Shown here: piece by piece, positions 1 through 64,000 of the stretch | Layout: each line of letters starts with the position of its first letter | Numbering within the stretch: the stretch's first letter is position 1 | Assembly (NCBI GenBank): GCA_964349365.1 | Contig: CAYGFY010000004.1 | Location: 24,115 to 88,114 of the forward strand | Source of the DNA: an uncultured Bacteroidales bacterium | Lineage (GTDB): Bacteria; Bacteroidota; Bacteroidia; Bacteroidales; UBA7960 | Direction: 5' to 3' | Length of the DNA stretch: 64,000 bases | Notes under the pieces: generated by a model | Told to the model about the DNA's origin: nothing | Databases searched by the model: none | Seen by the model: the letters and a program-made list of their open reading frames with translations, nothing else | Position numbers and translations under genes: made by a program

Positions 1-1527
1 CCATTCAAGTGTAACACCTCCCCAAATATTTGATTCTGACTCCTTTAGCTTCCTTGTAACAAACAGATTGCCAATCATGAACAATAGACCAATTAAAAGA
101 ATAACAGCTCCAATTGTTGATAATTGCTGACCTGGTTGAAACTGCTCGAGATAATCGTAATAGCGCCTAGGCATACCCTGCATTCCCATGACAAAAAGCG
201 GGAAGTAGGTGAGGTTGAAACCAACGAAAATAATTCCTAGGGCAGCGTACGCTCTTTTTATACTGTACATTACCCCAAACATCTTGGGATACCAATAGTG
301 TGTGGCGGCAAAAAAGGCAAATCCCATCCCGCCAAAAATAATGTAGTGGAAGTGTGCAACCACGAAGTCAGTATCATGCAGGTGAATATTTGTAGCCAGC
401 GAACCGAGTGTTAGACCCGTGAACCCTCCTATCATGAAAAGGAAAACAAAAGCAATTGCAAACAACAATGGTGGCTTTATGTTGATTGACCCTCCGTATA
501 GTGTTGAAATCCAATTAAAAACTTTTATGGCACTGGGTATTGCCACGATGAAAGTGAGAAATGAATAAAACCACCTAGACCAGTAACTCATACCCGAAGT
601 GAACATATGATGCCCCCAAACAAAATATCCAACAAATGCAATGGCCAGACTCGAAACAACTATTGCCCCGTAGCCAAAAATTGGTTTTCGGCTAAACGTT
701 GGGAATATTTCGGATACCACCCCCATGGCCGGCAGAATCATAATATAGACGGCGGGGTGCGAATAAATCCAGAAAAGGTGCTGAAACAACACTGGGTCGC
801 CCCCCAGGGCTGGGTCGAAAAATCCTATTTGCAAAACCCTTTCGGCAATTACCATAAGTAGCGTGACTCCCACAATTGGGGTGGCGAGCACCTGAATCCA
901 GGCGGTTGCGTAAAGCGACCATGGAAAAAGCGGCATCTTGAACCAACCCATACCTGGTGCCCTCATTCGATGAATTGTTACAATAAAGTTTATTCCCGTG
1001 AGAATTGAAGAAAAGCCAAGTACGAAGGCCGCAGTAAGTGCCCAAATCACGTTGGTTTTTGACACTGCACTATATGGCACGTAAAAGGTCCATCCAGTAT
1101 CGGGAGTGTGCCCACCCATGAATTGTGACATGAGCCCGAGTATGGCGCCAATTATGAACAGATACCACGAAAAAAGGTTAAGCCTGGGAAACATTACATC
1201 CCTTGCACCAATCATTAACGGCAAGAAAAAATTACCAAACACGGCAGTTAACCCCGGAATAACAACTATGAAAATCATGATTATTCCATGTAGCGTTAAT
1301 ATACCGTTATAGGTTTGGGGGCCCATTATTACTTCGCCCGGAACGAATTTTTCAGCCCTCATGGCCATTCCCAAAAAGGCTGCCACAATAAAAAATACCA
1401 TTATGGAAAAAAGGTACAAAAGGCCAATACGCTTGTGGTCGGTTGATGTTAACCATCCCATGATACCTGAGTGTTTTCCCTTGTAATCCAGGTAACTGAC
1501 GTAGGTTTTTTCGGTTGAACTTTGCAT
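1..1527 (-). CDS. ctaD: Heme-copper (cytochrome c) oxidase subunit I, A2-type. Partial: the 3' end runs off the left window edge.
   Basis: Absent from the supplied ORF track because there is no stop codon inside the window. My translation of the minus strand from the ATG at 1527..1525 reads MQSSTEKTYVSYLDYKGKHSGIMGWLTSTDHKRIGLLYL ... GGDPVLFQHLFWIYSHPAVYIMILPAMG ... VAHFHYIIFGG ... It stays open for all 509 codons down to position 1. The small track ORFs at 607..1312 are shadows of this gene. Confidence 0.93.
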   Translation of the reverse strand, partial: MQSSTEKTYVSYLDYKGKHSGIMGWLTSTDHKRIGLLYLFSIMVFFIVAAFLGMAMRAEKFVPGEVIMGPQTYNGILTLHGIIMIFIVVIPGLTAVFGNFFLPLMIGARDVMFPRLNLFSWYLFIIGAILGLMSQFMGGHTPDTGWTFYVPYSAVSKTNVIWALTAAFVLGFSSILTGINFIVTIHRMRAPGMGWFKMPLFPWSLYATAWIQVLATPIVGVTLLMVIAERVLQIGFFDPALGGDPVLFQHLFWIYSHPAVYIMILPAMGVVSEIFPTFSRKPIFGYGAIVVSSLAIAFVGYFVWGHHMFTSGMSYWSRWFYSFLTFIVAIPSAIKVFNWISTLYGGSINIKPPLLFAIAFVFLFMIGGFTGLTLGSLATNIHLHDTDFVVAHFHYIIFGGMGFAFFAATHYWYPKMFGVMYSIKRAYAALGIIFVGFNLTYFPLFVMGMQGMPRRYYDYLEQFQPGQQLSTIGAVILLIGLLFMIGNLFVTRKLKESESNIWGGVTLEW

Positions 1528-1648
1528 GCTGTTTGTTTCTATTTTAAAAGATTTGCGAAAATTTGACTAAAAAATCCCTTGTAAGAAAATATTTATATTT
1601 CAAGAGGCAACCCATAATCATCTTTATAAGGCAAGTTTCAATCTATTG

Positions 1649-2419
1649 CTATTTTTTCTTTCGGCCCATTACCAGTAATGTTATAAGCAGTATTGCGGCC
1701 AGAAAAATGATAATTCCTCCAATAATGGTGGTGGTTTTGAGTGTGTATGTTCGGCTCTCGGGGTCAAACGTAAAGCAAACCTCCAACAATTTATTTACGC
1801 TTGATCCTATTCTGCCCTCGGCAGCCTCGGTCAATGCCATTTTAACATTAAATGGCAAGAACGAAAGCCCGTAAAGATACCTTGTAATTACACCTCCGGG
1901 GCTAATGAAAACAATAACCGAAGGGTGATTCCAGTCAAGTCCGGCAGGTTTGTACTTGTAACCTACAGCACCTGTAATAATATCGATGCTTTCTTGCGAA
2001 CCAGTTAAGTACATCCACCCATGGCGGTGAGGTTCTCCGATCTTCTGAATGAAGTTGGTTTTCATTTCCCTGGCCTTTTCGGGTGTGTCCCTAACGTTAA
2101 AACTAATTGTAATGATCTGGTAGTCTTTTCCCAGCACCAAATCAAGCTTGCTAGCCACGTCTTCCATGCCCACAAGGCTCGGGCTACAAACACCCGGGCA
2201 GTCAAAGTAAACAAAGTTTAAGATGGTCGGTTTGTTAATGAGCATGCCAAGACTAACAGTGTCGTTGGTTTCGTTAATAAAGGTCAACTCGAGCGGAATC
2301 GTATCGCCAAGCATTTCTATGACCCCGATTTCAACTTCACTTGCAGCCGAACGAGATTGTCCGTGACATTTAAATAAGAATACCGCAAAGAACAAGATTG
2401 CGAGAAAGATTCTGTTCAT
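1649..2419 (-). CDS. SCO1/SenC family copper chaperone (thioredoxin-like) with a C-terminal TM anchor
   Basis: Track ORF 1649..2548. It carries a CxxxC motif in FVYFDCPGVCSP. I place the start at ATG 2419 (MNRIFLAILFFAVFLFKCHG, signal-like), because the longer ORF would overlap the upstream cytochrome c gene. The C-terminus has a hydrophobic helix (IIGGIIIFLAAILLITLLV). Confidence 0.85.
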   Translation of the reverse strand: MNRIFLAILFFAVFLFKCHGQSRSAASEVEIGVIEMLGDTIPLELTFINETNDTVSLGMLINKPTILNFVYFDCPGVCSPSLVGMEDVASKLDLVLGKDYQIITISFNVRDTPEKAREMKTNFIQKIGEPHRHGWMYLTGSQESIDIITGAVGYKYKPAGLDWNHPSVIVFISPGGVITRYLYGLSFLPFNVKMALTEAAEGRIGSSVNKLLEVCFTFDPESRTYTLKTTTIIGGIIIFLAAILLITLLVMGRKKK

Positions 2420-2492
2420 GATCCTTGTTTTTAGTTGGTTGCTAAATGTTTTTTTATTAAAAGGTTTAAAAATGGTTGGTATTAATCGTTTA

Positions 2493-3407
2493 TCAATCAA
2501 CATTTTTGTCTTTTCCCAATTCGGATATTTGGAAAATATTTCTAACAATAAGGGCTATGTACGCCCAAGCACCCGCGACCAAAAGTGGAAATAATACCAA
2601 AAGCCAAAAAGGAGCCTTTTCACGAGTATTCCACATGGCCCTTTTCTCTCTATAGTTAACCGGAAACTTGGGTACCCCGGCCATAAGCGATGTGTCTGCC
2701 TCAACGGTTCCGTAAAGGGCTTCATTTTGCAGCTTGGCAAAGAACCTTACCATGCCGGCGGTATCGCCAGGCAAGTTTTTGCTCGTTTCAAAAAGGGCAA
2801 CACCCTCATCGTTGGTGCGCTTAGCCCCGTCTATCAACAGGTTTCCGAAGGCGCGTCGGGCAAAAAGGTTTATCTCGGCATTTGTAACCGGTATTTTTTC
2901 TCCATGCCTTACACCTGAAACCTGAGCCTTTATTTGTTGGGTAGCTTCGAGAAATTGAAGAAGGATTTTTAGATCACTACCATCAAAGGTTCCTTCGGCA
3001 ATTTGCTTGGCTATTTCTTGAGCATAGGCAGGATTGAAGCTCCTTACGTATGCCACAACCTCCCAAATCTCTGTTTCGGAAAGCACATTCCTGAACGAAG
3101 GCATTGCACCCAACCCATTGGCTATCTTGTAAAACAGCATTCCATCGGTGTTTGCTTGCGATTCTTTTGAACAAACATCGCCTGGCGAGGGAACAAGCAC
3201 AACGTAGTTTGCCAAGCATGGGGTTCCGTGGCATACAGCACAGTTTCGCTCGAAGTGCATTTTACCCCTCGCAACAACTTCCCCGTCAAACTTAAACGAG
3301 GAAAGCCTTGCAGCATCATCGGGTGGGACAAGCCATTTGGGGTTTTGCTGCCCATGGTGGCCAATGGCCACAAAACACGATATTAAGGTAATGGCAATTA
3401 GTTTCAT
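2493..3407 (-). CDS. Membrane-anchored monoheme c-type cytochrome (class I domain plus a roughly 170 aa extension and a C-terminal TM helix)
   Basis: N-terminal signal peptide MKLIAITLISCFVAIG. There is a single CxxCH heme motif (NCAVCHG) with a downstream Met context (GLGAMPSF). The C-terminal helix is FWLLVLFPLLVAGAWAYIALIV. Confidence 0.8.
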   Translation of the reverse strand: MKLIAITLISCFVAIGHHGQQNPKWLVPPDDAARLSSFKFDGEVVARGKMHFERNCAVCHGTPCLANYVVLVPSPGDVCSKESQANTDGMLFYKIANGLGAMPSFRNVLSETEIWEVVAYVRSFNPAYAQEIAKQIAEGTFDGSDLKILLQFLEATQQIKAQVSGVRHGEKIPVTNAEINLFARRAFGNLLIDGAKRTNDEGVALFETSKNLPGDTAGMVRFFAKLQNEALYGTVEADTSLMAGVPKFPVNYREKRAMWNTREKAPFWLLVLFPLLVAGAWAYIALIVRNIFQISELGKDKNVD

Positions 3408-3488
3408 ATCAAACAGTATGTTCTTATTTTTTCAAAAAAATTATCCTTTCTGGTGCGCCAAGCGTGCAAAATACTATTCCTTTTCACC

Positions 3489-4850
3489 TTAATTGCTCGA
3501 AGTACCAGCACTTACTGCATTTTCAGACTCTTGTGCCTCGTGATGAGTCTCCCAGATGGGGATCACCGGAAACAGTTTCGACAAAACCGTAATAATAAGC
3601 AACGCAATTACCAAGGTCATTATGGTTATCATTATCTCGTGCAAGGTGGGTGAGTAAACCATGTACTTTTCGGGCACGAACATCTTGGGCAGGTATGGGT
3701 GCTCCATTGTTGGCACCACAATAATGTATCTTTTGAACCAAGATGCTATCAATGCCACAAATGCAATGATTGCCATTGGATTTGCCCTGCGCAGTTTTCT
3801 GAAAAGCAGCAAAACAATTGGGGCAATTACCCCACCTGTCATCGAAAACCAGAACAATGGAGCGTATTGCCCCGAAAAAAGCTCGTGAAGGTGGTATGCA
3901 TCGGCCTTTTTCAACTTATAGCCTGGTACCAGAAACTCGTTAACGTTGAAATACAGGTATAGAAGGGAAACTGTCAGGAGCAGCTTCCCCAATTTGTCGA
4001 AGTGCGACTCGTTGATGTATTTTTCGAGGCCGTAAAGTTTCCTCAACAACCAAACAAGAAAAATTACCGCTGCCGTGCCTGCCACGAATGCTCCCGAAAT
4101 AAAATACGGGCCAAAAATGGTACTATCCCAGCCCGGCCTGGGGTTCACGGCAAAAAGCCAGGCTGTAACCGTATGGATTGCAAAGGCAGCGGGGATTACA
4201 AGTATCATCAAAATCCTCATTGACTTGAAAAGGATTTTGAATTGCTCGCTTTTGTGTTTCCAGTTCAACGACAAAATGCCATAAACATTTAGTAGCCAGC
4301 CCGGTGCATCCTTCATGCGTACCCTGGCAATTGCCAAGTCTGGCAGAAGCGGAATGTAGTATAGCAAAGCGCATAGCACCATGTATGTGGTTATTACTGT
4401 AACATCCCACAAAATGGGCGATTGAATCCTGCCGTAGAGTAATATGAAGTGAGCCCTATCAGGACGCCCCATGTCGGTAATGATGGCCAAACCAGCAACG
4501 GCAGCGCAGGCAAGGGCAATTATTTCTGAAATGCGGCCTATCGGCCTTATCCATTTGTAACCGAGCAAGCCCAACACTGATGTGATAAGCATGCCCACAA
4601 GGCTCACTGCAACAAAAAATACGAAATGCCCAATGTACATACCCCAACTTACAAAATCGCCGAGGCCCGTAACAACAAGGCCAAATTTCAATTGTTCGAA
4701 GTAAAAGTATCCGCAGGCCAATAAAACCAGCATTAGAAAGCCAACCCAAACTATAAACCCCTTGCTGATTTTAATGTGACTGGTTAAATCGGTTGCCATA
4801 CCATTTAACTTCTGGTTGTCGTCGGCGAACATTTTGGTTAAATCTTCCAT
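3489..4850 (-). CDS. NrfD/PsrC-family polytopic membrane quinol-interacting subunit
   Basis: A 453 aa protein that is strongly hydrophobic, with about 10 predicted helices. It sits immediately downstream of a Tat-exported 4Fe-4S protein, which is the typical NrfC-NrfD / PsrB-PsrC / ActB-ActC arrangement. Confidence 0.82.
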   Translation of the reverse strand: MEDLTKMFADDNQKLNGMATDLTSHIKISKGFIVWVGFLMLVLLACGYFYFEQLKFGLVVTGLGDFVSWGMYIGHFVFFVAVSLVGMLITSVLGLLGYKWIRPIGRISEIIALACAAVAGLAIITDMGRPDRAHFILLYGRIQSPILWDVTVITTYMVLCALLYYIPLLPDLAIARVRMKDAPGWLLNVYGILSLNWKHKSEQFKILFKSMRILMILVIPAAFAIHTVTAWLFAVNPRPGWDSTIFGPYFISGAFVAGTAAVIFLVWLLRKLYGLEKYINESHFDKLGKLLLTVSLLYLYFNVNEFLVPGYKLKKADAYHLHELFSGQYAPLFWFSMTGGVIAPIVLLLFRKLRRANPMAIIAFVALIASWFKRYIIVVPTMEHPYLPKMFVPEKYMVYSPTLHEIMITIMTLVIALLIITVLSKLFPVIPIWETHHEAQESENAVSAGTSSN

Positions 4851-4911
4851 TTGTAAAGTTTTTTGTGCTTAATTCGGGTTTTGCCTTCCTAAAATAAGTT
4901 TCGGTTTTACA

Positions 4912-5883
4912 TTAAGCTTCGTCAACGAAACTATCGGGCGATGGGGCTTCGTCAGGAAAGTCGAACAGCGGATTCTTGCTTGGCAGGTAGTAAACTCTTG
5001 GATCGGTGCCAAGTTCTGGCATGAGCCTGTAACCTGCATTTTCCCTAATCAACTCGCTAAACCTAACCGTTTCCTTCGTGGTGCCGTTTGTAACGGCATC
5101 CTCGTTTCGGTCGCCAAACCAAAACACGCCATTTGGGCAGGATTCAACACAATAGGGCATTTTGCCCTCGCGGAGGCGGTCGGCACTGAAAACACATTTT
5201 GAAATGGTGCCTTTCTTTTGCGGAACGTTAAGTTCAACATCATACTTCATATCCGCAAATTCCTCCTTGCGGGGTGGTTCTTCCCAATTAAACACCCTTG
5301 CGCTATAAGGGCAAGCTGCCATGCAAAACCGACAGCCAATACACCTTTCGTTATCAATAAGCACCACGCCGTCCTGACGCTTGTATGTTGCGTTAACCGG
5401 ACACACCGAAGTACACGGTGGATTATCGCAATGCTGGCAAGGCTTGGGCTTGAAGTAGGGTTTGATGGTTTTAGACTCTTGCATTACCAAGGTGTTGATG
5501 TGGTATTGGTAAGGCCTCAACTGGTGCGCTTCCTGGCAAGAACTAATACACTTGCGAGCGTTGCGGCATTTGGCAAGGTCAATAACCATTACCCAACTTT
5601 TTCCCGGCAAGCCCTCGCGGCCTCTTTCTTGCAGAGATGCCATTGGGGGCTGCAAGTGATGTATTTGGTCTTTGGGCACCTTAACAATCTTGTTGTCCTC
5701 CGTGAGAACCTTTACAAAATCATCTTTGCCCTTTGCTTTTTCGAAAACGCGGCCGGAATATATGGCGGCACCGCCAGCCACAATTGCGGCGCCTGCAACT
5801 CCAATTTTTTTTAAAAAATCCCTGCGTGTTTCATCGCTGCCCGACCTTGATTGTTTTGAGTTTTTTTCGGGTTTGTCACTCAT
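4912..5883 (-). CDS. Tat-exported 4Fe-4S ferredoxin-type subunit (NrfC/PsrB/DmsB-like)
   Basis: Twin-arginine signal (ETRRDFLKKIGVAGAAIVAGG). Cys clusters include CQHCDNPPCTSVCP, CIGCRFCMAACP and CVESCP, plus CRNARKCISSC. There is no molybdopterin-binding domain. Confidence 0.85.
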   Translation of the reverse strand: MSDKPEKNSKQSRSGSDETRRDFLKKIGVAGAAIVAGGAAIYSGRVFEKAKGKDDFVKVLTEDNKIVKVPKDQIHHLQPPMASLQERGREGLPGKSWVMVIDLAKCRNARKCISSCQEAHQLRPYQYHINTLVMQESKTIKPYFKPKPCQHCDNPPCTSVCPVNATYKRQDGVVLIDNERCIGCRFCMAACPYSARVFNWEEPPRKEEFADMKYDVELNVPQKKGTISKCVFSADRLREGKMPYCVESCPNGVFWFGDRNEDAVTNGTTKETVRFSELIRENAGYRLMPELGTDPRVYYLPSKNPLFDFPDEAPSPDSFVDEA

Positions 5884-6091
5884 GTTGGAAACATTTTGTT
5901 TACAAGTAAAAAACTGTAGTAGGGGGCCAATGCCTTCCTCGCGAGCCTTGTAGATTTATTGCGCCAATCAACAAACTTGGCAGAACCGCCCCTGACAAAA
6001 GTAAACAAATAATTCAATTACCTAAATACTCAAAGCATCTCTAAACTGCCCAAAATGCTCTATTTATATCCATTCTAAATATTTTTTATTG

Positions 6092-6114
6092 ATTTACACG
6101 GTGTTGATGTAAAT
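6092..6114. promoter_or_regulatory. Perfect 7-bp inverted repeat ATTTACA-N9-TGTAAAT upstream of the respiratory operon (candidate operator)
   Basis: Read directly from gATTTACAcggtgttgaTGTAAATaag. It lies about 210 bp upstream of the Fe-S gene start at 5883. It also contains the direct half-sites TTGATTTACA / TTGATGTAAA. Its function is not demonstrated. Confidence 0.25.
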
Positions 6115-6257
6115 AAGATTTGTTATTAATTACGCACGAGGTTGAGGAGTTGTACGTGTAATTTGCAAGTTGTGAGTTTGAATTGTTGGTTGGGGATTGC
6201 GGCCAATGGTGGTCATTTGTGCCATCCACGTCAATGCGGGTTTTTTTTAAAATTCAA

Positions 6258-6288
6258 ATTCTGGCAGTTTCAAGAAGCCTGCCAGAAT
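6258..6288 (-). terminator. Stem-loop downstream of htpG (putative terminator)
   Basis: 10-bp perfect stem ATTCTGGCAG ... CTGCCAGAAT with an 11-nt loop, about 50 nt after the htpG stop. On the minus strand it is followed by TTTGAATTTT. Confidence 0.45.
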
Positions 6289-6336
6289 TGAAGCAAATTA
6301 GGCCAAAGCCGACAAATCAGGAAATTGCAACAAAAA

Positions 6337-8214
6337 CTAAATCAAATCAACGCTCCTTTTTATAAACTCTGTTAGTTTTTCGCCTTTGAGCAAGTTTCGC
6401 GAAAGCAGGGCCAGGTCTATAACCTGCTTTGCAAGTTTATCCTTGGTTTCTTCTTGGTTTTCGCAAGAGATTTTTCCAATTAGCGGGTGGTTGCTATTTA
6501 TAACCAACATGTATGAATCGGGGAGATTGCCCATGTAGTTCATTCCGCCAAGTTTTGACATATCTTTCATGCGGCGCATGAATTCGGGTTGGGTTATCAC
6601 CGCCGGGGCGTCAGACTCGCTGAGGTTTTGAAATGAAACCCTCAATTCTTCCTTGCCGATTTGCTTCTCGAAAACCGGCAATAGCCTGTCAATTTCTTCT
6701 TGCGAAAGTTTCGAAGGCAGTTCGTCCTCTTTTTTTATCAGGTTGTCAAGAGAGTCGGAGTCTATTCTGACGAACATATTGTTTTCTATTTCTGATTCGA
6801 GGAGGTTAACAAAGTGGCTGTCAATAACTGTATCGAACAACAAAACGTCGTAGCCTCTTTCCTTAGCCGCGGCAAGGTATGAGTGTTGCTCAACGGTGTT
6901 TGTGCTGTAAAGATGAATTACTTTGTTGTCCTTGTTGGTTTGGTTGGCCTTGATGTGGTTTTGATATTCTTCGAGGGTAAAGAATTTGTCGTCAACGGTT
7001 TTTACCAGGCAAAACTTCTTGGCACGCTCCCTGAACTTGTCGTCGGAGATCATTCCGTATTGGATGAAAATCTTGATATCATCCCATTTCTTTTCGAATT
7101 CATCTCTGTTGTGCTTGAATATTTCTTCCAGCTTGTCGGCAACCTTTTTGGTAATGTGGCTGCTGATTTTCTTCACGTTGCCATCGCTTTGCAGGAAGCT
7201 GCGCGAAACGTTAAGCGGAATGTCTGGCGAATCGATAACTCCGTGAAGGAGTGTAAGAAAGTCGGGTACGATGCCCTCGACCGAATCGGTTACGAAAACC
7301 TGGTTGCAGTATAGTTGAATTTTATCTCGTTGAACCTCGAAGTTTTGTTTTACTTTAGGGAAGTAAAGGATGCCTGTAAGGTTGAAGGGATAATCGACGT
7401 TAAGGTGAATGTTGAACAGCGGGTCGTCGAAATTCATTGGATAAAGCTCGCGGTAAAAATCCTTGTATTGCTCATCGGTCAAATCGGCAGGTTTGCGAGT
7501 CCAGGCCGGCTTAACGTTGTTGATTACACGGGGCTTGGTGATGGGTTCATCCTTCTGCTCGCCATTTTCATCATTCTTCTTGATTGTTACCTGCTCGGTG
7601 CCGAAAACAATTTCTACGGGCAAGAACTTGCAGTATTTTTTTAGAAGCGACAATATTCTGTGTTCTTCGATGAACTCCAAAGAATCGTCGGCAAGGTGTA
7701 AAACCACATCCGTTCCCCTGTGGTTCTTTTCTGTTTCGTCGAGTTTATAGTTCGGGCTACCATCGCACTCCCACCTAACAGCTTTGCTACCATCTTGGTA
7801 TGATTTGGTGAAGATTTCAACTTTTTTGGCAACCATAAACGAGGAGTAGAACCCAAGGCCAAAATGTCCAATAATATTTGAGTTAAGGTCCTGGCTCTTA
7901 ACCTTTTCGACCCATTCTTCGGCGCTGCTAAAAGCAATTTGGTTGATGTACTTCTTAACCTCATCGGCGGTCATTCCAATTCCCTTATCGCTAATTGTTA
8001 GGGTTTTGTTATCCTTGTCAATTTTTACTTCAATTTGATTGTTTCCCAGGTCGCCGCTAACTTCTCCCATTGAAGAGAGGGCCTTGAGCTTTTGGGTAGC
8101 GTCAACTGCATTAGAAACTAACTCTCGCAAAAATATCTCGTGATCGGAGTATAGGAATTTCTTGATTATTGGGAAAATGTTCTCGGTTTTGACGTTTATC
8201 TTTCCTTTTTGCAT
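6337..8214 (-). CDS. htpG: Molecular chaperone HtpG (Hsp90)
   Basis: The N-terminus MQKGKINVKTENIFPIIKKFLYSDHEIFLRELVSNAVDATQKL is the canonical HATPase/Hsp90 start. I place the start at ATG 8214; the track ORF extends to 8295 through the maeB terminator. Confidence 0.95.
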   Translation of the reverse strand: MQKGKINVKTENIFPIIKKFLYSDHEIFLRELVSNAVDATQKLKALSSMGEVSGDLGNNQIEVKIDKDNKTLTISDKGIGMTADEVKKYINQIAFSSAEEWVEKVKSQDLNSNIIGHFGLGFYSSFMVAKKVEIFTKSYQDGSKAVRWECDGSPNYKLDETEKNHRGTDVVLHLADDSLEFIEEHRILSLLKKYCKFLPVEIVFGTEQVTIKKNDENGEQKDEPITKPRVINNVKPAWTRKPADLTDEQYKDFYRELYPMNFDDPLFNIHLNVDYPFNLTGILYFPKVKQNFEVQRDKIQLYCNQVFVTDSVEGIVPDFLTLLHGVIDSPDIPLNVSRSFLQSDGNVKKISSHITKKVADKLEEIFKHNRDEFEKKWDDIKIFIQYGMISDDKFRERAKKFCLVKTVDDKFFTLEEYQNHIKANQTNKDNKVIHLYSTNTVEQHSYLAAAKERGYDVLLFDTVIDSHFVNLLESEIENNMFVRIDSDSLDNLIKKEDELPSKLSQEEIDRLLPVFEKQIGKEELRVSFQNLSESDAPAVITQPEFMRRMKDMSKLGGMNYMGNLPDSYMLVINSNHPLIGKISCENQEETKDKLAKQVIDLALLSRNLLKGEKLTEFIKRSVDLI

Positions 8215-8293
8215 GGGTGTGTTGTTTAAGTTTTGGAAAACCTTGGCAAAGTTCGTGCCTCGATAGAAGAACTGCCAATTTGACACAAAGGTC

Positions 8294-8332
8294 AAAAAAA
8301 TTGTCGGGATGACTTAATATCGCCCCGACAAT
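8294..8332 (-). terminator. Rho-independent terminator after maeB
   Basis: On the minus strand: ATTGTCGGG-gcgatattaagtcat-CCCGACAAT followed by TTTTTTT, about 20 nt after the maeB stop. Confidence 0.65.
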
Positions 8333-8351
8333 TTGTTATAAGTTGCTGCAA

Positions 8352-10628
8352 TTACCCTTTTGCTTGCTTTCTTTGAGCGTCGATTACGGCTATGGAAACC
8401 ATATTAACGATTTCGGAAACCGAGCTACCCATTTGCAACACGTGAACCGATTTGTCGAAGCCGCTTATTATGGGGCCAATAACTTCTTCCTTGGCCATTT
8501 CTTGCATCATCTTGTAGGCAATGTTTGCCGCAGATAAATTGGGAAATATGAAGGTATTGGCCGGAGCGCCTACCAGTTTTGAAAACGGAAAAAGCTCTTC
8601 CATTAGATTTGCATTAATAGCAATATTCATCTGCATCTCGCCGTCAACAATCATTTGCGGGTGTTGCTCGTGCAAAATCCTGACTGCTTCCCGCACTTTT
8701 TCTGGCCCCTCGCCTGCAGCAGAGCCAAAGTTTGAATACGCCAGCAATGCAACTCGCGGAACCACCTTGAATTGCTGAACCATCCTGCAAGTTTGCAGCG
8801 TGATTTCCACCAATTCTTCAACGGTGGGATATCTGTTCACGGTGCAATCGGCAAAAAAGCAAGGACCAATTTTAGTGTTAATTATGTACATGCCCGAAAC
8901 AATACTTGTGCCCTTTTCCTTTCCTATTGCCATTAGAGCTGGCCTAATCGTACTTGGGTAGTTGCTCCTCAAGCCGGCAATCATTGCATCGGCCATTCCA
9001 CTCCTTACCATGAGGGGAGCGAAGTAATTCCTTTCGGCGACTACCTCTCGCGCAGCCTTGTATGTCATTCCCTTGCGCTTGCGCCTTTCGTAAAGGATAT
9101 CTGCAAACTCTTTTCGCAAATCGGAGAGCTTAGGGTCGCGAGGGTCAATAATTTCAATCCCATCAAGTTCAAGTTCGTGCTCCTTTATTACTGCTTCTAC
9201 CTTATCTTTTCTTCCCAATAAAATTGGTATTGCAAGATTTTCGTTGTGAACTATTTCGGCAGCCTTGACAATCCTGTAATCTTCGGCATCGGTCATTACT
9301 ACCCTTTTGGGGTCATGCTTTGCCCGGGTTTTAATTTGCCTGATAAGGGGGCTTCCGATTTTTAGCCGTTTGCGCAGTTCTTCAAGGTAGGCATCCCAAT
9401 CTGTAATTGGCTTTCGGGCTACACCTGTGGCCATTGCAGCCTTGGCAACCGCCGGCGCCAACCATTCAATGAGCCTTGGGTCGGTGGGCTTTGGAATAAT
9501 GTACTCCTTGCCAAAGTGAAGGTTGTTGACGTTGAAGGCAATGTTAACCTCTTCTGGAACTGGTTGCTTGGTAAGTTCTGCCAGTGCGAATGAGGCAGCG
9601 AGCTTCATCTCGTCGTTAATTTCGCTTGCACGCACATCAAGTGCGCCCCTGAAGATGAATGGAAATCCCAAAACGTTGTTTATTTGATTTGGAAAGTCAG
9701 AACGCCCTGTACCCATTATGATATCATCTCTGGTGGAGGTTGCAACATCGTATCCGATTTCGGGCACGGGATTGGCAAGGGCAAACACTATAGGATCTTT
9801 TGCCATACCCAATAGCATCTCTTTTTGCACCACCCCTGCAACGCTCAAGCCTAAAAACACATCTGCACCCACCATTGCTTCGGTCAAGGTCATATCGGGT
9901 ACGTCGAGCGCGAATTTTTGCTTGGCCTTGTTAAGGTCGGTTCTATTTTTGTTCAAGATGCCCTTGCTGTCGAACATTATGATGTTCTCTGGTTTTGCGC
10001 CGAGTTTTATGTAAATATCAGTACACGATATTGCCGAGGCACCAGCACCATTGACCACTATCTTTACGTCTTCGATTTTCTTTCGGTTAATTTCCAGTGC
10101 GTTGAGCAAGCCTGCGGCGGTAATAATTGCCGTGCCGTGCTGGTCATCGTGCATTACAGGTATGTCGAGTTCGGCTTTTAGCCTGTCTTCTATTTCGAAA
10201 CATTCGGGAGCCTTAATATCCTCGAGGTTAATGCCTCCAAAAGTGGGTGCAATTGCCTTGATGCACTCTACCAGTTTGTCGGGGTCTTTTTCATTAATTT
10301 CAATATCGAAAACATCAATGTCGGCAAAAACCTTGAATAGCAGCCCCTTTCCTTCCATGACAGGTTTTCCGGCTTCGGGGCCAATGTCGCCGAGGCCCAG
10401 AACAGCGGTTCCGTTGGAAATGACCGCAACCAGGTTACCCTTCATTGTATATTTGTAAACATCTGCAGGGTTATCCTTGATTGCCAGGCACGGGTCGGCA
10501 ACGCCTGGAGAATAAGCCAGCGACAAGTCGCGCTGAGTGGAATAAGGTTTGGTTGGAACGACTTCCAGCTTTCCGGGCCTACCCAGTGCGTGGTAGTTGA
10601 AAGCATCTTTCGTGAATAGCTTGTCCAT
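8352..10628 (-). CDS. maeB: NADP-dependent malic enzyme (malic enzyme plus a phosphotransacetylase-like C-terminal domain)
   Basis: About 758 aa starting from MDKLFTKDAFNYHALGRPGKLEVVPTKP. The motifs SPGVA, VISNGTAVLGLGDIGP and FGGINLEDI match the malic enzyme core. The C-terminal half is PTA-like. The start is set at ATG 10628. Confidence 0.93.
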   Translation of the reverse strand: MDKLFTKDAFNYHALGRPGKLEVVPTKPYSTQRDLSLAYSPGVADPCLAIKDNPADVYKYTMKGNLVAVISNGTAVLGLGDIGPEAGKPVMEGKGLLFKVFADIDVFDIEINEKDPDKLVECIKAIAPTFGGINLEDIKAPECFEIEDRLKAELDIPVMHDDQHGTAIITAAGLLNALEINRKKIEDVKIVVNGAGASAISCTDIYIKLGAKPENIIMFDSKGILNKNRTDLNKAKQKFALDVPDMTLTEAMVGADVFLGLSVAGVVQKEMLLGMAKDPIVFALANPVPEIGYDVATSTRDDIIMGTGRSDFPNQINNVLGFPFIFRGALDVRASEINDEMKLAASFALAELTKQPVPEEVNIAFNVNNLHFGKEYIIPKPTDPRLIEWLAPAVAKAAMATGVARKPITDWDAYLEELRKRLKIGSPLIRQIKTRAKHDPKRVVMTDAEDYRIVKAAEIVHNENLAIPILLGRKDKVEAVIKEHELELDGIEIIDPRDPKLSDLRKEFADILYERRKRKGMTYKAAREVVAERNYFAPLMVRSGMADAMIAGLRSNYPSTIRPALMAIGKEKGTSIVSGMYIINTKIGPCFFADCTVNRYPTVEELVEITLQTCRMVQQFKVVPRVALLAYSNFGSAAGEGPEKVREAVRILHEQHPQMIVDGEMQMNIAINANLMEELFPFSKLVGAPANTFIFPNLSAANIAYKMMQEMAKEEVIGPIISGFDKSVHVLQMGSSVSEIVNMVSIAVIDAQRKQAKG

Positions 10629-10984
10629 GGTCTTTTGTTTTTTTGGTGGGGGATGATTTTGGGGACAATCAAAGGTAAATATTTTTATTGCAAAAACGGG
10701 CAGCAAAAACAACAAAAAACATGTAATGCCCTAACAAAAGGACAATTTTTTCGTTTATCCAAAAAACCGGAAAAACAACCAGGAAAAATATTTTGGAAAT
10801 GGTTAAAAAAGTTGGTGAAGTTTGAAGTCTTTAATCTATTTCTGGCGTTAGAATAAAACAAGAAAAACTCATTTACTTTTTTCAGCAAATTGCCTGGTTG
10901 TTAAATAAAAATGCCCAACCATTGCCAACATACAAAACAACCCAATGCCAATAACCATCCGTTGGACTCAAACGTGGATTTTGT

Positions 10985-11006
10985 AGAGAGAACGAGAGAG
11001 AGAGAG
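10985..11006. repeat. Short (GA)n microsatellite in intergenic DNA
   Basis: The sequence agagagaacgagagagagagag is read directly. It is non-coding. Confidence 0.6.
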
Positions 11007-11138
11007 CAGACCTCTAATGGGTGTGGCACGAACAGAAAAATTCTACCCTTTTTGCCGCAAAACGAAAAGCCCCCTTGATTACCGGTTTTTTCAGCAATAG
11101 TCAATTATTACTTTTAAAACAAAAAACCGATTTAACTC

Positions 11139-11197
11139 AAAATACGCGTTAGGGAAAAAAGTGTATTTTTACGCGTTAAAATCCTAATGCGTATTTT
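11139..11197. repeat. 15-bp inverted repeat (one mismatch) flanking a third half-site, just upstream of the lipoprotein gene
   Basis: AAAATACGCGTTAGG ... (gtatttTTACGCGTTAAAat) ... CCTAATGCGTATTTT. It ends 6 nt before the ATG at 11204 and 32 nt before the ATG at 11230. Confidence 0.5.
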
Positions 11198-11229
11198 GGG
11201 CTTATGAAAAAAACAAGGACCCTCAGCCG

Positions 11230-11706
11230 ATGTTTGCAGTTGCAATTATTATTGTTATGTCGAGCTGTGCAACTATTGTAAGCAAGAGCACCTATCCTGT
11301 AAAAATTAATTCCAATCCAAGAAATGCAAGGATAAGTATAACCGACAAAAAAGGATTGGAAACCTACACGGGTACCACCCCCTTAACCGTTTTTTTAAAA
11401 GCAAGTGCCGGTTATTTTTCGAGAGCCAGATACCAATTGAGAATTTCAAGCCCGGGTTACGAGGATAGAACAGTTTTTATTGAATCATCGCTTGATGGTT
11501 TGTATTTTGGAAATATTCTGCTGGAAGCTTTGCCAGTTTTGCTGATTTTTGACCCTGCAAGTGGTGCAATGTTTAAAATTGAGGAGACACATGTTAATGT
11601 AACCCTGCGAAGCGCAACATCCTCGTTGGAGCAAGAGCTAAATATTCTGGACATAAATGATGTTCCAGAGAATTTGAAAGACAAACTTGTAGAGATAACT
11701 GATTGA
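11230..11706 (+). CDS. PEGA-domain-like lipoprotein (hypothetical)
   Basis: Lipobox-like IIIVMSSC at the N-terminus. A PEGA-like pattern follows: PVKINSNPRNARISITDKKGLETYTGTTPLTVFL ... GYEDRTVFI. The start is uncertain (see findings). Confidence 0.6.
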   Translation: MFAVAIIIVMSSCATIVSKSTYPVKINSNPRNARISITDKKGLETYTGTTPLTVFLKASAGYFSRARYQLRISSPGYEDRTVFIESSLDGLYFGNILLEALPVLLIFDPASGAMFKIEETHVNVTLRSATSSLEQELNILDINDVPENLKDKLVEITD

Positions 11707-11731
11707 TTAATCAACACTTAGGAATTTGGGA

Positions 11732-11771
11732 AATGGGTGGGGTGCAACTGCACTTCGCCCATTGCTTTTTG
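11732..11771. terminator. Hairpin between convergent genes (lipoprotein gene and pepD), T-tract on the plus strand
   Basis: AATGGGtggg-GTGCA-ac-TGCAC-ttcg-CCCATT followed by gCTTTTTg. Confidence 0.55.
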
Positions 11772-11787
11772 ATTATTTGACAGTAGT

Positions 11788-13248
11788 TTATTCTACCGGT
11801 GCATTCTCAAGAGTGGCAACCAAGTAATCCCAGAAAAGTTTCACGGTTTTGATGTTTACCTTTTCGTCGGGGCTGTGGGGGTTGCGTATGGTTGGGCCGA
11901 AGGAAACCATATCGAGACCGGGGTATGCCCCTGCAAGTATTCCGCACTCCAAGCCAGCGTGAATAACCTTTTGTTCTGGCACCTTGCCGTACTTATCTAG
12001 GTAAACTTGGCTCGTTGTTTTGAGAATTGGAGAGTTCAGGTTTGGTTTCCAGCCCGGGTAAGAACCAGAAGTTTCAACCTTGGCACCCGCAAGCTCGAAT
12101 ACTGCCCGTAGCATGTTGGCAAGGTCGTCCTTTGCCGAATCAACCGAACTGCGAGATAAGCAGGCAACTTCAATTTTTCCGTTGCCAGATTTGACAATTG
12201 CCAGATTGGTGCTTGTTTCGACCACCTCTGGCATGTCACTAATCATACGCATGGCACCATTGGGGCATGCATAAAGTGTGTCGAATAGTTTTTTGGAAAT
12301 TTCCCTTTCAATAATGTAATCTGGAATGTCGGTTTTCGAAAGTATTACTTTCAATCCAGGATCGGCCTCGCCAAGTTCTTTTGAAATTATGGCTTGGTAG
12401 CTGGCAACCAATTTCTCGAGATCGCCTGAATTAGATTCGGGAATTGCAAACACAGCAGAAGACTCACGAGGTATGGCATTGCGAAGGCTTCCTCCATCAA
12501 TTAATGAAAGTTCAAGACCAAGGTTACGGGCAGCATCCCATAAAATGCGGTTAAGTATCTTGTTGGCATTTCCGCGGCCAAGGTTTATGTCCAGGCCAGA
12601 GTGGCCTCCCTTCAGGCCTTTTACCTCAAGCTTGTAAGCAACGTGGCCTGACGGCACTTTTTGTTCTCGATAACTGAATGTCGCCAGGGTGTCAACACCT
12701 CCTGCACAACCAATGTAAAGTTCGCCCTCGTCTTCGGAGTCGAGGTTAATCAAAATCTTGCCGTTGAGCAAGCCAGGTTTAAGCTCGAAGGCCCCTGTCA
12801 TACCTGTTTCTTCATCAATAGTTAAAAGCACTTCCAAGGGGCCGTGCTTCAGAGTTTTATCTTGCAAAACTGCCAGTGCGGCAGCAGCACCGATACCGTT
12901 GTCGGCACCTAGAGTAGTGCCATTTGCCCTAACCCACTCGCCATCAATTATTGGGGTAATGGGGTCGGTTTTGAAATCGTGCACCGTGTCATTATTCTTT
13001 TGCGGAACCATATCGAGGTGTCCTTGAAGAATTATACCAGTGCGGTTTTCCATACCTGGCGTGGCCGGTTTGCGAATAATAACGTTGCCCACGTGGTCAA
13101 CGATGGTTTGCAAGCCAAGGCTCTCGCCGAAGTTCTTGGCAAACTCAATGATCTTTTCCTCTTTCTTTGATGGATGTGGAATTTGACAAATGTCTTCGAA
13201 AATTGCCCAAAGTTCTTTGGGTTCAAGGTTACTTAGTACTCTGCTCAT
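11788..13248 (-). CDS. pepD: Aminoacyl-histidine (Xaa-His) dipeptidase, M20 family
   Basis: A 486 aa protein with the PepD-typical N-terminus LEPKELWAIFEDICQIPHPSKKEEKI, plus GHLDMVPQKN and GADNGIG motifs. Confidence 0.9.
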   Translation of the reverse strand: MSRVLSNLEPKELWAIFEDICQIPHPSKKEEKIIEFAKNFGESLGLQTIVDHVGNVIIRKPATPGMENRTGIILQGHLDMVPQKNNDTVHDFKTDPITPIIDGEWVRANGTTLGADNGIGAAAALAVLQDKTLKHGPLEVLLTIDEETGMTGAFELKPGLLNGKILINLDSEDEGELYIGCAGGVDTLATFSYREQKVPSGHVAYKLEVKGLKGGHSGLDINLGRGNANKILNRILWDAARNLGLELSLIDGGSLRNAIPRESSAVFAIPESNSGDLEKLVASYQAIISKELGEADPGLKVILSKTDIPDYIIEREISKKLFDTLYACPNGAMRMISDMPEVVETSTNLAIVKSGNGKIEVACLSRSSVDSAKDDLANMLRAVFELAGAKVETSGSYPGWKPNLNSPILKTTSQVYLDKYGKVPEQKVIHAGLECGILAGAYPGLDMVSFGPTIRNPHSPDEKVNIKTVKLFWDYLVATLENAPVE

Positions 13249-13485
13249 AATGGACTGGGATTTTTAGGAGCCAACCCCGTTAAGATTAGTGCCGCTGACT
13301 GGGCTGATTTACGCTTATTTTGATCAAACCTTAGGTATCTGCGTTTTTCTGCGAAATCGGCTGGAAGGCACCAAACAGGCATCTTGGAGTGGGCTCAATT
13401 GCATTTTTATTTTAAGGTAATTATTAAAACCTGGAGTACAAATTTCCGAAAAGTTTTGAAACAAAGCCATTCATGCCTAATAAGA

Positions 13486-13938
13486 CTACTTAATTATCTG
13501 CGCGTAATGGTTCTGGGTATCGACCTTTTCTATCACTTCAGTGATAACGCCTTTCTCGTCAATGACAAAAGTAGTACGATGGATACCATCGTACTGGCGG
13601 CCCATGAACTTCTTTGGGCCCCAAACGCCGTAAGCATTAATAACCACCTTGTCGGTATCGGCTATTAGCGGGAATGGAAGATCGAACTTTTCGATGAACT
13701 TCTGGTGCGATTTTTCATCGTCGGCACTAACACCAACCACTTTGTAGCCTTTAGCCAGCAGGGCATCGTAATTGTCGCGAAGACCGCAAGCCTGACTGGT
13801 GCAGCCAGGAGTGTTGTCTTTTGGGTAAAAGTAAATAACCAGTTTGCTTCCTGCAAAACCTTTTAGGGAAATAGGATTGCCATTTTGATCCTTGGCGCTG
13901 AAATCAGGGGCATTATCGCCCGGTTTTAAGTGAATCAT
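13486..13938 (-). CDS. bcp: Thioredoxin-dependent peroxiredoxin Bcp
   Basis: A 150 aa protein with YFYPKDNTPGCTSQAC (peroxidatic and resolving Cys, CxxxxC), which is typical of the Bcp/PrxQ family. Confidence 0.92.
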   Translation of the reverse strand: MIHLKPGDNAPDFSAKDQNGNPISLKGFAGSKLVIYFYPKDNTPGCTSQACGLRDNYDALLAKGYKVVGVSADDEKSHQKFIEKFDLPFPLIADTDKVVINAYGVWGPKKFMGRQYDGIHRTTFVIDEKGVITEVIEKVDTQNHYAQIIK

Positions 13939-14297
13939 TTTTTTAAAGTTTATAAAGTTTATTGTGTGTAGAGGCTACGGGGCAGAGAGGCATGAAGGTG
14001 CAACAAATTTCTACGTGTTCTAATTGATTAATTTCCAATGTCAAATCAAAAATCGAATATATACCAAATCAAGTTAGTGACGTTGATTTATCGTTACCAC
14101 CAATCAAATGATGTCAATCTTAACAATCTAATTTCTAAACACCACATGTGGCTCAATGGTTCAATTTGGCAAAAAACGCCCGTTTTTATAGTTTATGTCT
14201 TTGGATTGGCCCCAGCAACAGCACAATATGACTTCGTAAACTCGTCTATTCAAAAAAAAACTTACTTTTGCCTGTTCCAAAACCAATAACGGCCAAT

Positions 14298-14918
14298 ATG
14301 TTACTGAAGATTTATCCCGAAAACCCGAACCAGCGTTACGTCCAGCAAGTTATCGAATGCCTGCAAGATGGTGGCATAATCATATATCCCACCGATACCA
14401 TTTATGCCATCGGGTGCGACATGTATCAACCAAAGGCGGTTGACAGGGTTGCAAGGGTAAAGGGAACCAAGGCCGACAAGGACATTTTTTCAATTATTTG
14501 CCACGACCTAAGCCACATCTCAGACCTAACGCGGCCATTTAGCACCAGCATTTACAAGGTGATGAAGAGGGCACTTCCCGGACCTTATACTTTCATTCTG
14601 AATGCAAACAGCCAGGTTCCGAAAATTTTTCAAAGCCGCCGTAAAACGGTGGGTATCAGAATTCCAGACAATTCAATAGCGCGGCTTCTGGTAACCGAGC
14701 TTGGCAACCCCCTGGTTTCAACATCGGTGCGCGACGACGACGAGATAATTGAATACACAACTGACCCCGAACTAATTTACGAAAAGTACAAAGACCTGGT
14801 TGACATTGTAATTGACGGGGGCTTCGGCGACAATCAACCATCAACAGTAATTGACTGCACCGGCGACGCCCTCGAGATAATCAGGAAGGGAAAGGGCGAC
14901 GCGGATTGGTTGTTGTAA
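14298..14918 (+). CDS. tsaC: L-threonylcarbamoyladenylate synthase (YrdC/TsaC domain)
   Basis: YrdC signature IIIYPTDTIYAIGCD, and later KGTKADKDIFSIICHD and RIPDNSIARLL. The start is set at ATG 14298 (MLLKIYPENPN). Confidence 0.82.
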   Translation: MLLKIYPENPNQRYVQQVIECLQDGGIIIYPTDTIYAIGCDMYQPKAVDRVARVKGTKADKDIFSIICHDLSHISDLTRPFSTSIYKVMKRALPGPYTFILNANSQVPKIFQSRRKTVGIRIPDNSIARLLVTELGNPLVSTSVRDDDEIIEYTTDPELIYEKYKDLVDIVIDGGFGDNQPSTVIDCTGDALEIIRKGKGDADWLL

Positions 14919-15434
14919 TAAATCAATATTTTAAAAAGCGTCAGTGCGTCTCAAGCCATTTTCGATTGCAACCGAGTGGCGATGTTTCTTGACATAATGA
15001 AATATTTTGAAACGGCTGCACGCAGATTCGACATGCCTAATTCATTTCTCTTGTAAAATTCTTCCTTGAAAAAAGATTACGAAAAGTTGCCCCACATCAG
15101 GGCAGTTAAAATGACCTGCCGAGTGGGAATACAATGAATGCAGGCGGCCTTATATTCAGAATAACAAGGTTTTGAATACATTTTGAACCCGGCAGAAGGA
15201 CTTGTAAAGTGGCAACTAACAGGCCACAGGGTTTTAACCAGTACCAAATAAATACTTCATGGCCAGTGTGAGTAAACCTTAAGGTGAGAGTCGTCGGGGG
15301 GAAAATCAGATTTTTTCGATAATTTGACCTTGATTGCACGCTTCGAATCTTTTATTGCAAGTTTTTTATAATTTTAGCAAGGTAAATCGACCTGTTTTTT
15401 TATTACAAATACTTAAACAAAATCATTTAACAGC

Positions 15435-15827
15435 ATGAAAATATCGCACATTGAACAGGTATTCTTTGTAGCGGACCTAACGCGTTGTAGGGATTTTTAC
15501 AAATCATTGTTTCAAATAGAGCCAGTAACCGATGTGCCTGGGATGGTAGAATTTGAATTGGCGCCAAACTTCAAGCTGGGACTAATGCCCCTTGAAGGGA
15601 TAAGCCGCCTATTGGGGGCAGGCTTAATCAGTCACGGCAAAGAGGGAGTGCCGCCAAGAAGCGAATTATACCTAAGGGTTGAAGACCCCCATGAGATGTT
15701 TTCAATGGCTGTTTCGTTAGGGGCTAAAGTTTTGAGCCCCGTTCGGCAAAGAAATTGGGGAGATATCGCAGGTTACGTTGCAGACATTGAAGGCAACATT
15801 CTTGTATTTGCCAAACAAATTTCATAA
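15435..15827 (+). CDS. VOC (glyoxalase/bleomycin-resistance) family protein
   Basis: A 130 aa protein with a beta-alpha-beta-beta-beta style pattern and the C-terminal WGDIAGYVADIEGNILVFA typical of VOC proteins. Confidence 0.75.
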   Translation: MKISHIEQVFFVADLTRCRDFYKSLFQIEPVTDVPGMVEFELAPNFKLGLMPLEGISRLLGAGLISHGKEGVPPRSELYLRVEDPHEMFSMAVSLGAKVLSPVRQRNWGDIAGYVADIEGNILVFAKQIS

Positions 15828-15855
15828 ATTTGCAGCAAACCGAAAAAAGGAAATC

Positions 15856-16563
15856 ATGAGAAAGGAGCATATTTATTCAATTGCAGGTTTAACCATGTTG
15901 CTTTTTGTTTTTACCGCCTTTCAAGTGGGCGGTGGCGACAGGGAGAGGGAAAGGGCGCAAATGGTAAGGGATCAAATTAAAGCAAGGGGTGTTAGCCACG
16001 GGGCAACCTTAAGGGCCATGGGTTCAGTACCAAGACACAGGTATGTTCCTGCCGACCAACAAAGACATGCGTATGCCGACAGGCCATTGCCAATAGGTTT
16101 TGGACAAACCATTTCGCAGCCCTACATTGTTGCATTCATGACCGAAGTAATTGACCCCAAAAAGGGGCAAAAAGTTTTGGAAATCGGCACCGGCTCCGGC
16201 TACCAAGCAGCCGTGCTTGCCGAAATCGTTGACCACGTTTACACCATCGAAATCGTACCCGATTTGGGTAATAGGGCCAAAGGGGTATTGAACGAATTTT
16301 ACGATAACGTTCGGGTGAAGATTGCAGATGGATATTATGGATGGGAGGAGCACGCGCCGTTCGATGCAATTGTAGTTACCGCAGCGGCCGGAAATATTCC
16401 GCAGCCGCTCGTCAGCCAACTTAAAGATGGCGGTAAGATGATTATTCCGGTGGGCTCGCCATACATGGTGCAACAGTTAATGCTTGTTGAAAAGAAAGGC
16501 TCAAAGATCACCACCCGAAGCCTGATGCCGGTGAGGTTCGTGCCATTTACTCGCAGCGATTAG
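15856..16563 (+). CDS. pcm: Protein-L-isoaspartate O-methyltransferase, possibly with an N-terminal hydrophobic extension
   Basis: Motifs GFGQTISQPYIVAFMTE and VLEIGTGSGYQAAVLAEIV. The first ATG not overlapping the VOC gene is 15856 (MRKEHIYSIAGLTMLLFVFTAF). The alternative ATG at 15961 (MVRDQIKARG) would give a canonical 200 aa cytoplasmic enzyme. Confidence 0.88.
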   Translation: MRKEHIYSIAGLTMLLFVFTAFQVGGGDRERERAQMVRDQIKARGVSHGATLRAMGSVPRHRYVPADQQRHAYADRPLPIGFGQTISQPYIVAFMTEVIDPKKGQKVLEIGTGSGYQAAVLAEIVDHVYTIEIVPDLGNRAKGVLNEFYDNVRVKIADGYYGWEEHAPFDAIVVTAAAGNIPQPLVSQLKDGGKMIIPVGSPYMVQQLMLVEKKGSKITTRSLMPVRFVPFTRSD

Positions 16564-16565
16564 CC

Positions 16566-18989
16566 ATGCCCGGCAAATTGAAACAAGGAGGTCGTTTGCG
16601 GCTGTTGTTGGGATTGGGTCTTTACTCATCGGCAGTGATAGCGTTCCAGTTGTCGCTGATACAGCTTATTTCAATAGTGCAATGGCATCACTTTGCTTAT
16701 ATGATTATCTCCATAGCCCTGATGGGTTTCGGGGCAAGTGGAACTGTATTGGCATTGGCAGGTAAAAAACTGCTTAGACACCAGGACAAGCTTGTGCCCC
16801 TGCTTTTCGTTGCAAGTGGCCTTTTGATGGTGGTTGTGTTCCAGATTAGCCGGCTCGAATGGCTTAGGTTTGACGTGTTCATTATGTTTGGCGGTGGCGG
16901 AGGTTTTTGGAAACTGTTTTTAAACTACTTGTTGTTTTCGCTTCCATTTTTTCTTGGGGCCCTGGCCATTGGAATCATCTTCATTTCCAAAAGTAAAGAG
17001 ATCGGCTCTTACTACTTCTCAAATTTGCTCGGGTCGGGTTTAGGTGGCCTTTATGCATTGTTTTTAATATCGTGGTTCTCGCCGAAAATCATTCCGGTGG
17101 TAATTGGCTGTCTTGCAATAGCATCAGGGTTGATTGTGGCAGGAGAGAAAACCCTTAAGTTGGTTATTGCGGTATCTTTGCTGGCTTTTAGCTTGTCCGT
17201 ATTCATGGCCAGCCGGCCTTTCGAATTTCACCTTTCCGAATACAAGGCCATTGACCAAGCCCTTAACCTCCCCGAAGCAGAGATAACACACAAGTTTTCA
17301 TCGGTTCACGGCCTCGTGGAGGTAGTGCATAGTCCGGCCCAGAGATTTTCTCCGGCATTAAGTTTTAACTTCGCCGGAGAAATTAAGGGAGGGCACGCCG
17401 TGTTCGTTAATGGCGATTATTATGGCCAGGTAATAAACCATGCTGATTTTGAGACAGACCACATTTTGAATTTTTCAACATTTAACCTTCCGTTCGTGGT
17501 TTCAAATCCCGAAAAAGTATTGGTCCTGAATGAAGGAACCGCCACAAATGTTTCTCACGCACTCGCTAACGGAGCCAGACAAGTTGATGCAGTAATTCCA
17601 AATAGAATTATTTCGCGATTATTAAAAGACGACCTCCACGAGGCATCGGGAGGGATATTGACAAGGCCAGGAGTAGAAGTTCATAACATGGAAGCACGAA
17701 ATTTCTTGTGGCACCGAAACACCCCTCAATACGACTTAATAGTTTTACCCATAAAAGAAGGTTTTGGCGGCACCTCCGGGTTGGGTGCATTGAGGGAAGA
17801 GTTCAGCCTTACAACCGAAGCCTTTGATCAAATGATTAATATCTTGTCGCCTCAAGGTATGATTTCAATTTCCACATGGTTCGACTACCCCCACCGTACC
17901 AGCTTGAAAATACCGGCAACTCTGATTGAAGCAGCAAGAACACTCAACCCGGGCCAACCACAAAAACACGTTGCCGCAATTAGGTCTTGGGGCACTATTA
18001 CCTTCGTTCTTAAAAAAGAACCTTTCGACCAAACCCAAAATGGGCTAATAAGGGATTTTTGCAATAAAATGCTATTTGACCCATTGCTGCTAAGCGATCT
18101 GGAACCTCACGAGCGCCAGCACTACAACATGGTAGGCGACACCACTTTTTTCAATTTGCTTGACAGAATAATTGCCGGCGACACCAGTGTTTTTGCAGAA
18201 TATGCATTCAACATTGCCCCCGCAACAGATAACAAACCCTATTTCAACAGGTACCTTAAACTTAATAAATTCGACGATCTTCTAAAAACTTACGGGGCTG
18301 GCCAACTGCCATTCCTTGAGCTGGGCTACCTAACCTTGCTGGTTACCCTGATACAAGCCTTGGTGCTTGTATTCATACTAATAATACTACCTCTTTTCTT
18401 TATAAAGAAATCAAAACTCGGAAAAGGTTCAACCCTTCTTTACTTCGGTGCAATAGGGCTGGGTTATATGTTTGCCGAAATAATTCTAATACAACGCTTC
18501 ATCTTGTATTTTGGGGCCCCGGTTTATTCTGTCGCGGCGGTTATTAGCACAATGCTGGTCTCTAGCGGGTTAGGCAGCCTTTTATCGAAAAGAGTGAAAG
18601 TCGATCAACAATCCATTTTTAAAATTGGCACCACGGTTGCGGCCATCCTCCTTTTGCTTATTTTGTTTTTGCAACCTGTTTTGCAGGGGTCTATCTCGGC
18701 ACCCATAACGGTAAAGGTGGCAATAGGGTTGCTGGTTATCGGAATACCTGCCTTTGCAATGGGCTTCATGTTTCCGTTGGGGGTAAGGTTGCTCGACAGG
18801 TACGACAGTTCACAGATACCTTGGGCTTGGGGTATAAATGGCTGCCTTTCGGTTACAAGCACTTCGTTGGCAACATTGCTGGCAGTTGAAAAGGGGTTCA
18901 ATGCGGTTATGCTGATAGCCGTTGTGGCATATTTGATTGCTGCTCTGGCATTCTCAATTGGCGGCCTTGGCAAAAGAAAAAAGATTTAG
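16566..18989 (+). CDS. Polytopic membrane protein with a central spermidine-synthase-like (class I MTase fold) domain
   Basis: An 807 aa protein with N- and C-terminal multi-helix modules flanking a soluble domain (VLVLNEGTATNVSHALANGARQVDAV ... YDLIVLPIKEGFGG). Its ATG lies 2 nt after the pcm stop. The family assignment is by eye only. Confidence 0.6.
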   Translation: MPGKLKQGGRLRLLLGLGLYSSAVIAFQLSLIQLISIVQWHHFAYMIISIALMGFGASGTVLALAGKKLLRHQDKLVPLLFVASGLLMVVVFQISRLEWLRFDVFIMFGGGGGFWKLFLNYLLFSLPFFLGALAIGIIFISKSKEIGSYYFSNLLGSGLGGLYALFLISWFSPKIIPVVIGCLAIASGLIVAGEKTLKLVIAVSLLAFSLSVFMASRPFEFHLSEYKAIDQALNLPEAEITHKFSSVHGLVEVVHSPAQRFSPALSFNFAGEIKGGHAVFVNGDYYGQVINHADFETDHILNFSTFNLPFVVSNPEKVLVLNEGTATNVSHALANGARQVDAVIPNRIISRLLKDDLHEASGGILTRPGVEVHNMEARNFLWHRNTPQYDLIVLPIKEGFGGTSGLGALREEFSLTTEAFDQMINILSPQGMISISTWFDYPHRTSLKIPATLIEAARTLNPGQPQKHVAAIRSWGTITFVLKKEPFDQTQNGLIRDFCNKMLFDPLLLSDLEPHERQHYNMVGDTTFFNLLDRIIAGDTSVFAEYAFNIAPATDNKPYFNRYLKLNKFDDLLKTYGAGQLPFLELGYLTLLVTLIQALVLVFILIILPLFFIKKSKLGKGSTLLYFGAIGLGYMFAEIILIQRFILYFGAPVYSVAAVISTMLVSSGLGSLLSKRVKVDQQSIFKIGTTVAAILLLLILFLQPVLQGSISAPITVKVAIGLLVIGIPAFAMGFMFPLGVRLLDRYDSSQIPWAWGINGCLSVTSTSLATLLAVEKGFNAVMLIAVVAYLIAALAFSIGGLGKRKKI

Positions 18990-19015
18990 GTTCTTGTAAT
19001 AACCACAATGCAGAA

Positions 19016-19816
19016 ATGACAAAACAAATAACCAGCTTGCAGAACCCACTGGTTAAAACCATACTCGACCTGCAGCAAAAAAGTTCGGCTCGCAGGTCAA
19101 CGAGCCTTTTCGTGGCAGAGGGTCGAAGGGAGGTTTCGCTGGCTATTTCCAACGGGTACAAGATGGAGTTCGTAATTATTTGCCCCGAAATTTACAATCC
19201 TGATCCATCCTACCCGATTGCCCTTGACAGAATCCCTAAAGGGCAACTGATTGAAGTTACCCCGAAGGTTTACAACAAGATTGCTTACCGCCAAAGCACC
19301 GAAGGAATAATCACCATTGCACACTCGAAAACGGTGGGACTATGCGACATAAATACTTCGGGACAACCTTTTTTCATTGTTTTGGAGGGGGTAGAAAAAC
19401 CCGGCAACCTTGGCGCAATTTTAAGAACCGCCGATGCAGCGGGAGTCGCAGCACTGGTGCTGTGCGATTCTAAAACCGACATTTACAACCCAAATTCCAT
19501 CAGATCCAGCTTGGGTTGCACTTTTACCGTTCCCATAGTTTCGTGTAGCCCCAAAGAAGCCATTGATTGGTTCAAGAAAAGCAAAATCATTATTCACGCT
19601 GCCACCTTGGATACTTCAACCTTGTACACCGATGTCGATTTAACCAAACCAACGGCAATAGCCTTCGGTGCCGAAAATTTAGGTCTTTCTCCTATTTGGT
19701 CAGAAAGTGCTGATTTAAAAATTAAAATACCGATGAAGGGAATGATTGATTCGCTGAATGTATCGGCATCGGTTGCAGTAATATCTTATGAAGCCCTAAG
19801 GCAAAAAGGATTATAA
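19016..19816 (+). CDS. TrmH/SpoU-family RNA 2'-O-methyltransferase
   Basis: SpoU motifs VLEGVEKPGNLGAILRTADAAGV, AFGAENLGLS and IPMKGMIDSLNVSASVAV. Confidence 0.88.
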   Translation: MTKQITSLQNPLVKTILDLQQKSSARRSTSLFVAEGRREVSLAISNGYKMEFVIICPEIYNPDPSYPIALDRIPKGQLIEVTPKVYNKIAYRQSTEGIITIAHSKTVGLCDINTSGQPFFIVLEGVEKPGNLGAILRTADAAGVAALVLCDSKTDIYNPNSIRSSLGCTFTVPIVSCSPKEAIDWFKKSKIIIHAATLDTSTLYTDVDLTKPTAIAFGAENLGLSPIWSESADLKIKIPMKGMIDSLNVSASVAVISYEALRQKGL

Positions 19817-19823
19817 GAGGTAA

Positions 19824-20747
19824 TCAATGCGCATCAATGCCGTGGCGCATGTAAACGAGGTGTTGAAGGGTCTTTAAAATTTCTTCCATATACTCGTTTA
19901 CGGCCTTTACGCTCCCCGGGAGTGTATAAACAAGGGTGTTGTCAATAAGCCCTGCCACGCCAGAGCTCAAGAGAGCATTAGGTTTGCTTGCGCCGTACTT
20001 CATCCTGATCATTTCCATTATTCCGGAAATTTCCTTGTGGAGCATTGGTTTGATGGTTTCCACCGTTATGTCGCGAGGGCCAACACCGGTTCCACCCGTG
20101 GTAATAATTGCATCGAATTGCATTGACACGGCATAAGCAACCAAATCGGAAAGTTGTTCCGTGCTGTCGGGAATTAGCTCCTGTTTAATGTCAATTTTTC
20201 GTTTGGTTTTGCTGAAGTGGGTATTGAGGATTTCGACAATCCTTGGCCCGCTCAGGTCAGCATACTCTCCGCGGCTGGCGCGGTCGCTCAAGGTAATTAC
20301 CAAAAAGCGAAATATCTTTGGTTGGTAATAAAACTGGTCACCTGCCGTTACCGTTCCCCCTTTAATGACTCTTGCAAAGATACCCTCTTTGGGCATCACG
20401 CAGCTGCCAACTTCGTGAAAGATAGCACAGCCCGACCCGTGGCACTCCTTCCCTATTTGGGTAATTTCGAGTTCGACCTCACGGCCAACCAGTCTGTCAA
20501 GTGGCAGGGTTTCGTAAAGAACCAAGCCCTCGGTGGTGATATTTTCGGCAAATTCGCCGTAAACCAAGGTCCGGTTTGCTTTTTTCGAAAACTTTTCGAA
20601 ACTCTCTTTTCCCAAAAGACTAACCTGCCGGTGCCAACCGCCAGCGTGGGCATCTTCTTTAATACCATTATCATTCAAGGTTATTTCAGGAACAGGCTTT
20701 TTGGTTGTTCCCTTTTTTTCGGATATATTTACCGATAGGATTTTCAT
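19824..20747 (-). CDS. MOSC-domain / MogA(MoaB)-type molybdopterin adenylyltransferase fusion protein
   Basis: The N-terminal half, ILSVNISEKKGTTKKPV ... DAHAGGWHRQVSLL ... FAENITTEG ... ITQIGKECH, is MOSC-like. The C-terminal half, VITLSDRASRGEYADLSG ... IITTGGTGVGPRDIT, is MogA/MoaB-like. Confidence 0.82.
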   Translation of the reverse strand: MKILSVNISEKKGTTKKPVPEITLNDNGIKEDAHAGGWHRQVSLLGKESFEKFSKKANRTLVYGEFAENITTEGLVLYETLPLDRLVGREVELEITQIGKECHGSGCAIFHEVGSCVMPKEGIFARVIKGGTVTAGDQFYYQPKIFRFLVITLSDRASRGEYADLSGPRIVEILNTHFSKTKRKIDIKQELIPDSTEQLSDLVAYAVSMQFDAIITTGGTGVGPRDITVETIKPMLHKEISGIMEMIRMKYGASKPNALLSSGVAGLIDNTLVYTLPGSVKAVNEYMEEILKTLQHLVYMRHGIDAH

Positions 20748-20932
20748 TATTCTTCTACTTGTGGTAAATTTAAACTTGCAATTTTATCGAACTTTTTAAC
20801 TGAAAACAGCAGTTTTCGAAAATTGATTAGCGATTAACGAATTGCGATTTGATTGGATTAATTCATGACAAACAAGATCTGTGTGTTAGCGGGTTAAAAA
20901 CTGCATTATTAAGATGCCTTTAACTTTTTGCT

Positions 20933-21394
20933 TTATACTTTTGACTTTTCCAACAACGCTATATCGCTTATTACCATCTGTTTATCAGCAGCCTTGCACA
21001 TATCGTAAATGGTAAGGAGGCCGACGGAAACGGCGGCTAATGCTTCCATTTCCACGCCGGTTTGCCCGTTGCACTTGACGGTTGCAACAACTTCAATCCC
21101 GCCATCTCGTGGGCACGCCCTCACATCAACCTTGGTAATTTGAAGTTGATGACAGAGCGGAATTAAAGAAGAGGTGTTTTTTGCAGCCTGAATGCCAGCA
21201 ATCTCGGCTATTGTTAGTACATCGCCCTTCATCATTGAATTACCTTTCACAAGATTGAGGGTTTCTTCATTCAAGTAAATGAATCCCCGCGCTGTTGCAG
21301 ACCTCTGCTGAACGGGCTTGCCACCAACATCAACCATATTTGCCTTGCCGGTGTCGTTAACATGCGACAGTTTGCCGCTTGGATTGTTTTCCAC
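20933..21394 (-). CDS. moaC: Cyclic pyranopterin monophosphate synthase MoaC
   Basis: LSHVNDTGKANMVDVGGKPVQQRSATA ... KGDVLTIAEIAGIQAAKNTSSLIPLCHQL is the canonical MoaC sequence. The gene uses a GTG start at 21394. Confidence 0.92.
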   Translation of the reverse strand: MENNPSGKLSHVNDTGKANMVDVGGKPVQQRSATARGFIYLNEETLNLVKGNSMMKGDVLTIAEIAGIQAAKNTSSLIPLCHQLQITKVDVRACPRDGGIEVVATVKCNGQTGVEMEALAAVSVGLLTIYDMCKAADKQMVISDIALLEKSKV

Positions 21395-22445
21395 GGAAGT
21401 TTTTTTTGCAAAAATAGGGTAATTTTTAGGAGGAAACCTAAAATTATGACCAGAGTTTGTGTGTTATCTCACCATGACAATCCTAAAATCGCTACTTGAA
21501 GCACGAAACAAACTTGATGGTAACCTAAAATGATTTGCAATTGGCATTGCAAAAGAAAGACTATTTTTTTGGTTCTCCGCTAACTTATCAATAAACAACC
21601 CCCACTTATAGCAAAATCAACCAAGCCAATAAAACCATTCTTTGGCTTGAATCTGTTCTTGTGGCCTTCTTGCTAAATTATTGCGCAAGAAGCGGAGGGT
21701 ATTTTTGGCCTGCAATAAAGTAAAAATAGAATTTTTTGACCGATGGTGATGAAATGACTCTTGAGCCGGAAAATGAGATTTTCTTGTTCGATAGAAAAAT
21801 TTTCATGTAACGGCTCCATTCACTTCGAGACAAGCAACGCTCAAGAAACCCCTGTAATAATAATTAAAGGAGTTGCGGCAGATAAGGGCTGTAATTGGAG
21901 CGACAATATAATTGATTACCATAAACGAACAGCCCACGGGATTACTACAAGGGTTCTTGCAAACAAGTTTGTTTTGCCGGCAGGAGAACTTTCGGCAAGC
22001 GCTACAAAATTAGGTTTAATAAAGAATTAACACCACCGGTCTGGTGCAAGAATTTTTTAACTTTCAAGCATGAATTTTGCCCAGAAAAGCCCTCCAAGAC
22101 AAAAACTAAGAATTACTAAAAACAAACCAAATCGGTATGGGAAATCTCCGAAGATGAGCTGTAAACAGGCAATCTTCTCACCGGGATATAATTAAAATTG
22201 GCAAGGTTAAGGTACCCAAACACGGGGTTGCACTTATCAGGCCGGATGTAATTTTCTACGAAAACACCGGCCAGTCATTTACGTTTGCCCGAAAAATTCA
22301 AGTGAATCTGAAAAACGGCTGAACTAACCTTTTGCGGTTTTTGTCGGCTTCATGCAAACTAGGTCATTTGTTTTGGCACCGGCGGGGGCAACTTTTATAT
22401 TAGAAGAAACCATGAAAACAAAACGAAATTGCAGCAATGGTTTTC

Positions 22446-23222
22446 TTAAACCATCCTCTTTATTAACCTCAAGTTGTGCGTGTATTTTTTAAGTTCCTTG
22501 TTGAAAATGCCTTGGTGGTCAACAGGGTCAATTCTTACCTTGCCGAAGGCGTGAATTATTTTGCCTTCTTCAACAAGCATGCCGACATGGGTTATAATTT
22601 GGTCTTGATTATCAAAGAACAACAAATCACCGGGTTGCGCCTCGACCAAAAGATCTATTGACATCCCGTTGGCGGCTTGCGCCGATGCATCGCGGTGGAT
22701 TGAAATTCCTGCCATTTTGAAAACAACCTGCATCAATCCGGAGCAGTCAATCCCAAAACACGATCTGCCACCCCAAAGGTAAGTGGTGTCCAAGAACATT
22801 TTTGCAAATTTGGGCAAAAGCTCGCGTGAAACATTTGTGGTGTCTTCGAACTCATCAAAGTAAAAGAATCTCCTCTTTTCGATGTTGAACTCTTTGTTAT
22901 GCAGCCCTGGAAAATTGCTTCCTGCGCTTATTGTAAAAAAAGAATTATCATTCAAACAATTGACCCTGGCAAAATTTTGGGTGCAAACAATCAAGGGGGT
23001 TTTTGTAATTTCCTTGAATGTTGATTCCGAAATCATTGAAACCTGATTGGTGGTTACCCAGCCAAGGTAGTGATCTTGGGTGTTTCGAACCTTAATCCAG
23101 TCGTTCTTTTTTTCGATTATATCAAATGTTTCGCCGAAAAGAAGTTGGCTCACAAGTTCGCTTCTGTGGTCTTGTTCTGACCGCATTTGGGCAATTGATA
23201 TTAGGCAAATTCCGTGTTTCAT
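22446..23222 (-). CDS. NlpC/P60 (C40) peptidase with N-terminal SH3b domains and no signal peptide (YkfC-like gamma-D-Glu-diamino-acid endopeptidase type)
   Basis: The catalytic region is YLWGGRSCFGIDCSGLMQVVF ... GDLLFF ... ITHVGM. An SH3b-like segment LLFGETFDIIEKKNDWIKVRN lies N-terminal to it. The start is set at ATG 23222 to avoid overlap with the amidase gene. Confidence 0.85.
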   Translation of the reverse strand: MKHGICLISIAQMRSEQDHRSELVSQLLFGETFDIIEKKNDWIKVRNTQDHYLGWVTTNQVSMISESTFKEITKTPLIVCTQNFARVNCLNDNSFFTISAGSNFPGLHNKEFNIEKRRFFYFDEFEDTTNVSRELLPKFAKMFLDTTYLWGGRSCFGIDCSGLMQVVFKMAGISIHRDASAQAANGMSIDLLVEAQPGDLLFFDNQDQIITHVGMLVEEGKIIHAFGKVRIDPVDHQGIFNKELKKYTHNLRLIKRMV

Positions 23223-23251
23223 GGCAATGGTGTCATTTAAATGAAAAAATC

Positions 23252-24919
23252 TCAAAACCCTGGAGGTGTTTTTCTAAAGAACTGCTTTTTGTCTTGAAAG
23301 GCTTTTCCCAAAAGCAAGATGTTGTCCTCTCTAAACCAGTTTCCCAATATGGTCAAGCTTGTTGGTAAACCATCCTCTGAAAAGCCAGTAGGAATGGCTA
23401 ATGCCGGATGTCCCGTAAGGTTGGTCATTAAGAGCTGATTGCCCACGAAACTTGGAGTTACGATAACATCGACCAAGTTGAAAAGTTTTGAAAATTCTTC
23501 AATAATTAAAGTTCTGATTCGGTTGGCCTGGATGTACTCAACCGCCGGGATAAACCTTGCAGCCCTGAAGGTATTTGGCCAAGCTTTTTTTACCTGTCGT
23601 ACCATCAAGCTGTCTTTACCCGTAAGGGTCAAGATGCTGAATGCCGCTGCAGCCTCGGCGGCAAGTATAAAAGAAATGGCCGATACGGGGTGATTTTCGG
23701 GAAGGGCTATTGGGATAAGCTCTATACCAAGGTTTCTTAACGATTGAAGGGCTAAACTATCGTTGACTCTCATGGGATAGTCTTGCTCGAAGTAACCCCT
23801 CGTGTATCCCACCCGAAGGTTTCTCGGGTCTCTGGCAAGGTTAATGTTTAAAGCCACGTCGGCCAAGGTTGGGTCAATTCCATCTGGCCCCGAAATGGCC
23901 GCAAGAACTATTGCGCAGTCATGCGCTGTGCTGGCAATTGGTCCAATTTTGTCCATTGTCCAAGAAAGTGCCATTGCGCCCGTGCGGCTAACCCGTCCGA
24001 AGGTAGGGCGCAAACCTGTAACCCCACAAACTGTTGAAGGCGAAACTATTGACCCCCATGTTTCCGACCCTATTGCAAACGGAACCAGTCCTGCAGCAAC
24101 CGCCGCTGCCGAGCCAGCAGATGAACCGCTTGAACCAGTTTCGGTGTTCCACGGATTGCGTGTTTTGCCCCCGTGCCACACATCGCCCCAGGCAAGTTCG
24201 CCAAGACTTAACTTGACCAACAAAACCGCACCTGCTTCATGGAGCTTCTCAATTACAGGTGATGTAATTGTTGGTATTTGTTCCTTGTATATTTTCGAAC
24301 CAAACGTTAACGGCACCCCTTTTAGCGAAAGCAAGTCTTTGGCTCCATAGGGTATGCCGTGCAGGGGGCCTCGGTATTTACCACCTTGCAGTTCCTTGTC
24401 CATTGCTCTCGCTTGTTCGAGGGCCGCGTCTTCCAAGAGGGTAATTGTACAAAACAATTGGCTATCAAACCGCTTTAAACGTTCTAAAAACAACCGTGTA
24501 AGCTCAAGGGATGTAACCTGTCTGGTTCTGATCAGTTCCGAAAGTTCGGCAACCGTGTAAAAGCACAGGTCTTCCCTGTTTTTTGGAAGCTTTGTGCCGG
24601 TTGGCAGTAAAAAGTTTGTTTTATTGTCGGGAAAACTCGGCTTGTATGACAATGGTACCGGAGAAAACACGAAAGCGGGCAAGACACTGTTTGGCATTTC
24701 AACTTGTTGAATGGCCTTGTAATTCTCAATTGCCACGGTAACTTCGTCAAGGAGCGAATCACGTTGGGCCTCGGTAAACTTGAGGTTGAAAAGTTGCTCG
24801 GCAGCAAATACATGTTGCTTCAGCCCTTGTTCGTTTTTTTTTGATTGGAATACATTCAGCGCTATTGAACAAATAAGAAGCATTGCAAGCAAGGCTATTA
24901 TTTTCGATGATTTTTTCAT
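23252..24919 (-). CDS. Amidase-signature (AS) family amidase, secreted
   Basis: Signal peptide MKKSSKIIALLAMLLICSIALNVF. AS motif GSSGSSAGSAAAVAAGLVPFAIGSETWGSI, plus GIPYGAKDL. Confidence 0.87.
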   Translation of the reverse strand: MKKSSKIIALLAMLLICSIALNVFQSKKNEQGLKQHVFAAEQLFNLKFTEAQRDSLLDEVTVAIENYKAIQQVEMPNSVLPAFVFSPVPLSYKPSFPDNKTNFLLPTGTKLPKNREDLCFYTVAELSELIRTRQVTSLELTRLFLERLKRFDSQLFCTITLLEDAALEQARAMDKELQGGKYRGPLHGIPYGAKDLLSLKGVPLTFGSKIYKEQIPTITSPVIEKLHEAGAVLLVKLSLGELAWGDVWHGGKTRNPWNTETGSSGSSAGSAAAVAAGLVPFAIGSETWGSIVSPSTVCGVTGLRPTFGRVSRTGAMALSWTMDKIGPIASTAHDCAIVLAAISGPDGIDPTLADVALNINLARDPRNLRVGYTRGYFEQDYPMRVNDSLALQSLRNLGIELIPIALPENHPVSAISFILAAEAAAAFSILTLTGKDSLMVRQVKKAWPNTFRAARFIPAVEYIQANRIRTLIIEEFSKLFNLVDVIVTPSFVGNQLLMTNLTGHPALAIPTGFSEDGLPTSLTILGNWFREDNILLLGKAFQDKKQFFRKTPPGF

Positions 24920-25135
24920 GAAAAAGAAGTTTCTAATTTTTCCACCGTCTCAAAATTACAAAAAACCATCAGGTGCCAAAGCAATTTCGGCTAAATAATT
25001 TATTTCGGATGTTTCAATCCTCAACTTGCTCTCCTACCTCCTCGTAAATACCTACGGAAGAGTTCTTGGTTTACCGACCCACTTTTCGCCGTTAGCACCT
25101 GCCAAAACAAACAACAGGCTATTTTGCGAGTTTAA

Positions 25136-25738
25136 CTTGTAATACCTGAAACACTGCGGCATTCGCTCAAGGTTGCCCTCCTTGCCCAAGAGGCAGGAAG
25201 GCAAATTGGCGGCAACACCTGACCAACATGCAAGGGTGCGCCCTACCAGGATGTCGGAAAGATCAAAAATCTCTTGTTCTCTAAAAAAATCAGGTCGCCG
25301 ACTACGACCCTCGCGATGATGTTTCGAGAGTGGAAAGTGCCAAAACAATTGTAAGCCACGTTATTGATGGTATTGATTTGGCAAGGGAACATCACGTTCT
25401 CGAATATGTAATTGACCTAATTAGCACCCACCATGGCACAACCACTGCCATGTACTTTTACCTTATACCCCAAAGCGAAAATCCATAATCGATAAACTGC
25501 ATGAAGATTATAACGCGTCGCGGCCAAGCCAATTTAAAAAGAAATTGAAGCTGTATTGATGGTCTAGGCCGAAGAGACTTAATCATGCAGCTTGCGTAAA
25601 CCTCCTATTGCATCTGCCGAAACACTCGCAAACGATATGGTTCAAGGAGGAGGCTCGAGAAAGGCAGTTTGAAAACGGCAACAGTGAGCCAAATGATATA
25701 ACAATTGCAAAGGGGACTTGAAGCCGAATGATATCTAA
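25136..25738 (+). pseudogene. Decayed C-terminal remnant of a 7TM-HD / HDIG-type phosphohydrolase (YqfF-like)
   Basis: My plus-strand translation reads ...LRHSLKVALLAQEAGRQIGGNT*PTCKGAPYQDVGKIKNLLFSKK, with an in-frame TGA at 25220. After a frame change inside the A7 run at 25283-25289 it continues KNQVADYDPRDDVSRVESAKTIVSHVIDGIDLAREHHVLEYVIDLISTHHGTTTAMYFY, with a stop at 25486. This matches the HSL.VA ... HDIGK ... SA.II..HV.G..LA ... HHGT...YFY pattern of the family, but HD has become QD. The N-terminal 7TM part is absent. Confidence 0.55.
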
Positions 25739-26418
25739 AATCTGTAATTCTCGCGGTGCTTTTCCAAGTAGTAATTAATTAATTTCTTTCCACATTCGTC
25801 AAGATATTCAGGGGTGTCGGGGCCTAAATTGAAAAGGGCATCAATTATGCTCAAGTTGGGTAAGAATCCGTACTTGTGCGAAAAGGGCTGAAAGTATGGC
25901 TTGAAAATAAGGTTCTTTTCGGAATCTAGTTTTTTAAGTTTTGGCGAAATTTCACTTCTCAAATCTAGCATTCCATTAACTTCCTTTTCGAACGTTGATG
26001 CTATAGCTATTTCGGTATCGATGTTCAGCTCTTCGAACAAAGCCTCTTGCAAGTCTTGATTCCACTGAACCAATGTTTCGGGAGCCGAACCCAAATAAAA
26101 CGGCTCCATAAGGTGCAAATAGTGCATGAAGAATGCCGACTTGCCGTATGCCGCACAAATTGATTTCCAATGTTGCTTCTGCCAAGGCAGTCTTGTGCTC
26201 GGCACAACCTTACCCGTTGGTGTGCTATTTCCATTGGGTTTTTCCACTGGAATGGTCATATCCAAAATTCCGTTTGCGGCACCAATCCGGCACCTATTGC
26301 GGCAGGTTTGCCGTGGGTATGTTTCGTGAACGTCAACAATTACCATTTCCGAAACCTTGATTATTGCCACCGCCTCGATGGGTGGGAGGTAAAGTGTTGG
26401 GATTAGAATTGAGGTCAA
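25735..26418 (-). CDS. WbqC-family protein
   Basis: The motifs LYLPPIEAVAII ... VDVHETYPRQTCRNRCRIGAANGILDMTIPV ... WKSICAAYGKSAFFMHY match the WbqC pattern. There is no ATG close to the conserved N-terminus, so I propose a TTG start at 26418. The ATGs at 26520-26550 would overlap the end of cysQ. Confidence 0.72.
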   Translation of the reverse strand: MTSILIPTLYLPPIEAVAIIKVSEMVIVDVHETYPRQTCRNRCRIGAANGILDMTIPVEKPNGNSTPTGKVVPSTRLPWQKQHWKSICAAYGKSAFFMHYLHLMEPFYLGSAPETLVQWNQDLQEALFEELNIDTEIAIASTFEKEVNGMLDLRSEISPKLKKLDSEKNLIFKPYFQPFSHKYGFLPNLSIIDALFNLGPDTPEYLDECGKKLINYYLEKHRENYRF

Positions 26419-26485
26419 CTTGATTCTTGATTTTGCACAAAAGTAGTTAAATGAAGCCTTGCGTATTTGCCGAGAACCCAAAAAA

Positions 26486-27373
26486 TTAATTTTCTTGGTT
26501 GGCTTCGAACAAGATTGCATTGGCATGTTCTCGGCTTGAGAACGCAACAAATCCCGGGTTCTTCAAATCGGGTTTGTTGTATTGCAAGGGTTCTTGGTTG
26601 TCAATATTAAAAATGTTTCCGCCAGCGGCCAGCAGCATTGCGTGCCCGGCAGCAGTATCCCACTCGCTGGTGCCACTCGAATACCGAAAATGAATTGTTG
26701 CGCGGCCTTCAACAATGTCGCAGTACTTTAAAGAGCTTCCTCTGGTTACAACTTGGAGATTTGGAAGTCTTTTCATTACCTCCTCAATAATGGCTTCAGT
26801 TTCGGGGTCGAGATGAAAACGGCTGATAAGAATTGATGGTTTGACGTTTTGATAGTTAATGTTAATTGGTTTTGAATCTTCAATGAGTCTTTTTGAGTCA
26901 ATCTCTGCACTATTTTCTTTCCACTGAAAAACAAAGTTTCCCAAACCTGCCAATCCCCACCATACTTTTTGCATAACGGGCGAGATTATCACTCCCAAAA
27001 TGGGGGTTGTTCCCTTAACTAGGGCCATGTTTATTGCAAATTCATCGTTTCGGTTTATGAAATCTTTCGTGCCATCAAGTGGGTCAACAAGCCAAAAGCT
27101 TTCCCAATTTCTCCTTATTTCGAAACTAACCTTTTTGTTTTCCTCGTTTATAATTTGAATTCCTGTTTTGCCGAGGGCATCCGAAATGATCTGGCTCGAC
27201 TTTTTGTCGGCTATAGTAATCGGGCTGCCATCCTCTTTAATGTCGTATCCAAAAGGGGTATCGTAAACTTTCATTATTGCTGCCGAAGCCAATATGCCGC
27301 ACTCTATTGCCCGTGCGCAGAGCGATAGTAATTCATGCCTCTCCATTAATTCTTGGCTATGTTTCTGTTTCAC
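26486..27373 (-). CDS. cysQ: 3'(2'),5'-bisphosphate nucleotidase / inositol monophosphatase family protein
   Basis: IMPase motifs FWLVDPLDGTKDFI and WDTAAGHAMLLAAGG, with a size of 295 aa. Confidence 0.82.
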   Translation of the reverse strand: MKQKHSQELMERHELLSLCARAIECGILASAAIMKVYDTPFGYDIKEDGSPITIADKKSSQIISDALGKTGIQIINEENKKVSFEIRRNWESFWLVDPLDGTKDFINRNDEFAINMALVKGTTPILGVIISPVMQKVWWGLAGLGNFVFQWKENSAEIDSKRLIEDSKPININYQNVKPSILISRFHLDPETEAIIEEVMKRLPNLQVVTRGSSLKYCDIVEGRATIHFRYSSGTSEWDTAAGHAMLLAAGGNIFNIDNQEPLQYNKPDLKNPGFVAFSSREHANAILFEANQEN

Positions 27374-27826
27374 TTTTCGTAAGGCAATTTCAAATTATAA
27401 TGCCCGGAAAAAAATTGCTTGTACCCATGTGCAAGGTTAAAAACATAAAGTTTCACAATGTTAAAACAAGTACTATTCTTCACCCGAAACATTACTTCGA
27501 AACTAAAATTGCCTCACCTGGCCTAGGCGGTAAGGGTTGTTGCGGCACTTTTGCGCGTGGAGTTTACGCCGGGAAACATTGCTGCAGCTCGGGTAATGCG
27601 ATTGTAATTTACAAAGTCCTCGCTTTGCGAGGTTAACTTTTCGACACACTCGCACCGAGCATCGTCAAAACTTGCATGAACAGCAAAAATGCCAGACGAA
27701 AAAAAGCCTTTTTTTGTTTTTGCGCGAATTTGGCTTAACTGGTTAAAAGTTTGGGTTATTATTTCTTGGCCGGCAATTGGGTGTGTTGTTTAATCCATCT
27801 CTCGATCCTTTAAATTATTATACGGT

Positions 27827-27870
27827 AAAAAAACAAACCCATTTGCCATTTTTGAGTTTTATGGGTGTGT
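27827..27870 (-). terminator. Putative rho-independent terminator of sdhCAB
   Basis: On the minus strand: ACACACCCAT-(18 nt loop)-ATGGGTTTGT, with 9 of 10 bp paired, followed by TTTTTTT. It begins about 25 nt after the sdhB stop. Confidence 0.45.
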
Positions 27871-27895
27871 TTAATTAACTCCGTGCTTTTTTCTA

Positions 27896-28648
27896 CTATT
27901 TCTGTCTGGAGCAGGCTTTTGCGCCCAGGAACTCGCGATTCATCAAGGCTATAAACTCTACCGATATGCCTTTGGGGCATTCGAACTCGCAGGCGTAGGT
28001 GTTTGAGCAGAAGCCAAAGCCCAACTCGTCCATCTTGGCCACCATGTTTTGCACCCTTTGCCTTGCTTCTGGTTTTCCTTGCGGAAGCAGTGCATATTGC
28101 GATACTTTGGCACCAACAAATAACATGGCAGAGGAATTCTTGCAAGCTGCCACACAGGCACCGCAACCAATACATACAGCGGCATCAAATACCCTGTCGG
28201 CAATGGTTTTTGGTATTGGTATTGCGTTTCCATCCTGCGCCTGCCCGGTACTCACATTAACAAAACCTCCGGCGTGCATTATCTTGTCGAATGAGCTTCG
28301 GTCAACGGCCAAGTCCTTAATAACCGGGAATGCGCGTGAACGCCATGGCTCTATCACAATGGTGTCGCCATCCTTGAACTTGCGCATGTATAGCTCGCAG
28401 GTTGTTGTATGCCTGGCCGGTCCGTGCGGACGACCGTTTATGTATAGCCCGCAAGTGCCGCAAATTCCCTCGCGGCAGTCGTGCTCGAAGACCACCGGGT
28501 CGCCACCGGTTTCAACCATTTTTTGGTTGAAATAGTCGAGCATTTCCAGAAACGACATTTCGGGAGAAACGTCATTAAGATTGTAATTGACAAACTTTCC
28601 TTTTGTGCTGGCATTCTTTTGGCGCCATATTTTTAGTTTAATGTCCAT
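27896..28648 (-). CDS. sdhB: Succinate dehydrogenase/fumarate reductase iron-sulfur subunit
   Basis: The 2Fe-2S motif is [10 protein letters not shown]. The 4Fe-4S / 3Fe-4S motifs are [11 protein letters not shown] and CEFECPKGI. Confidence 0.93.
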
Positions 28649-28665
28649 TTTCTTCTTTGTTTGGG

Positions 28666-30585
28666 TTACTTGTAACTTCTTTCCTTTAATTCCACGAATT
28701 CGAACTTAAGCTCTTCTTTGTGAAGTTTTGGGGTTTTCCCCTTGCCTTGAAACTCCCATGCTGAAACGTAGGCGTAGTTCTTGTCGTCGCGCTTTGCTTC
28801 ACCTTGTTCGGTTTGCGATTCTTCCCTGAAGTGTGCACCGCATGATTCTTTCCTGTCAAGGGCATCAATGGTAATGAGCCTTCCAACTTCGAAGGTGCTC
28901 GCCACCTTAATAGCCTTTTCTAGCTCCTGATTCAGTTCGCCCGTGGTTCCGGGCACCCTTACATCCCTGAAAAACTCTTCTTCGAGTTGGTCAATTAGCT
29001 CGAGGCCTTTTTTTAGGCCTTGTTCGTTACGGCTCATACCAACGTAATCCCACAAAATCTTACCCAGACGCTTGTGGAAAGAGGTTGCGTTTTTCTTGCC
29101 CTTTACGTTCATTAGTCTTTCTATCATATCATGAACCTCCTTTTCGGCTTCGTCGAATGCCGGGTGGCTCACGTCTATTTTCGGAGTGCGGATTTCGTCG
29201 GCCAGATAGTCGGTTACCGTGTATGGGGCAATGAAATACCCGTCGGCTGCAACCTGGAGCAAAGAGCTTGCGCCCAACCTGTTTGCACCGTGATCGCCAA
29301 AGTTGCTTTCGCCAATGGCAAACAGGCCTGGCACCGTGGTCATGAGGTTGTAGTCAACCCACAGCCCGCCCATTGTATAGTGGCCGGCAGGGTAAATACG
29401 CATTGGTTCCTTGTAGGGATTGATTCCGGTGATTTTCTGGTACATTTCAAATAGGTTGCCGTACTTGCCCTCTATGATTTTTTCGCCTTGCTTTGCAATT
29501 GCATCATTGAAGTCGAGATAAACCGAAAGGCCAGTGTTTCCAACGCCGTAACCGGCATCGCACCTTTCCTTTGCTGCCCTTGATGCCACGTCGCGGGGTA
29601 CAAGGTTGCCGAATGCAGGATACCTGCGCTCCAAGTAATAATCGCGTTCTTCTTCGGGTATTTCGTTGGGTGCTCGCTTGTCGGCCTTTGCCTTGGGCAC
29701 CCAAACCCTACCATCGTTGCGGAGCGATTCTGACATTAGCGTTAGCTTGCACTGGTAGTCGTTAAGAACCGGTACGCTGGTTGGGTGTATTTGAATGAAA
29801 CTTGGATTTGCAAACAATGCTCCCCGTTTGTGGGCTACCCAAGCAGAAGTTGGGTTGCTGCCAACTGCCAAAGTAGAAAGGTAGTAAACAGTTCCGTAAC
29901 CGCCCGTTGCCAGCACCACGGCGTGTGCACCGTGTCTTTCGATTTCGCCGGTTACGAGGTTACGTGTTATTATTCCCCTTGCCTTACCGTCAATTACAAC
30001 CAAATCTAGCATATCCCTTCGCGGGTATAGCTTTACCGTTCCAGCGGCCACTTGCCTGTTCAATGATGAGTAGGCCCCGAGCAAGCACTGCTGCCCGGTT
30101 TGGCCCTTGGCATAAAACGTACGCGAAACCTGAACTCCACCGAACGAGCGGTTGTCAAGATAGCCGCCGTACTCGCGGGCAAATGGCACGCCGGTTGCAA
30201 CCAATTGGTCAATTACCTGTGTGCTTACCTCTGCACAACGATAAACATTAGCTTCGCGAGCACGATAATCTCCGCCTTTAATCATATCATGAAAAAGACG
30301 AAAAGCAGAGTCGCCGTCATTGCGGTAATTTTTTGAGGCGTTAATGCCCCCCTGTGCTGCTACCGAGTGTGCCCTGCGCGGCGAATCTTGGAAACAGAAT
30401 GATTTAACATTGTAACCTAGCTCGCCAAATGAGGCAGCCGCGGCGGCACCTGACAGCCCGGTTCCAACAACAATAATCTCAAGTTTCTTCTTGTTGGCCG
30501 GATTAACCAACTTGAGGGAGTTTTTGTGATTGCTCCACTTGTCGGCCAATGGCCCCGGAGGAATTTTTGAATCAAGCTTTATCAT
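28666..30585 (-). CDS. sdhA: Succinate dehydrogenase/fumarate reductase flavoprotein subunit
   Basis: FAD-binding motif [17 protein letters not shown], plus [10 protein letters not shown] and HYTMGGL. The start is set at ATG 30585 ([13 protein letters not shown]). Confidence 0.95.
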
Positions 30586-30598
30586 TAGTTTTGGAGTT

Positions 30599-31267
30599 TT
30601 ATTGATAGAAAAAATAAAAATACACGGGGATGGAACTAAAACCAACTGCAATAGCAATGGCATAAACGGTTCCAACAATCTTTATTATTGGAAAATAGCG
30701 CGGGTGGTTCAAACCCAAAGTTTGGAAAGCCGATTGAAAGGCGTGCTTGAGGTGAAAACCCAAGAAAATCATGCAAACCACGTAAATTAAAGAATACAGC
30801 CCATTGCTGAAAACTAACCGAGTCATTACGTAGAAATCGTATTTATCTGCGGCTCCTTCAGGAACGGGCATTATACCAATTTTTACGAAAAAGAAATGAA
30901 CAAAGTGTATGATCAAAAAGACAAAAATGATAACACCAGTGTGAATCATAAACTTCGAAAATGGCGAGGTTTCGGAGTTTTGGGCCATCTTGTAGTTTAA
31001 TGGCCGAGCCTTACGGTTATTAAGATAAACCATAACCCCAAAAAGAATGTGAATTGCGAATCCTGCAAAAAGAACATATTCCATTACCTTCATCAACGGG
31101 TTGGTGGTCAAGAAAACCACCGCATCATTAAAGGCTTCGATATTGCCTGCCACCATTAGCAGGTTGGTGGAAAGGTGCGCCACCAAAAATAACATTAGGA
31201 ATAAACCTGCCAATGCCACTATGTACTTATGGCTTATTGAAGAAAGCCAGGATTTTGTTTGCTTCAT
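30599..31267 (-). CDS. sdhC: Succinate dehydrogenase/fumarate reductase cytochrome b subunit (single-subunit diheme b558 type)
   Basis: A 222 aa protein with five hydrophobic helices carrying conserved His residues. It is the first gene of an sdhC-A-B operon, as in Bacteroidetes. Confidence 0.85.
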
Positions 31268-31351
31268 AAAGTTGAATTTTAATTGGAATTTATTACATTA
31301 AAATGCTCACCTTGGCAAGATCTTTTTGAGAATGCTTTTAAAACGATTGAG

Positions 31352-31383
31352 CAAATTTAACCAGCCGTTTTTTCTTTACCAAG
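31352..31383 (-). promoter_or_regulatory. Candidate Bacteroidetes sigma-A promoter for sdhCAB
   Basis: On the minus strand: TTG-(20 nt)-TAAATTTG. This matches the published -33 TTTG / -7 TAnnTTTG consensus. It lies about 85 nt upstream of the sdhC ATG. Confidence 0.35.
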
Positions 31384-31595
31384 TATTCGAGTAATTTATA
31401 AAGTTTCTAAACAAATAATTTTCTAATTTTGAGTCCCGCCTGGTTAGTTCGAACAATAAACGAAAACCCCCAAATGCAGCAGTAAAGGGTTTTTGATGGT
31501 TGATTGACCTTTACTAGCCTTAGGGTGGGCACGAGGCAACGATTACATTTTGTTTTGAATGATTGAAACCGTTTATTACTAAACAGCAAGGAGAC

Positions 31596-32885
31596 ATGAA
31601 ATACGGCCCGCTTAATCCCCAAATATTCATCACCAACAGGCAAAACTTCACAAAACAAATGTTGCCAGGCTCCGTTGCATTTTTCTTTTCAAACGATGAG
31701 CAACCAAGGAGCAGCGACCAGTTCTTTCCTTTCAGGCAAAACCCCGATTTCTTTTACCTAACGGGTGTTGACCAAGAGAAAAGCATGTTGATGCTGTTTC
31801 CCGATAGCCCAAATCCTGCCTTGCGCGAGGTGCTTTTCTTGCTCGAAACCAACGAGTACCTGATGACTTGGGAAGGGCACAAGCTTACCAAGGTACAAGC
31901 CACGGAGGTATCGGGAATTAAATCTGTTCTATGGTTGCCTGGCTTCGAAGCCATGATTAAAGAGGCAATGGTATATGCCGAGCACGTTTACCTCAACACC
32001 ATTGAGAATGCAAGGTACGGTGGCGAGCCAAACTACAGGAGCCTGCGATTTGCGCTCGATCTCAAGGGCAAGTATCCATTGCATTCGTACAAGAGGGCTA
32101 CTCCAATTATCACAAGGTTGAGAATGGTAAAATCAGAGCTTGAGCTGCAGGTACTGCAAAAAGCCATTGACATTACTACCGGTGCGTATTTGAGAGTTCT
32201 TAAATATGTTAAGCCAGGGATTAAAGAGTATGAGATAGAGGCTGAAGTGATGCACGAGTACATTAGTAAGGGTGCCACGGGACATTCGTTTTATCCGATA
32301 GTTGCAGCGGGTGCCAATGGCTGCATTTTGCATTACGTAACAAACAACAATACTTGCAAGGATGGCGATTTGCTCCTGCTTGACACTGGGGCCGAATATG
32401 CCAACTATGCAGGTGATATGACAAGAACTTTTCCGGTAAACGGCAGGTTTAGCGAAAGGCAAAAGGAGGTTTACAATGCCGTCCTCAAGGTAATGAGGGC
32501 TGCAAAAGAACTAATGGTGGTTGGCAAAACCATAGATGCATTAAATTGTGAGGTTTTGCAATTGATTGAAAAAGAAGTGGTTGACCTGGGATTACTTACC
32601 ATGGCAGACATTTCAAAACAAGACCCGGCCAGCCCCCTTGCCAAAAACTATTTCCCCCACGGAAACTCCCATTTCATGGGTTTGGATGTACACGACGAGG
32701 GACACAAATTCGAACTTTTCAAACCTGGAATGGTTTTATCTTGCGAGCCCGGCATTTACATTAAAGAAGAAGGAATTGGGGTAAGAATAGAAAACAACAT
32801 CCTGATTTCAGAAAATGGCCCCATTGACCTTACTGAAAACGTGCCGGTGGAGGTTGATGAGATTGAGGATTTGATGAATGGCTGA
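31596..32885 (+). CDS. Xaa-Pro aminopeptidase (M24B family)
   Basis: An N-terminal creatinase/AMP_N-like region is followed by the pita-bread catalytic motifs DGDLLLLDTGAEYANYAGDMTRTF, HGNSHFMGLDVHD, EPGIY and GVRIENNI. The start is set at ATG 31596, which is preceded by aaggag. Confidence 0.88.
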   Translation: MKYGPLNPQIFITNRQNFTKQMLPGSVAFFFSNDEQPRSSDQFFPFRQNPDFFYLTGVDQEKSMLMLFPDSPNPALREVLFLLETNEYLMTWEGHKLTKVQATEVSGIKSVLWLPGFEAMIKEAMVYAEHVYLNTIENARYGGEPNYRSLRFALDLKGKYPLHSYKRATPIITRLRMVKSELELQVLQKAIDITTGAYLRVLKYVKPGIKEYEIEAEVMHEYISKGATGHSFYPIVAAGANGCILHYVTNNNTCKDGDLLLLDTGAEYANYAGDMTRTFPVNGRFSERQKEVYNAVLKVMRAAKELMVVGKTIDALNCEVLQLIEKEVVDLGLLTMADISKQDPASPLAKNYFPHGNSHFMGLDVHDEGHKFELFKPGMVLSCEPGIYIKEEGIGVRIENNILISENGPIDLTENVPVEVDEIEDLMNG

Positions 32886-33095
32886 AGTGCCGGTATTCGG
32901 AATAGTTTACCAATTAATAATTAACGCCGCTTATTAAAGAATTAAAACGCAGATAAAACTAATTTTTGAAGCCATTAATCTAAAGCAGTAATCTGATATG
33001 ATTAGTTTGGTGCCAAGTGCCGTATCAGTTTGATTCGCGTAAAACCATGTCAAAAATTAACCGGAGAGAAAATTTAACTATCAAAATCACGAAAA

Positions 33096-34481
33096 ATGTT
33101 TGAAACCGCAACTTACGTAAACCGTCGAAAAAAATTGACTCAATCGATTGAGTCGGGGCTAATTTTAATTATGGGTAACGTGGACGTTCCGATGAACTAT
33201 CCGGCAAATACCTACCGTTTTAGGCAAGACAGTAACTTCCTGTACCTTTTTGGCATTGACCACCAGCAAATGGCGGCCATTATTGATGCAGAAAGCGGCC
33301 ATGAGTATCTTTTCGGCAACGATGTTTCGCTCGAAAGCATTATTTGGATGGGGCCGCAGCCGCTTGTAAAAGACAAGGCAGAAAGAGTTGGCGTTGGCAA
33401 TTCGGCTCCATTTGGCCAGCTGTCAGAACATATCAAAAAGGCTCGTAACCAGGGCAGGAAGATTCACTTTTTGCCCCCCTACCGGGCCGAAAACAAAATT
33501 TTGATGTCAGAATTACTTGACATTCCAATTGGCGAACTTAAGGCTCAGGCTTCTGCTGAATTGATTAAATCCGTTGTTGCTTTACGAGAAATCAAGGATC
33601 TTAACGAGATTAAGGAAATTGAAAAGGCCATAGATACTGCATACCTCATGCACACCACCGCAATGAATATGGCCAAACCCGGAACAAGGGAGCAAACTAT
33701 TGCTGGCACGGTTGAAGGAATTGCCATTTCGGGAGGAGGATCACTGTCTTTCCCACTTATTCTTAGTAGGCGTGGCGAAACCTTGCACAACCACGACCAC
33801 GGCAACATTTTGGAAAAGGGCGACCTTCTTCTGGTTGACGGTGGCTGCGAAACCTCGATGCGCTACTGTAGCGACCACACTAGAACCATCCCGGTTGGAG
33901 GAAAGTTTACCAAGAAGCAAAGAGAGATATACGAGATTGTGCTGGAAGCCAACAAAAAGGCAATTGAAGCTATTAAGCCTGGAGTTACCTTCAAGAGCAT
34001 TCATATACTAGCAATAAATATTATTGGCGAGGGACTTAAAAAGCTGGGCCTAATGAAGGGAAACATTGCCGAAGCAGCCGAAAAGGCAGCCACGGCCCTG
34101 TTTATGCCCCACGGCCTGGGTCACATGCTCGGCCTCGACGTTCACGACATGGAAGACCTTGGCGAAAACTTGGTAGGATACGATGACGAGGTTAAGCGAT
34201 CTGATTTGTTTGGAACTGCCTACCTGCGTCTTGGAAAACGACTCAAACCCGGTTTCGTTCTTACCGTAGAACCCGGAATATATTTCATTCCCGCACTAAT
34301 CGAAAAGTGGGAAAAAGAGAAGAAATTTGAAGAATACATAAATTACGACAAGGCAAGGGAATACATCGGCTTTGGAGGAATAAGAATAGAAGATGATGTT
34401 TTGGTTACAGAAGCCGCGTATCGGGTTTTAGGTAAACCAATACCAAAAACTGTTGCCGAAATTGAGGATATGATGAGTTGA
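33096..34481 (+). CDS. Xaa-Pro aminopeptidase (M24B family), second paralog
   Basis: Motifs GDLLLVDGGCETSMRYCSDHTRT, HGLGHMLGLDVHD, VEPGIY and GGIRIEDDV. Confidence 0.88.
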   Translation: MFETATYVNRRKKLTQSIESGLILIMGNVDVPMNYPANTYRFRQDSNFLYLFGIDHQQMAAIIDAESGHEYLFGNDVSLESIIWMGPQPLVKDKAERVGVGNSAPFGQLSEHIKKARNQGRKIHFLPPYRAENKILMSELLDIPIGELKAQASAELIKSVVALREIKDLNEIKEIEKAIDTAYLMHTTAMNMAKPGTREQTIAGTVEGIAISGGGSLSFPLILSRRGETLHNHDHGNILEKGDLLLVDGGCETSMRYCSDHTRTIPVGGKFTKKQREIYEIVLEANKKAIEAIKPGVTFKSIHILAINIIGEGLKKLGLMKGNIAEAAEKAATALFMPHGLGHMLGLDVHDMEDLGENLVGYDDEVKRSDLFGTAYLRLGKRLKPGFVLTVEPGIYFIPALIEKWEKEKKFEEYINYDKAREYIGFGGIRIEDDVLVTEAAYRVLGKPIPKTVAEIEDMMS

Positions 34482-34704
34482 TTTTTGGAAATGCCATTCC
34501 CTGGCCGCTCAAAAGACCCAAATTGCAAACTGATGATTTGGGGCTGCGCTACAATAAAGACAATCGTAAATTTTCATTTTCAGGTTAATTAAACTTTTCA
34601 GTTTTTCGAGTGTCCAATTCGTTTGTGGCTCAATCATTTTAAAGAAGTGCGAGCCTCGGGCAAACTTTACACTAACAAACCACAAAATATCCCTTTTCTC
34701 AAAC

Positions 34705-35823
34705 ATGAAAGGCAAAAGATTCAAGTTCATTTTAACGACACTTCTTATATTGATTGTTTTGGGGCTAATTTTTTATCCCAAAATTAAACCCCTTATCGCA
34801 AAAAACGACTCCAACCCGGGCTCACAATCTGGTAGCCTTGGCGGAGGCGGGGCCTTTTCAAGAGGATTAAGCGTACAAGCCATACTTGTTGCCCCGTCAG
34901 TTTTGAATGAATCAATTATCAGCACGGGTACACTCTTTCCCGACGAAGAGGTTGAACTTTCGTTCGAGGCTTCGGGAAAAATTGTTCAAATAAATTTTAT
35001 AGAGGGAGCCCGTGTACGAAAGGGTGCTCTATTGGCAAAAATAAACGACCGTCACCTTCAAGCTCAGTTGCTCAAACTTCAAGCTCAAAATAAACTCTTG
35101 AAAGAAAGGGAATTTAGGCAAAAAACCTTACTGACACGAGATGCTGTTAGCCAGGAAAGCTATGATCAGGTATTAACCGAGCTTCAGGCCAACGAAGCTG
35201 ACATTATGCTACTTGAAGCTCGAATTGCCGAAACCGAATTAATGGCTCCCTTCGACGGAATTGTTGGTTTGAGGTATGTTAGTGAAGGTAGTTTTGCCAA
35301 TCCTAATATCAAAATTACCCGTTTGGTAAAAATCTCGCCCATTAAAATTGAGTTTTCCATACCTGAGAGGTATGCTGGCAGTGTCGGGCCTGGAACCAAC
35401 ATTTCATTTGTTGTTGACGGCACGTTGCAACCCATGAAGGCAACCATTTACGCCATAGACCCAAAAGTTGATGTAAAAACCAGAACCATTGTTGCCCGAG
35501 CCTTGTTCCCAAACAGAAACGAAGAACTTAAGCCCGGGCGGTTTGCTTCCATCACCCTTATACTCGAAGAATTAAAAGACGCAATTGCCATTCCCACCGA
35601 GGCACTGATTGCCGAAATGGATGGAGATGTCGTGTTTGTTTACAAAAACGGCAAGGCCCAAAGGGTAAACGTGAGGACTGGCCTGCGCACCGCTACGCAA
35701 ATACAGGTTCTTAAAGGCCTTTCTTTTGGAGACACACTGCTTACAACTGGTGTAATGCAATTAAGGCAAGGAATTCCGGTAACAATAACCAACCTGGTAG
35801 GCGACTACAGTGTTTCGCTATAA
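34705..35823 (+). CDS. Efflux RND transporter periplasmic adaptor (MFP/HlyD family)
   Basis: An N-terminal TM segment is followed by a coiled-coil hairpin region (LQAQLLKLQAQNKLLKEREFRQ ... LQANEADIMLLEARIAETEL) and beta-barrel motifs. The gene sits upstream of the RND pump. Confidence 0.9.
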   Translation: MKGKRFKFILTTLLILIVLGLIFYPKIKPLIAKNDSNPGSQSGSLGGGGAFSRGLSVQAILVAPSVLNESIISTGTLFPDEEVELSFEASGKIVQINFIEGARVRKGALLAKINDRHLQAQLLKLQAQNKLLKEREFRQKTLLTRDAVSQESYDQVLTELQANEADIMLLEARIAETELMAPFDGIVGLRYVSEGSFANPNIKITRLVKISPIKIEFSIPERYAGSVGPGTNISFVVDGTLQPMKATIYAIDPKVDVKTRTIVARALFPNRNEELKPGRFASITLILEELKDAIAIPTEALIAEMDGDVVFVYKNGKAQRVNVRTGLRTATQIQVLKGLSFGDTLLTTGVMQLRQGIPVTITNLVGDYSVSL

Positions 35824-35859
35824 GCTCTCTTTCAGCATTATTTAATTAAGGTATTTTTC

Positions 35860-38800
35860 ATGAGCCTGTCCTCGATTAGCATAAAGCGCCCCGTTCTTGC
35901 AACGGTTTTCACACTCCTTATTTTGTTGTTTGGTATAATAGGAATGAATTTTTTGGGCGTTAGGGAATACCCAAGTGTTGACCCGCCAATAATATCGGTT
36001 AGCGTTTCATACCCGGGTGCCAACTCCGATGTTATAGAAACCCAAATTACCGAACCGTTAGAGCAAAGCATTAACGGGATTCCGGGAATACGGACGCTTA
36101 CTTCAAGCAGCCGCCAAGGCAACGCCAACATTACAGTTGAGTTTGAGTTGAGCGTGGATATGGAAACCGCTGCCAATGATGTTCGAGACAAGGTATCTCA
36201 AGCGCAACGCATGCTGCCGCAGGGTGTTGACCCACCAGTCGTTTCAAAAGCCGATGCTGATGCAAGCCCAATAGTGTTTGTAACCCTTACCAGCGAAAGC
36301 AGATCGCTACTCGAACTGTCGGAAATTGCAGAACTTACCCTGAAGGAACGCCTTCAGACAATTCCAGGGGTTAGCGGAATACACATTTGGGGTCAGCGAA
36401 GGTATGCCATGCAGCTAATTTTGGATCCAATAAAGCTGGCGGGCTACGGCCTTACGCCTTTGGATGTTAGGAATGCAATCTCGCGCGAAAATGTCGAGTT
36501 ACCATCAGGTCGCATTGAGGGGTCATCAACAGAACTTACAATTAGAACCTTAGGATTGCTTGGCACTCCCGAAGAATTCAACAATCTTATTATTAAAGAA
36601 GATGGTGGTCAAATTGTTAGGTTCAGGGATGTTGGTCGCGCAGAACTCGGGCCTGAAAATTACCGCTCTATTGTACGACGCAACGGAGTTCCGATGACGG
36701 GCAATGCAATAGTTCCGCAACCCGGTTCAAACCACATCGAAATTGCCAACGAGGTTTACAGGCGTATGGAACAAATCAAACTTGACTTGCCTGATGATGT
36801 AAAACTGGGTATTGGTTTCGACAACACGCAGTTTATCCGTTCGTCAATTCGAGAGGTCAGGAATACCATTTTAATTGCCTTCTTGCTGGTTATTGTCATC
36901 ATTTTCCTTTTTCTTCGAGATTGGCGCACCACACTAATTCCTGTTATTGTAATTCCAGTTTCGCTGGTGGGCTCGTTTTTCGTGGTTTACCTGGCAGGGT
37001 TCTCTATCAACGTTTTGACCCTACTTGCAATTGTTCTGGCTATTGGCCTTGTGGTTGACGATGCCATTGTAATGATGGAAAACATTTACGTGAAAATCGA
37101 GCAAGGAATGAAACCCGTCGATGCTGGGTTGGCAGGTGCCAAGGAAATCTTCTTCGCTATTATTTCCACTACAATAACATTGATTGCGGTTTTCTTTCCA
37201 ATAGTTTTCCTTGAGGGTATGACCGGCAGGCTGTTTAGGGAGTTCAGCATTGTAATTGCAGGTGCCGTGGCAATATCGTCGTTCGTGGCCTTAACGTTTA
37301 CCCCAATGCTTTCAACCAAAATATTGAAGCAAAGGACCACTCGTGGCAAGCTCTTCCACGCGACCGAGGGTTTTTTCCAATCTCTAAATAATGTTTACAG
37401 AAATTCGTTGGGCTCCTTTTTGAAAAAACGGTGGCTTGCATGGGTAATTTTGTTGCTTTCTTCAGGGCTTGTTGTGCTGCTTTTTTCGAACATACCATCA
37501 GAAATGGCTCCAATGGAAGACAGGAGTCAGGTTACAATAAATGCCAGGGGGCCAGAAGGAGCTACTTTTGAATTCATGCGCGATTACATTGACGAAATTT
37601 CGGATATGGTTGAACGAACCGTTCCCGAAAGGGAGAGTATGGTTTCGATGGTGTTTGGCGGATGGAACAACGTAAGGGTTGTTTTGGTGCCGCCCTCAGA
37701 AAGGGAAGCCACACAGAACGAAATTGCGTTGCGGCTTACCGATGCCCTCAGGCCCATGACCAAGGCAATGGCCTTCGTGCAACAACAATCTACATTTGGT
37801 GGTCGTCGTGGAGGCCGACCGGTGCAATTTGTTTTGCAGGCCCCTAACATCGACAAACTCAGGGAAGTGCTTCCCGTGTTCATGGAAAAGGTAAACCAAA
37901 GCGCGATTCTCACAATGGCCGATGTTAATCTCAGGTTTACCAAGCCCGAAATTCAGATTCAAATCAACCGAGAAAAGGCAAACTCCTTGGGTGTTTCAGC
38001 ACAAAACGTTGGACAAACCCTGCAACTTGCCCTTAGCGGTCAAAGGTTTGGGTATTTCTTCATGAATGGCAAACAATACCAGATACTTGCCGAGATGGAG
38101 CGCGAAAACCGAAACAAGCCCTTAGACCTTACTTCGCTTTACGTAAGAAATAATTTCGGGCAGATGGTTCAATTGGACAACCTGGTAACCTTGAAAGAAC
38201 AAACCGCGCCCCCCCAGCTTTTCAGGCACAACAGGTTCGTGGCTGCAACGGTTTCGTCGGGGCTTGCTCCTGGCAAGACAATCAGCGAAGGGCTGGCCGA
38301 AATGTATCGAATTGCCGACGAGGTGCTCGACGAGTCATTTAGAACCGCCCTGGCCGGCGATTCAAAGGATTATCAAGAAAGTTCCTCGAGCTTGGTGTTC
38401 GCTTTCTTGTTGGCGCTAATTCTTATTTTTCTTGTTTTGTCAGCTCAGTTCGAAAGCTTCAAAGACCCTTTTATTGTAATGATGACTGTTCCATTGGCAA
38501 TGACAGGGGCACTGTTCTTTTTGTGGTATTTTAACATTACCATGAACATTTTCAGCCAAATAGGCATAATAATGCTTATTGGTTTGGTTTCGAAAAACGG
38601 AATCTTGATGGTTGAATTTGCCAACCAACGGAAGCAAGCAGGAATGATGAAACTCGAAGCCATTAAATATGCCGCCGCCGCAAGGTTTAGGCCTATCTTA
38701 ATGACCAGCCTCTCCACAATTTTGGGGGTACTGCCACTTACAATGGGTTTTGGCGAAGGGGCACAAAGCAGAATTGCCATGGGTACGGCAGTTGTTGGCG

Positions 38801-38901
38801 GACTAATTATTTCAACGGTATTAACATTATACGTGATACCTGCAATATATTCCTACGTTTCTACAGAAACAAAAACGGACAGGAAAGGGCAAACATGTTG
38901 A
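35860..38901 (+). CDS. Efflux RND transporter permease (AcrB/HAE1-like)
   Basis: A 1013 aa protein with the canonical N-terminus SISIKRPVLATVFTLLILLFGIIGMNFLGVREYPSVDPP and 12 TM segments, including VVDDAIVMMENI. Confidence 0.95.
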   Translation: MSLSSISIKRPVLATVFTLLILLFGIIGMNFLGVREYPSVDPPIISVSVSYPGANSDVIETQITEPLEQSINGIPGIRTLTSSSRQGNANITVEFELSVDMETAANDVRDKVSQAQRMLPQGVDPPVVSKADADASPIVFVTLTSESRSLLELSEIAELTLKERLQTIPGVSGIHIWGQRRYAMQLILDPIKLAGYGLTPLDVRNAISRENVELPSGRIEGSSTELTIRTLGLLGTPEEFNNLIIKEDGGQIVRFRDVGRAELGPENYRSIVRRNGVPMTGNAIVPQPGSNHIEIANEVYRRMEQIKLDLPDDVKLGIGFDNTQFIRSSIREVRNTILIAFLLVIVIIFLFLRDWRTTLIPVIVIPVSLVGSFFVVYLAGFSINVLTLLAIVLAIGLVVDDAIVMMENIYVKIEQGMKPVDAGLAGAKEIFFAIISTTITLIAVFFPIVFLEGMTGRLFREFSIVIAGAVAISSFVALTFTPMLSTKILKQRTTRGKLFHATEGFFQSLNNVYRNSLGSFLKKRWLAWVILLLSSGLVVLLFSNIPSEMAPMEDRSQVTINARGPEGATFEFMRDYIDEISDMVERTVPERESMVSMVFGGWNNVRVVLVPPSEREATQNEIALRLTDALRPMTKAMAFVQQQSTFGGRRGGRPVQFVLQAPNIDKLREVLPVFMEKVNQSAILTMADVNLRFTKPEIQIQINREKANSLGVSAQNVGQTLQLALSGQRFGYFFMNGKQYQILAEMERENRNKPLDLTSLYVRNNFGQMVQLDNLVTLKEQTAPPQLFRHNRFVAATVSSGLAPGKTISEGLAEMYRIADEVLDESFRTALAGDSKDYQESSSSLVFAFLLALILIFLVLSAQFESFKDPFIVMMTVPLAMTGALFFLWYFNITMNIFSQIGIIMLIGLVSKNGILMVEFANQRKQAGMMKLEAIKYAAAARFRPILMTSLSTILGVLPLTMGFGEGAQSRIAMGTAVVGGLIISTVLTLYVIPAIYSYVSTETKTDRKGQTC

Positions 38902-39140
38902 ATAAGCTTAAGAGGTTATTGGAGTAAGGATAAATGGTGAATTGGTCAGAAGATTTAGTGTTGGTGCGTAAGGCTTATGGCAACCATTGATGCCGAAGGA
39001 TTGCTGCATTGGGCTAAGCAACGATAAAGGAGGGCTTAAGCAGGAATACTTGTCGGCGCAGTCGGTGCGGGTTTTACGCGTAATCTCAAACCCGTTGCCG
39101 CATGTGTCAATTTTATTTGATTGTGTTTGTTATAAAGTAA

Positions 39141-40514
39141 ATGATCAAAAGTTTTTTCATGAATTTCAAAATGTTTATCACAAAACCTCTTTGCAAATGG
39201 GTTCGTGTATCGGCCTTATTTGCTTTTGTCATTCCAAGCTCCGGTTTGGTCACCGCACAGGTTGAATTAAGCCTCAAGGAGTGCATCGCAATCGGGCTTG
39301 AAAACAATTATTCGGTGTTGATTTCGCGAAATAACCAAATGATTTTTTCTAACAACATTACTTTGGGGAACGCCGGTTATTTGCCTAAAATTACCCTCAC
39401 CGGCCAGCACTCGGGTGTAATAAACAACACCAGGCAAAACCTTTTTGATGGCACCACCAACTCGAGCAGCGGCATACACAACGTTTTCAACAATGCAAGC
39501 GTAAGCATGAACCAAACCATTTTCGATGGTTTTAGGGTACAAAACACTTACAAAAAATTAAAGGAATATGGCAAGGTTGGCGAATTGCAATCCAGGCTGT
39601 CAATTGAAAATACTGTATCGAGAATTGTTTCGGAGTATTACTTCTTAATTTGGCAAGAGCGCCTACTCGAGAATATGAAGTACGCAGTGGAACTATCAAA
39701 AGAAAGAACCAGGATTGACGAGGAAAGATACTTGATAGGGGCCGGGTCAAAATTGCAACTGCTTCAATCCCAGGCTTATCTTAATGCCGACAGCTCGAGA
39801 CTTGGAAGGCAATACGAAGTGGTTAGGGCATCAAGAATCAAACTCGGCACCCTTTTGGCACTTGAAGAATCAGATGGTCTTGTTCACACTACCGTTACCC
39901 TTATTGATATTAATCAAAATTTAGTTTACAACCAACTATTAAACAGTACACTAAGTCAAAATACTGCGTTGCTAATTTCTGCCCGAAACAGAAATATTTC
40001 CGAGATAGATAGCAAGATTGTTGCTTCGAGGGCATATCCGTATCTAAATTTTTCTGCAGGTTATGGATTTAGTTACAACACCTATGAAAGCGCAACGGTA
40101 GCAAACCAAAGAAACCTTTCGCCAAGTTATGGGCTAACCCTTGGGTTTACCATTTTTGACGGCAACAATAGAAGGCGAGAAATGAGAAACGCTCAAATAG
40201 AGATAGAAAACCGTAAATTGATGCAGCAACAACTGAACTTGGAAATTAGGGCTGATTTGCTAACCATTTTTAGTGGTTACGCCAATAACCTAAGGCTTCT
40301 TGAATTAGAGACCCAAAACCTCCAAGTGGCCAGAGAAAACCTGGAAATAGCATTGGAGCGCTACAAACTTGGAGCCTTGTCCGGAATTGAGTTTCGCGAG
40401 GTTCAAAAAACTTTCTTCGACGCAGAAGAGAGGCTACTCTCAATTAGGTTCCAGGCCAAGCTTGCCGAAATATCGCTCTTGCAAATATCGGGCAACATTA
40501 TGGATTACTTGTAA
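39141..40514 (+). CDS. TolC-family outer membrane efflux protein
   Basis: A signal-like N-terminus is followed by LSLKECIAIGLENNYSV and two OEP repeats. The gene is downstream of the MFP-RND pair. The exact start codon is uncertain; alternatives lie at 39159-39171. Confidence 0.87.
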   Translation: MIKSFFMNFKMFITKPLCKWVRVSALFAFVIPSSGLVTAQVELSLKECIAIGLENNYSVLISRNNQMIFSNNITLGNAGYLPKITLTGQHSGVINNTRQNLFDGTTNSSSGIHNVFNNASVSMNQTIFDGFRVQNTYKKLKEYGKVGELQSRLSIENTVSRIVSEYYFLIWQERLLENMKYAVELSKERTRIDEERYLIGAGSKLQLLQSQAYLNADSSRLGRQYEVVRASRIKLGTLLALEESDGLVHTTVTLIDINQNLVYNQLLNSTLSQNTALLISARNRNISEIDSKIVASRAYPYLNFSAGYGFSYNTYESATVANQRNLSPSYGLTLGFTIFDGNNRRREMRNAQIEIENRKLMQQQLNLEIRADLLTIFSGYANNLRLLELETQNLQVARENLEIALERYKLGALSGIEFREVQKTFFDAEERLLSIRFQAKLAEISLLQISGNIMDYL

Positions 40515-40520
40515 GCCTCT

Positions 40521-42002
40521 TTAGTTTATGGTCCAGGTAGCATCATCCCTCCCGTCTTTAACCACTATATTCAGCTTTGAAAGATTGTCTCGGATAAGGT
40601 CTGAGGTAGTCCAGTCTTTGTTTTGACGTGCCGTTTGTCGGATCTCTAAAATCATTTGCATCAAACCACAAATGACTTCCTTCTCTTTTTGGCCTTCGTT
40701 GCTGTTTTCGGGTTTCAATCCCAATATTTCCCCGAAGAAAACAGCAAATATTTCCTTGAGCTCGTCAAGTTGAAGTTGTGTCATGAAGTCTCTTTTATCC
40801 AATGTCGAATTAATGATTTTTGATGCATCGAAAAGGGCGGCAAGAACCAACGGGGTGTTGAAATCGTCGTTCATTGCCTGGTAGCATTGATGCTTAATGT
40901 TAGATACATCTACCGTGGTTGATTCCGTGGGGGCAATTTTTTCGAGGTTTTCGCAAGATTGAATAAGTCTTTTCAAGCCTTTCTCGGCAGCTTTCAAGGC
41001 CTCGTTGCCAAAATCGAGTGTGCTTCGGTACTGCGCTTGCAGGATAAAGAACCTGATTGTCATTGGCGAATAGGCCGAGTCAAGTGATTGGTGGGTGCCA
41101 GTAAAAAACTCATTGAGCGTTATGAAATTTCCCAACGACTTGCCCATTTTTTGCCCGTTAATGGTTATCATGTTGTTGTGAAGCCAGTAACGCGCAGAAT
41201 CGGTGCCGTAGGCTGCATTGCATTGTGCAATCTCGCATTCGTGATGAGGAAAGAGCAAGTCCATGCCTCCGCCGTGAATGTCAAATTCCTCTCCGAGGTA
41301 CTTTGTGCCCATTGCCGAACATTCGAGGTGCCACCCCGGAAAACCCTCGCCCCAAGGTGAAGTCCAGCGCATTATGTGGATGGGCCCTGCTTTTTTCCAT
41401 AAAGCAAAGTCAACGGGGTTGCGCTTTTCCTCTTGGCCCTCGAGCTCCCTGCAGCCGGCCATCATATCTTCCAAAACCCTGCCGCTAAGTTTACCGTAGT
41501 TGTACCTGGCATGGTACTTCTCTACGTCGAAGTAAACCGAACCGTTTACCTCATAAGCAAACCCAGACTCAAGGATGGCCTTAACAAGCTCAATTTGTTC
41601 AATAATGTGCCCCGAGGCCCTCGGCTCGATTGATGGCTTTTTCACGTTGAGCTTTTCCATATCGGCATGGTAAAGGTCGGTATAATATTGAACCACCTCC
41701 ATTGGCTCAAGCTTCTCCAATCGTGCCTTCTTGACAATTTTATCTTCGCCTTGGTCGGTATCGTTTTCGAGGTGCCCAACATCGGTGATGTTACGAACGT
41801 ACCTAACCTTGTAACCCAAGTGCTTGAGATACCTGAAAACAACATCGAATGTAATAGCCGGACGGGCATGGCCGAGGTGGGCTTCGCCATAAACGGTTGG
41901 GCCACAAACATACATACCCACAAAAGGAGAATTGATGGGCACGAAAACCTCCTTCTTGCGCGAAAGCGAATTAAACACCACGAGTTCTTGTTGCATCGCC
42001 AA
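40521..42002 (-). CDS. cysS: Cysteine--tRNA ligase
   Basis: It carries the HIGH motif ([10 protein letters not shown]), the KMSKS motif (KMGKSLGN) and the CysRS zinc-site context MYVCGPTVY. Confidence 0.96.
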
Positions 42003-42155
42003 TTTTATTTTGAAGGCAAAGTTAACTATTATCGACGAAAAAGAATTGGTTGAAAAAGTTTAAAAAAGTTTATTGGGTTTGTGAAATTGATGGGTTATTG
42101 GTTGATTTTTCTTAAAGCAGATTAAGAGGGTTTTATCGCTCCTGGCCTTACAATT

Positions 42156-42935
42156 TTAATCTTTTCCTTTTACTTTCGACTTATTGTTTACTTTCAAAAC
42201 TTTCAATGCCTCCTTGTAACCGTAATCGAATATCTCTTTGGCTTGCGATGAATTGAGAATGCTTACTTTATCAAGCTCTTGGGGCTCAATGTAATAATCG
42301 CAAATATCCATTTTATTTGCTGCATTATTGCGCATTAAAATATGGAAGCAACGTTCGGCAATAGACTTTAAGTTGGTAAAATTAACCTCGAATGTCAAAG
42401 GGTGTAAATTAACTCCAATTAAAGTCCGGCAATGGCTCCTGATGATTTCGGCCGGGAAGGTATTTACCAGACCCCCGTCAAGATACATTTGGCCTTTTAT
42501 CTTTCGAGGTTCAAAAAGCACGGGAATTGAAGAGGAGGCAATTATGGCATCAACCAAATCACCTGTTTCAAAGAGATCGAGTTCGGCCTTGTTCAAATTA
42601 GTTGCAAAAATCATTAACGGTAACGAAAGGTCCTCGATGTTCTTGGCCTGAAGTTCCCTCCTAAGCATATTTTCAAAGACCTCCATCCTGGCAAACCCCC
42701 TGCGGGGAAAGCCCATCTTGACAAAATCGAACAACGACTTGCTGGTCAGCAACTTGAAGGCCTGAGTCGGAGTCTTGCCATCGGCAATGAAAGCACCTAC
42801 AATGCTTCCCGCGCTAACTCCGGCAATCAAGTCGGGCTTAATACCTATTTCCGACAATGCCTCACAAACCCCCAGGTGGGCAAAACCACGCGTTCCTCCG
42901 CCACTCATCAAAAGGCCAACATTGTACTCTTTCAT
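42156..42935 (-). CDS. Patatin-like phospholipase family protein
   Basis: Oxyanion motif SGGGTRGFAHLGV, nucleophile elbow GVSAGS, and a DGG Asp motif (YLDGGLVN). Confidence 0.88.
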   Translation of the reverse strand: MKEYNVGLLMSGGGTRGFAHLGVCEALSEIGIKPDLIAGVSAGSIVGAFIADGKTPTQAFKLLTSKSLFDFVKMGFPRRGFARMEVFENMLRRELQAKNIEDLSLPLMIFATNLNKAELDLFETGDLVDAIIASSSIPVLFEPRKIKGQMYLDGGLVNTFPAEIIRSHCRTLIGVNLHPLTFEVNFTNLKSIAERCFHILMRNNAANKMDICDYYIEPQELDKVSILNSSQAKEIFDYGYKEALKVLKVNNKSKVKGKD

Positions 42936-43071
42936 CGCCAGTCATTATTTTTGTTGGGAAAAATGCCATGCAATTTAGGCATTTTTTGAGTCAAAATGTT
43001 AAATCCTGCAACATATTTGCAAAAAAAATGTTTAAATAGTATATTTGCCGCATAATTTTAAATGTATTGTT

Positions 43072-43707
43072 ATGAAACCGTCAAGTTACAAGTTTCTTCT
43101 TTCGGGGGCTTTCTTGCTAGCAGTAACAATCCTTTTGGGGCAAAGCCCCACATCGGCAGAATTGACAGAGGGTAACGAAAAGCAATCCTCAATGACAACC
43201 ACGGGCATCAATTTTGGTGCATCTTACCACACCGGTTTCGGCGGAGGCTCCTTCATATCGCAATCGGCAAGTCCATTTATAAGGCATAGAATTTCGAACC
43301 GTTTTTCTATTTTCGCAGGGGCTGAGCTTTCCTTGTTTCAATTCTCCGGACGCACATTGTCTCTTTTTCCAATCATTGGCACCGATCTGGGCAGTAGCCA
43401 AATTTCGTCGAATAATTTCTGGGGGATTAGCGCATTTGTTGGGGGTGAGTATAAAATAAACAACAAGTTATCATTATTTGGAAACACTTGGATTGCTCGC
43501 AACACCATTGCGAATGTTTTTCATGCAAGTAGCCTTGAAGCTGTAAACAATATCTCGAGGGGCATTTCGATGAACCTGGAATATAGGGTTTCCAGTAATT
43601 TAAGCATAGGGGCGGGTTTTTCGGTCTCAGATCGAAGGAACCCTATTATGTTGCATGATGGTTTTGGCAATTCCCGCAGCCCATTCATGTTTGGACCAAT
43701 TTGGTAA
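43072..43707 (+). CDS. Hypothetical secreted protein, possibly a small outer-membrane beta-barrel
   Basis: Signal peptide MKPSSYKFLLSGAFLLAVTILLGQ. The sequence shows alternating hydrophobic patterns and ends in an aromatic residue (..FGPIW). I did not recognise a family. Confidence 0.5.
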   Translation: MKPSSYKFLLSGAFLLAVTILLGQSPTSAELTEGNEKQSSMTTTGINFGASYHTGFGGGSFISQSASPFIRHRISNRFSIFAGAELSLFQFSGRTLSLFPIIGTDLGSSQISSNNFWGISAFVGGEYKINNKLSLFGNTWIARNTIANVFHASSLEAVNNISRGISMNLEYRVSSNLSIGAGFSVSDRRNPIMLHDGFGNSRSPFMFGPIW

Positions 43708-43847
43708 TTGTCAATATATTAAAAATCAAAAACAGTAGAATGGAAGGAGTTAACTTCTCAATTTAAAAACTTTGCCTTTCAACATTTACAAGTTTTTTTA
43801 GCTTTCCTTTTTTCTTTTTCATTTATGCTGCTCCCTGCTTTTCTTCT

Positions 43848-44825
43848 TTACTTGGAAAGCAATTGTGTCGAATATTCAAAATTGGCTGGTAGCCCTCCGG
43901 TGTGCCAAAAAAGAATGGTTGAACTTTCATTCAGGCCACCTTCTTTCATTAGGTTGGTCATGGCATAAAACGCCCGAGCTGTATAAACTGGATCTAAAAT
44001 AATACCCTCTGTGGTAGCCAGTTCATAAATCGCAGACCGTTCGTTATCTGTTAGAACTCCATATCCGGCTTCATCGTAACCCTTTACGGATTCAACGTCT
44101 TTTGGCGAAAAAGTAAGATTTTCATTTAGCACCTTGCTGCCTTCATTGCATAAATCAATTACTACTGTTTCCAAATCTTGAGAATTTCCCTCAGGTTTCT
44201 GAATACTCACCGGCATTAATTTTGCCGAAAGGCCATGAAGCTTCTTGCCCAATGTAATCCCGGCTTGAGTGCCTCCCGAACAACTTGCAAAGAAAATATA
44301 ATCGAACTCTATTCCGGTTTCGGTTATTTGTTGCTTCAACTCCTTTATTGCATCCACAAAACCAAGAATGCCTATGGCGTTTGAGCCGCCGTATGGAATT
44401 AAATAGGGCTTTTTGTTTTGGTTTCTTAGGTTAGATAATACATCCGAAACGAAACCCTGGGAAATTTCGTCGCCGGCGTAGTGTATTTTTGCGCCAAGCA
44501 AGTACGACAACAGGAGGTTTCCCTGCTTTATGGCCGGCTCTTCTCCCCTAACCACAAGGTGGCTTTCAAAACCTGCTATTGAGCAGGCTGCGGCGGTTTG
44601 GCGACAATGGTTTGATTGCTGGGCACCCAAAGTAATTATCGTGTCGCATCCTTGTTTCAAGGCATCGGCCACCAAATATTCAAGCTTACGAGTTTTATTT
44701 CCTCCCGAGGCCAGGCCAGTTTGGTCGTCGCGCTTTATAAAAAGTCGTTGACCTTCATATTTTCGAGAGAGGTTTTTCAAGTATTGAACAGGGGTAGGGA
44801 AAAAACCAAGTGGAAATCGTTGCAT
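43848..44825 (-). CDS. PLP-dependent D-cysteine desulfhydrase / ACC deaminase family protein
   Basis: KRDDQTGLASGGNKTRKLEYLVADALKQGCDTIITLGAQQSNHCRQTAAA is the diagnostic DcyD/ACCD N-terminal region, including the PLP lysine. Confidence 0.85.
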   Translation of the reverse strand: MQRFPLGFFPTPVQYLKNLSRKYEGQRLFIKRDDQTGLASGGNKTRKLEYLVADALKQGCDTIITLGAQQSNHCRQTAAACSIAGFESHLVVRGEEPAIKQGNLLLSYLLGAKIHYAGDEISQGFVSDVLSNLRNQNKKPYLIPYGGSNAIGILGFVDAIKELKQQITETGIEFDYIFFASCSGGTQAGITLGKKLHGLSAKLMPVSIQKPEGNSQDLETVVIDLCNEGSKVLNENLTFSPKDVESVKGYDEAGYGVLTDNERSAIYELATTEGIILDPVYTARAFYAMTNLMKEGGLNESSTILFWHTGGLPANFEYSTQLLSK

Positions 44826-44860
44826 TTTGATGGAAATTTTGCTGCAAAATTATGAATAAT

Positions 44861-44904
44861 GGCAAAATAAAAGCCGTCAAGGAATTAGATTCCTCGACGG
44901 CTTT
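44861..44904 (-). terminator. Rho-independent terminator ending the roughly 17 kb PUL operon
   Basis: On the minus strand: AAAGCCGTCGAGGAAT-cta-ATTCCTTGACGGCTTT, a 16-bp stem with one G:U pair, followed by TATTTTG. It begins about 20 nt after the stop at 44925. Confidence 0.7.
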
Positions 44905-44924
44905 GCCGAATTTTGAAGAAAGAG

Positions 44925-47429
44925 CTACTTTTGTACTTGAACCTTTTGTGTAACGACTCCATTTTCAGAGTAAACTTTTACAAAGTAAACCCCTGCCCGT
45001 AGTGAATTGATGCTAAAAATATGACTGTTGCCATTTACTTCGGCGGAATAAACAACTTGTCCTAACATGTCAATCAGACTAACTTTTTTGATGTTTGTTC
45101 CCGAGGTAATATTGATGTTTGATCTTGCAGGATTTGGGAATACCCTAACTTGTGCATTTTCAATTATATCAACATTGGTAGGGCTGCCGATATGACCGAA
45201 CCAATCGTTGACGGTCATATTACCGGTAACCGTAACCTGCCTATTTGGAGACCCCGGCCACTCACCGCTGTCGAAAGAGGGAGCATCAAAGTATTTGTAA
45301 CTGTATGTTCCTACCGGCAACATCATTGTTTTGGTAAAAACAAAAACATTATCAGTGGCCGACATTAATTGTGAGGCAGGAATGCTACCGGGAGCGGCCC
45401 AATCAACACCAGGGAAGTTGCCGGTAATGAAAATTGTATGGTTATCGCCGGGGGTAAAACCGCCAGGCCTATGTCTCATGTCAACATTGAAGACCACGGT
45501 CCTGGGTGTTGGCTGAAGCGTAACGACTACGGTTCGGTTTGAGCCAAAAACTGTTGCTGTACCAGTACTCGAAACGAATCCTTCCCTTGATACTACAAAT
45601 TGGTGTGTACCATCCGGAACACTTATAACATAATTACCTGGTTCGTGTGGTTTGCCGTTCAAGGTAATCATTGCACCCTCAACGGTATTGTTAAGATGGT
45701 CTTTGATATCAAAGGTTAGGTTGTAAAAAGCAATTACCGGGAGTGTAATTTGTTTGCTTAGAAGCCAGTTGTTAGGTGTGAGAGTATTTTTCCCGGGAGC
45801 TCCCGACCTGCTAAGCATATAGCCGTTTTGGGCTGTTGCACCAAAGAACCAGTTGTGGCCATCGTTGTCGAAATCCACGGCAAGCCAACCTTCGGGCAAC
45901 CATTGAGGATTGATTGGGTCAGTAACCCCTGCATCGAAGTTCTCGTCAATAACCGTTGCTGGTAGGTCCAAGGTTTTGGAAGCCACAATCCTAACATCGT
46001 CAATAACGATACGATCCATACCCGTTACATCGTGGTGACGGAAAGCCACCCTTGCATCCTTGGAATGGTGCCATGCCAGGTTAGCCGAGCGACTTTGGAA
46101 AACCATTGAACCAATAGTTGAAGGTAGTGTTTCTTCAAAAACCATCTCGTAATTATTAGGGTTGAATGGAACCCCGCTTGGAGCGTCTTTCTTGCTTACC
46201 CAAACGCTGTATTTTTCAAGGCGTTGGTCGGCCGTGGCGGCGGTGGTAGCTACTCTCCAGGTTAGAGTAACTGCATTGTAAATGGTTGGCTCAACGTTAA
46301 CGAAAACGTTAGAGTTAACAACCTTAGCAAGGCCCTTGACGGGGAAATAATTTGGCGCGGTAACCTCGTAGTTGTAAAATCCGGGCGGAACCGTGAAGAA
46401 ATAGTTTCCGGGAGTGCCAGCAACATCGTTAAGCTTGATGGTGGCGTTGGTTACTAATTCGCCGCCAACATCAAAGACGGTGAATGCCAGGGTATGTTGA
46501 GCATCGGCACCGCCGGTCATGACAACAGGTATGGTTAAGTTTTCCTTATCAACAGTAAATGTCCCGGAAGCGGTAACAAATCCACTTTTCTTTACGAAAT
46601 AGGTGTATGATCCAGGAAATAAGTTGAGATTGTAAGATCCGGCGGCATACTGTTTACCATTAATGTTAATTGAGGCGTCGGCAACCGCGTTGCCTCCCGC
46701 GTCTTGAACCGTGAAATTTACGCCAAATGGGTCAACTATTCTCAAGTCATCGAAATAGACGGCACCCGAAACACCCTGAGATTGCCCGCTCCAGGTGAGT
46801 TGGAAACTATCGAAAACGATATAATCGTTACTCCAAACGCCATTGCCGTTTACCCAACCGACTACTGGATCTTCGGAAAGCCTCCAGGTTATGCGCCTCC
46901 AGCCAGTCCAGTCAATAGTAAACCACTGCGATCCTTCAAGCTGACCTCCAGCCACATCCGTGCGTTTCTCGCGTGTCATAAATCGGAACCTGTTGCCGGA
47001 ACCGTCTCCATGCACGAATACTTCGATGGCCTGATGTGGTAAAAAACGCCGGGCAACTGCATCTGACACAGGACCGGCTAAAGTGGATTCAGGCAAATGT
47101 TGTCTAATTAGGTGACTACCTGCACCCAAAGGCCTGTTGGCATCCCACTTGTAGCCAAGCTTCATCGACATGGTACTCCCTGAGGCCGGGTTGAAGATTT
47201 CGGTATCAGAAACCCTGTACGTGACCACGTTTCCTCCCTCTTCAAGTATAATTCCCGTGGTGCTTCCACTAGCATTAGGAGTCCACCACAATGACACCGC
47301 GGTAGGAGGCTCAAAGTTGTCAATGTTGCGGAAATTAGGATTTTCTTGTGAAAAAGCAGTGCCAAAGGCCGATACCAAGAACAGAATTGCCATACATGGC
47401 ACAGTGGTAAATTTAGTTTTCATAAGCAT
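44925..47429 (-). CDS. T9SS-secreted multidomain protein. It contains an N-terminal uncharacterised jelly-roll-like domain, three CarboxypepD_reg-like repeats, a choice-of-anchor-J domain, a CBM-like domain and a Por C-terminal sorting domain.
   Basis: Signal peptide MLMKTKFTTVPCMAILFLVSAFGTAFSQ. Choice-of-anchor-J pattern DENFDAGV ... PEGWLAVDFDNDGHNWFF. T9SS CTD VRVFPNPARSNINITSG ... LRAGVYFVKVYSENGVVTQKVQVQK. Confidence 0.8.
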   Translation of the reverse strand: MLMKTKFTTVPCMAILFLVSAFGTAFSQENPNFRNIDNFEPPTAVSLWWTPNASGSTTGIILEEGGNVVTYRVSDTEIFNPASGSTMSMKLGYKWDANRPLGAGSHLIRQHLPESTLAGPVSDAVARRFLPHQAIEVFVHGDGSGNRFRFMTREKRTDVAGGQLEGSQWFTIDWTGWRRITWRLSEDPVVGWVNGNGVWSNDYIVFDSFQLTWSGQSQGVSGAVYFDDLRIVDPFGVNFTVQDAGGNAVADASININGKQYAAGSYNLNLFPGSYTYFVKKSGFVTASGTFTVDKENLTIPVVMTGGADAQHTLAFTVFDVGGELVTNATIKLNDVAGTPGNYFFTVPPGFYNYEVTAPNYFPVKGLAKVVNSNVFVNVEPTIYNAVTLTWRVATTAATADQRLEKYSVWVSKKDAPSGVPFNPNNYEMVFEETLPSTIGSMVFQSRSANLAWHHSKDARVAFRHHDVTGMDRIVIDDVRIVASKTLDLPATVIDENFDAGVTDPINPQWLPEGWLAVDFDNDGHNWFFGATAQNGYMLSRSGAPGKNTLTPNNWLLSKQITLPVIAFYNLTFDIKDHLNNTVEGAMITLNGKPHEPGNYVISVPDGTHQFVVSREGFVSSTGTATVFGSNRTVVVTLQPTPRTVVFNVDMRHRPGGFTPGDNHTIFITGNFPGVDWAAPGSIPASQLMSATDNVFVFTKTMMLPVGTYSYKYFDAPSFDSGEWPGSPNRQVTVTGNMTVNDWFGHIGSPTNVDIIENAQVRVFPNPARSNINITSGTNIKKVSLIDMLGQVVYSAEVNGNSHIFSINSLRAGVYFVKVYSENGVVTQKVQVQK

Positions 47430-47464
47430 TTGATTAATTGGTTTAAAAGAAAAAAAGGTCTTGT

Positions 47465-49981
47465 TTAATTTAAAACTTGCAAGAACGATTTAATTTGACC
47501 GCTACTTGACATTACCCTTACTATGTAGGTGCCTCTTTGCAAGTCAGAAACATCAATTGCAGCAAGCTCTTTTAAAGGTTCTGTTTGAGTAATTAATTTT
47601 CCATCAATCGAAAAAACCTGAACAAGCAATATTGTTTCATCCGAAGCAATGTTTATTCGTGTCGATGTGGGGTTTGGATAAACATTAAGCCTGGCAATTC
47701 GAAAATCTTGGGTGGAAACTGGAGTTTGCCTCACGAATCTCAAATCATCAAAGTAAAGAGATCCCTTTAGTTGGGAGGTTGCGGTCTTGCGCAAGTGAAA
47801 GCCATCAATGAAAAAGTTAGATCCCTCGAGGACTCCGTTACCGTTAACCCATCCGAAAATAGGATCGTTGGTCAAGTCCCAAGAGATTAATTTCCAACCT
47901 TTCCATGCAACTGGTATCCAGGCATTAGCCTCGAGGTGATTTGAGCCATCTCGAATCATCAGCCGCACCTCGTTGCCAGTTCCATCGCCAAAAAGGAAGA
48001 ACTGCAACACATCGGTCCTGTTGAACCGTATGGTGTTTTGGCTTGCACCCGGGGGCAAGTGCTGCCTTATGTACGGGGTGCCTGCAAAGCCTTCCTGCCA
48101 CTCGTAATCAAGGCGCATGCTTCCGGTACTACCCGTGGTATGGTTAACTATTGAAGAATCGTGAAAACGACCTGTATTTCCGGTAACAATACCAAGGGTT
48201 TGGCCTGCCTGTTGCGGGGCCCACCAATTTACAATTCCACCGTTAAAATTATCAATTACGGTAAGATTGGTAACTACCTGGGCGGAAATTGAAAAGTTGA
48301 ACGCAAACGGAACGGTTTGATTGTTAAAAATATCGGTCAACCCCCCAGCTATACTGACCGTGTACGAAAGAGACGGGTTCAGGTCTTGCGTTGGGAAAAA
48401 GTGAATTAGCGTGTTTTTGCCCAAATATGTATGCTGAACAACCCCAGGCACTATATTATTGGTACCTACTGGAGTCAATACAACAGAATTTTGAGTTATC
48501 GAAGACCCAACAATTCGTTCATCGTAAAGCAACCTGATTATTGGCCTCAAAATATTTGCGGGTTGATTTTGCGCCGGAAAATGCGATAACAACACCGGAG
48601 GGGCGGTATCTTCGGCCGATGTGGCAATACTTATCGTGTAATTTCCACCTTCGGTGCCATTGGCATCGCCATCAAGAAATTGCCCGGTTATAAGGCCCTT
48701 GGCTACGCCGCCGTCAATAGAAAGAATATAATTGGTTAAGTATTGAAGCTGGTTTGTGTTAATTACCAGGTTGAAATCGTTGGTCCAGGAATAACTCAAC
48801 TGGGCAGAGGGTTGAATTGAAATGGCGGCCTCTACCGTTGGCCTGTCCATTTTTCGACTAAACCTAATATTAACATCGGTGCCGGGTACAAAATCAGTTA
48901 GGTTTCCCGAAGTTTGAACCTGTTCAACCACCGGAGGCACGATGGATGTTAGTGCAACGTCGAGGAAACTCAGGTTTTGGGTTATGGGGCCAGTAACGTT
49001 CGAAGCTATGGTAAGGCTGCTTTGGAGGGATTGATGATTAGGCGAGGTAAATGTAACCTCATAAGTTTGCAGGGGGGTAAGATTTTCGAAAAAATAAAAA
49101 CCGTTGCCCAGCAAGTTGGGATCATTGGTGTAATTACTGAAAAGGGATTCAAAAGTATCGGTGATGTAGGTTTGGCCATTAATCTGAACGGTAATGCCAT
49201 TCAAAGGTTTGTTGGTTTCCACATCGGTAATAAACCCGAGGGCAACCCCGATGGCAGGTTTTTGAACCTGCCGGTGTTGAAGAATAGACCAAAACGCGGC
49301 GAGGGCCTCCAGCTTTTTCCACTCGGCGTTCATATTCCTCTGATTTTGAGTGGGGTTGGTATGAAACCCGCCCTCGCTAAGCAACGAAGCCATATTCGTT
49401 TGCCTGTTTACCCAAAGCCAAGGAAACTGGTTGGTGTGGTGATTAGGAGTGGGATCGTAAAAAACTCTGTCAGCAAAATTTCCAGAAGTGGGAATTCTCA
49501 TTGCCCCGGGCAGATCAACGTTAAGAATTGTTCCAAACGCGGCACCTCCATTTGGGGTTTTCTCAACTATCACGCCGTTGTTTCTCCAGCCCCCGTAAAG
49601 CATCAACGTTCTGTTGGCTTCGGGTGGCCCGGCATCGCTGTGAATGGAGTAGTAGAAATCAACGGCAAGGGTATTGGCCTGATCGGTTCTTCCGCCAAGG
49701 GAAACATTGTCGAAATCAGTCTCGCGAGCAACGTAAACGGCCTGTATGTCAGTCATTTCGAGTAAATACTGCCTCAAGGCCAAACCAATCCGCAATACCT
49801 TTTCGGCTTCTGAATATCCGTGTATGCCCATATTTTCCTTCATGGAGTGTCCTTGGTCTATGTACAACTTCCAGTTGTTTAAGCCTGTAACTTGCGCCTG
49901 CAGGTTGCCGGAAAAAGCAATAATCGCAATTCCAAAAACCATGAATAGGGCCTCGTGCGCAATAATTCTTGTTGATTTCAT
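47465..49981 (-). CDS. T9SS-secreted N-acetylmuramoyl-L-alanine amidase (Amidase_3) with CarboxypepD_reg-like, two SbsA-Ig-like, one uncharacterised and one Por CTD domain
   Basis: Amidase_3 pattern with Zn ligands: YIDQGHS ... GYSEAEKVLRIGLALRQYL ... RTDQANTLAVDFYYSIHSDAG. T9SS CTD LNVYPNPTSTRINIASD ... LQRGTYIVRVMSSSGQIKSFLQVLN. Confidence 0.85.
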   Translation of the reverse strand: MKSTRIIAHEALFMVFGIAIIAFSGNLQAQVTGLNNWKLYIDQGHSMKENMGIHGYSEAEKVLRIGLALRQYLLEMTDIQAVYVARETDFDNVSLGGRTDQANTLAVDFYYSIHSDAGPPEANRTLMLYGGWRNNGVIVEKTPNGGAAFGTILNVDLPGAMRIPTSGNFADRVFYDPTPNHHTNQFPWLWVNRQTNMASLLSEGGFHTNPTQNQRNMNAEWKKLEALAAFWSILQHRQVQKPAIGVALGFITDVETNKPLNGITVQINGQTYITDTFESLFSNYTNDPNLLGNGFYFFENLTPLQTYEVTFTSPNHQSLQSSLTIASNVTGPITQNLSFLDVALTSIVPPVVEQVQTSGNLTDFVPGTDVNIRFSRKMDRPTVEAAISIQPSAQLSYSWTNDFNLVINTNQLQYLTNYILSIDGGVAKGLITGQFLDGDANGTEGGNYTISIATSAEDTAPPVLLSHFPAQNQPANILRPIIRLLYDERIVGSSITQNSVVLTPVGTNNIVPGVVQHTYLGKNTLIHFFPTQDLNPSLSYTVSIAGGLTDIFNNQTVPFAFNFSISAQVVTNLTVIDNFNGGIVNWWAPQQAGQTLGIVTGNTGRFHDSSIVNHTTGSTGSMRLDYEWQEGFAGTPYIRQHLPPGASQNTIRFNRTDVLQFFLFGDGTGNEVRLMIRDGSNHLEANAWIPVAWKGWKLISWDLTNDPIFGWVNGNGVLEGSNFFIDGFHLRKTATSQLKGSLYFDDLRFVRQTPVSTQDFRIARLNVYPNPTSTRINIASDETILLVQVFSIDGKLITQTEPLKELAAIDVSDLQRGTYIVRVMSSSGQIKSFLQVLN

Positions 49982-49987
49982 TTCGGC

Positions 49988-50944
49988 TTAGTTTTCAAGG
50001 TTAACAATTAGTATGTCTCCATTGGTATGGTTCTCGAACGCAATTTTCTTGCCGTCGGGCGAAACAGAAGGACTTAAGGCAATAATGCCATGAACATCAA
50101 CCAAGGAGGTTTCTAACCCCGTGGCGAGGCAAACAGCGTAGATGGCGCCGGAAGTGAAGATATGACCGTCATCGGTGGTTTTCATCACCGCGAGGTAATC
50201 TTCTGTTGGAAACCAACTTGGCCTTTCGCCATAACCAAGATGCCGAAGTCCCGAACCATCGGAGTTTATCAAGTACAACCCCTTTGCGGCCACCTGAAAG
50301 GCTATTTTCTTGCCTGATGGCGAAAGGGTAACATTGAAAATTGTCCTTGATCCAAAATCAGCAACTTCTTGCTTTTGGTTTTTTTCGGGGTAGGCAACAA
50401 ACATTTTCCCATCTAAAGAATAAATAACCGGTTGGATTTCAAGATGTGAATTCCAACCCTTGTTTCCATCGGCAATAGTCTTCAATTCCAAAACTTCGTT
50501 TACTACCACCAAAACACCATTGCCGTTGTTGACCCACATGGGTAGCGTTTTTATTCCACGTGTTGGCTCAACGAGGGTTATGACTTTCGAATTGGCAACG
50601 TTGATGGTTTTTATTGATTGAAGCCTTCTATTGTCAACATATTCCGACGAGCGCACCAGAATATCCATTGAGTTTGGCGACCATGAAAAACCAAAACCAA
50701 TACCCTGATTTTCAGAAATCTGCCTTGGCTCTTTTTCGTCAATTGTCAAAATCCAAATACCACCGTACCCTTCGGGCGAAAAGGCAATATGCCTTCCATC
50801 GGGCGACCATTTGGGGTTAACCCAACCCTGACCTGAAGATGCAACCAGCAAGCTAGGCTCATCAACTGCAATAGCCTGGGATTGCAGGATGTTTATGGCA
50901 AATGAAATGGTTGCCAAACATAAAAAAATTTTCAGGGCTTTCAT
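49988..50944 (-). CDS. Secreted PD40/TolB-like beta-propeller protein
   Basis: A signal peptide is followed by repeated WSPDG/SPSGKKIAF/SPDGKKIAF PD40 motifs. Confidence 0.8.
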   Translation of the reverse strand: MKALKIFLCLATISFAINILQSQAIAVDEPSLLVASSGQGWVNPKWSPDGRHIAFSPEGYGGIWILTIDEKEPRQISENQGIGFGFSWSPNSMDILVRSSEYVDNRRLQSIKTINVANSKVITLVEPTRGIKTLPMWVNNGNGVLVVVNEVLELKTIADGNKGWNSHLEIQPVIYSLDGKMFVAYPEKNQKQEVADFGSRTIFNVTLSPSGKKIAFQVAAKGLYLINSDGSGLRHLGYGERPSWFPTEDYLAVMKTTDDGHIFTSGAIYAVCLATGLETSLVDVHGIIALSPSVSPDGKKIAFENHTNGDILIVNLEN

Positions 50945-50948
50945 TGCA

Positions 50949-53396
50949 TCAATTTTTCAAAATTTTGAACATAAACAAATCACCATTTTTCAACTTAACT
51001 TCCCCGAAATAAAATCCCGTGGGCAATGATTTCAAATCAATTTGGTCAATCCGGTCGGGATTGGTAAAAGAAGAAGTTAGGACAACCTGTCCTGCGTTGT
51101 TGAAAATTCTCACGGTCCGCTCCCCGACAACAGTAAGATATGGGAGGTAAACCGTGCCTGTTGTTGGATTGGGGAAAACGTTTACTAAAGAGATTTCGGG
51201 TTCAACTACACTTACCACGGTAGTGGTTGTAAAACCTATGGTTGAAGACCAATTACCGGTTCCACAATTATTAACACCTGCCACTCTCAAAAAGTATTGG
51301 GTGTTTCCGTGGGGCAATGAGAAACTGAAAATATTTTGTCCAATTCCAGTTTGATTTATAATTATGGAACTTGGCTCAAAAGAAACATTGGTTGCAACTT
51401 GCAACGAGTAACTTGAAACCCCCGGCATTACCTGCCATTGGGCAACCGTGCTTAGCGGAACCATTCCTTGGCCTTGGGCTGGGTGATTAACGGTAATTCT
51501 CCTCGGGAAACCTGCGGTGAATGAGTTTAACTGGGAATATGCCACCCCGGTGCCAATTATGCTAGCAACCCTGTAAAAGTATGTCCTTTGTCCTTCGAAG
51601 TTTATGTTGTTTATCTCAAGCGAAGGGTTTAAAGTAGTATTAACTGTATGAATAATATTAGATTCTTGCTGATTGTCAAAAAATAAAACGTGGTACTGTT
51701 CAGTTGCAGGAACTCCTGTCCAGGTAATTAAAGCGCCGTTGCAAAGAGTGGCACCATTTGCAATTGTTACCTGCGGAGGGTTGTGGGTAATCCATTGCTT
51801 GGGTGCCGACATTGGCCCAATTGCGTTGTTTCTTGCCAATTCTGAGGCGGCAAAGAATTGGTTGTTGCGATGCATGACATTGCTGAACTGATTTTTGAAT
51901 GCAACCTGGACGAAGTTTGGAGGAGTATTTTTTGAAGTGGGTTGTTGTGTCCAGCCGTAAACCAAGAACCTTTTTTGATTGGAATTAAAATCCATTGCAA
52001 CAACAGAATCATCGCCTCCCACCACTCCTAGCCTGGTTATTTCGGGTGCGCTCAAGGTTGGGTTAGGCAACCAAGTAAGTTGAGGAAAAATTGTTTTTTG
52101 TGAAAACAAGTCGTTTCGGAGGTATCCGGCCAAATTTTTGGAAGGATTCAAAAGACTGTTCGTGTTGTAAAAAATCAATCCTTGTGCCGTATTGTTCGGG
52201 TTAGCCCTATTGGCAATAATTTGGTTGCCAATTTCGGTTACCGCCCAACCACTTTTTTCTGAATCGCTGACTTCATCCTCCTGAACCCAGGCTAATCGGC
52301 CTGCCGCATTTTGCTCGGCAAGAGATTGCCCCTCAATTTCCACGCTTTTTGCCGAGTACAACCTATACGATCCTAGGCTTGGATAGTTATGCCTACCATA
52401 TCGTTTTGCCTGCAAGCCCCACCATTGGGTTAGTGTAACAAAATCCTGACTGCCACCTATTTGCCAGTAAAGTTGTGGCGAAATGTAATCTATCGAACCT
52501 TCGTTGAGCCAGGCAAGGGGGTCGCAATTAATTGTTGCCCAATTGTTATTACCAGTTATACCTACGGGCAGGGTTGTGCCGTAAAAAGCTGCAACTGCCG
52601 AATTTGTGGTGTATATGCCAGCTGGACTTACGCCAAAAACCAAAGCAGGGTTGATTGATTTTATCGTGTCGTTAACCTCTTTTATCATATTATTTACCGA
52701 GGCACGTCTGAAATTTCCCCGGGTAATGTCAGGGTAGTATCGATTAATGAATGCAGCGGTGCCAAATGCTGCAAAGGTGTGATCATCAAGCGAGTTTGGC
52801 ATGTTCGACGGATAAAAATAATCATCAAAAATCACCCCATCTATGTTATAGTTGTGTACGATATCCGCCACGATGTTCTTGATTAGCTGCGTGGTTTGGG
52901 GATGTCCAGGATTAAAGTAAGTTCTATTATCATGATTTATGATCAGATGCGGGTGTGTTTGGGCATAATTACCCGGCCTTCCGGCAAATTCACCTGCAGT
53001 ACTTTCAAAACGGTATGGATTGAGCCAAACATGAAGCTCCATTCCGCGTTTGTGAGCTTCTTTTATGGCAAGTGCAAGAGGGTCATAACCAGGGTCAACC
53101 CCCCTGGCTGCGGCATTTGCCCCGAGCAGGTGCGACCATGGTTCGTAGTTAGACCTGTAAAAAGCATCGGCAAATGGCCTGACCTGAAAAAACACGGCAT
53201 TAATGTTGGCAGCCTCCAACTGGTTGAACATCGATATCATACTGTTAATCTGGGTTTGTGCAGTGCCAAGCGGGGGCCAGTCAATACGCCAGGCGGTGGT
53301 AAACCATGTGCCTCTAAGCTCCCTGCCAGGTTGGCCATAGACAACCAAAAGTGCAAATTGAAAAATGAAAAATGAAATTAAAAGCTTCCTAATCAT
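50949..53396 (-). CDS. T9SS-secreted glycoside-hydrolase-like family 10 (GHL10/YngK-like) protein with Fn3-like modules
   Basis: GHL10 pattern LRGTWFTTAWRIDWP ... NINAVFFQVRPFADAFYRSNYEPWSHLLG ... GYDPLALAIKEAHKRGMELHVWLNPYR. T9SS CTD VNVFPNPTTGTVYLP ... LPTGFYFGEVKLKNGDLFMFKILKN. The start is set at ATG 53396 (MIRKLLISFFIF). Confidence 0.82.
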   Translation of the reverse strand: MIRKLLISFFIFQFALLVVYGQPGRELRGTWFTTAWRIDWPPLGTAQTQINSMISMFNQLEAANINAVFFQVRPFADAFYRSNYEPWSHLLGANAAARGVDPGYDPLALAIKEAHKRGMELHVWLNPYRFESTAGEFAGRPGNYAQTHPHLIINHDNRTYFNPGHPQTTQLIKNIVADIVHNYNIDGVIFDDYFYPSNMPNSLDDHTFAAFGTAAFINRYYPDITRGNFRRASVNNMIKEVNDTIKSINPALVFGVSPAGIYTTNSAVAAFYGTTLPVGITGNNNWATINCDPLAWLNEGSIDYISPQLYWQIGGSQDFVTLTQWWGLQAKRYGRHNYPSLGSYRLYSAKSVEIEGQSLAEQNAAGRLAWVQEDEVSDSEKSGWAVTEIGNQIIANRANPNNTAQGLIFYNTNSLLNPSKNLAGYLRNDLFSQKTIFPQLTWLPNPTLSAPEITRLGVVGGDDSVVAMDFNSNQKRFLVYGWTQQPTSKNTPPNFVQVAFKNQFSNVMHRNNQFFAASELARNNAIGPMSAPKQWITHNPPQVTIANGATLCNGALITWTGVPATEQYHVLFFDNQQESNIIHTVNTTLNPSLEINNINFEGQRTYFYRVASIIGTGVAYSQLNSFTAGFPRRITVNHPAQGQGMVPLSTVAQWQVMPGVSSYSLQVATNVSFEPSSIIINQTGIGQNIFSFSLPHGNTQYFLRVAGVNNCGTGNWSSTIGFTTTTVVSVVEPEISLVNVFPNPTTGTVYLPYLTVVGERTVRIFNNAGQVVLTSSFTNPDRIDQIDLKSLPTGFYFGEVKLKNGDLFMFKILKN

Positions 53397-53462
53397 CGGT
53401 TTTGTTTTAAAACCAAGGAGGTTTTTGCGGTTTGGCAACCCCCCCCTTGGCAGTTTGTCTTT

Positions 53463-55064
53463 TTATCTTTTAACATGGTCAATCCCTATGCCGAAGGGAA
53501 CAATTCCGGTGACCAAAAATTCTGGCGGTTTGGAACCATCCATTTTCCAGCGCCTAACTCCCGACAAGGAACCATTGCCAACTATTTGACCTGCAGTGTT
53601 TATATCGCTCTGATGCCTGAACGGGTAGTAAATGTAGCCACCCTCGGCATCAACCACTATCGATGTAACGTAGGTTCTTTCTCCTTCGCCTCCCTGCATT
53701 GAAAAGTTATCCAGGGGGTCAATCAGACGAATGTTGGTTCCGTCAATATTCGAGACATAAAGTCCGGCACTTGCCAATCCGCCCGAAGCCCTGTTTACAG
53801 CGAAGTAAATCTGATTATTCTGGGTGTCTACTTCGAAGCAACGTATTTGGATTTGGAAAAGACCTTCAATTCTAGCAATAAAGTTACCGTCCATTGCAAA
53901 CCGATACAGGCCGCGACCAGTGCCGTGCTTGCTGTACCAAATTTCGTTGTTGACAATGCGTACCCCTCCATCTGTCCAGCCAAAAGTAGAAGGCACGCCT
54001 AGGTGCGTGGCCATAACAGCCGGGACGTCCCAGACAAATGGTGCCGGATACTCTCCATTTACTTCTCGATGGTCAATTTTTCTAACACCCTGAAACCTAT
54101 TCAACCAATAAACGGTTCCATCTGGCCCAACGGTAGAAATAAAGGGGTCAGCAACATAGTTGTGTTCCATAACACTGGGTTGGGTAATGGTGTACCTATT
54201 CCCTCCTGCCAGATTGGTTGTAAAAATGAATCCGTCAGGGGGTGTTTCGGCAGGAGCAAACCTTATGTGGTCGCCGGCCACAGAAACAATAAGACGATTT
54301 TGAAATACACTTACCGAAAGTGGATGCAACCCAACGTTGATGGGCAGTTGCTCAAGAGGTGCTATGGCACCAGAATAGAGCATCATCTTGTAAAGGCTTT
54401 GGTCAATAGCATTTGTGATAAACAGTGTTTTTGCTATCTCCGCCTGAACTATAACCTGCCTGGAAACATTCAAGATTTCCACCCCGTCAAATAATTGTAG
54501 TGTAACAGTATATGTACCTGGCAGGTTGTAGGTTGTTTGTGGCCTGGCAACGGTTGATGTTACGCCATTACCCAAGTTCCAGGAGTACGTTACCTGGTCT
54601 GAAAGCCCAGGGTACTTAAAAAACTCCACCCAAAAGGTTACCAAATCGCCATAAACAAGTCCTGTTGGATCCTGCATGATGACAGGAGTGGGTTTTGCAA
54701 CAGTAAAGTTTATGGTGTGAGAGGTTTCCTTACCATCGGCCATAATTTTTAGAGTAGCAACGTAATTGCCCGGAACAGGGTAAAAAACTCCCTCTGGCTG
54801 TATTCCGGTAAAGGTGTTTTCTTCGGTAGGCTGTCCATTTATAACGATAAAACCACCAGGAAAAGACCAATGGTAAGATTCGGCGTTTTTTGTCGCATTT
54901 ATAACCCTAATGGTAGTAGGTGCCGATAGGTTATCAACGTTTTGGATCGTGAAAAAGGTTACCACTTCGCCCCATATCTTTTCCTTTTCCTTCTCGCATG
55001 ATGTAAGTAATGCCCCAATCAAGAATGTGGCAATTAATGCAAATGCAAATCTTTTGTTTTTCAT
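53463..55064 (-). CDS. Surface lipoprotein with two PKD-like domains and a YWTD-like beta-propeller (candidate surface glycan-binding protein)
   Basis: Lipobox LIGALLTSC. PKD-like segments YHWSFPGG and YSWNLGNGVTS ... PGTYTVTLQLFDG. Propeller-like repeats VYWLNRF, IWYSKHG, IYFAVNR and IYYPFRH. Confidence 0.7.
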   Translation of the reverse strand: MKNKRFAFALIATFLIGALLTSCEKEKEKIWGEVVTFFTIQNVDNLSAPTTIRVINATKNAESYHWSFPGGFIVINGQPTEENTFTGIQPEGVFYPVPGNYVATLKIMADGKETSHTINFTVAKPTPVIMQDPTGLVYGDLVTFWVEFFKYPGLSDQVTYSWNLGNGVTSTVARPQTTYNLPGTYTVTLQLFDGVEILNVSRQVIVQAEIAKTLFITNAIDQSLYKMMLYSGAIAPLEQLPINVGLHPLSVSVFQNRLIVSVAGDHIRFAPAETPPDGFIFTTNLAGGNRYTITQPSVMEHNYVADPFISTVGPDGTVYWLNRFQGVRKIDHREVNGEYPAPFVWDVPAVMATHLGVPSTFGWTDGGVRIVNNEIWYSKHGTGRGLYRFAMDGNFIARIEGLFQIQIRCFEVDTQNNQIYFAVNRASGGLASAGLYVSNIDGTNIRLIDPLDNFSMQGGEGERTYVTSIVVDAEGGYIYYPFRHQSDINTAGQIVGNGSLSGVRRWKMDGSKPPEFLVTGIVPFGIGIDHVKR

Positions 55065-55076
55065 AATGTATTAGAT

Positions 55077-55859
55077 TTACTTGATTATCCTAAAATTTCT
55101 TGATGAAGTTCTGCTCGTGGTTGCAACCGTGGCCACCGACTCGATGGTGCCGCGGGTATTGTCATCAACGGTTGCCTCTATCAAATGCTGAATGAGTAGT
55201 GCCCGGGTAAGATTCTCGCGCACGTAGTTAAAACCAAACTCGGTAAGGTTGCCTGTAAAGTTGCCGTTGGCATCAAATTCAAAACATGTAATTGGAGCCG
55301 ATGGCCATAGTTGCCTAACATCCGCACGGTTCATTTGCAAACTAATTTTGTGAACAATGGCGGAAAAATCGGAATTCGGCATGGCATTAATAAGAGCAGG
55401 CCCCTCCTGCACCAACAAGCTAAAACCGGTTGCCACCACAAACGGGCAAACAATTACGTATGCGTTTTCGGCGGTTTGATAGTAAAGATTTAAAGATTCT
55501 CCGGCTTGAGGGTAGCTTCGAATAAGTGTTCTTGGAATAAACAACGAATCGGTTCTATGAGTAACCTGAAAAAGCTTCGGGGCGCCGCTAACGGTAATTT
55601 GCATTCTAACAGAGTAATTCTTTACCGAGAATCCCCTGTAAAAAAATGAAATATTGTTCATGTCGTCGTTGGTTGCCCAAGCCACCGTGCGTAGCATCAG
55701 TGTATCGTTAACCTTGGCGTCGGGCATTTGAGCAAGAAGGTTAAATGGAGCTAAATTGCCGGTAAGAATACCCTGATCACCGAGGGGGTCATTTTTTTCG
55801 CATGACAAAACCATAGTGGCGGCAACCGCTAAAAGCATTAGGTTTTTAATTACTTTCAT
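55077..55859 (-). CDS. Hypothetical surface lipoprotein in the SusE/F position
   Basis: Lipobox MLLAVAATMVLSC. No recognisable domain. The gene lies directly downstream of susD. Confidence 0.65.
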   Translation of the reverse strand: MKVIKNLMLLAVAATMVLSCEKNDPLGDQGILTGNLAPFNLLAQMPDAKVNDTLMLRTVAWATNDDMNNISFFYRGFSVKNYSVRMQITVSGAPKLFQVTHRTDSLFIPRTLIRSYPQAGESLNLYYQTAENAYVIVCPFVVATGFSLLVQEGPALINAMPNSDFSAIVHKISLQMNRADVRQLWPSAPITCFEFDANGNFTGNLTEFGFNYVRENLTRALLIQHLIEATVDDNTRGTIESVATVATTSRTSSRNFRIIK

Positions 55860-55880
55860 CTTTATGTACTTTTGGTGTTT

Positions 55881-57362
55881 TTACAGTGTTGAATTAATAA
55901 CCCACCAGAATGGGGTGACAACCCAATTAGGATTTCTGGCCCCAAGGCGCTCCATTTCATTTGGATTGTAGATGTACTCCGTTTGCGGGTCGTATGGAAG
56001 CCTCTGGAGCCAAGCACCATTATAAGCAGGAAGGGCGTTAACCGGGTATTCGAGTCCGGGGTAGGCCCTGGTGGAGTACTTGTACCTTCGCATATCAACC
56101 CAGGTTTCGGGTTGCAAGTAAAGTGCAATGTATTTTTGCAACATAATGTCACTTATTTTGAGAGCGGCTGCACTTTGGGCAACTGCCGGAGAAGCCAAGT
56201 AGGCATTCATTTCATCGGCAGTAACGCCAAGCCTTTGGAAGTTTGCTCTAATGCCATTTATGTATGCATTGTATGCCCTGGTTGGGTTCGGCAAGTAAAA
56301 CGCCGCCTCGGCCTCTATAAACCACAACTCTTCGGTTGTAATGAATACTATCGGAGAATTGTCTCTAGTCCAGTAACCGTTATAAAGATTTGCAAAATCA
56401 TCGATGCTCAAGGCACCCCTACCTGCGCTTGCGGGAACTCCTAAGTATCTACCGTTTCTGCCAGGAGTGGTAAGTTTGAAAAGTCGGGGGTCGAGCTGGC
56501 CAGAAAGGTTCATGGCATTCATGAAAAAAGTGGTGCTCACAGAAGTGTTGAGAGAGTTCCTGATATCGGTAAAATCCCACTGTGGGCTTGGGCGCGAAGG
56601 GCCCCACATGTTAATGTGCCAGTCAGTTGACGGGGCGTCCCTATAGGCGTAAAGCGGCTCCATCCATGATGCTTTTGCAAGGTCAATTGCATTTAAAACT
56701 TGTTGGTAGCCTCCCGATTTAAAGTTTGCCGTATTTAGTAGCATCCTTGCCCTGATGGCGTGGGCAAAGGCTCTCCAATGATTAATGTTGCCGCCAAAAA
56801 TATGATCTTCGGCACTGGTCATTGCCCTATTTTGAGGAGTTGACAAGTTTAGCGCTTCAATACCTTCGGCAAGCATTCTGGCAACCTCGGCATAAACCAC
56901 TTCCTGAGTATCGTAGGTGGGGTTGTAGATACCAGTAAAGGCCTGCAACACTGGCATGTCGCCAAAAATATCGGTTGAGGTCAGGTAAGAGAAGGCCATC
57001 ATTATTTTTCCAACACCAACGTAGTTTTGCGAGCCTTCTTCTTGAGCAAAAAGTATCATCTTGTTGGCATTGCCGGCAACATCGAAATAGTGACGACGCC
57101 AGGGGTTAATGCGCAGGATGTTACGATAATCCCACCTGTCCTTGACGGCGTTAGTGCCAAATTCGGTAGTAACGTATTGAGTAACGTAGGCGCTGGCCTC
57201 GGCATGAGAGTACAGCGAGTATGCCATGTTGCCCAACACTGCAGGTAGCATAAAGTTGGGAGTAGTCTTTTGGTCACTGTCAAGCGGTTCGTTTACGTCC
57301 AAGAACTTGGAGCACCCAAACAAAGCCACAAATACTGCTAAGTATATAATATTCTTTTTCAT
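55881..57362 (-). CDS. susD: SusD/RagB-family nutrient-binding outer-membrane lipoprotein
   Basis: Lipobox VALFGCSKF. It is 493 aa and TPR-like helical in composition. It starts 5 nt after the SusC-like gene, which is the classical susC-susD pairing. Confidence 0.88.
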   Translation of the reverse strand: MKKNIIYLAVFVALFGCSKFLDVNEPLDSDQKTTPNFMLPAVLGNMAYSLYSHAEASAYVTQYVTTEFGTNAVKDRWDYRNILRINPWRRHYFDVAGNANKMILFAQEEGSQNYVGVGKIMMAFSYLTSTDIFGDMPVLQAFTGIYNPTYDTQEVVYAEVARMLAEGIEALNLSTPQNRAMTSAEDHIFGGNINHWRAFAHAIRARMLLNTANFKSGGYQQVLNAIDLAKASWMEPLYAYRDAPSTDWHINMWGPSRPSPQWDFTDIRNSLNTSVSTTFFMNAMNLSGQLDPRLFKLTTPGRNGRYLGVPASAGRGALSIDDFANLYNGYWTRDNSPIVFITTEELWFIEAEAAFYLPNPTRAYNAYINGIRANFQRLGVTADEMNAYLASPAVAQSAAALKISDIMLQKYIALYLQPETWVDMRRYKYSTRAYPGLEYPVNALPAYNGAWLQRLPYDPQTEYIYNPNEMERLGARNPNWVVTPFWWVINSTL

Positions 57363-57367
57363 GACGA

Positions 57368-60300
57368 TTAAAATTTAAGGTTAATACCAAGTGTAACGGC
57401 TCTTCTTATCGGCACCTGGAAAAAATCGACGCCCATGGTTCCTGCTCCGCTTGCACCGCCACCAGGACCAGCATTATTTACTTCCGGATCGCCTCCTGAA
57501 TAGTTGGTAAACAAAAGGGAATTCTGCAAGTTAAGGTTAATGCTTGCCTCTTTGAGCCTTATGCCCGACAACCATCCCTTGGGTAAGTTATAAGTTAAGT
57601 TGACCGTTCTAAGCCTTATCCAGAAAACCTCCTCCACGAAGTTTGTGCCAGCAAGGTTGTAGAAGTTGTTAAAGAAAACTTGGTCTATAAATATTGGTCT
57701 GGTATTTGGAACAAATGACCCGTCAGCTTGCTCTACAACCCCATCGAAAACGAATTCGCGGTTGCGATAATTTTCAAGCATTTTGTGACCACCATTTGAA
57801 AGGAGTGCTTGACTTGATGCGTTTAACAACTGGGCACCCATGGCTCCATCAATCAGGAATGAAATCTCGAAGTTTTTTATTCTAAGATTGTTGTTAAAGC
57901 CGTAATAGAACTTGGGCTCACGGTTGCCAATGTACCTTTTTCTTGTGTCAATTCTCGGGTATCCGTTTGCATCAACTATTACCTGCCCTTTATCATTGCG
58001 CAAGTAATCGGTTCCGACTATTCCGAAGAGAGCCTCTCCCAGCCAAGAACTGGCAATGGCTTGCGAGGAAACCTGCCCGAATGTTACCGGAAATTCCACC
58101 AAATCGCCGAACAGCTTGGTTAGACGCGACCTGTTTCCAAAACCGTTGAGCGAAAATTCCCAATCTAAGTCTTTTCTCCTAATAGGCTTTACGGAGAGCA
58201 ATATTTCTATTCCCTTGTTCTCAACCGAGCCCGAGTTTACCGCTTGCAGAATCGCACCAGTTACCGGTGTAACCCTGGGCTGGATAATTTGGTCGTTTGA
58301 TATCCTGCTGTAGTAGGTGAAGTCAACACTAAAGAGACCTTCCCAAAACCTAAGGTCAACTCCCAACTCTAACTCTTGGGTAATTTCTGGCCTAAGGTTC
58401 GGATTACCTGCAAATGCATCGTTTCTCCAGCCTTCACCAATGCCGAAAAATTGGGATAGTGTTTGGGTTAACCTGTGCGGAGGTGCATCCTTACCCACTT
58501 GCGAGTAACTGGCTCTTACCTTACCAAAAGAAAGCACCTTCTGGTTCGAGCCAAGTAATTCGTTAAAAATAAAGGCACCACTAACTGATGGTGAGAAGAA
58601 AGAGCGATTTTTCAAGGGCAAGGTTGACGACCAGTCGTTTCTGGCCGAAAAACCTAGAACCAACATGCGATTGTAGTCAACGGTAACGTCGCCAAAAACA
58701 CCAACAATCCTCCTTCTGGAGGTTGATTGGGTATTTCGCACGTTAATAAGGTTATTAATTGAGTGCAGGGTTGGATTCCTGAACCTCTCACCCTCAACGA
58801 AAGTATTCCTTGCAAAATCGGATTGAGCGTTGTGTCCGGCAATTGCCGTTATCCGCAGTTTTTCGCTAAAAGGATAGTCGGCAGTGGCAAGGAAGGTAGA
58901 GGTAATCTTTTCGCTTTCGCGATTAAACTCGCTAATAGCTCCCTGAAAATTGGCCGAACCCGCGGAGCCGGGTTCGTGAACTGCCTTGTAATGCTGCTGG
59001 AAGTAGTCGCGGCCAGCGGTGTAGTTGAATGTTAGCCATTCGGTTGCCTGGAAAACAGCATTTATTGAATTAATATTGCGGCTAACGTTATCGTTGCGAA
59101 CTTGATGGTAAGCACTCCACATTGGGTTGTCTGGAACGTTGACCAAGTTGCCGTCAATTGGTATCCAAACATTTCGTTCGCTTCCATTTTCGTTTAAGTA
59201 TTGGGCCATATTGTCCCAACGAGGCCACCTGTAAACATTTTGCAACCACCCACCACTAGCGCTGAAAATTCCCATCTTGTTGTTGGTTTTAATTATGTTG
59301 GAAGTGGTGGTTACGGTAATTTTGGGGTTAAGTTTCACGGAGGCGTTGAGCATTGCCGAGTTTCTGCCGAAAAAAGTATTTGGCACAATTCCCTCCTCGC
59401 CGAGTGTAGAAATTGACAAGAAATAGGTTAGGCTTCCGGCACCACCACGCACGTTGGCATCAACCTTGTTGGCCAAACCTGTTTGGAAAAAGTTGCCAAG
59501 GTTGTCGTAAACCTTATCGCTTCTGAGTAAAGGAGGCCCCCAGTGAGTTAAGGTGCGAGGGTTGAACAAGCCTGCAGCACCTGTCGAGTAGGTATTTTGC
59601 AAGCCATGGAGTTTACCTACCTGCGATAGGGTGGTGGAAGTTGCAACACCTGCACTTACAACACCTTCCTTGCCCCTCTTTGTTGTGATGATAATGGCTC
59701 CATTGGCTGCATCAATTCCATAAAGGGCAGCAGCCGCGGCACCCTTCAAAATAGAGATAGACTCAATGTCGTTGGGGTTAATGTCGGCGGCACGGTTTGT
59801 TGTGCCACGCATTGTGGCGTTTGAAATGGGTATCCCGTCAATTACGAACAGGGGCTGGTTGTCGCCATCAACTGAGGTTGCACCCCTGAGGATAATCTCT
59901 GATGATGACCCGGGTGCGCCGCCGGTTGATGTAATTTGGACTCCCGAAATCCGCCCTTGAAGCGAGTTAACAACGTTTTCTTGCCTGGAGGCCATAATAC
60001 TTTCGGAACCAACGCTCTGTACGTTGTAGGTCAACGTGCGTTCTTCCCTTCTGATACCCAGTGCAGTAATAACAACTTGCTCGAGCATGGTTGCCAAGGG
60101 TTGGAGCGCAACATTAATAACCGCTTGAGTGCCGACCAGAATCTCGGCAGTCTCCATCCCAACGAAACGGAACTGCAGTACATCGGCGGCAGAGGCAGTA
60201 ATGGAGTACGACCCGTCAATGTCGGTAATTGTACCTGTGGTGGTACCTTTTATTACAACTGTTGCCCCGATAATGGTTGTTCCGTCGGAGGCATCGGTTA

Positions 60301-60385
60301 CCGTTCCGGTAACTAGCCTCTGCTGACCAAGGGCATTGGTGGCAAGGATTGCCATAAAGGCCAGAATTACAAAGGTTTTCTTCAT
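57368..60385 (-). CDS. susC: SusC/RagA-family TonB-dependent outer-membrane transporter
   Basis: A signal peptide is followed by a CarboxypepD_reg N-domain (VTGTVTDASDGTTIIGATVVIKGTTTGTITDIDGSYSI), a plug domain (PLFVIDGIP, SISILKGAAAAALYG) and a C-terminal beta-barrel ending in ..LGINLKF. There is no STN domain. Confidence 0.93.
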   Translation of the reverse strand: MKKTFVILAFMAILATNALGQQRLVTGTVTDASDGTTIIGATVVIKGTTTGTITDIDGSYSITASAADVLQFRFVGMETAEILVGTQAVINVALQPLATMLEQVVITALGIRREERTLTYNVQSVGSESIMASRQENVVNSLQGRISGVQITSTGGAPGSSSEIILRGATSVDGDNQPLFVIDGIPISNATMRGTTNRAADINPNDIESISILKGAAAAALYGIDAANGAIIITTKRGKEGVVSAGVATSTTLSQVGKLHGLQNTYSTGAAGLFNPRTLTHWGPPLLRSDKVYDNLGNFFQTGLANKVDANVRGGAGSLTYFLSISTLGEEGIVPNTFFGRNSAMLNASVKLNPKITVTTTSNIIKTNNKMGIFSASGGWLQNVYRWPRWDNMAQYLNENGSERNVWIPIDGNLVNVPDNPMWSAYHQVRNDNVSRNINSINAVFQATEWLTFNYTAGRDYFQQHYKAVHEPGSAGSANFQGAISEFNRESEKITSTFLATADYPFSEKLRITAIAGHNAQSDFARNTFVEGERFRNPTLHSINNLINVRNTQSTSRRRIVGVFGDVTVDYNRMLVLGFSARNDWSSTLPLKNRSFFSPSVSGAFIFNELLGSNQKVLSFGKVRASYSQVGKDAPPHRLTQTLSQFFGIGEGWRNDAFAGNPNLRPEITQELELGVDLRFWEGLFSVDFTYYSRISNDQIIQPRVTPVTGAILQAVNSGSVENKGIEILLSVKPIRRKDLDWEFSLNGFGNRSRLTKLFGDLVEFPVTFGQVSSQAIASSWLGEALFGIVGTDYLRNDKGQVIVDANGYPRIDTRKRYIGNREPKFYYGFNNNLRIKNFEISFLIDGAMGAQLLNASSQALLSNGGHKMLENYRNREFVFDGVVEQADGSFVPNTRPIFIDQVFFNNFYNLAGTNFVEEVFWIRLRTVNLTYNLPKGWLSGIRLKEASINLNLQNSLLFTNYSGGDPEVNNAGPGGGASGAGTMGVDFFQVPIRRAVTLGINLKF

Positions 60386-60539
60386 AATGATTAGTTTTGG
60401 TGTTTATGATTGATTAGAAAGTTGAGTTTTTTATAGTGATTATCATTAAATTATGCCGCTAATTTAGGTTTGCAAGAAAAATGTGGTTAACTGACCATTT
60501 CCGGGAAAAAAATTGTTCAAAAATACTAAAAAAACTCTT

Positions 60540-61367
60540 TCAATCTCTGGGCTTGCAAAAGGTGTCGAGTACTTTTTTGACAGACCCTTGCTGCAAAAGA
60601 AGTTCCCGGGCTTTTACCTCCTCCATTCCCAACTCTTCCATTATCATTCGAGTGCCTCTTTTTACCAACTTTTGGTTTGTTAGCTGCATGTTTACCATTT
60701 TGTTTCCCTTAACCCTTCCCAATTTTATCATTATGGTGGTGGTAATCATATTAAGCACCATCTTTTGAGCCGTTCCAGCTTTTAGCCTCGTGCTTCCGGT
60801 TACGAATTCTGGCCCAACAACGGCCTCGATTGGATATTCAGCTTCCATTGCCACTTGAGAGTAAGGGTTACAGGTAATGCAACCCGTGAGAATACCATTT
60901 TGCCGGGCAATCTTCAAACCTCCTACTACGTAAGGAGTGCTTCCCGATGCGGCTATCCCAATTACAGTGTCGAGTTCGTCGATACCCCTTTCCTTTAATT
61001 CCTCCCAAGCTTTTTCGGGGTCGTCTTCTGCAGCCTCCACGGCCTTTCGCAGTGCTCTGTCGCCTCCGGCAATTAATCCAACAACCAGCCCTTCGGGGGC
61101 ACCAAAAGTGGGTGGAAGCTCCGAAGCATCGAGCACTCCCAGGCGGCCACTAGTACCGGCACCAAGGTAGAAAATCCTGCCACCCAATTTCATGCGCTTC
61201 AGTATCTCAACTATTAGTGCCTCTACTTGTGGCAAGGCTTTTTGCACGGCAACGTGTACCTTGGCATCCTCCTGGTTTATGGCGGTTATTAGTTCAGAAA
61301 CCGACATCTTGTCGAGGTTCTCGAACTGCGAGGGCGACTCGGTAATGTTTAGTTCAAATTTCTCCAT
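60540..61367 (-). CDS. murQ: N-acetylmuramic acid 6-phosphate etherase
   Basis: TE..S..ENLDKMSVSELITAINQEDAKVHVAV ... GGRIFYLGAGTSGRLGVLDASELPPTFG ... GIAASGSTPYV ... GPEFVTGSTRLKAGTAQKMVLNMITT ... MVNMQLTNQKL shows near-canonical MurQ/SIS motifs. Confidence 0.93.
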   Translation of the reverse strand: MEKFELNITESPSQFENLDKMSVSELITAINQEDAKVHVAVQKALPQVEALIVEILKRMKLGGRIFYLGAGTSGRLGVLDASELPPTFGAPEGLVVGLIAGGDRALRKAVEAAEDDPEKAWEELKERGIDELDTVIGIAASGSTPYVVGGLKIARQNGILTGCITCNPYSQVAMEAEYPIEAVVGPEFVTGSTRLKAGTAQKMVLNMITTTIMIKLGRVKGNKMVNMQLTNQKLVKRGTRMIMEELGMEEVKARELLLQQGSVKKVLDTFCKPRD

Positions 61368-61382
61368 TTGGTTTTGCCAAAG

Positions 61383-62240
61383 TTATATTGGTGGACAGTA
61401 CTGCAAAACGTGGTATTCTAACAAGCCCTCGATTGGGTCTTTTATTACCCTCCCAATTTCATAACCACATTCATTGGCGGCAAGTTGCAAAACATCATTA
61501 AAATGCCAAGCAATGCTACCTGTAAAGTGTATGGTTTTAATTTCGGTTTCTTCGGAATATTGGCGTATGTTACGCTCAAAAAACTCTTTGAATGATGCCC
61601 TTACCAGGTTGTGCAAGGGTTTCTCGTTAATGTTTTTTGACAAAAAAACCGTAAAGGTTGCCAAGTATCTGTTTGGAAAGGGCTTTCGGTAAACATTATC
61701 CATAATTTCGGCAGCAGTTTGGCCGCAAAAATCCGAAAAGCGATCAATAAGTTCTTTTGGAAGTTGGTTTTTCAAAACATCTGACACAAGTTTGCGACCC
61801 ATAACAGCACCACTCCCTTCATCGCCGAGTATAAAGCCCAATGGCGAAACGTTTTTTATAATATCTTTTCCGTCATACAGGCAGGAGTTTGAGCCTGTAC
61901 CAAGTATGGCAGCCATGCCTTTTGAATGCAGGCAAAGCGACCGGGCTGCACCAAGCAAATCGCTTGCCACCAAAATGTTTCCTGTTGCAAAAAACTTCCG
62001 TAGTGCATCCTCCACTATTTTGTTCTTTTGGGCATTAGCGCAACCAGCACCATAAAAAGCAACTTCCTCAATTTTGTCCCCGGCAAGATCGAACTCGGAA
62101 GTTAAAGTTTTGAGAATCTCGTCGGTGGTTTGAAAAAAAGGATTTATCCCTTGGGTAGTACAAGTTTGCAAACTTCCCGAAACTTTATCGGCAAGAACCC
62201 ATCTGGTTTTGGTTGATCCACTATCTGCTATAAGAATCAT
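61383..62240 (-). CDS. BadF/BadG/BcrA/BcrD-type sugar kinase (GlcNAc/MurNAc kinase, MurK-like)
   Basis: The N-terminal phosphate-1 motif is ILIADSGSTKTRW, followed by ILGTGSNS and LGDEGSG motifs. The gene is 285 aa and ends 15 nt upstream of the murQ start codon. Confidence 0.8.
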   Translation of the reverse strand: MILIADSGSTKTRWVLADKVSGSLQTCTTQGINPFFQTTDEILKTLTSEFDLAGDKIEEVAFYGAGCANAQKNKIVEDALRKFFATGNILVASDLLGAARSLCLHSKGMAAILGTGSNSCLYDGKDIIKNVSPLGFILGDEGSGAVMGRKLVSDVLKNQLPKELIDRFSDFCGQTAAEIMDNVYRKPFPNRYLATFTVFLSKNINEKPLHNLVRASFKEFFERNIRQYSEETEIKTIHFTGSIAWHFNDVLQLAANECGYEIGRVIKDPIEGLLEYHVLQYCPPI

Positions 62241-62390
62241 GTTTTAAAAAAAGTAGAGCTTTGCTAATAAAAACCTAACTGATAAAGACTTACAAGTTAA
62301 ATCAAAAATGACGTCAAATTCTCCAAGCCTAATGCAAGACCAGGCCATGAAGATATAAAAAAACTACTTTGCTCTTAACATTTTCTTAAA

Positions 62391-62420
62391 ATTTTTTAAT
62401 AATTTTTAATAATTTTTAAA
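62391..62420. repeat. Three tandem 10-bp A/T-tract units in the divergent promoter region
   Basis: attttttaat / aatttttaat / aatttttaaa is read directly. The helical-phase periodicity suggests intrinsic DNA bending. Confidence 0.6.
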
Positions 62421-62540
62421 AACTCCGACGGGCGGGCAGTTAAACGAAACAACTAAACAAATTAACAGCCACACATTTCAACTTTCAACTTATGGCATTA
62501 GGCTGCCAACTTTTTACTAATTTCGTAAAAATTTTGAAAA

Positions 62541-63218
62541 ATGGAAAGGTACATACGCAACCAGAACATGCTCAGCAAGGAAGAGAACCAACGCCTAATG
62601 GACTTCAAGGTTGTTGTGGTTGGCTGCGGCGGCCTGGGTGGATACATTATCGAAATGCTTTCAAGGTTAGGAATAGGCCAAATCACCATGGTTGACGGCG
62701 ATGTTTTCGAATCTTCAAACCTTAATAGGCAGCTACTCTCCACGCCCGAAAATCTTGGCAGGAATAAGTCCTGTATTGCCCTTGAAAGGGTTAATACCAT
62801 TAATCCCGATATTAATGCGGTTGCCATTCAAGAATTGCTTACCGATGAGAGTGCCGAAAGGATTCTAAAAGGTCACGATGTTGTTTGCGACGCGCTGGAT
62901 AATTTAAAAACCAGACGCTTGCTGCAAAAGCACTGCGAAAAGTTGGAAATACCAATGGTTTTGGGGGCAATTGCAGGCTGGTACGCACAGGTTAGCACCA
63001 TTATGCCGGGAGATGGAACAATTGATAAAATCTTCCCTCCGGAGTTCGAGAAAGGAGCCGAAACCTATTTCGGAAATCCTTCGTTCACACCCGCCCTTGC
63101 TGCTTCAATTCAGGTGGCCGAGGTTTTGAAGGTTCTTTTGAAAAAGGGCAATATTTTGCAGAATAAATTTCTTTCCATTGACTTGTTGGAACAAACCTAC
63201 CAAGTTGTTGATTTGTAA
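62541..63218 (+). CDS. HesA/MoeB/ThiF-family adenylyltransferase (E1-like, no rhodanese domain)
   Basis: Nucleotide-binding motif VVVVGCGGLGGYIIEMLSRLGIGQITMVDGDVFESSNLNRQ. The gene lies directly upstream of moeA. Confidence 0.82.
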   Translation: MERYIRNQNMLSKEENQRLMDFKVVVVGCGGLGGYIIEMLSRLGIGQITMVDGDVFESSNLNRQLLSTPENLGRNKSCIALERVNTINPDINAVAIQELLTDESAERILKGHDVVCDALDNLKTRRLLQKHCEKLEIPMVLGAIAGWYAQVSTIMPGDGTIDKIFPPEFEKGAETYFGNPSFTPALAASIQVAEVLKVLLKKGNILQNKFLSIDLLEQTYQVVDL

Positions 63219-63228
63219 ATTTTTATAA

Positions 63229-64000
63229 ATGATAACTTTAGAAAAAGCCGTAGAATTAGTTCTAAACAACGTGAGGGTAACCAAAAAGGAACGTGTTAGC
63301 CTAAACGATGCTCTTAACCGTGTTCTGGCCGAGGAGGTGTTTTCTGATGTAAATATGCCCCCTTTCAACAAGGCTGCCGTTGACGGGTATGCCTGCCGCA
63401 AGGAGGATACGGAGTATGAACTTGAAGTGTTGGAAACTGTTGCTGCCGGCCAACTCCCCACATTGCCCGTTGGCAAGAACCGGTGCACGAAAATAATGAC
63501 CGGTGCAATGGTACCCGAAGGGGCAGATGTAATACTAATGGTAGAATACACCCGCGAGACTTCAGATGGAAAGATAGTTTTTGAAGGAAAAAAAACCTCC
63601 GCAAACATTGCCAAAAAGGCCGAGGAGGTTAAGGAAGGTGAAAAGATTTTCGACAAGGGAGTATTGATCAAGCCACATCACATTCCTGTTTTGGCCTCGA
63701 TTGGATGCGCCAATCCACTTGTTTACTGCAAGCCAAGGGTGGCAATAATGTCAACCGGCGACGAACTTGTCGAGCCCGACCAAAAACCACCTTTCGGAAA
63801 AATTCGAAACAGCAACGGCTACCAGTTGGTTGCGCAGGTGAGTGCAATGGGCTGCACGCCCCATTACTTGGGAATTATTCCCGATGACCAAGCCCTGACC
63901 GACAAAGCCATTAGTTCGGCACTAAAACAATACGATATGGTAATCCTTACTGGTGGCGTGTCAATGGGTGAATTTGACTTCGTGCCAGCGATACTGAAAA
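63229..64000 (+). CDS. moeA: Molybdopterin molybdenumtransferase MoeA. Partial: it runs off the right window edge.
   Basis: Not in the ORF track because there is no stop codon in the window. My translation from ATG 63229 reads MITLEKAVELVLNNVRVTKKERVSLNDALNRVLAEEVFSDVNMPPFNKAAVDGYACRKED ... RCTKIMTGAMVPEGADVILMVEYT ... IRNSNGYQL ... VILTGGVSMGEFDF, which is the canonical MoeA sequence. Confidence 0.9.
   Translation, partial: MITLEKAVELVLNNVRVTKKERVSLNDALNRVLAEEVFSDVNMPPFNKAAVDGYACRKEDTEYELEVLETVAAGQLPTLPVGKNRCTKIMTGAMVPEGADVILMVEYTRETSDGKIVFEGKKTSANIAKKAEEVKEGEKIFDKGVLIKPHHIPVLASIGCANPLVYCKPRVAIMSTGDELVEPDQKPPFGKIRNSNGYQLVAQVSAMGCTPHYLGIIPDDQALTDKAISSALKQYDMVILTGGVSMGEFDFVPAILK

Follow-up and report, generated by a model that had tools for sequence, protein, structure and literature searches.

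The window analyzed here, a 64,000-nucleotide (64-kb) stretch of DNA from an uncultured Bacteroidales bacterium, carries ten open reading frames on the minus strand that run from position 62240 down to 44925, as verified in the window (Table 1). The intergenic gaps, in order from murK to J, measure 15, 154, 5, 21, 12, 24, 4, 6, and 35 nt. Beyond J, a terminator stem of 16 pairs (44904-44870), 7 of them G-C, closes on a 3-nt loop and runs into TATTTTG. Over the 19.5 kb scanned, no other terminator-like site ranked as high, and none was detected in any intergenic gap of the cluster. The first-pass annotation had described ten same-strand genes with short gaps and a strong terminator, and all of these features were found, with measured gaps of 4 to 154 nt. 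The flanks consist of housekeeping genes: divergent ThiF, MoeA, and MoaA genes upstream and PALP, CysS, and an RND efflux system downstream.

Table 1. Features of the gene cluster and its boundaries
Feature	Position	Strand	Description
murK	61383-62240	-	MurK-type MurNAc kinase, 285 aa
murQ	60540-61367	-	MurNAc-6-phosphate etherase, 275 aa
susC	57368-60385	-	SusC-type TonB-dependent outer-membrane transporter, 1005 aa
susD	55881-57362	-	SusD-type surface lipoprotein, 493 aa, Cys17
L	55077-55859	-	260-aa lipoprotein, Cys20, undescribed family
P	53463-55064	-	533-aa lipoprotein, Cys23, two PKD/Ig domains plus propeller
G	50949-53438	-	Secreted GHL10 enzyme, T9SS C-terminal domain, 829 aa
T	49988-50944	-	PD40/TolB-like beta-propeller, 318 aa
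A	47465-49981	-	Secreted Amidase_3 with T9SS C-terminal domain, 838 aa
J	44925-47429	-	T9SS-secreted modular protein, variable accessory member
Terminator	44861-44904	-	Intrinsic; operon end
Upstream intergenic region	62241-62540	-	300 nt, murK to divergent ThiF gene

Since the gaps contain no terminator-like site and relatives share a promoter block upstream of murK, the ten genes most likely form one transcript that starts upstream of murK, and the upstream intergenic region is the probable operon promoter and leader. The block, GTTTTTAAAAA..ATTATTAATG..TTTTTACATTTGCA, is conserved in 14 of 16 relatives; it includes TACATTTG, and the Bacteroidetes -7 motif TAnnTTTG sits within it. In the window only the 5' half of this block remains, at -183, and it contains a tandem duplication of 10 nt. 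No exact TAnnTTTG was found upstream of murK in the window, and the window's own promoter was not located.

Domains were assigned with profile HMMs against Pfam and NCBIfam, all above the curated cut-offs, and the families named in the first-pass annotation were recovered throughout, except that protein L matched no family in either collection. The kinase matched BcrAD_BadFG (34.9 bits; cut-off, 31.5) and aligned with Tannerella forsythia MurK (8oqw; E 3.3e-71) and its paralogue K1058 (8oqk; E 1.4e-67). Its S132-P133-L134 corresponds to the MurNAc-specific lactyl-ether patch of MurK, S133-P134-L135 (PMC10465942), and D94, N118, and D140 are also retained. On this sequence evidence the kinase, which had been called MurK-like, is a MurK orthologue, predicted to be cytoplasmic. 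MurQ scored 312.3 bits against the equivalog TIGR00274 (cut-off, 302) and 368.7 bits against NF003915, and it has a SIS domain; inspection of the N-termini revealed no signal peptide in either protein. The roles of both enzymes have been described in T. forsythia (PMC10465942; 10.1101/2021.12.02.470905).

SusC matched TIGR04056 (626 bits; cut-off, 368) together with the SusC signature TIGR04057, and it comprises CarboxypepD_reg, Plug, and barrel domains, with no STN signaling domain among the Pfam matches. SusD (SusD-like_2, 156 bits; SusD-like, 96 bits) has orthologues of 40 to 75% identity in at least 73 GTDB species; no close solved structure was found, the best profile match being the uncharacterized lipoprotein 4q69 (1e-29). 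The lipoprotein cysteines of SusD, L, and P lie at residues 17, 20, and 23. Protein L, which is probably an accessory surface binding protein, was modeled by AlphaFold as a beta-sandwich with a helical insert (pLDDT 88.3); its fold had no match in the PDB at E<=0.001 (best TM, 0.27), and only 33 clusters among 1.84 billion representatives matched its sequence. Protein P (PKD, 47.7 bits) is probably a surface ligand-binding protein. Its model (pLDDT 88.7) consists of two PKD/Ig domains and a six-bladed YWTD-like beta-propeller that matched LDLR/LRP6-type propellers and, at lower rank, the Bacteroides thetaiotaomicron surface lipoprotein BT1954 (8bmy, 8bmz).

Three proteins carry the TIGR04183 C-terminal domain, namely, G, A, and J (33.9, 42.2, and 55.2 bits; cut-off, 23). 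Protein G matched GHL10 (188 bits) and Por_Secre_tail and has an uncharacterized middle region of about 400 residues. Its closest solved homologue is the catalytic domain of Clostridioides difficile Cwp19 (5oq2; E 8.6e-68), a peptidoglycan lytic transglycosylase that causes autolysis (PMC6016235), and it keeps the proposed Cwp19 active-site residues (W45, Q85, W138, R143, D205, D206, Y207, S271, Q322, and Y324). It is also 33% identical to Escherichia coli DigH (E 2e-58), which itself scores 453 bits on GHL10 and degrades the denuded glycans that amidases leave (PMC12288456). Protein G, proposed in the first-pass annotation to be a peptidoglycan enzyme, is related to both of these experimentally demonstrated peptidoglycan-cleaving members of GHL10 and is predicted to cleave glycans. 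The family is not exclusively directed at peptidoglycan, because DogH of Deinococcus radiodurans, another GHL10 protein, is reported to act on starch (PMC9967864).

Protein A (Amidase_3, 49.2 bits; cut-off, 27) also contains two Big_5 domains and a CBM-like region. Residues H45, E58, H114, and E203 are invariant among 25 orthologues and align with the GH, E, SIH, and E-x-G motifs of the solved Amidase_3 domains 5emi and 4rn7; A is thus a predicted secreted MurNAc-L-Ala amidase. Protein T (PD40, 50.5 bits; TolB similarity weak) is probably periplasmic, since it has a signal peptide but neither a lipobox nor a C-terminal sorting domain. Protein J (choice_anchor_J, 40.4 bits; cut-off, 30) is built from choice-of-anchor J/Cleaved_Adhesin, PEGA, and CarboxypepD_reg modules, a CBM20-like region, and the C-terminal sorting domain, and the domain search detected no catalytic domain in it.

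Conservation of this arrangement had been raised in the first-pass annotation as a check, and the order murK-murQ-susC-susD-L-P-GHL10-PD40-amidase, T included, is kept in 17 to 19 of 19 related Bacteroidales MAG species. Membership in the locus is thus conserved for these nine genes but not for J, whose body is not conserved, as only its C-terminal 14 to 34% finds matches in relatives. The sample was then widened to 70 loci from GTDB species, each 14 kb or longer and containing a SusD orthologue; a peptidoglycan marker (MurQ, MurK, GHL10, NamZ, or Amidase_3) was present in 57: MurQ in 41, MurK in 24, GHL10 in 45, NamZ in 16, and an Amidase_3 homologue in 22. By a rough, uncomputed estimate, a MurQ gene would fall in a 20-kb window by chance well under 1% of the time, because MurQ is probably single copy. 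Rearranged loci that link SusCD to MurQ, GHL10, NamZ, or an amidase were found in Cytophagales, Sphingobacteriales, Saprospiraceae, and Paludibacteraceae, and at least five gene orders, spread over several orders of Bacteroidota, preserve the linkage; murK and murQ lie upstream of SusCD in Bacteroidales and Paludibacteraceae, whereas in Cytophagales and Sphingobacteriales they lie downstream of it. P adjoins L in nearly all of the SusD-orthologue loci. An L homologue follows susD in the Bacteroidales MAG, Saprospiraceae, and many Sphingobacteriales and Pontibacter loci, and a protein of its size occupies its position in Cytophagales and Paludibacteraceae.

Relatives' loci add NamZ, GH3, GH18, AmpG-like and MurT-like permeases, NagB, a D-lactate-dehydrogenase-like enzyme, and regulators. 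Examples are Marinoscillum (MFS-GH3-GHL10-SusCD-L-P-GHL10-MurK-MurQ), Reichenbachiella (GHL10-propeller-Amidase_3 with T9SS tail-...-SusCD-L-P-GHL10-NagB-MurK-MurQ), and Pedobacter alpinus (...GH18-GHL10-MurQ-SSF-FAD/Fe-S oxidase, the last possibly a D-lactate dehydrogenase). NamZ, an exo-muramidase active on peptide-free peptidoglycan glycans (10.1101/2021.12.02.470905), directly precedes murK in one MAG (L002) and lies beside susC in Sphingobacteriales. The synteny evidence for a peptidoglycan-linked SusCD is decisive, and the window locus is one architecture of a phylum-wide Bacteroidota family and not a one-off.

We consider it likely that the locus is a polysaccharide utilization locus (PUL) for exogenous peptidoglycan, specifically for the glycan backbone of walls from dead or neighboring bacteria, with homology and gene context underlying every step of the scheme. 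The T9SS would export A and G to the cell surface or medium, where A would take the stem peptides off MurNAc, breaking cross-links and leaving denuded glycan strands, and G, as a relative of the denuded-glycan-specific DigH, would cut these strands into oligosaccharides. The (GlcNAc-MurNAc)n fragments would be caught by SusD, L, and P and imported through SusC with TonB energy. Periplasmic exo-enzymes and an inner-membrane permease, presumably encoded elsewhere in the genome, would then free and import MurNAc and GlcNAc, functions that NamZ, GH3, GH18, a second GHL10, and SSF or MFS permeases may serve in relatives' loci. Finally, MurK would phosphorylate MurNAc, and MurQ would convert MurNAc-6-P to GlcNAc-6-P and D-lactate for central metabolism.

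This foraging interpretation, which the first-pass annotation had put forward, gained support from every in silico check proposed there. The characterized members of the MurK, MurQ, A, and G families act on peptidoglycan or MurNAc, and the catalytic and specificity residues are intact. The compartments fit: neither MurK nor MurQ has a signal peptide, lipoprotein cysteines are present in SusD, L, and P, TIGR04183 tails in G, A, and J, and a plain signal peptide in T. Furthermore, relatives' loci supply exactly the steps that the window lacks. The pathway is incomplete as seen, because no homologue of an exo-muramidase, an exo-glucosaminidase, an inner-membrane permease, NagA/NagB, or a regulator was found in the 64 kb and G is the single glycosidase of the locus. 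The earlier remark that no permease or regulator is visible therefore stands for the window but not for relatives' versions, which have permeases, exo-glycosidases, and regulators. The lack of a located promoter counts against the foraging interpretation, as does the starch activity reported for DogH. Lytic-transglycosylase chemistry in G, as in Cwp19, would yield products ending in 1,6-anhydroMurNAc, which needs AnmK instead of MurK. Judged from its sequence, the ten-gene set seems equipped to strip and cut the walls of other bacteria and to take up and catabolize their sugar backbone, with a kit that recurs phylum-wide.

It is unlikely that the locus is primarily a weapon, with secreted A and G lysing competitors or prey and SusCD, MurK, and MurQ mopping up the debris, a reading that overlaps with foraging and differs only in the function under selection. 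Some of the relatives belong to Saprospiraceae and Cytophagales, groups known for bacteriolytic lifestyles, and two wall-degrading enzymes with T9SS export stand alongside an adhesin-like surface protein, J. The autolysis caused by Cwp19 (PMC6016235) points the same way. However, an amidase paired with a DigH-like enzyme whose preference is for denuded glycans would be slow to kill intact Gram-negative cells, which keep their wall beneath an outer membrane. There is no evident immunity gene, and the partners that are tightly and conservedly coupled serve import and catabolism rather than toxicity or immunity.

Still less probable is a different N-acetylhexosamine glycan (chitin or chitooligosaccharides, N-glycans, or a capsular or teichoic polymer) as the target of SusCD-L-P, the association with wall genes then reflecting shared GlcNAc catabolism. 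A GH18 enzyme directly follows P in 34 of the 70 loci; the family is best known for chitinases and endo-beta-N-acetylglucosaminidases, and SusCD with two lipoproteins and GH18 resembles the layout of N-glycan loci. In 13 SusCD-L-P loci, from Pedobacter and Chitinophagaceae, no peptidoglycan marker lies within 10 kb and only GH18 and DeoR are carried, which counts against the peptidoglycan reading. Yet the window has no GH18, NamZ adjoins susC in many GH18-containing loci, and MurQ, MurK, NamZ, and Amidase_3, markers of most loci sampled, take no part in the use of chitin or N-glycans.

That the locus recycles the cell's own turnover products is very improbable. MurK and MurQ are classical recycling enzymes, and amidase-then-DigH is the septal wall-processing route of E. 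coli (PMC12288456); nevertheless, own turnover products arise in the periplasm and require neither T9SS-exported enzymes nor an outer-membrane importer, whereas the locus encodes three T9SS-tailed proteins and three lipoproteins of the SusD-associated type that are presumably surface exposed. Recapture of leaked fragments is possible but would mechanistically amount to foraging. Equally improbable is a chance adjacency of a murK-murQ recycling pair and a PUL of other specificity: the murQ-susC gap is the largest and has one TAnnTTTG match, but the motif occurs at chance level in the window (70 observed versus 65 expected), is absent from this gap in 13 of 15 relatives, where comparison revealed no conserved promoter motif, and no terminator separates the genes, whose linkage to the SusCD family persists across independent gene orders and whose downstream partners are themselves peptidoglycan directed.

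The chitin utilization locus of Flavobacterium johnsoniae is a canonical Sus-like PUL with T9SS-secreted enzymes. The window shares with such PULs SusC/SusD, accessory surface lipoproteins, a T9SS-tailed secreted endo-enzyme, and cytoplasmic sugar-processing genes; unlike them, it has no regulator, and its Amidase_3 and GHL10 differ from their enzyme families, as its substrate would from theirs. The classical peptidoglycan families GH23/24/25/73 are strongly underrepresented in PULs (PMC6499787), and the window enzymes fall outside these families. As described, the T. forsythia peptidoglycan-salvage cluster (Tanf_08345-08385: ampG, lytB, namZ1, murT, murK, and murQ), from the same phylum, has orthologous MurK (E 3.3e-71, S-P-L patch) and MurQ and turns foreign peptidoglycan into MurNAc and disaccharides, extracellularly or in the periplasm, before MurK and MurQ act. 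It lists inner-membrane transporters and NamZ1, which the window lacks, but no SusC/SusD, T9SS-tailed amidase, or GHL10, which the window has. Likewise, the Bacillus subtilis murQ-murR-murP-amiE-nagZ-namZ operon couples a MurNAc-L-Ala amidase and glycosidases to MurQ for wall material use; in this Gram-positive organism, however, PTS uptake (MurP) replaces MurK and a permease, the enzymes are only exo-acting, and there is no outer-membrane step or secretion tail. AmiE is named as an enzyme distinct from the window's Amidase_3. In E. coli, AmiA/B/C act before DigH and lytic transglycosylases on denuded glycans, matching the order proposed here of Amidase_3 and then GHL10; those enzymes are periplasmic and process the cell's own septum for daughter-cell separation, whereas A and G carry T9SS export tails in a nutrient-uptake locus.

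The first-pass annotation knew of no characterized SusCD-type PUL for peptidoglycan. A 2023 preprint had already remarked, from genome annotation only, on a comparable "murein metabolism" PUL in a Urechidicola symbiont of Idas mussels, with susCD pairs, murQ, nagB, ampG, an amidase, GH3, GH18, GH171, and "family 10" (bioRxiv 10.1101/2023.02.09.527947, Fig. 5). That Flavobacteriaceae locus, likened to ours by gene content, has two SusCD pairs, an ampD-type amidase, dacA, and an epimerase; the preprint analyzed it neither functionally nor comparatively and did not describe it as a family of peptidoglycan PULs. For G, the nearest counterpart is Cwp19, which shares the GHL10 catalytic domain and conserved active-site residues and whose peptidoglycan cleavage was shown experimentally; Cwp19 is anchored in the S-layer, carries CWB2 repeats, and works as an autolysin on the cell's own wall by lytic-transglycosylase chemistry, whereas G has a T9SS tail.

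The ten genes of the locus, which in order encode a MurK-type kinase, the MurQ etherase, SusC, SusD, two lipoproteins (L and P), a GHL10 enzyme (G), a PD40 propeller protein (T), an Amidase_3 amidase (A), and a choice-of-anchor J protein (J), lie on the same strand without overlap and are separated by gaps of 15, 154, 5, 21, 12, 24, 4, 6, and 35 nt. A hairpin with a 16-pair stem, followed by TATTTTG, stands at the end of the locus; it ranked top among the terminator-like sites of a 19.5-kb scan, and the other 24 sites, all weak, lie outside the intergenic gaps of the cluster. Because housekeeping genes flank both sides, the gene unit is sharply bounded: upstream of murK there is a 300-nt divergent intergenic region and then opposite-strand ThiF/MoeA/MoaA genes, and downstream there are genes for a PALP enzyme, a patatin-like lipase, CysS, and an RND efflux system. 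The PALP gene, which lies past the terminator, was considered as a locus member and dropped, since it adjoins the locus in no relative. The window belongs to a 107.8-kb metagenomic contig whose nearest genome relatives are uncultured Bacteroidales metagenome-assembled genomes (MAGs).

Coordinates of features in the window and in the numbered loci of relatives
Source	Position	Strand	Feature
Window	62240-44925	minus	Ten-gene locus, murK to the gene for J
Window	44904-44870		Stem of the hairpin at the locus end
Window	~62334-62423	minus	Stretch 5' of murK, reading GTTTTTAAAAATTATTAAAAATTATTAAAAAATTTT
Window	43848-44825		PALP gene
Window	22446-23255	minus	NlpC/P60 peptidase gene
Window	23252-24919	minus	Amidase-signature enzyme gene
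Window	16566-18989	plus	807-aa open reading frame
Window	31563-34481	plus	Two tandem Xaa-Pro aminopeptidase genes
L086 (Pedobacter alpinus)	5187-6821		Gene for 544-aa T9SS-tailed protein
L002 (MAG)	3338-4567	plus	namZ, immediately before murK
L007 (MAG)	37-1371	minus	SpoIID-domain protein gene beside murK

MurQ scored 312.3 bits against the TIGR00274 equivalog (cut-off, 302) over residues 11 to 263 of 275. The kinase matched the structures of Tannerella forsythia MurK (8oqw; E = 3.3e-71, residues 1 to 277) and of the MurK paralogue K1058 (8oqk; E = 1.4e-67, full length). In T. forsythia MurK, the small-residue patch S133-P134-L135 accommodates the lactyl ether of MurNAc (PMC10465942); this patch is retained in the window kinase as S132-P133-L134, and K1058 has R-A-G at the same site. 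Its residues D94, N118, and D140 represent the catalytic Asp and the Asn and Asp that bind the sugar. Given its full-length homology, the patch, and the catalytic Asp, the protein is a predicted MurK and more than a generic BadF-type ATPase. Neither the kinase nor MurQ has a signal peptide, as judged from their N termini.

The amidase scored 49.2 bits against Amidase_3 (gathering threshold, 27), and in an alignment of 25 orthologues H45, E58, H114, and E203 were invariant. These residues line up with the GH, E, SIH, and E-x-G motifs of the solved Amidase_3 domains 5emi and 4rn7, which we take, from established knowledge of the family, to be the His-Glu-His zinc ligands and the catalytic Glu. 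Protein G (GHL10, 188 bits) has as its closest solved relative the catalytic domain of Clostridioides difficile Cwp19 (E = 8.6e-68), and equivalents of the entire proposed active-site set of Cwp19 (W36, Q77, W127, R132, D195, D196, Y197, S250, Q295, and Y297) are kept. Experiments have established that Cwp19 is a lytic transglycosylase that cleaves peptidoglycan (PMC6016235). Escherichia coli DigH, also a GHL10 protein (453 bits), is 33% identical to G (E = 2e-58) and breaks down the peptide-free, "denuded" glycans that amidases leave (PMC12288456). According to the title of another paper, one GHL10 protein, Deinococcus radiodurans DogH, acts on starch (PMC9967864). The locus has MurK rather than an anhydro-MurNAc kinase, which suggests that G is hydrolytic like DigH, not lytic like Cwp19.

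G, A, and J have hydrophobic N termini and C-terminal TIGR04183 sorting domains (33.9, 42.2, and 55.2 bits, respectively; cut-off, 23), and their combination of signal peptide and tail makes them predicted type A T9SS cargo. No catalytic domain was found in J, only adhesin/CBM-like modules in addition to the sorting domain. Every family named in the first-pass annotation was recovered by Pfam/NCBIfam above its curated cut-off, so that its calls of a MurK-like kinase, a MurQ etherase, an Amidase_3 amidase, and a GHL10 protein with a T9SS tail all hold, as does its description of ten tightly spaced genes closed by a strong terminator. Its ten-gene set stands with respect to the domain calls and fails with respect to J, which is not conserved in relatives and was dropped as a core component.

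The locus belongs to a known kind of system, the PULs: susC and susD are adjacent on the same strand (SusC, TIGR04056, 626 bits; SusD-like_2, 156 bits), and glycan-degrading enzymes, GHL10 and Amidase_3, are co-located with them in the same gene string. No close solved structure was found for this SusD clade. SusD, L, and P carry lipoprotein cysteines, and T is a TolB-like PD40 propeller with an ordinary signal peptide. L (260 aa) matched no Pfam/NCBIfam family; its AlphaFold model is confident (pLDDT, 88), and a fold search of the PDB gave nothing significant (best hits to arrestin-like sandwiches; E = 2.2e-3, TM score of 0.27), so that function could not be transferred. Only 33 clusters matched in a profile search against 1.84 billion representative proteins; L is a small, locus-specific family. 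The model of P (533 aa; pLDDT, 88.7) has two PKD/Ig domains and a six-bladed YWTD-like propeller and resembles ligand-binding propellers, among them the cobalamin-binding surface lipoprotein BT1954 of Bacteroides thetaiotaomicron. We infer that L and P are accessory surface binding proteins.

Taken together, these components would form the following pathway. A and G would be exported by the T9SS. The amidase would strip stem peptides, thereby breaking cross-links and leaving denuded strands, which G would cut in the manner of DigH. The resulting oligosaccharides would be bound by SusD, L, and P and imported via SusC, exo-enzymes and a permease encoded elsewhere would complete breakdown and uptake, and MurK and MurQ would convert MurNAc to GlcNAc-6-P and D-lactate. 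We consider it likely that the locus harvests peptidoglycan glycans in this way, and as far as sequence evidence reaches, the enzyme families and their conserved linkage support the initial proposal of a peptidoglycan-foraging PUL. The version in the window is minimal, with one glycosidase and with the exo-enzymes, permease, and regulator absent: tblastn searches with the NamZ, GH18, GH3, SSF, MFS, NagB, and D-lactate-dehydrogenase-like proteins of relatives gave no match in the 64-kb window, in agreement with the original remark that no permease was visible there.

SusD orthologues with 40 to 75% identity occur in many Bacteroidota. Through alignment of these orthologues we retrieved 80 loci with 10-kb flanks from GTDB species genomes and scored them by tblastn with proteins from the window and from relatives. 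In the 70 loci that span 14 kb or more, which include related species and are therefore not independent samples, 57 carried at least one peptidoglycan-specific marker; MurQ was found in 41, MurK in 24, GHL10 in 45, NamZ in 16, an Amidase_3 homologue in 22, and GH18 in 34. MurQ is probably single-copy, so that by a rough, uncalculated estimate chance would place it in a 20-kb interval in well under 1% of cases. Conserved synteny had been set beforehand as a check on the first-pass annotation, and it was found, for example in 17 to 19 of the 19 Bacteroidales MAG loci. The linkage survives at least five rearrangements, which argues for its maintenance by selection. Cultured carriers include Marinoscillum furvescens DSM 4134, Reichenbachiella agariperforans DSM 26134, Pedobacter alpinus, and Pontibacter and Portibacter species. 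The FAD/Fe-S oxidase encoded in P. alpinus could oxidize the D-lactate released by MurQ.

Gene order in the loci of relatives
Lineage	Gene order
Bacteroidales MAGs	murK-murQ-susC-susD-L-P-GHL10-PD40-amidase
Marinoscillum	MFS-GH3-GHL10-susC-susD-L-P-GHL10-murK-murQ
Reichenbachiella and Cyclobacteriaceae	GHL10-propeller-Amidase_3 (T9SS tail)-...-susC-susD-L-P-GHL10-nagB-murK-murQ
Pedobacter alpinus	GHL10 (tail)-X (tail)-susC-susD-L-P-GH18-GHL10-murQ-SSF permease-FAD/Fe-S oxidase
Pontibacter	SLT...susC-susD-L-P-GH18-GHL10...murQ-SSF
Saprospiraceae	ECF sigma-FecR-susC-susD-L-P-GHL10 (tail)
Many Sphingobacteriales	namZ adjoins susC

Thirteen orthologous loci carry only GH18 and DeoR, and on this account the SusCD-L-P module may recognize beta-1,4 N-acetylhexosamine glycans more broadly. 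Reduced loci of the order DeoR-susC-susD-L-P-GH18 occur in Pedobacter and its relatives (L083, L032, L033, L035, L040, L054, L055, and L069); MurQ, GHL10, and NamZ are missing there within 10 kb. In these organisms, the genes for peptidoglycan use lie elsewhere in the genome, or else the module has another N-acetylhexosamine substrate. For the locus in the window, we lean slightly toward the view that it represents a phylum-wide, so far uncharacterized SusCD class dedicated to the harvest of foreign peptidoglycan glycan strands. Such a class would rely on T9SS-exported Amidase_3 and GHL10 enzymes (NamZ or GH18 in other lineages), which are nonclassical peptidoglycan families, and L and P, two undescribed accessory lipoprotein families, would be the first receptors for denuded murein glycans on a cell surface.

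No dedicated regulator (HTCS, ECF sigma/anti-sigma, SusR, DeoR, or similar) was found from 43.8 to 64 kb of the window, as had been remarked at the outset; the loci of relatives have DeoR or ECF-sigma/FecR. A scan with the sigma-70 consensus returned 40 sites (29.5 expected), of which none had a convincing position, and the Bacteroidetes -7 motif TAnnTTTG occurred 70 times in the window against 65 expected, with no exact match 5' of murK. A block with this motif (TACATTTG) is conserved ahead of murK in 14 of 16 relatives, and the motif is absent from the murQ-susC gap in 13 of 15, a distribution that favours a single predicted transcript beginning at murK. The window stretch 5' of murK, in which the 10-nt unit AAAAATTATT is repeated in tandem, corresponds at -183 to the 5' half of the ~45-nt block conserved in relatives; the TACATTTG element, which comes next in that block, is missing. 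This half-block may be a regulator site, an UP-like element, or a decayed promoter.

The proposed system shares its catabolic logic with the murTKQ/namZ1/ampG cluster of T. forsythia and the murQRP-amiE-nagZ-namZ operon of Bacillus subtilis, but a SusCD importer and T9SS-exported enzymes are lacking in both. The amidase-then-DigH route of E. coli draws on both of these enzyme families, in the order proposed for A and G, but works in the periplasm at the septum of the cell itself. Across 13,537 surveyed PULs, the classical peptidoglycan families GH23/24/25/73 were strongly underrepresented, and the survey concluded that such enzymes serve wall remodelling, not nutrition (PMC6499787). None of these families is used by the loci described here, which may explain why such loci were overlooked.

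Within the openly accessible full-text literature, we found no paper characterizing a SusCD locus for peptidoglycan and no defined Bacteroidota pathway for peptidoglycan uptake across the outer membrane. The nearest earlier mention is a figure in a 2023 preprint of a PUL from a Urechidicola mussel symbiont, with murQ, nagB, ampG, an amidase, and GH3/18/171/"10"; the preprint remarks that most of its genes concern murein metabolism and takes the analysis no further (bioRxiv 10.1101/2023.02.09.527947). The initial statement that no characterized PUL of this kind was known stands for the literature covered, with the qualification that a comparable one had already been noticed. In that literature, the substrate and enzyme set proposed here have not been described before as a characterized system.

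Peptidoglycan ranks among the largest stocks of bacterial necromass, and in soils, sediments, oceans, and guts, where Bacteroidota are the main glycan degraders, it is a major supply of amino sugars and organic nitrogen. If the proposal is true, Bacteroidota would gain a defined molecular route from bacterial necromass to carbon and nitrogen, the widespread GHL10 family would be assigned an ecological role, and the MurNAc scavenging studied in Tannerella would have a plausible outer-membrane route. This SusD clade, together with L and P, would also provide marker genes with which to trace necromass turnover in metagenomes.

Several further features were observed. The 544-aa protein of P. alpinus, encoded between the T9SS-tailed GHL10 gene and susC, has a T9SS tail and no other recognizable domain and is a further uncharacterized secreted component of the locus family. 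In most Bacteroidales MAG relatives (L004, L005, L006, L008, L009, L013, L014, L017, L019, L024, and L030), a divergent pair of genes is kept 5' of murK, at ~0 to 5 kb on the minus strand, encoding a ~1025-aa protein (Golvesin_C, fn3, and sub-threshold Amidase_3) and a ~490-aa GT2 glycosyltransferase; in L003 only the large protein is present, cut by the locus end, and in the window the molybdopterin genes occupy this position. The T. forsythia salvage cluster also has two glycosyltransferases. One MAG has a SpoIID-domain protein gene beside murK.

Elsewhere in the window, ~22 kb from the locus, the gene for an NlpC/P60 peptidase, whose SH3 domains are of the dipeptidyl-peptidase type, overlaps the 3' end of the amidase-signature enzyme gene by 4 nt. 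NlpC/P60 enzymes with such SH3 domains include gamma-D-Glu-diamino-acid endopeptidases, and this pair could process stem peptides freed by A. The 807-aa open reading frame, between the protein-L-isoaspartate methyltransferase and SpoU methylase genes, had no Pfam match at E ≤ 1e-4. The tandem paralogous Xaa-Pro aminopeptidase genes (AMP_N plus Peptidase_M24; 440 and 461 aa) stand immediately before an RND efflux operon.
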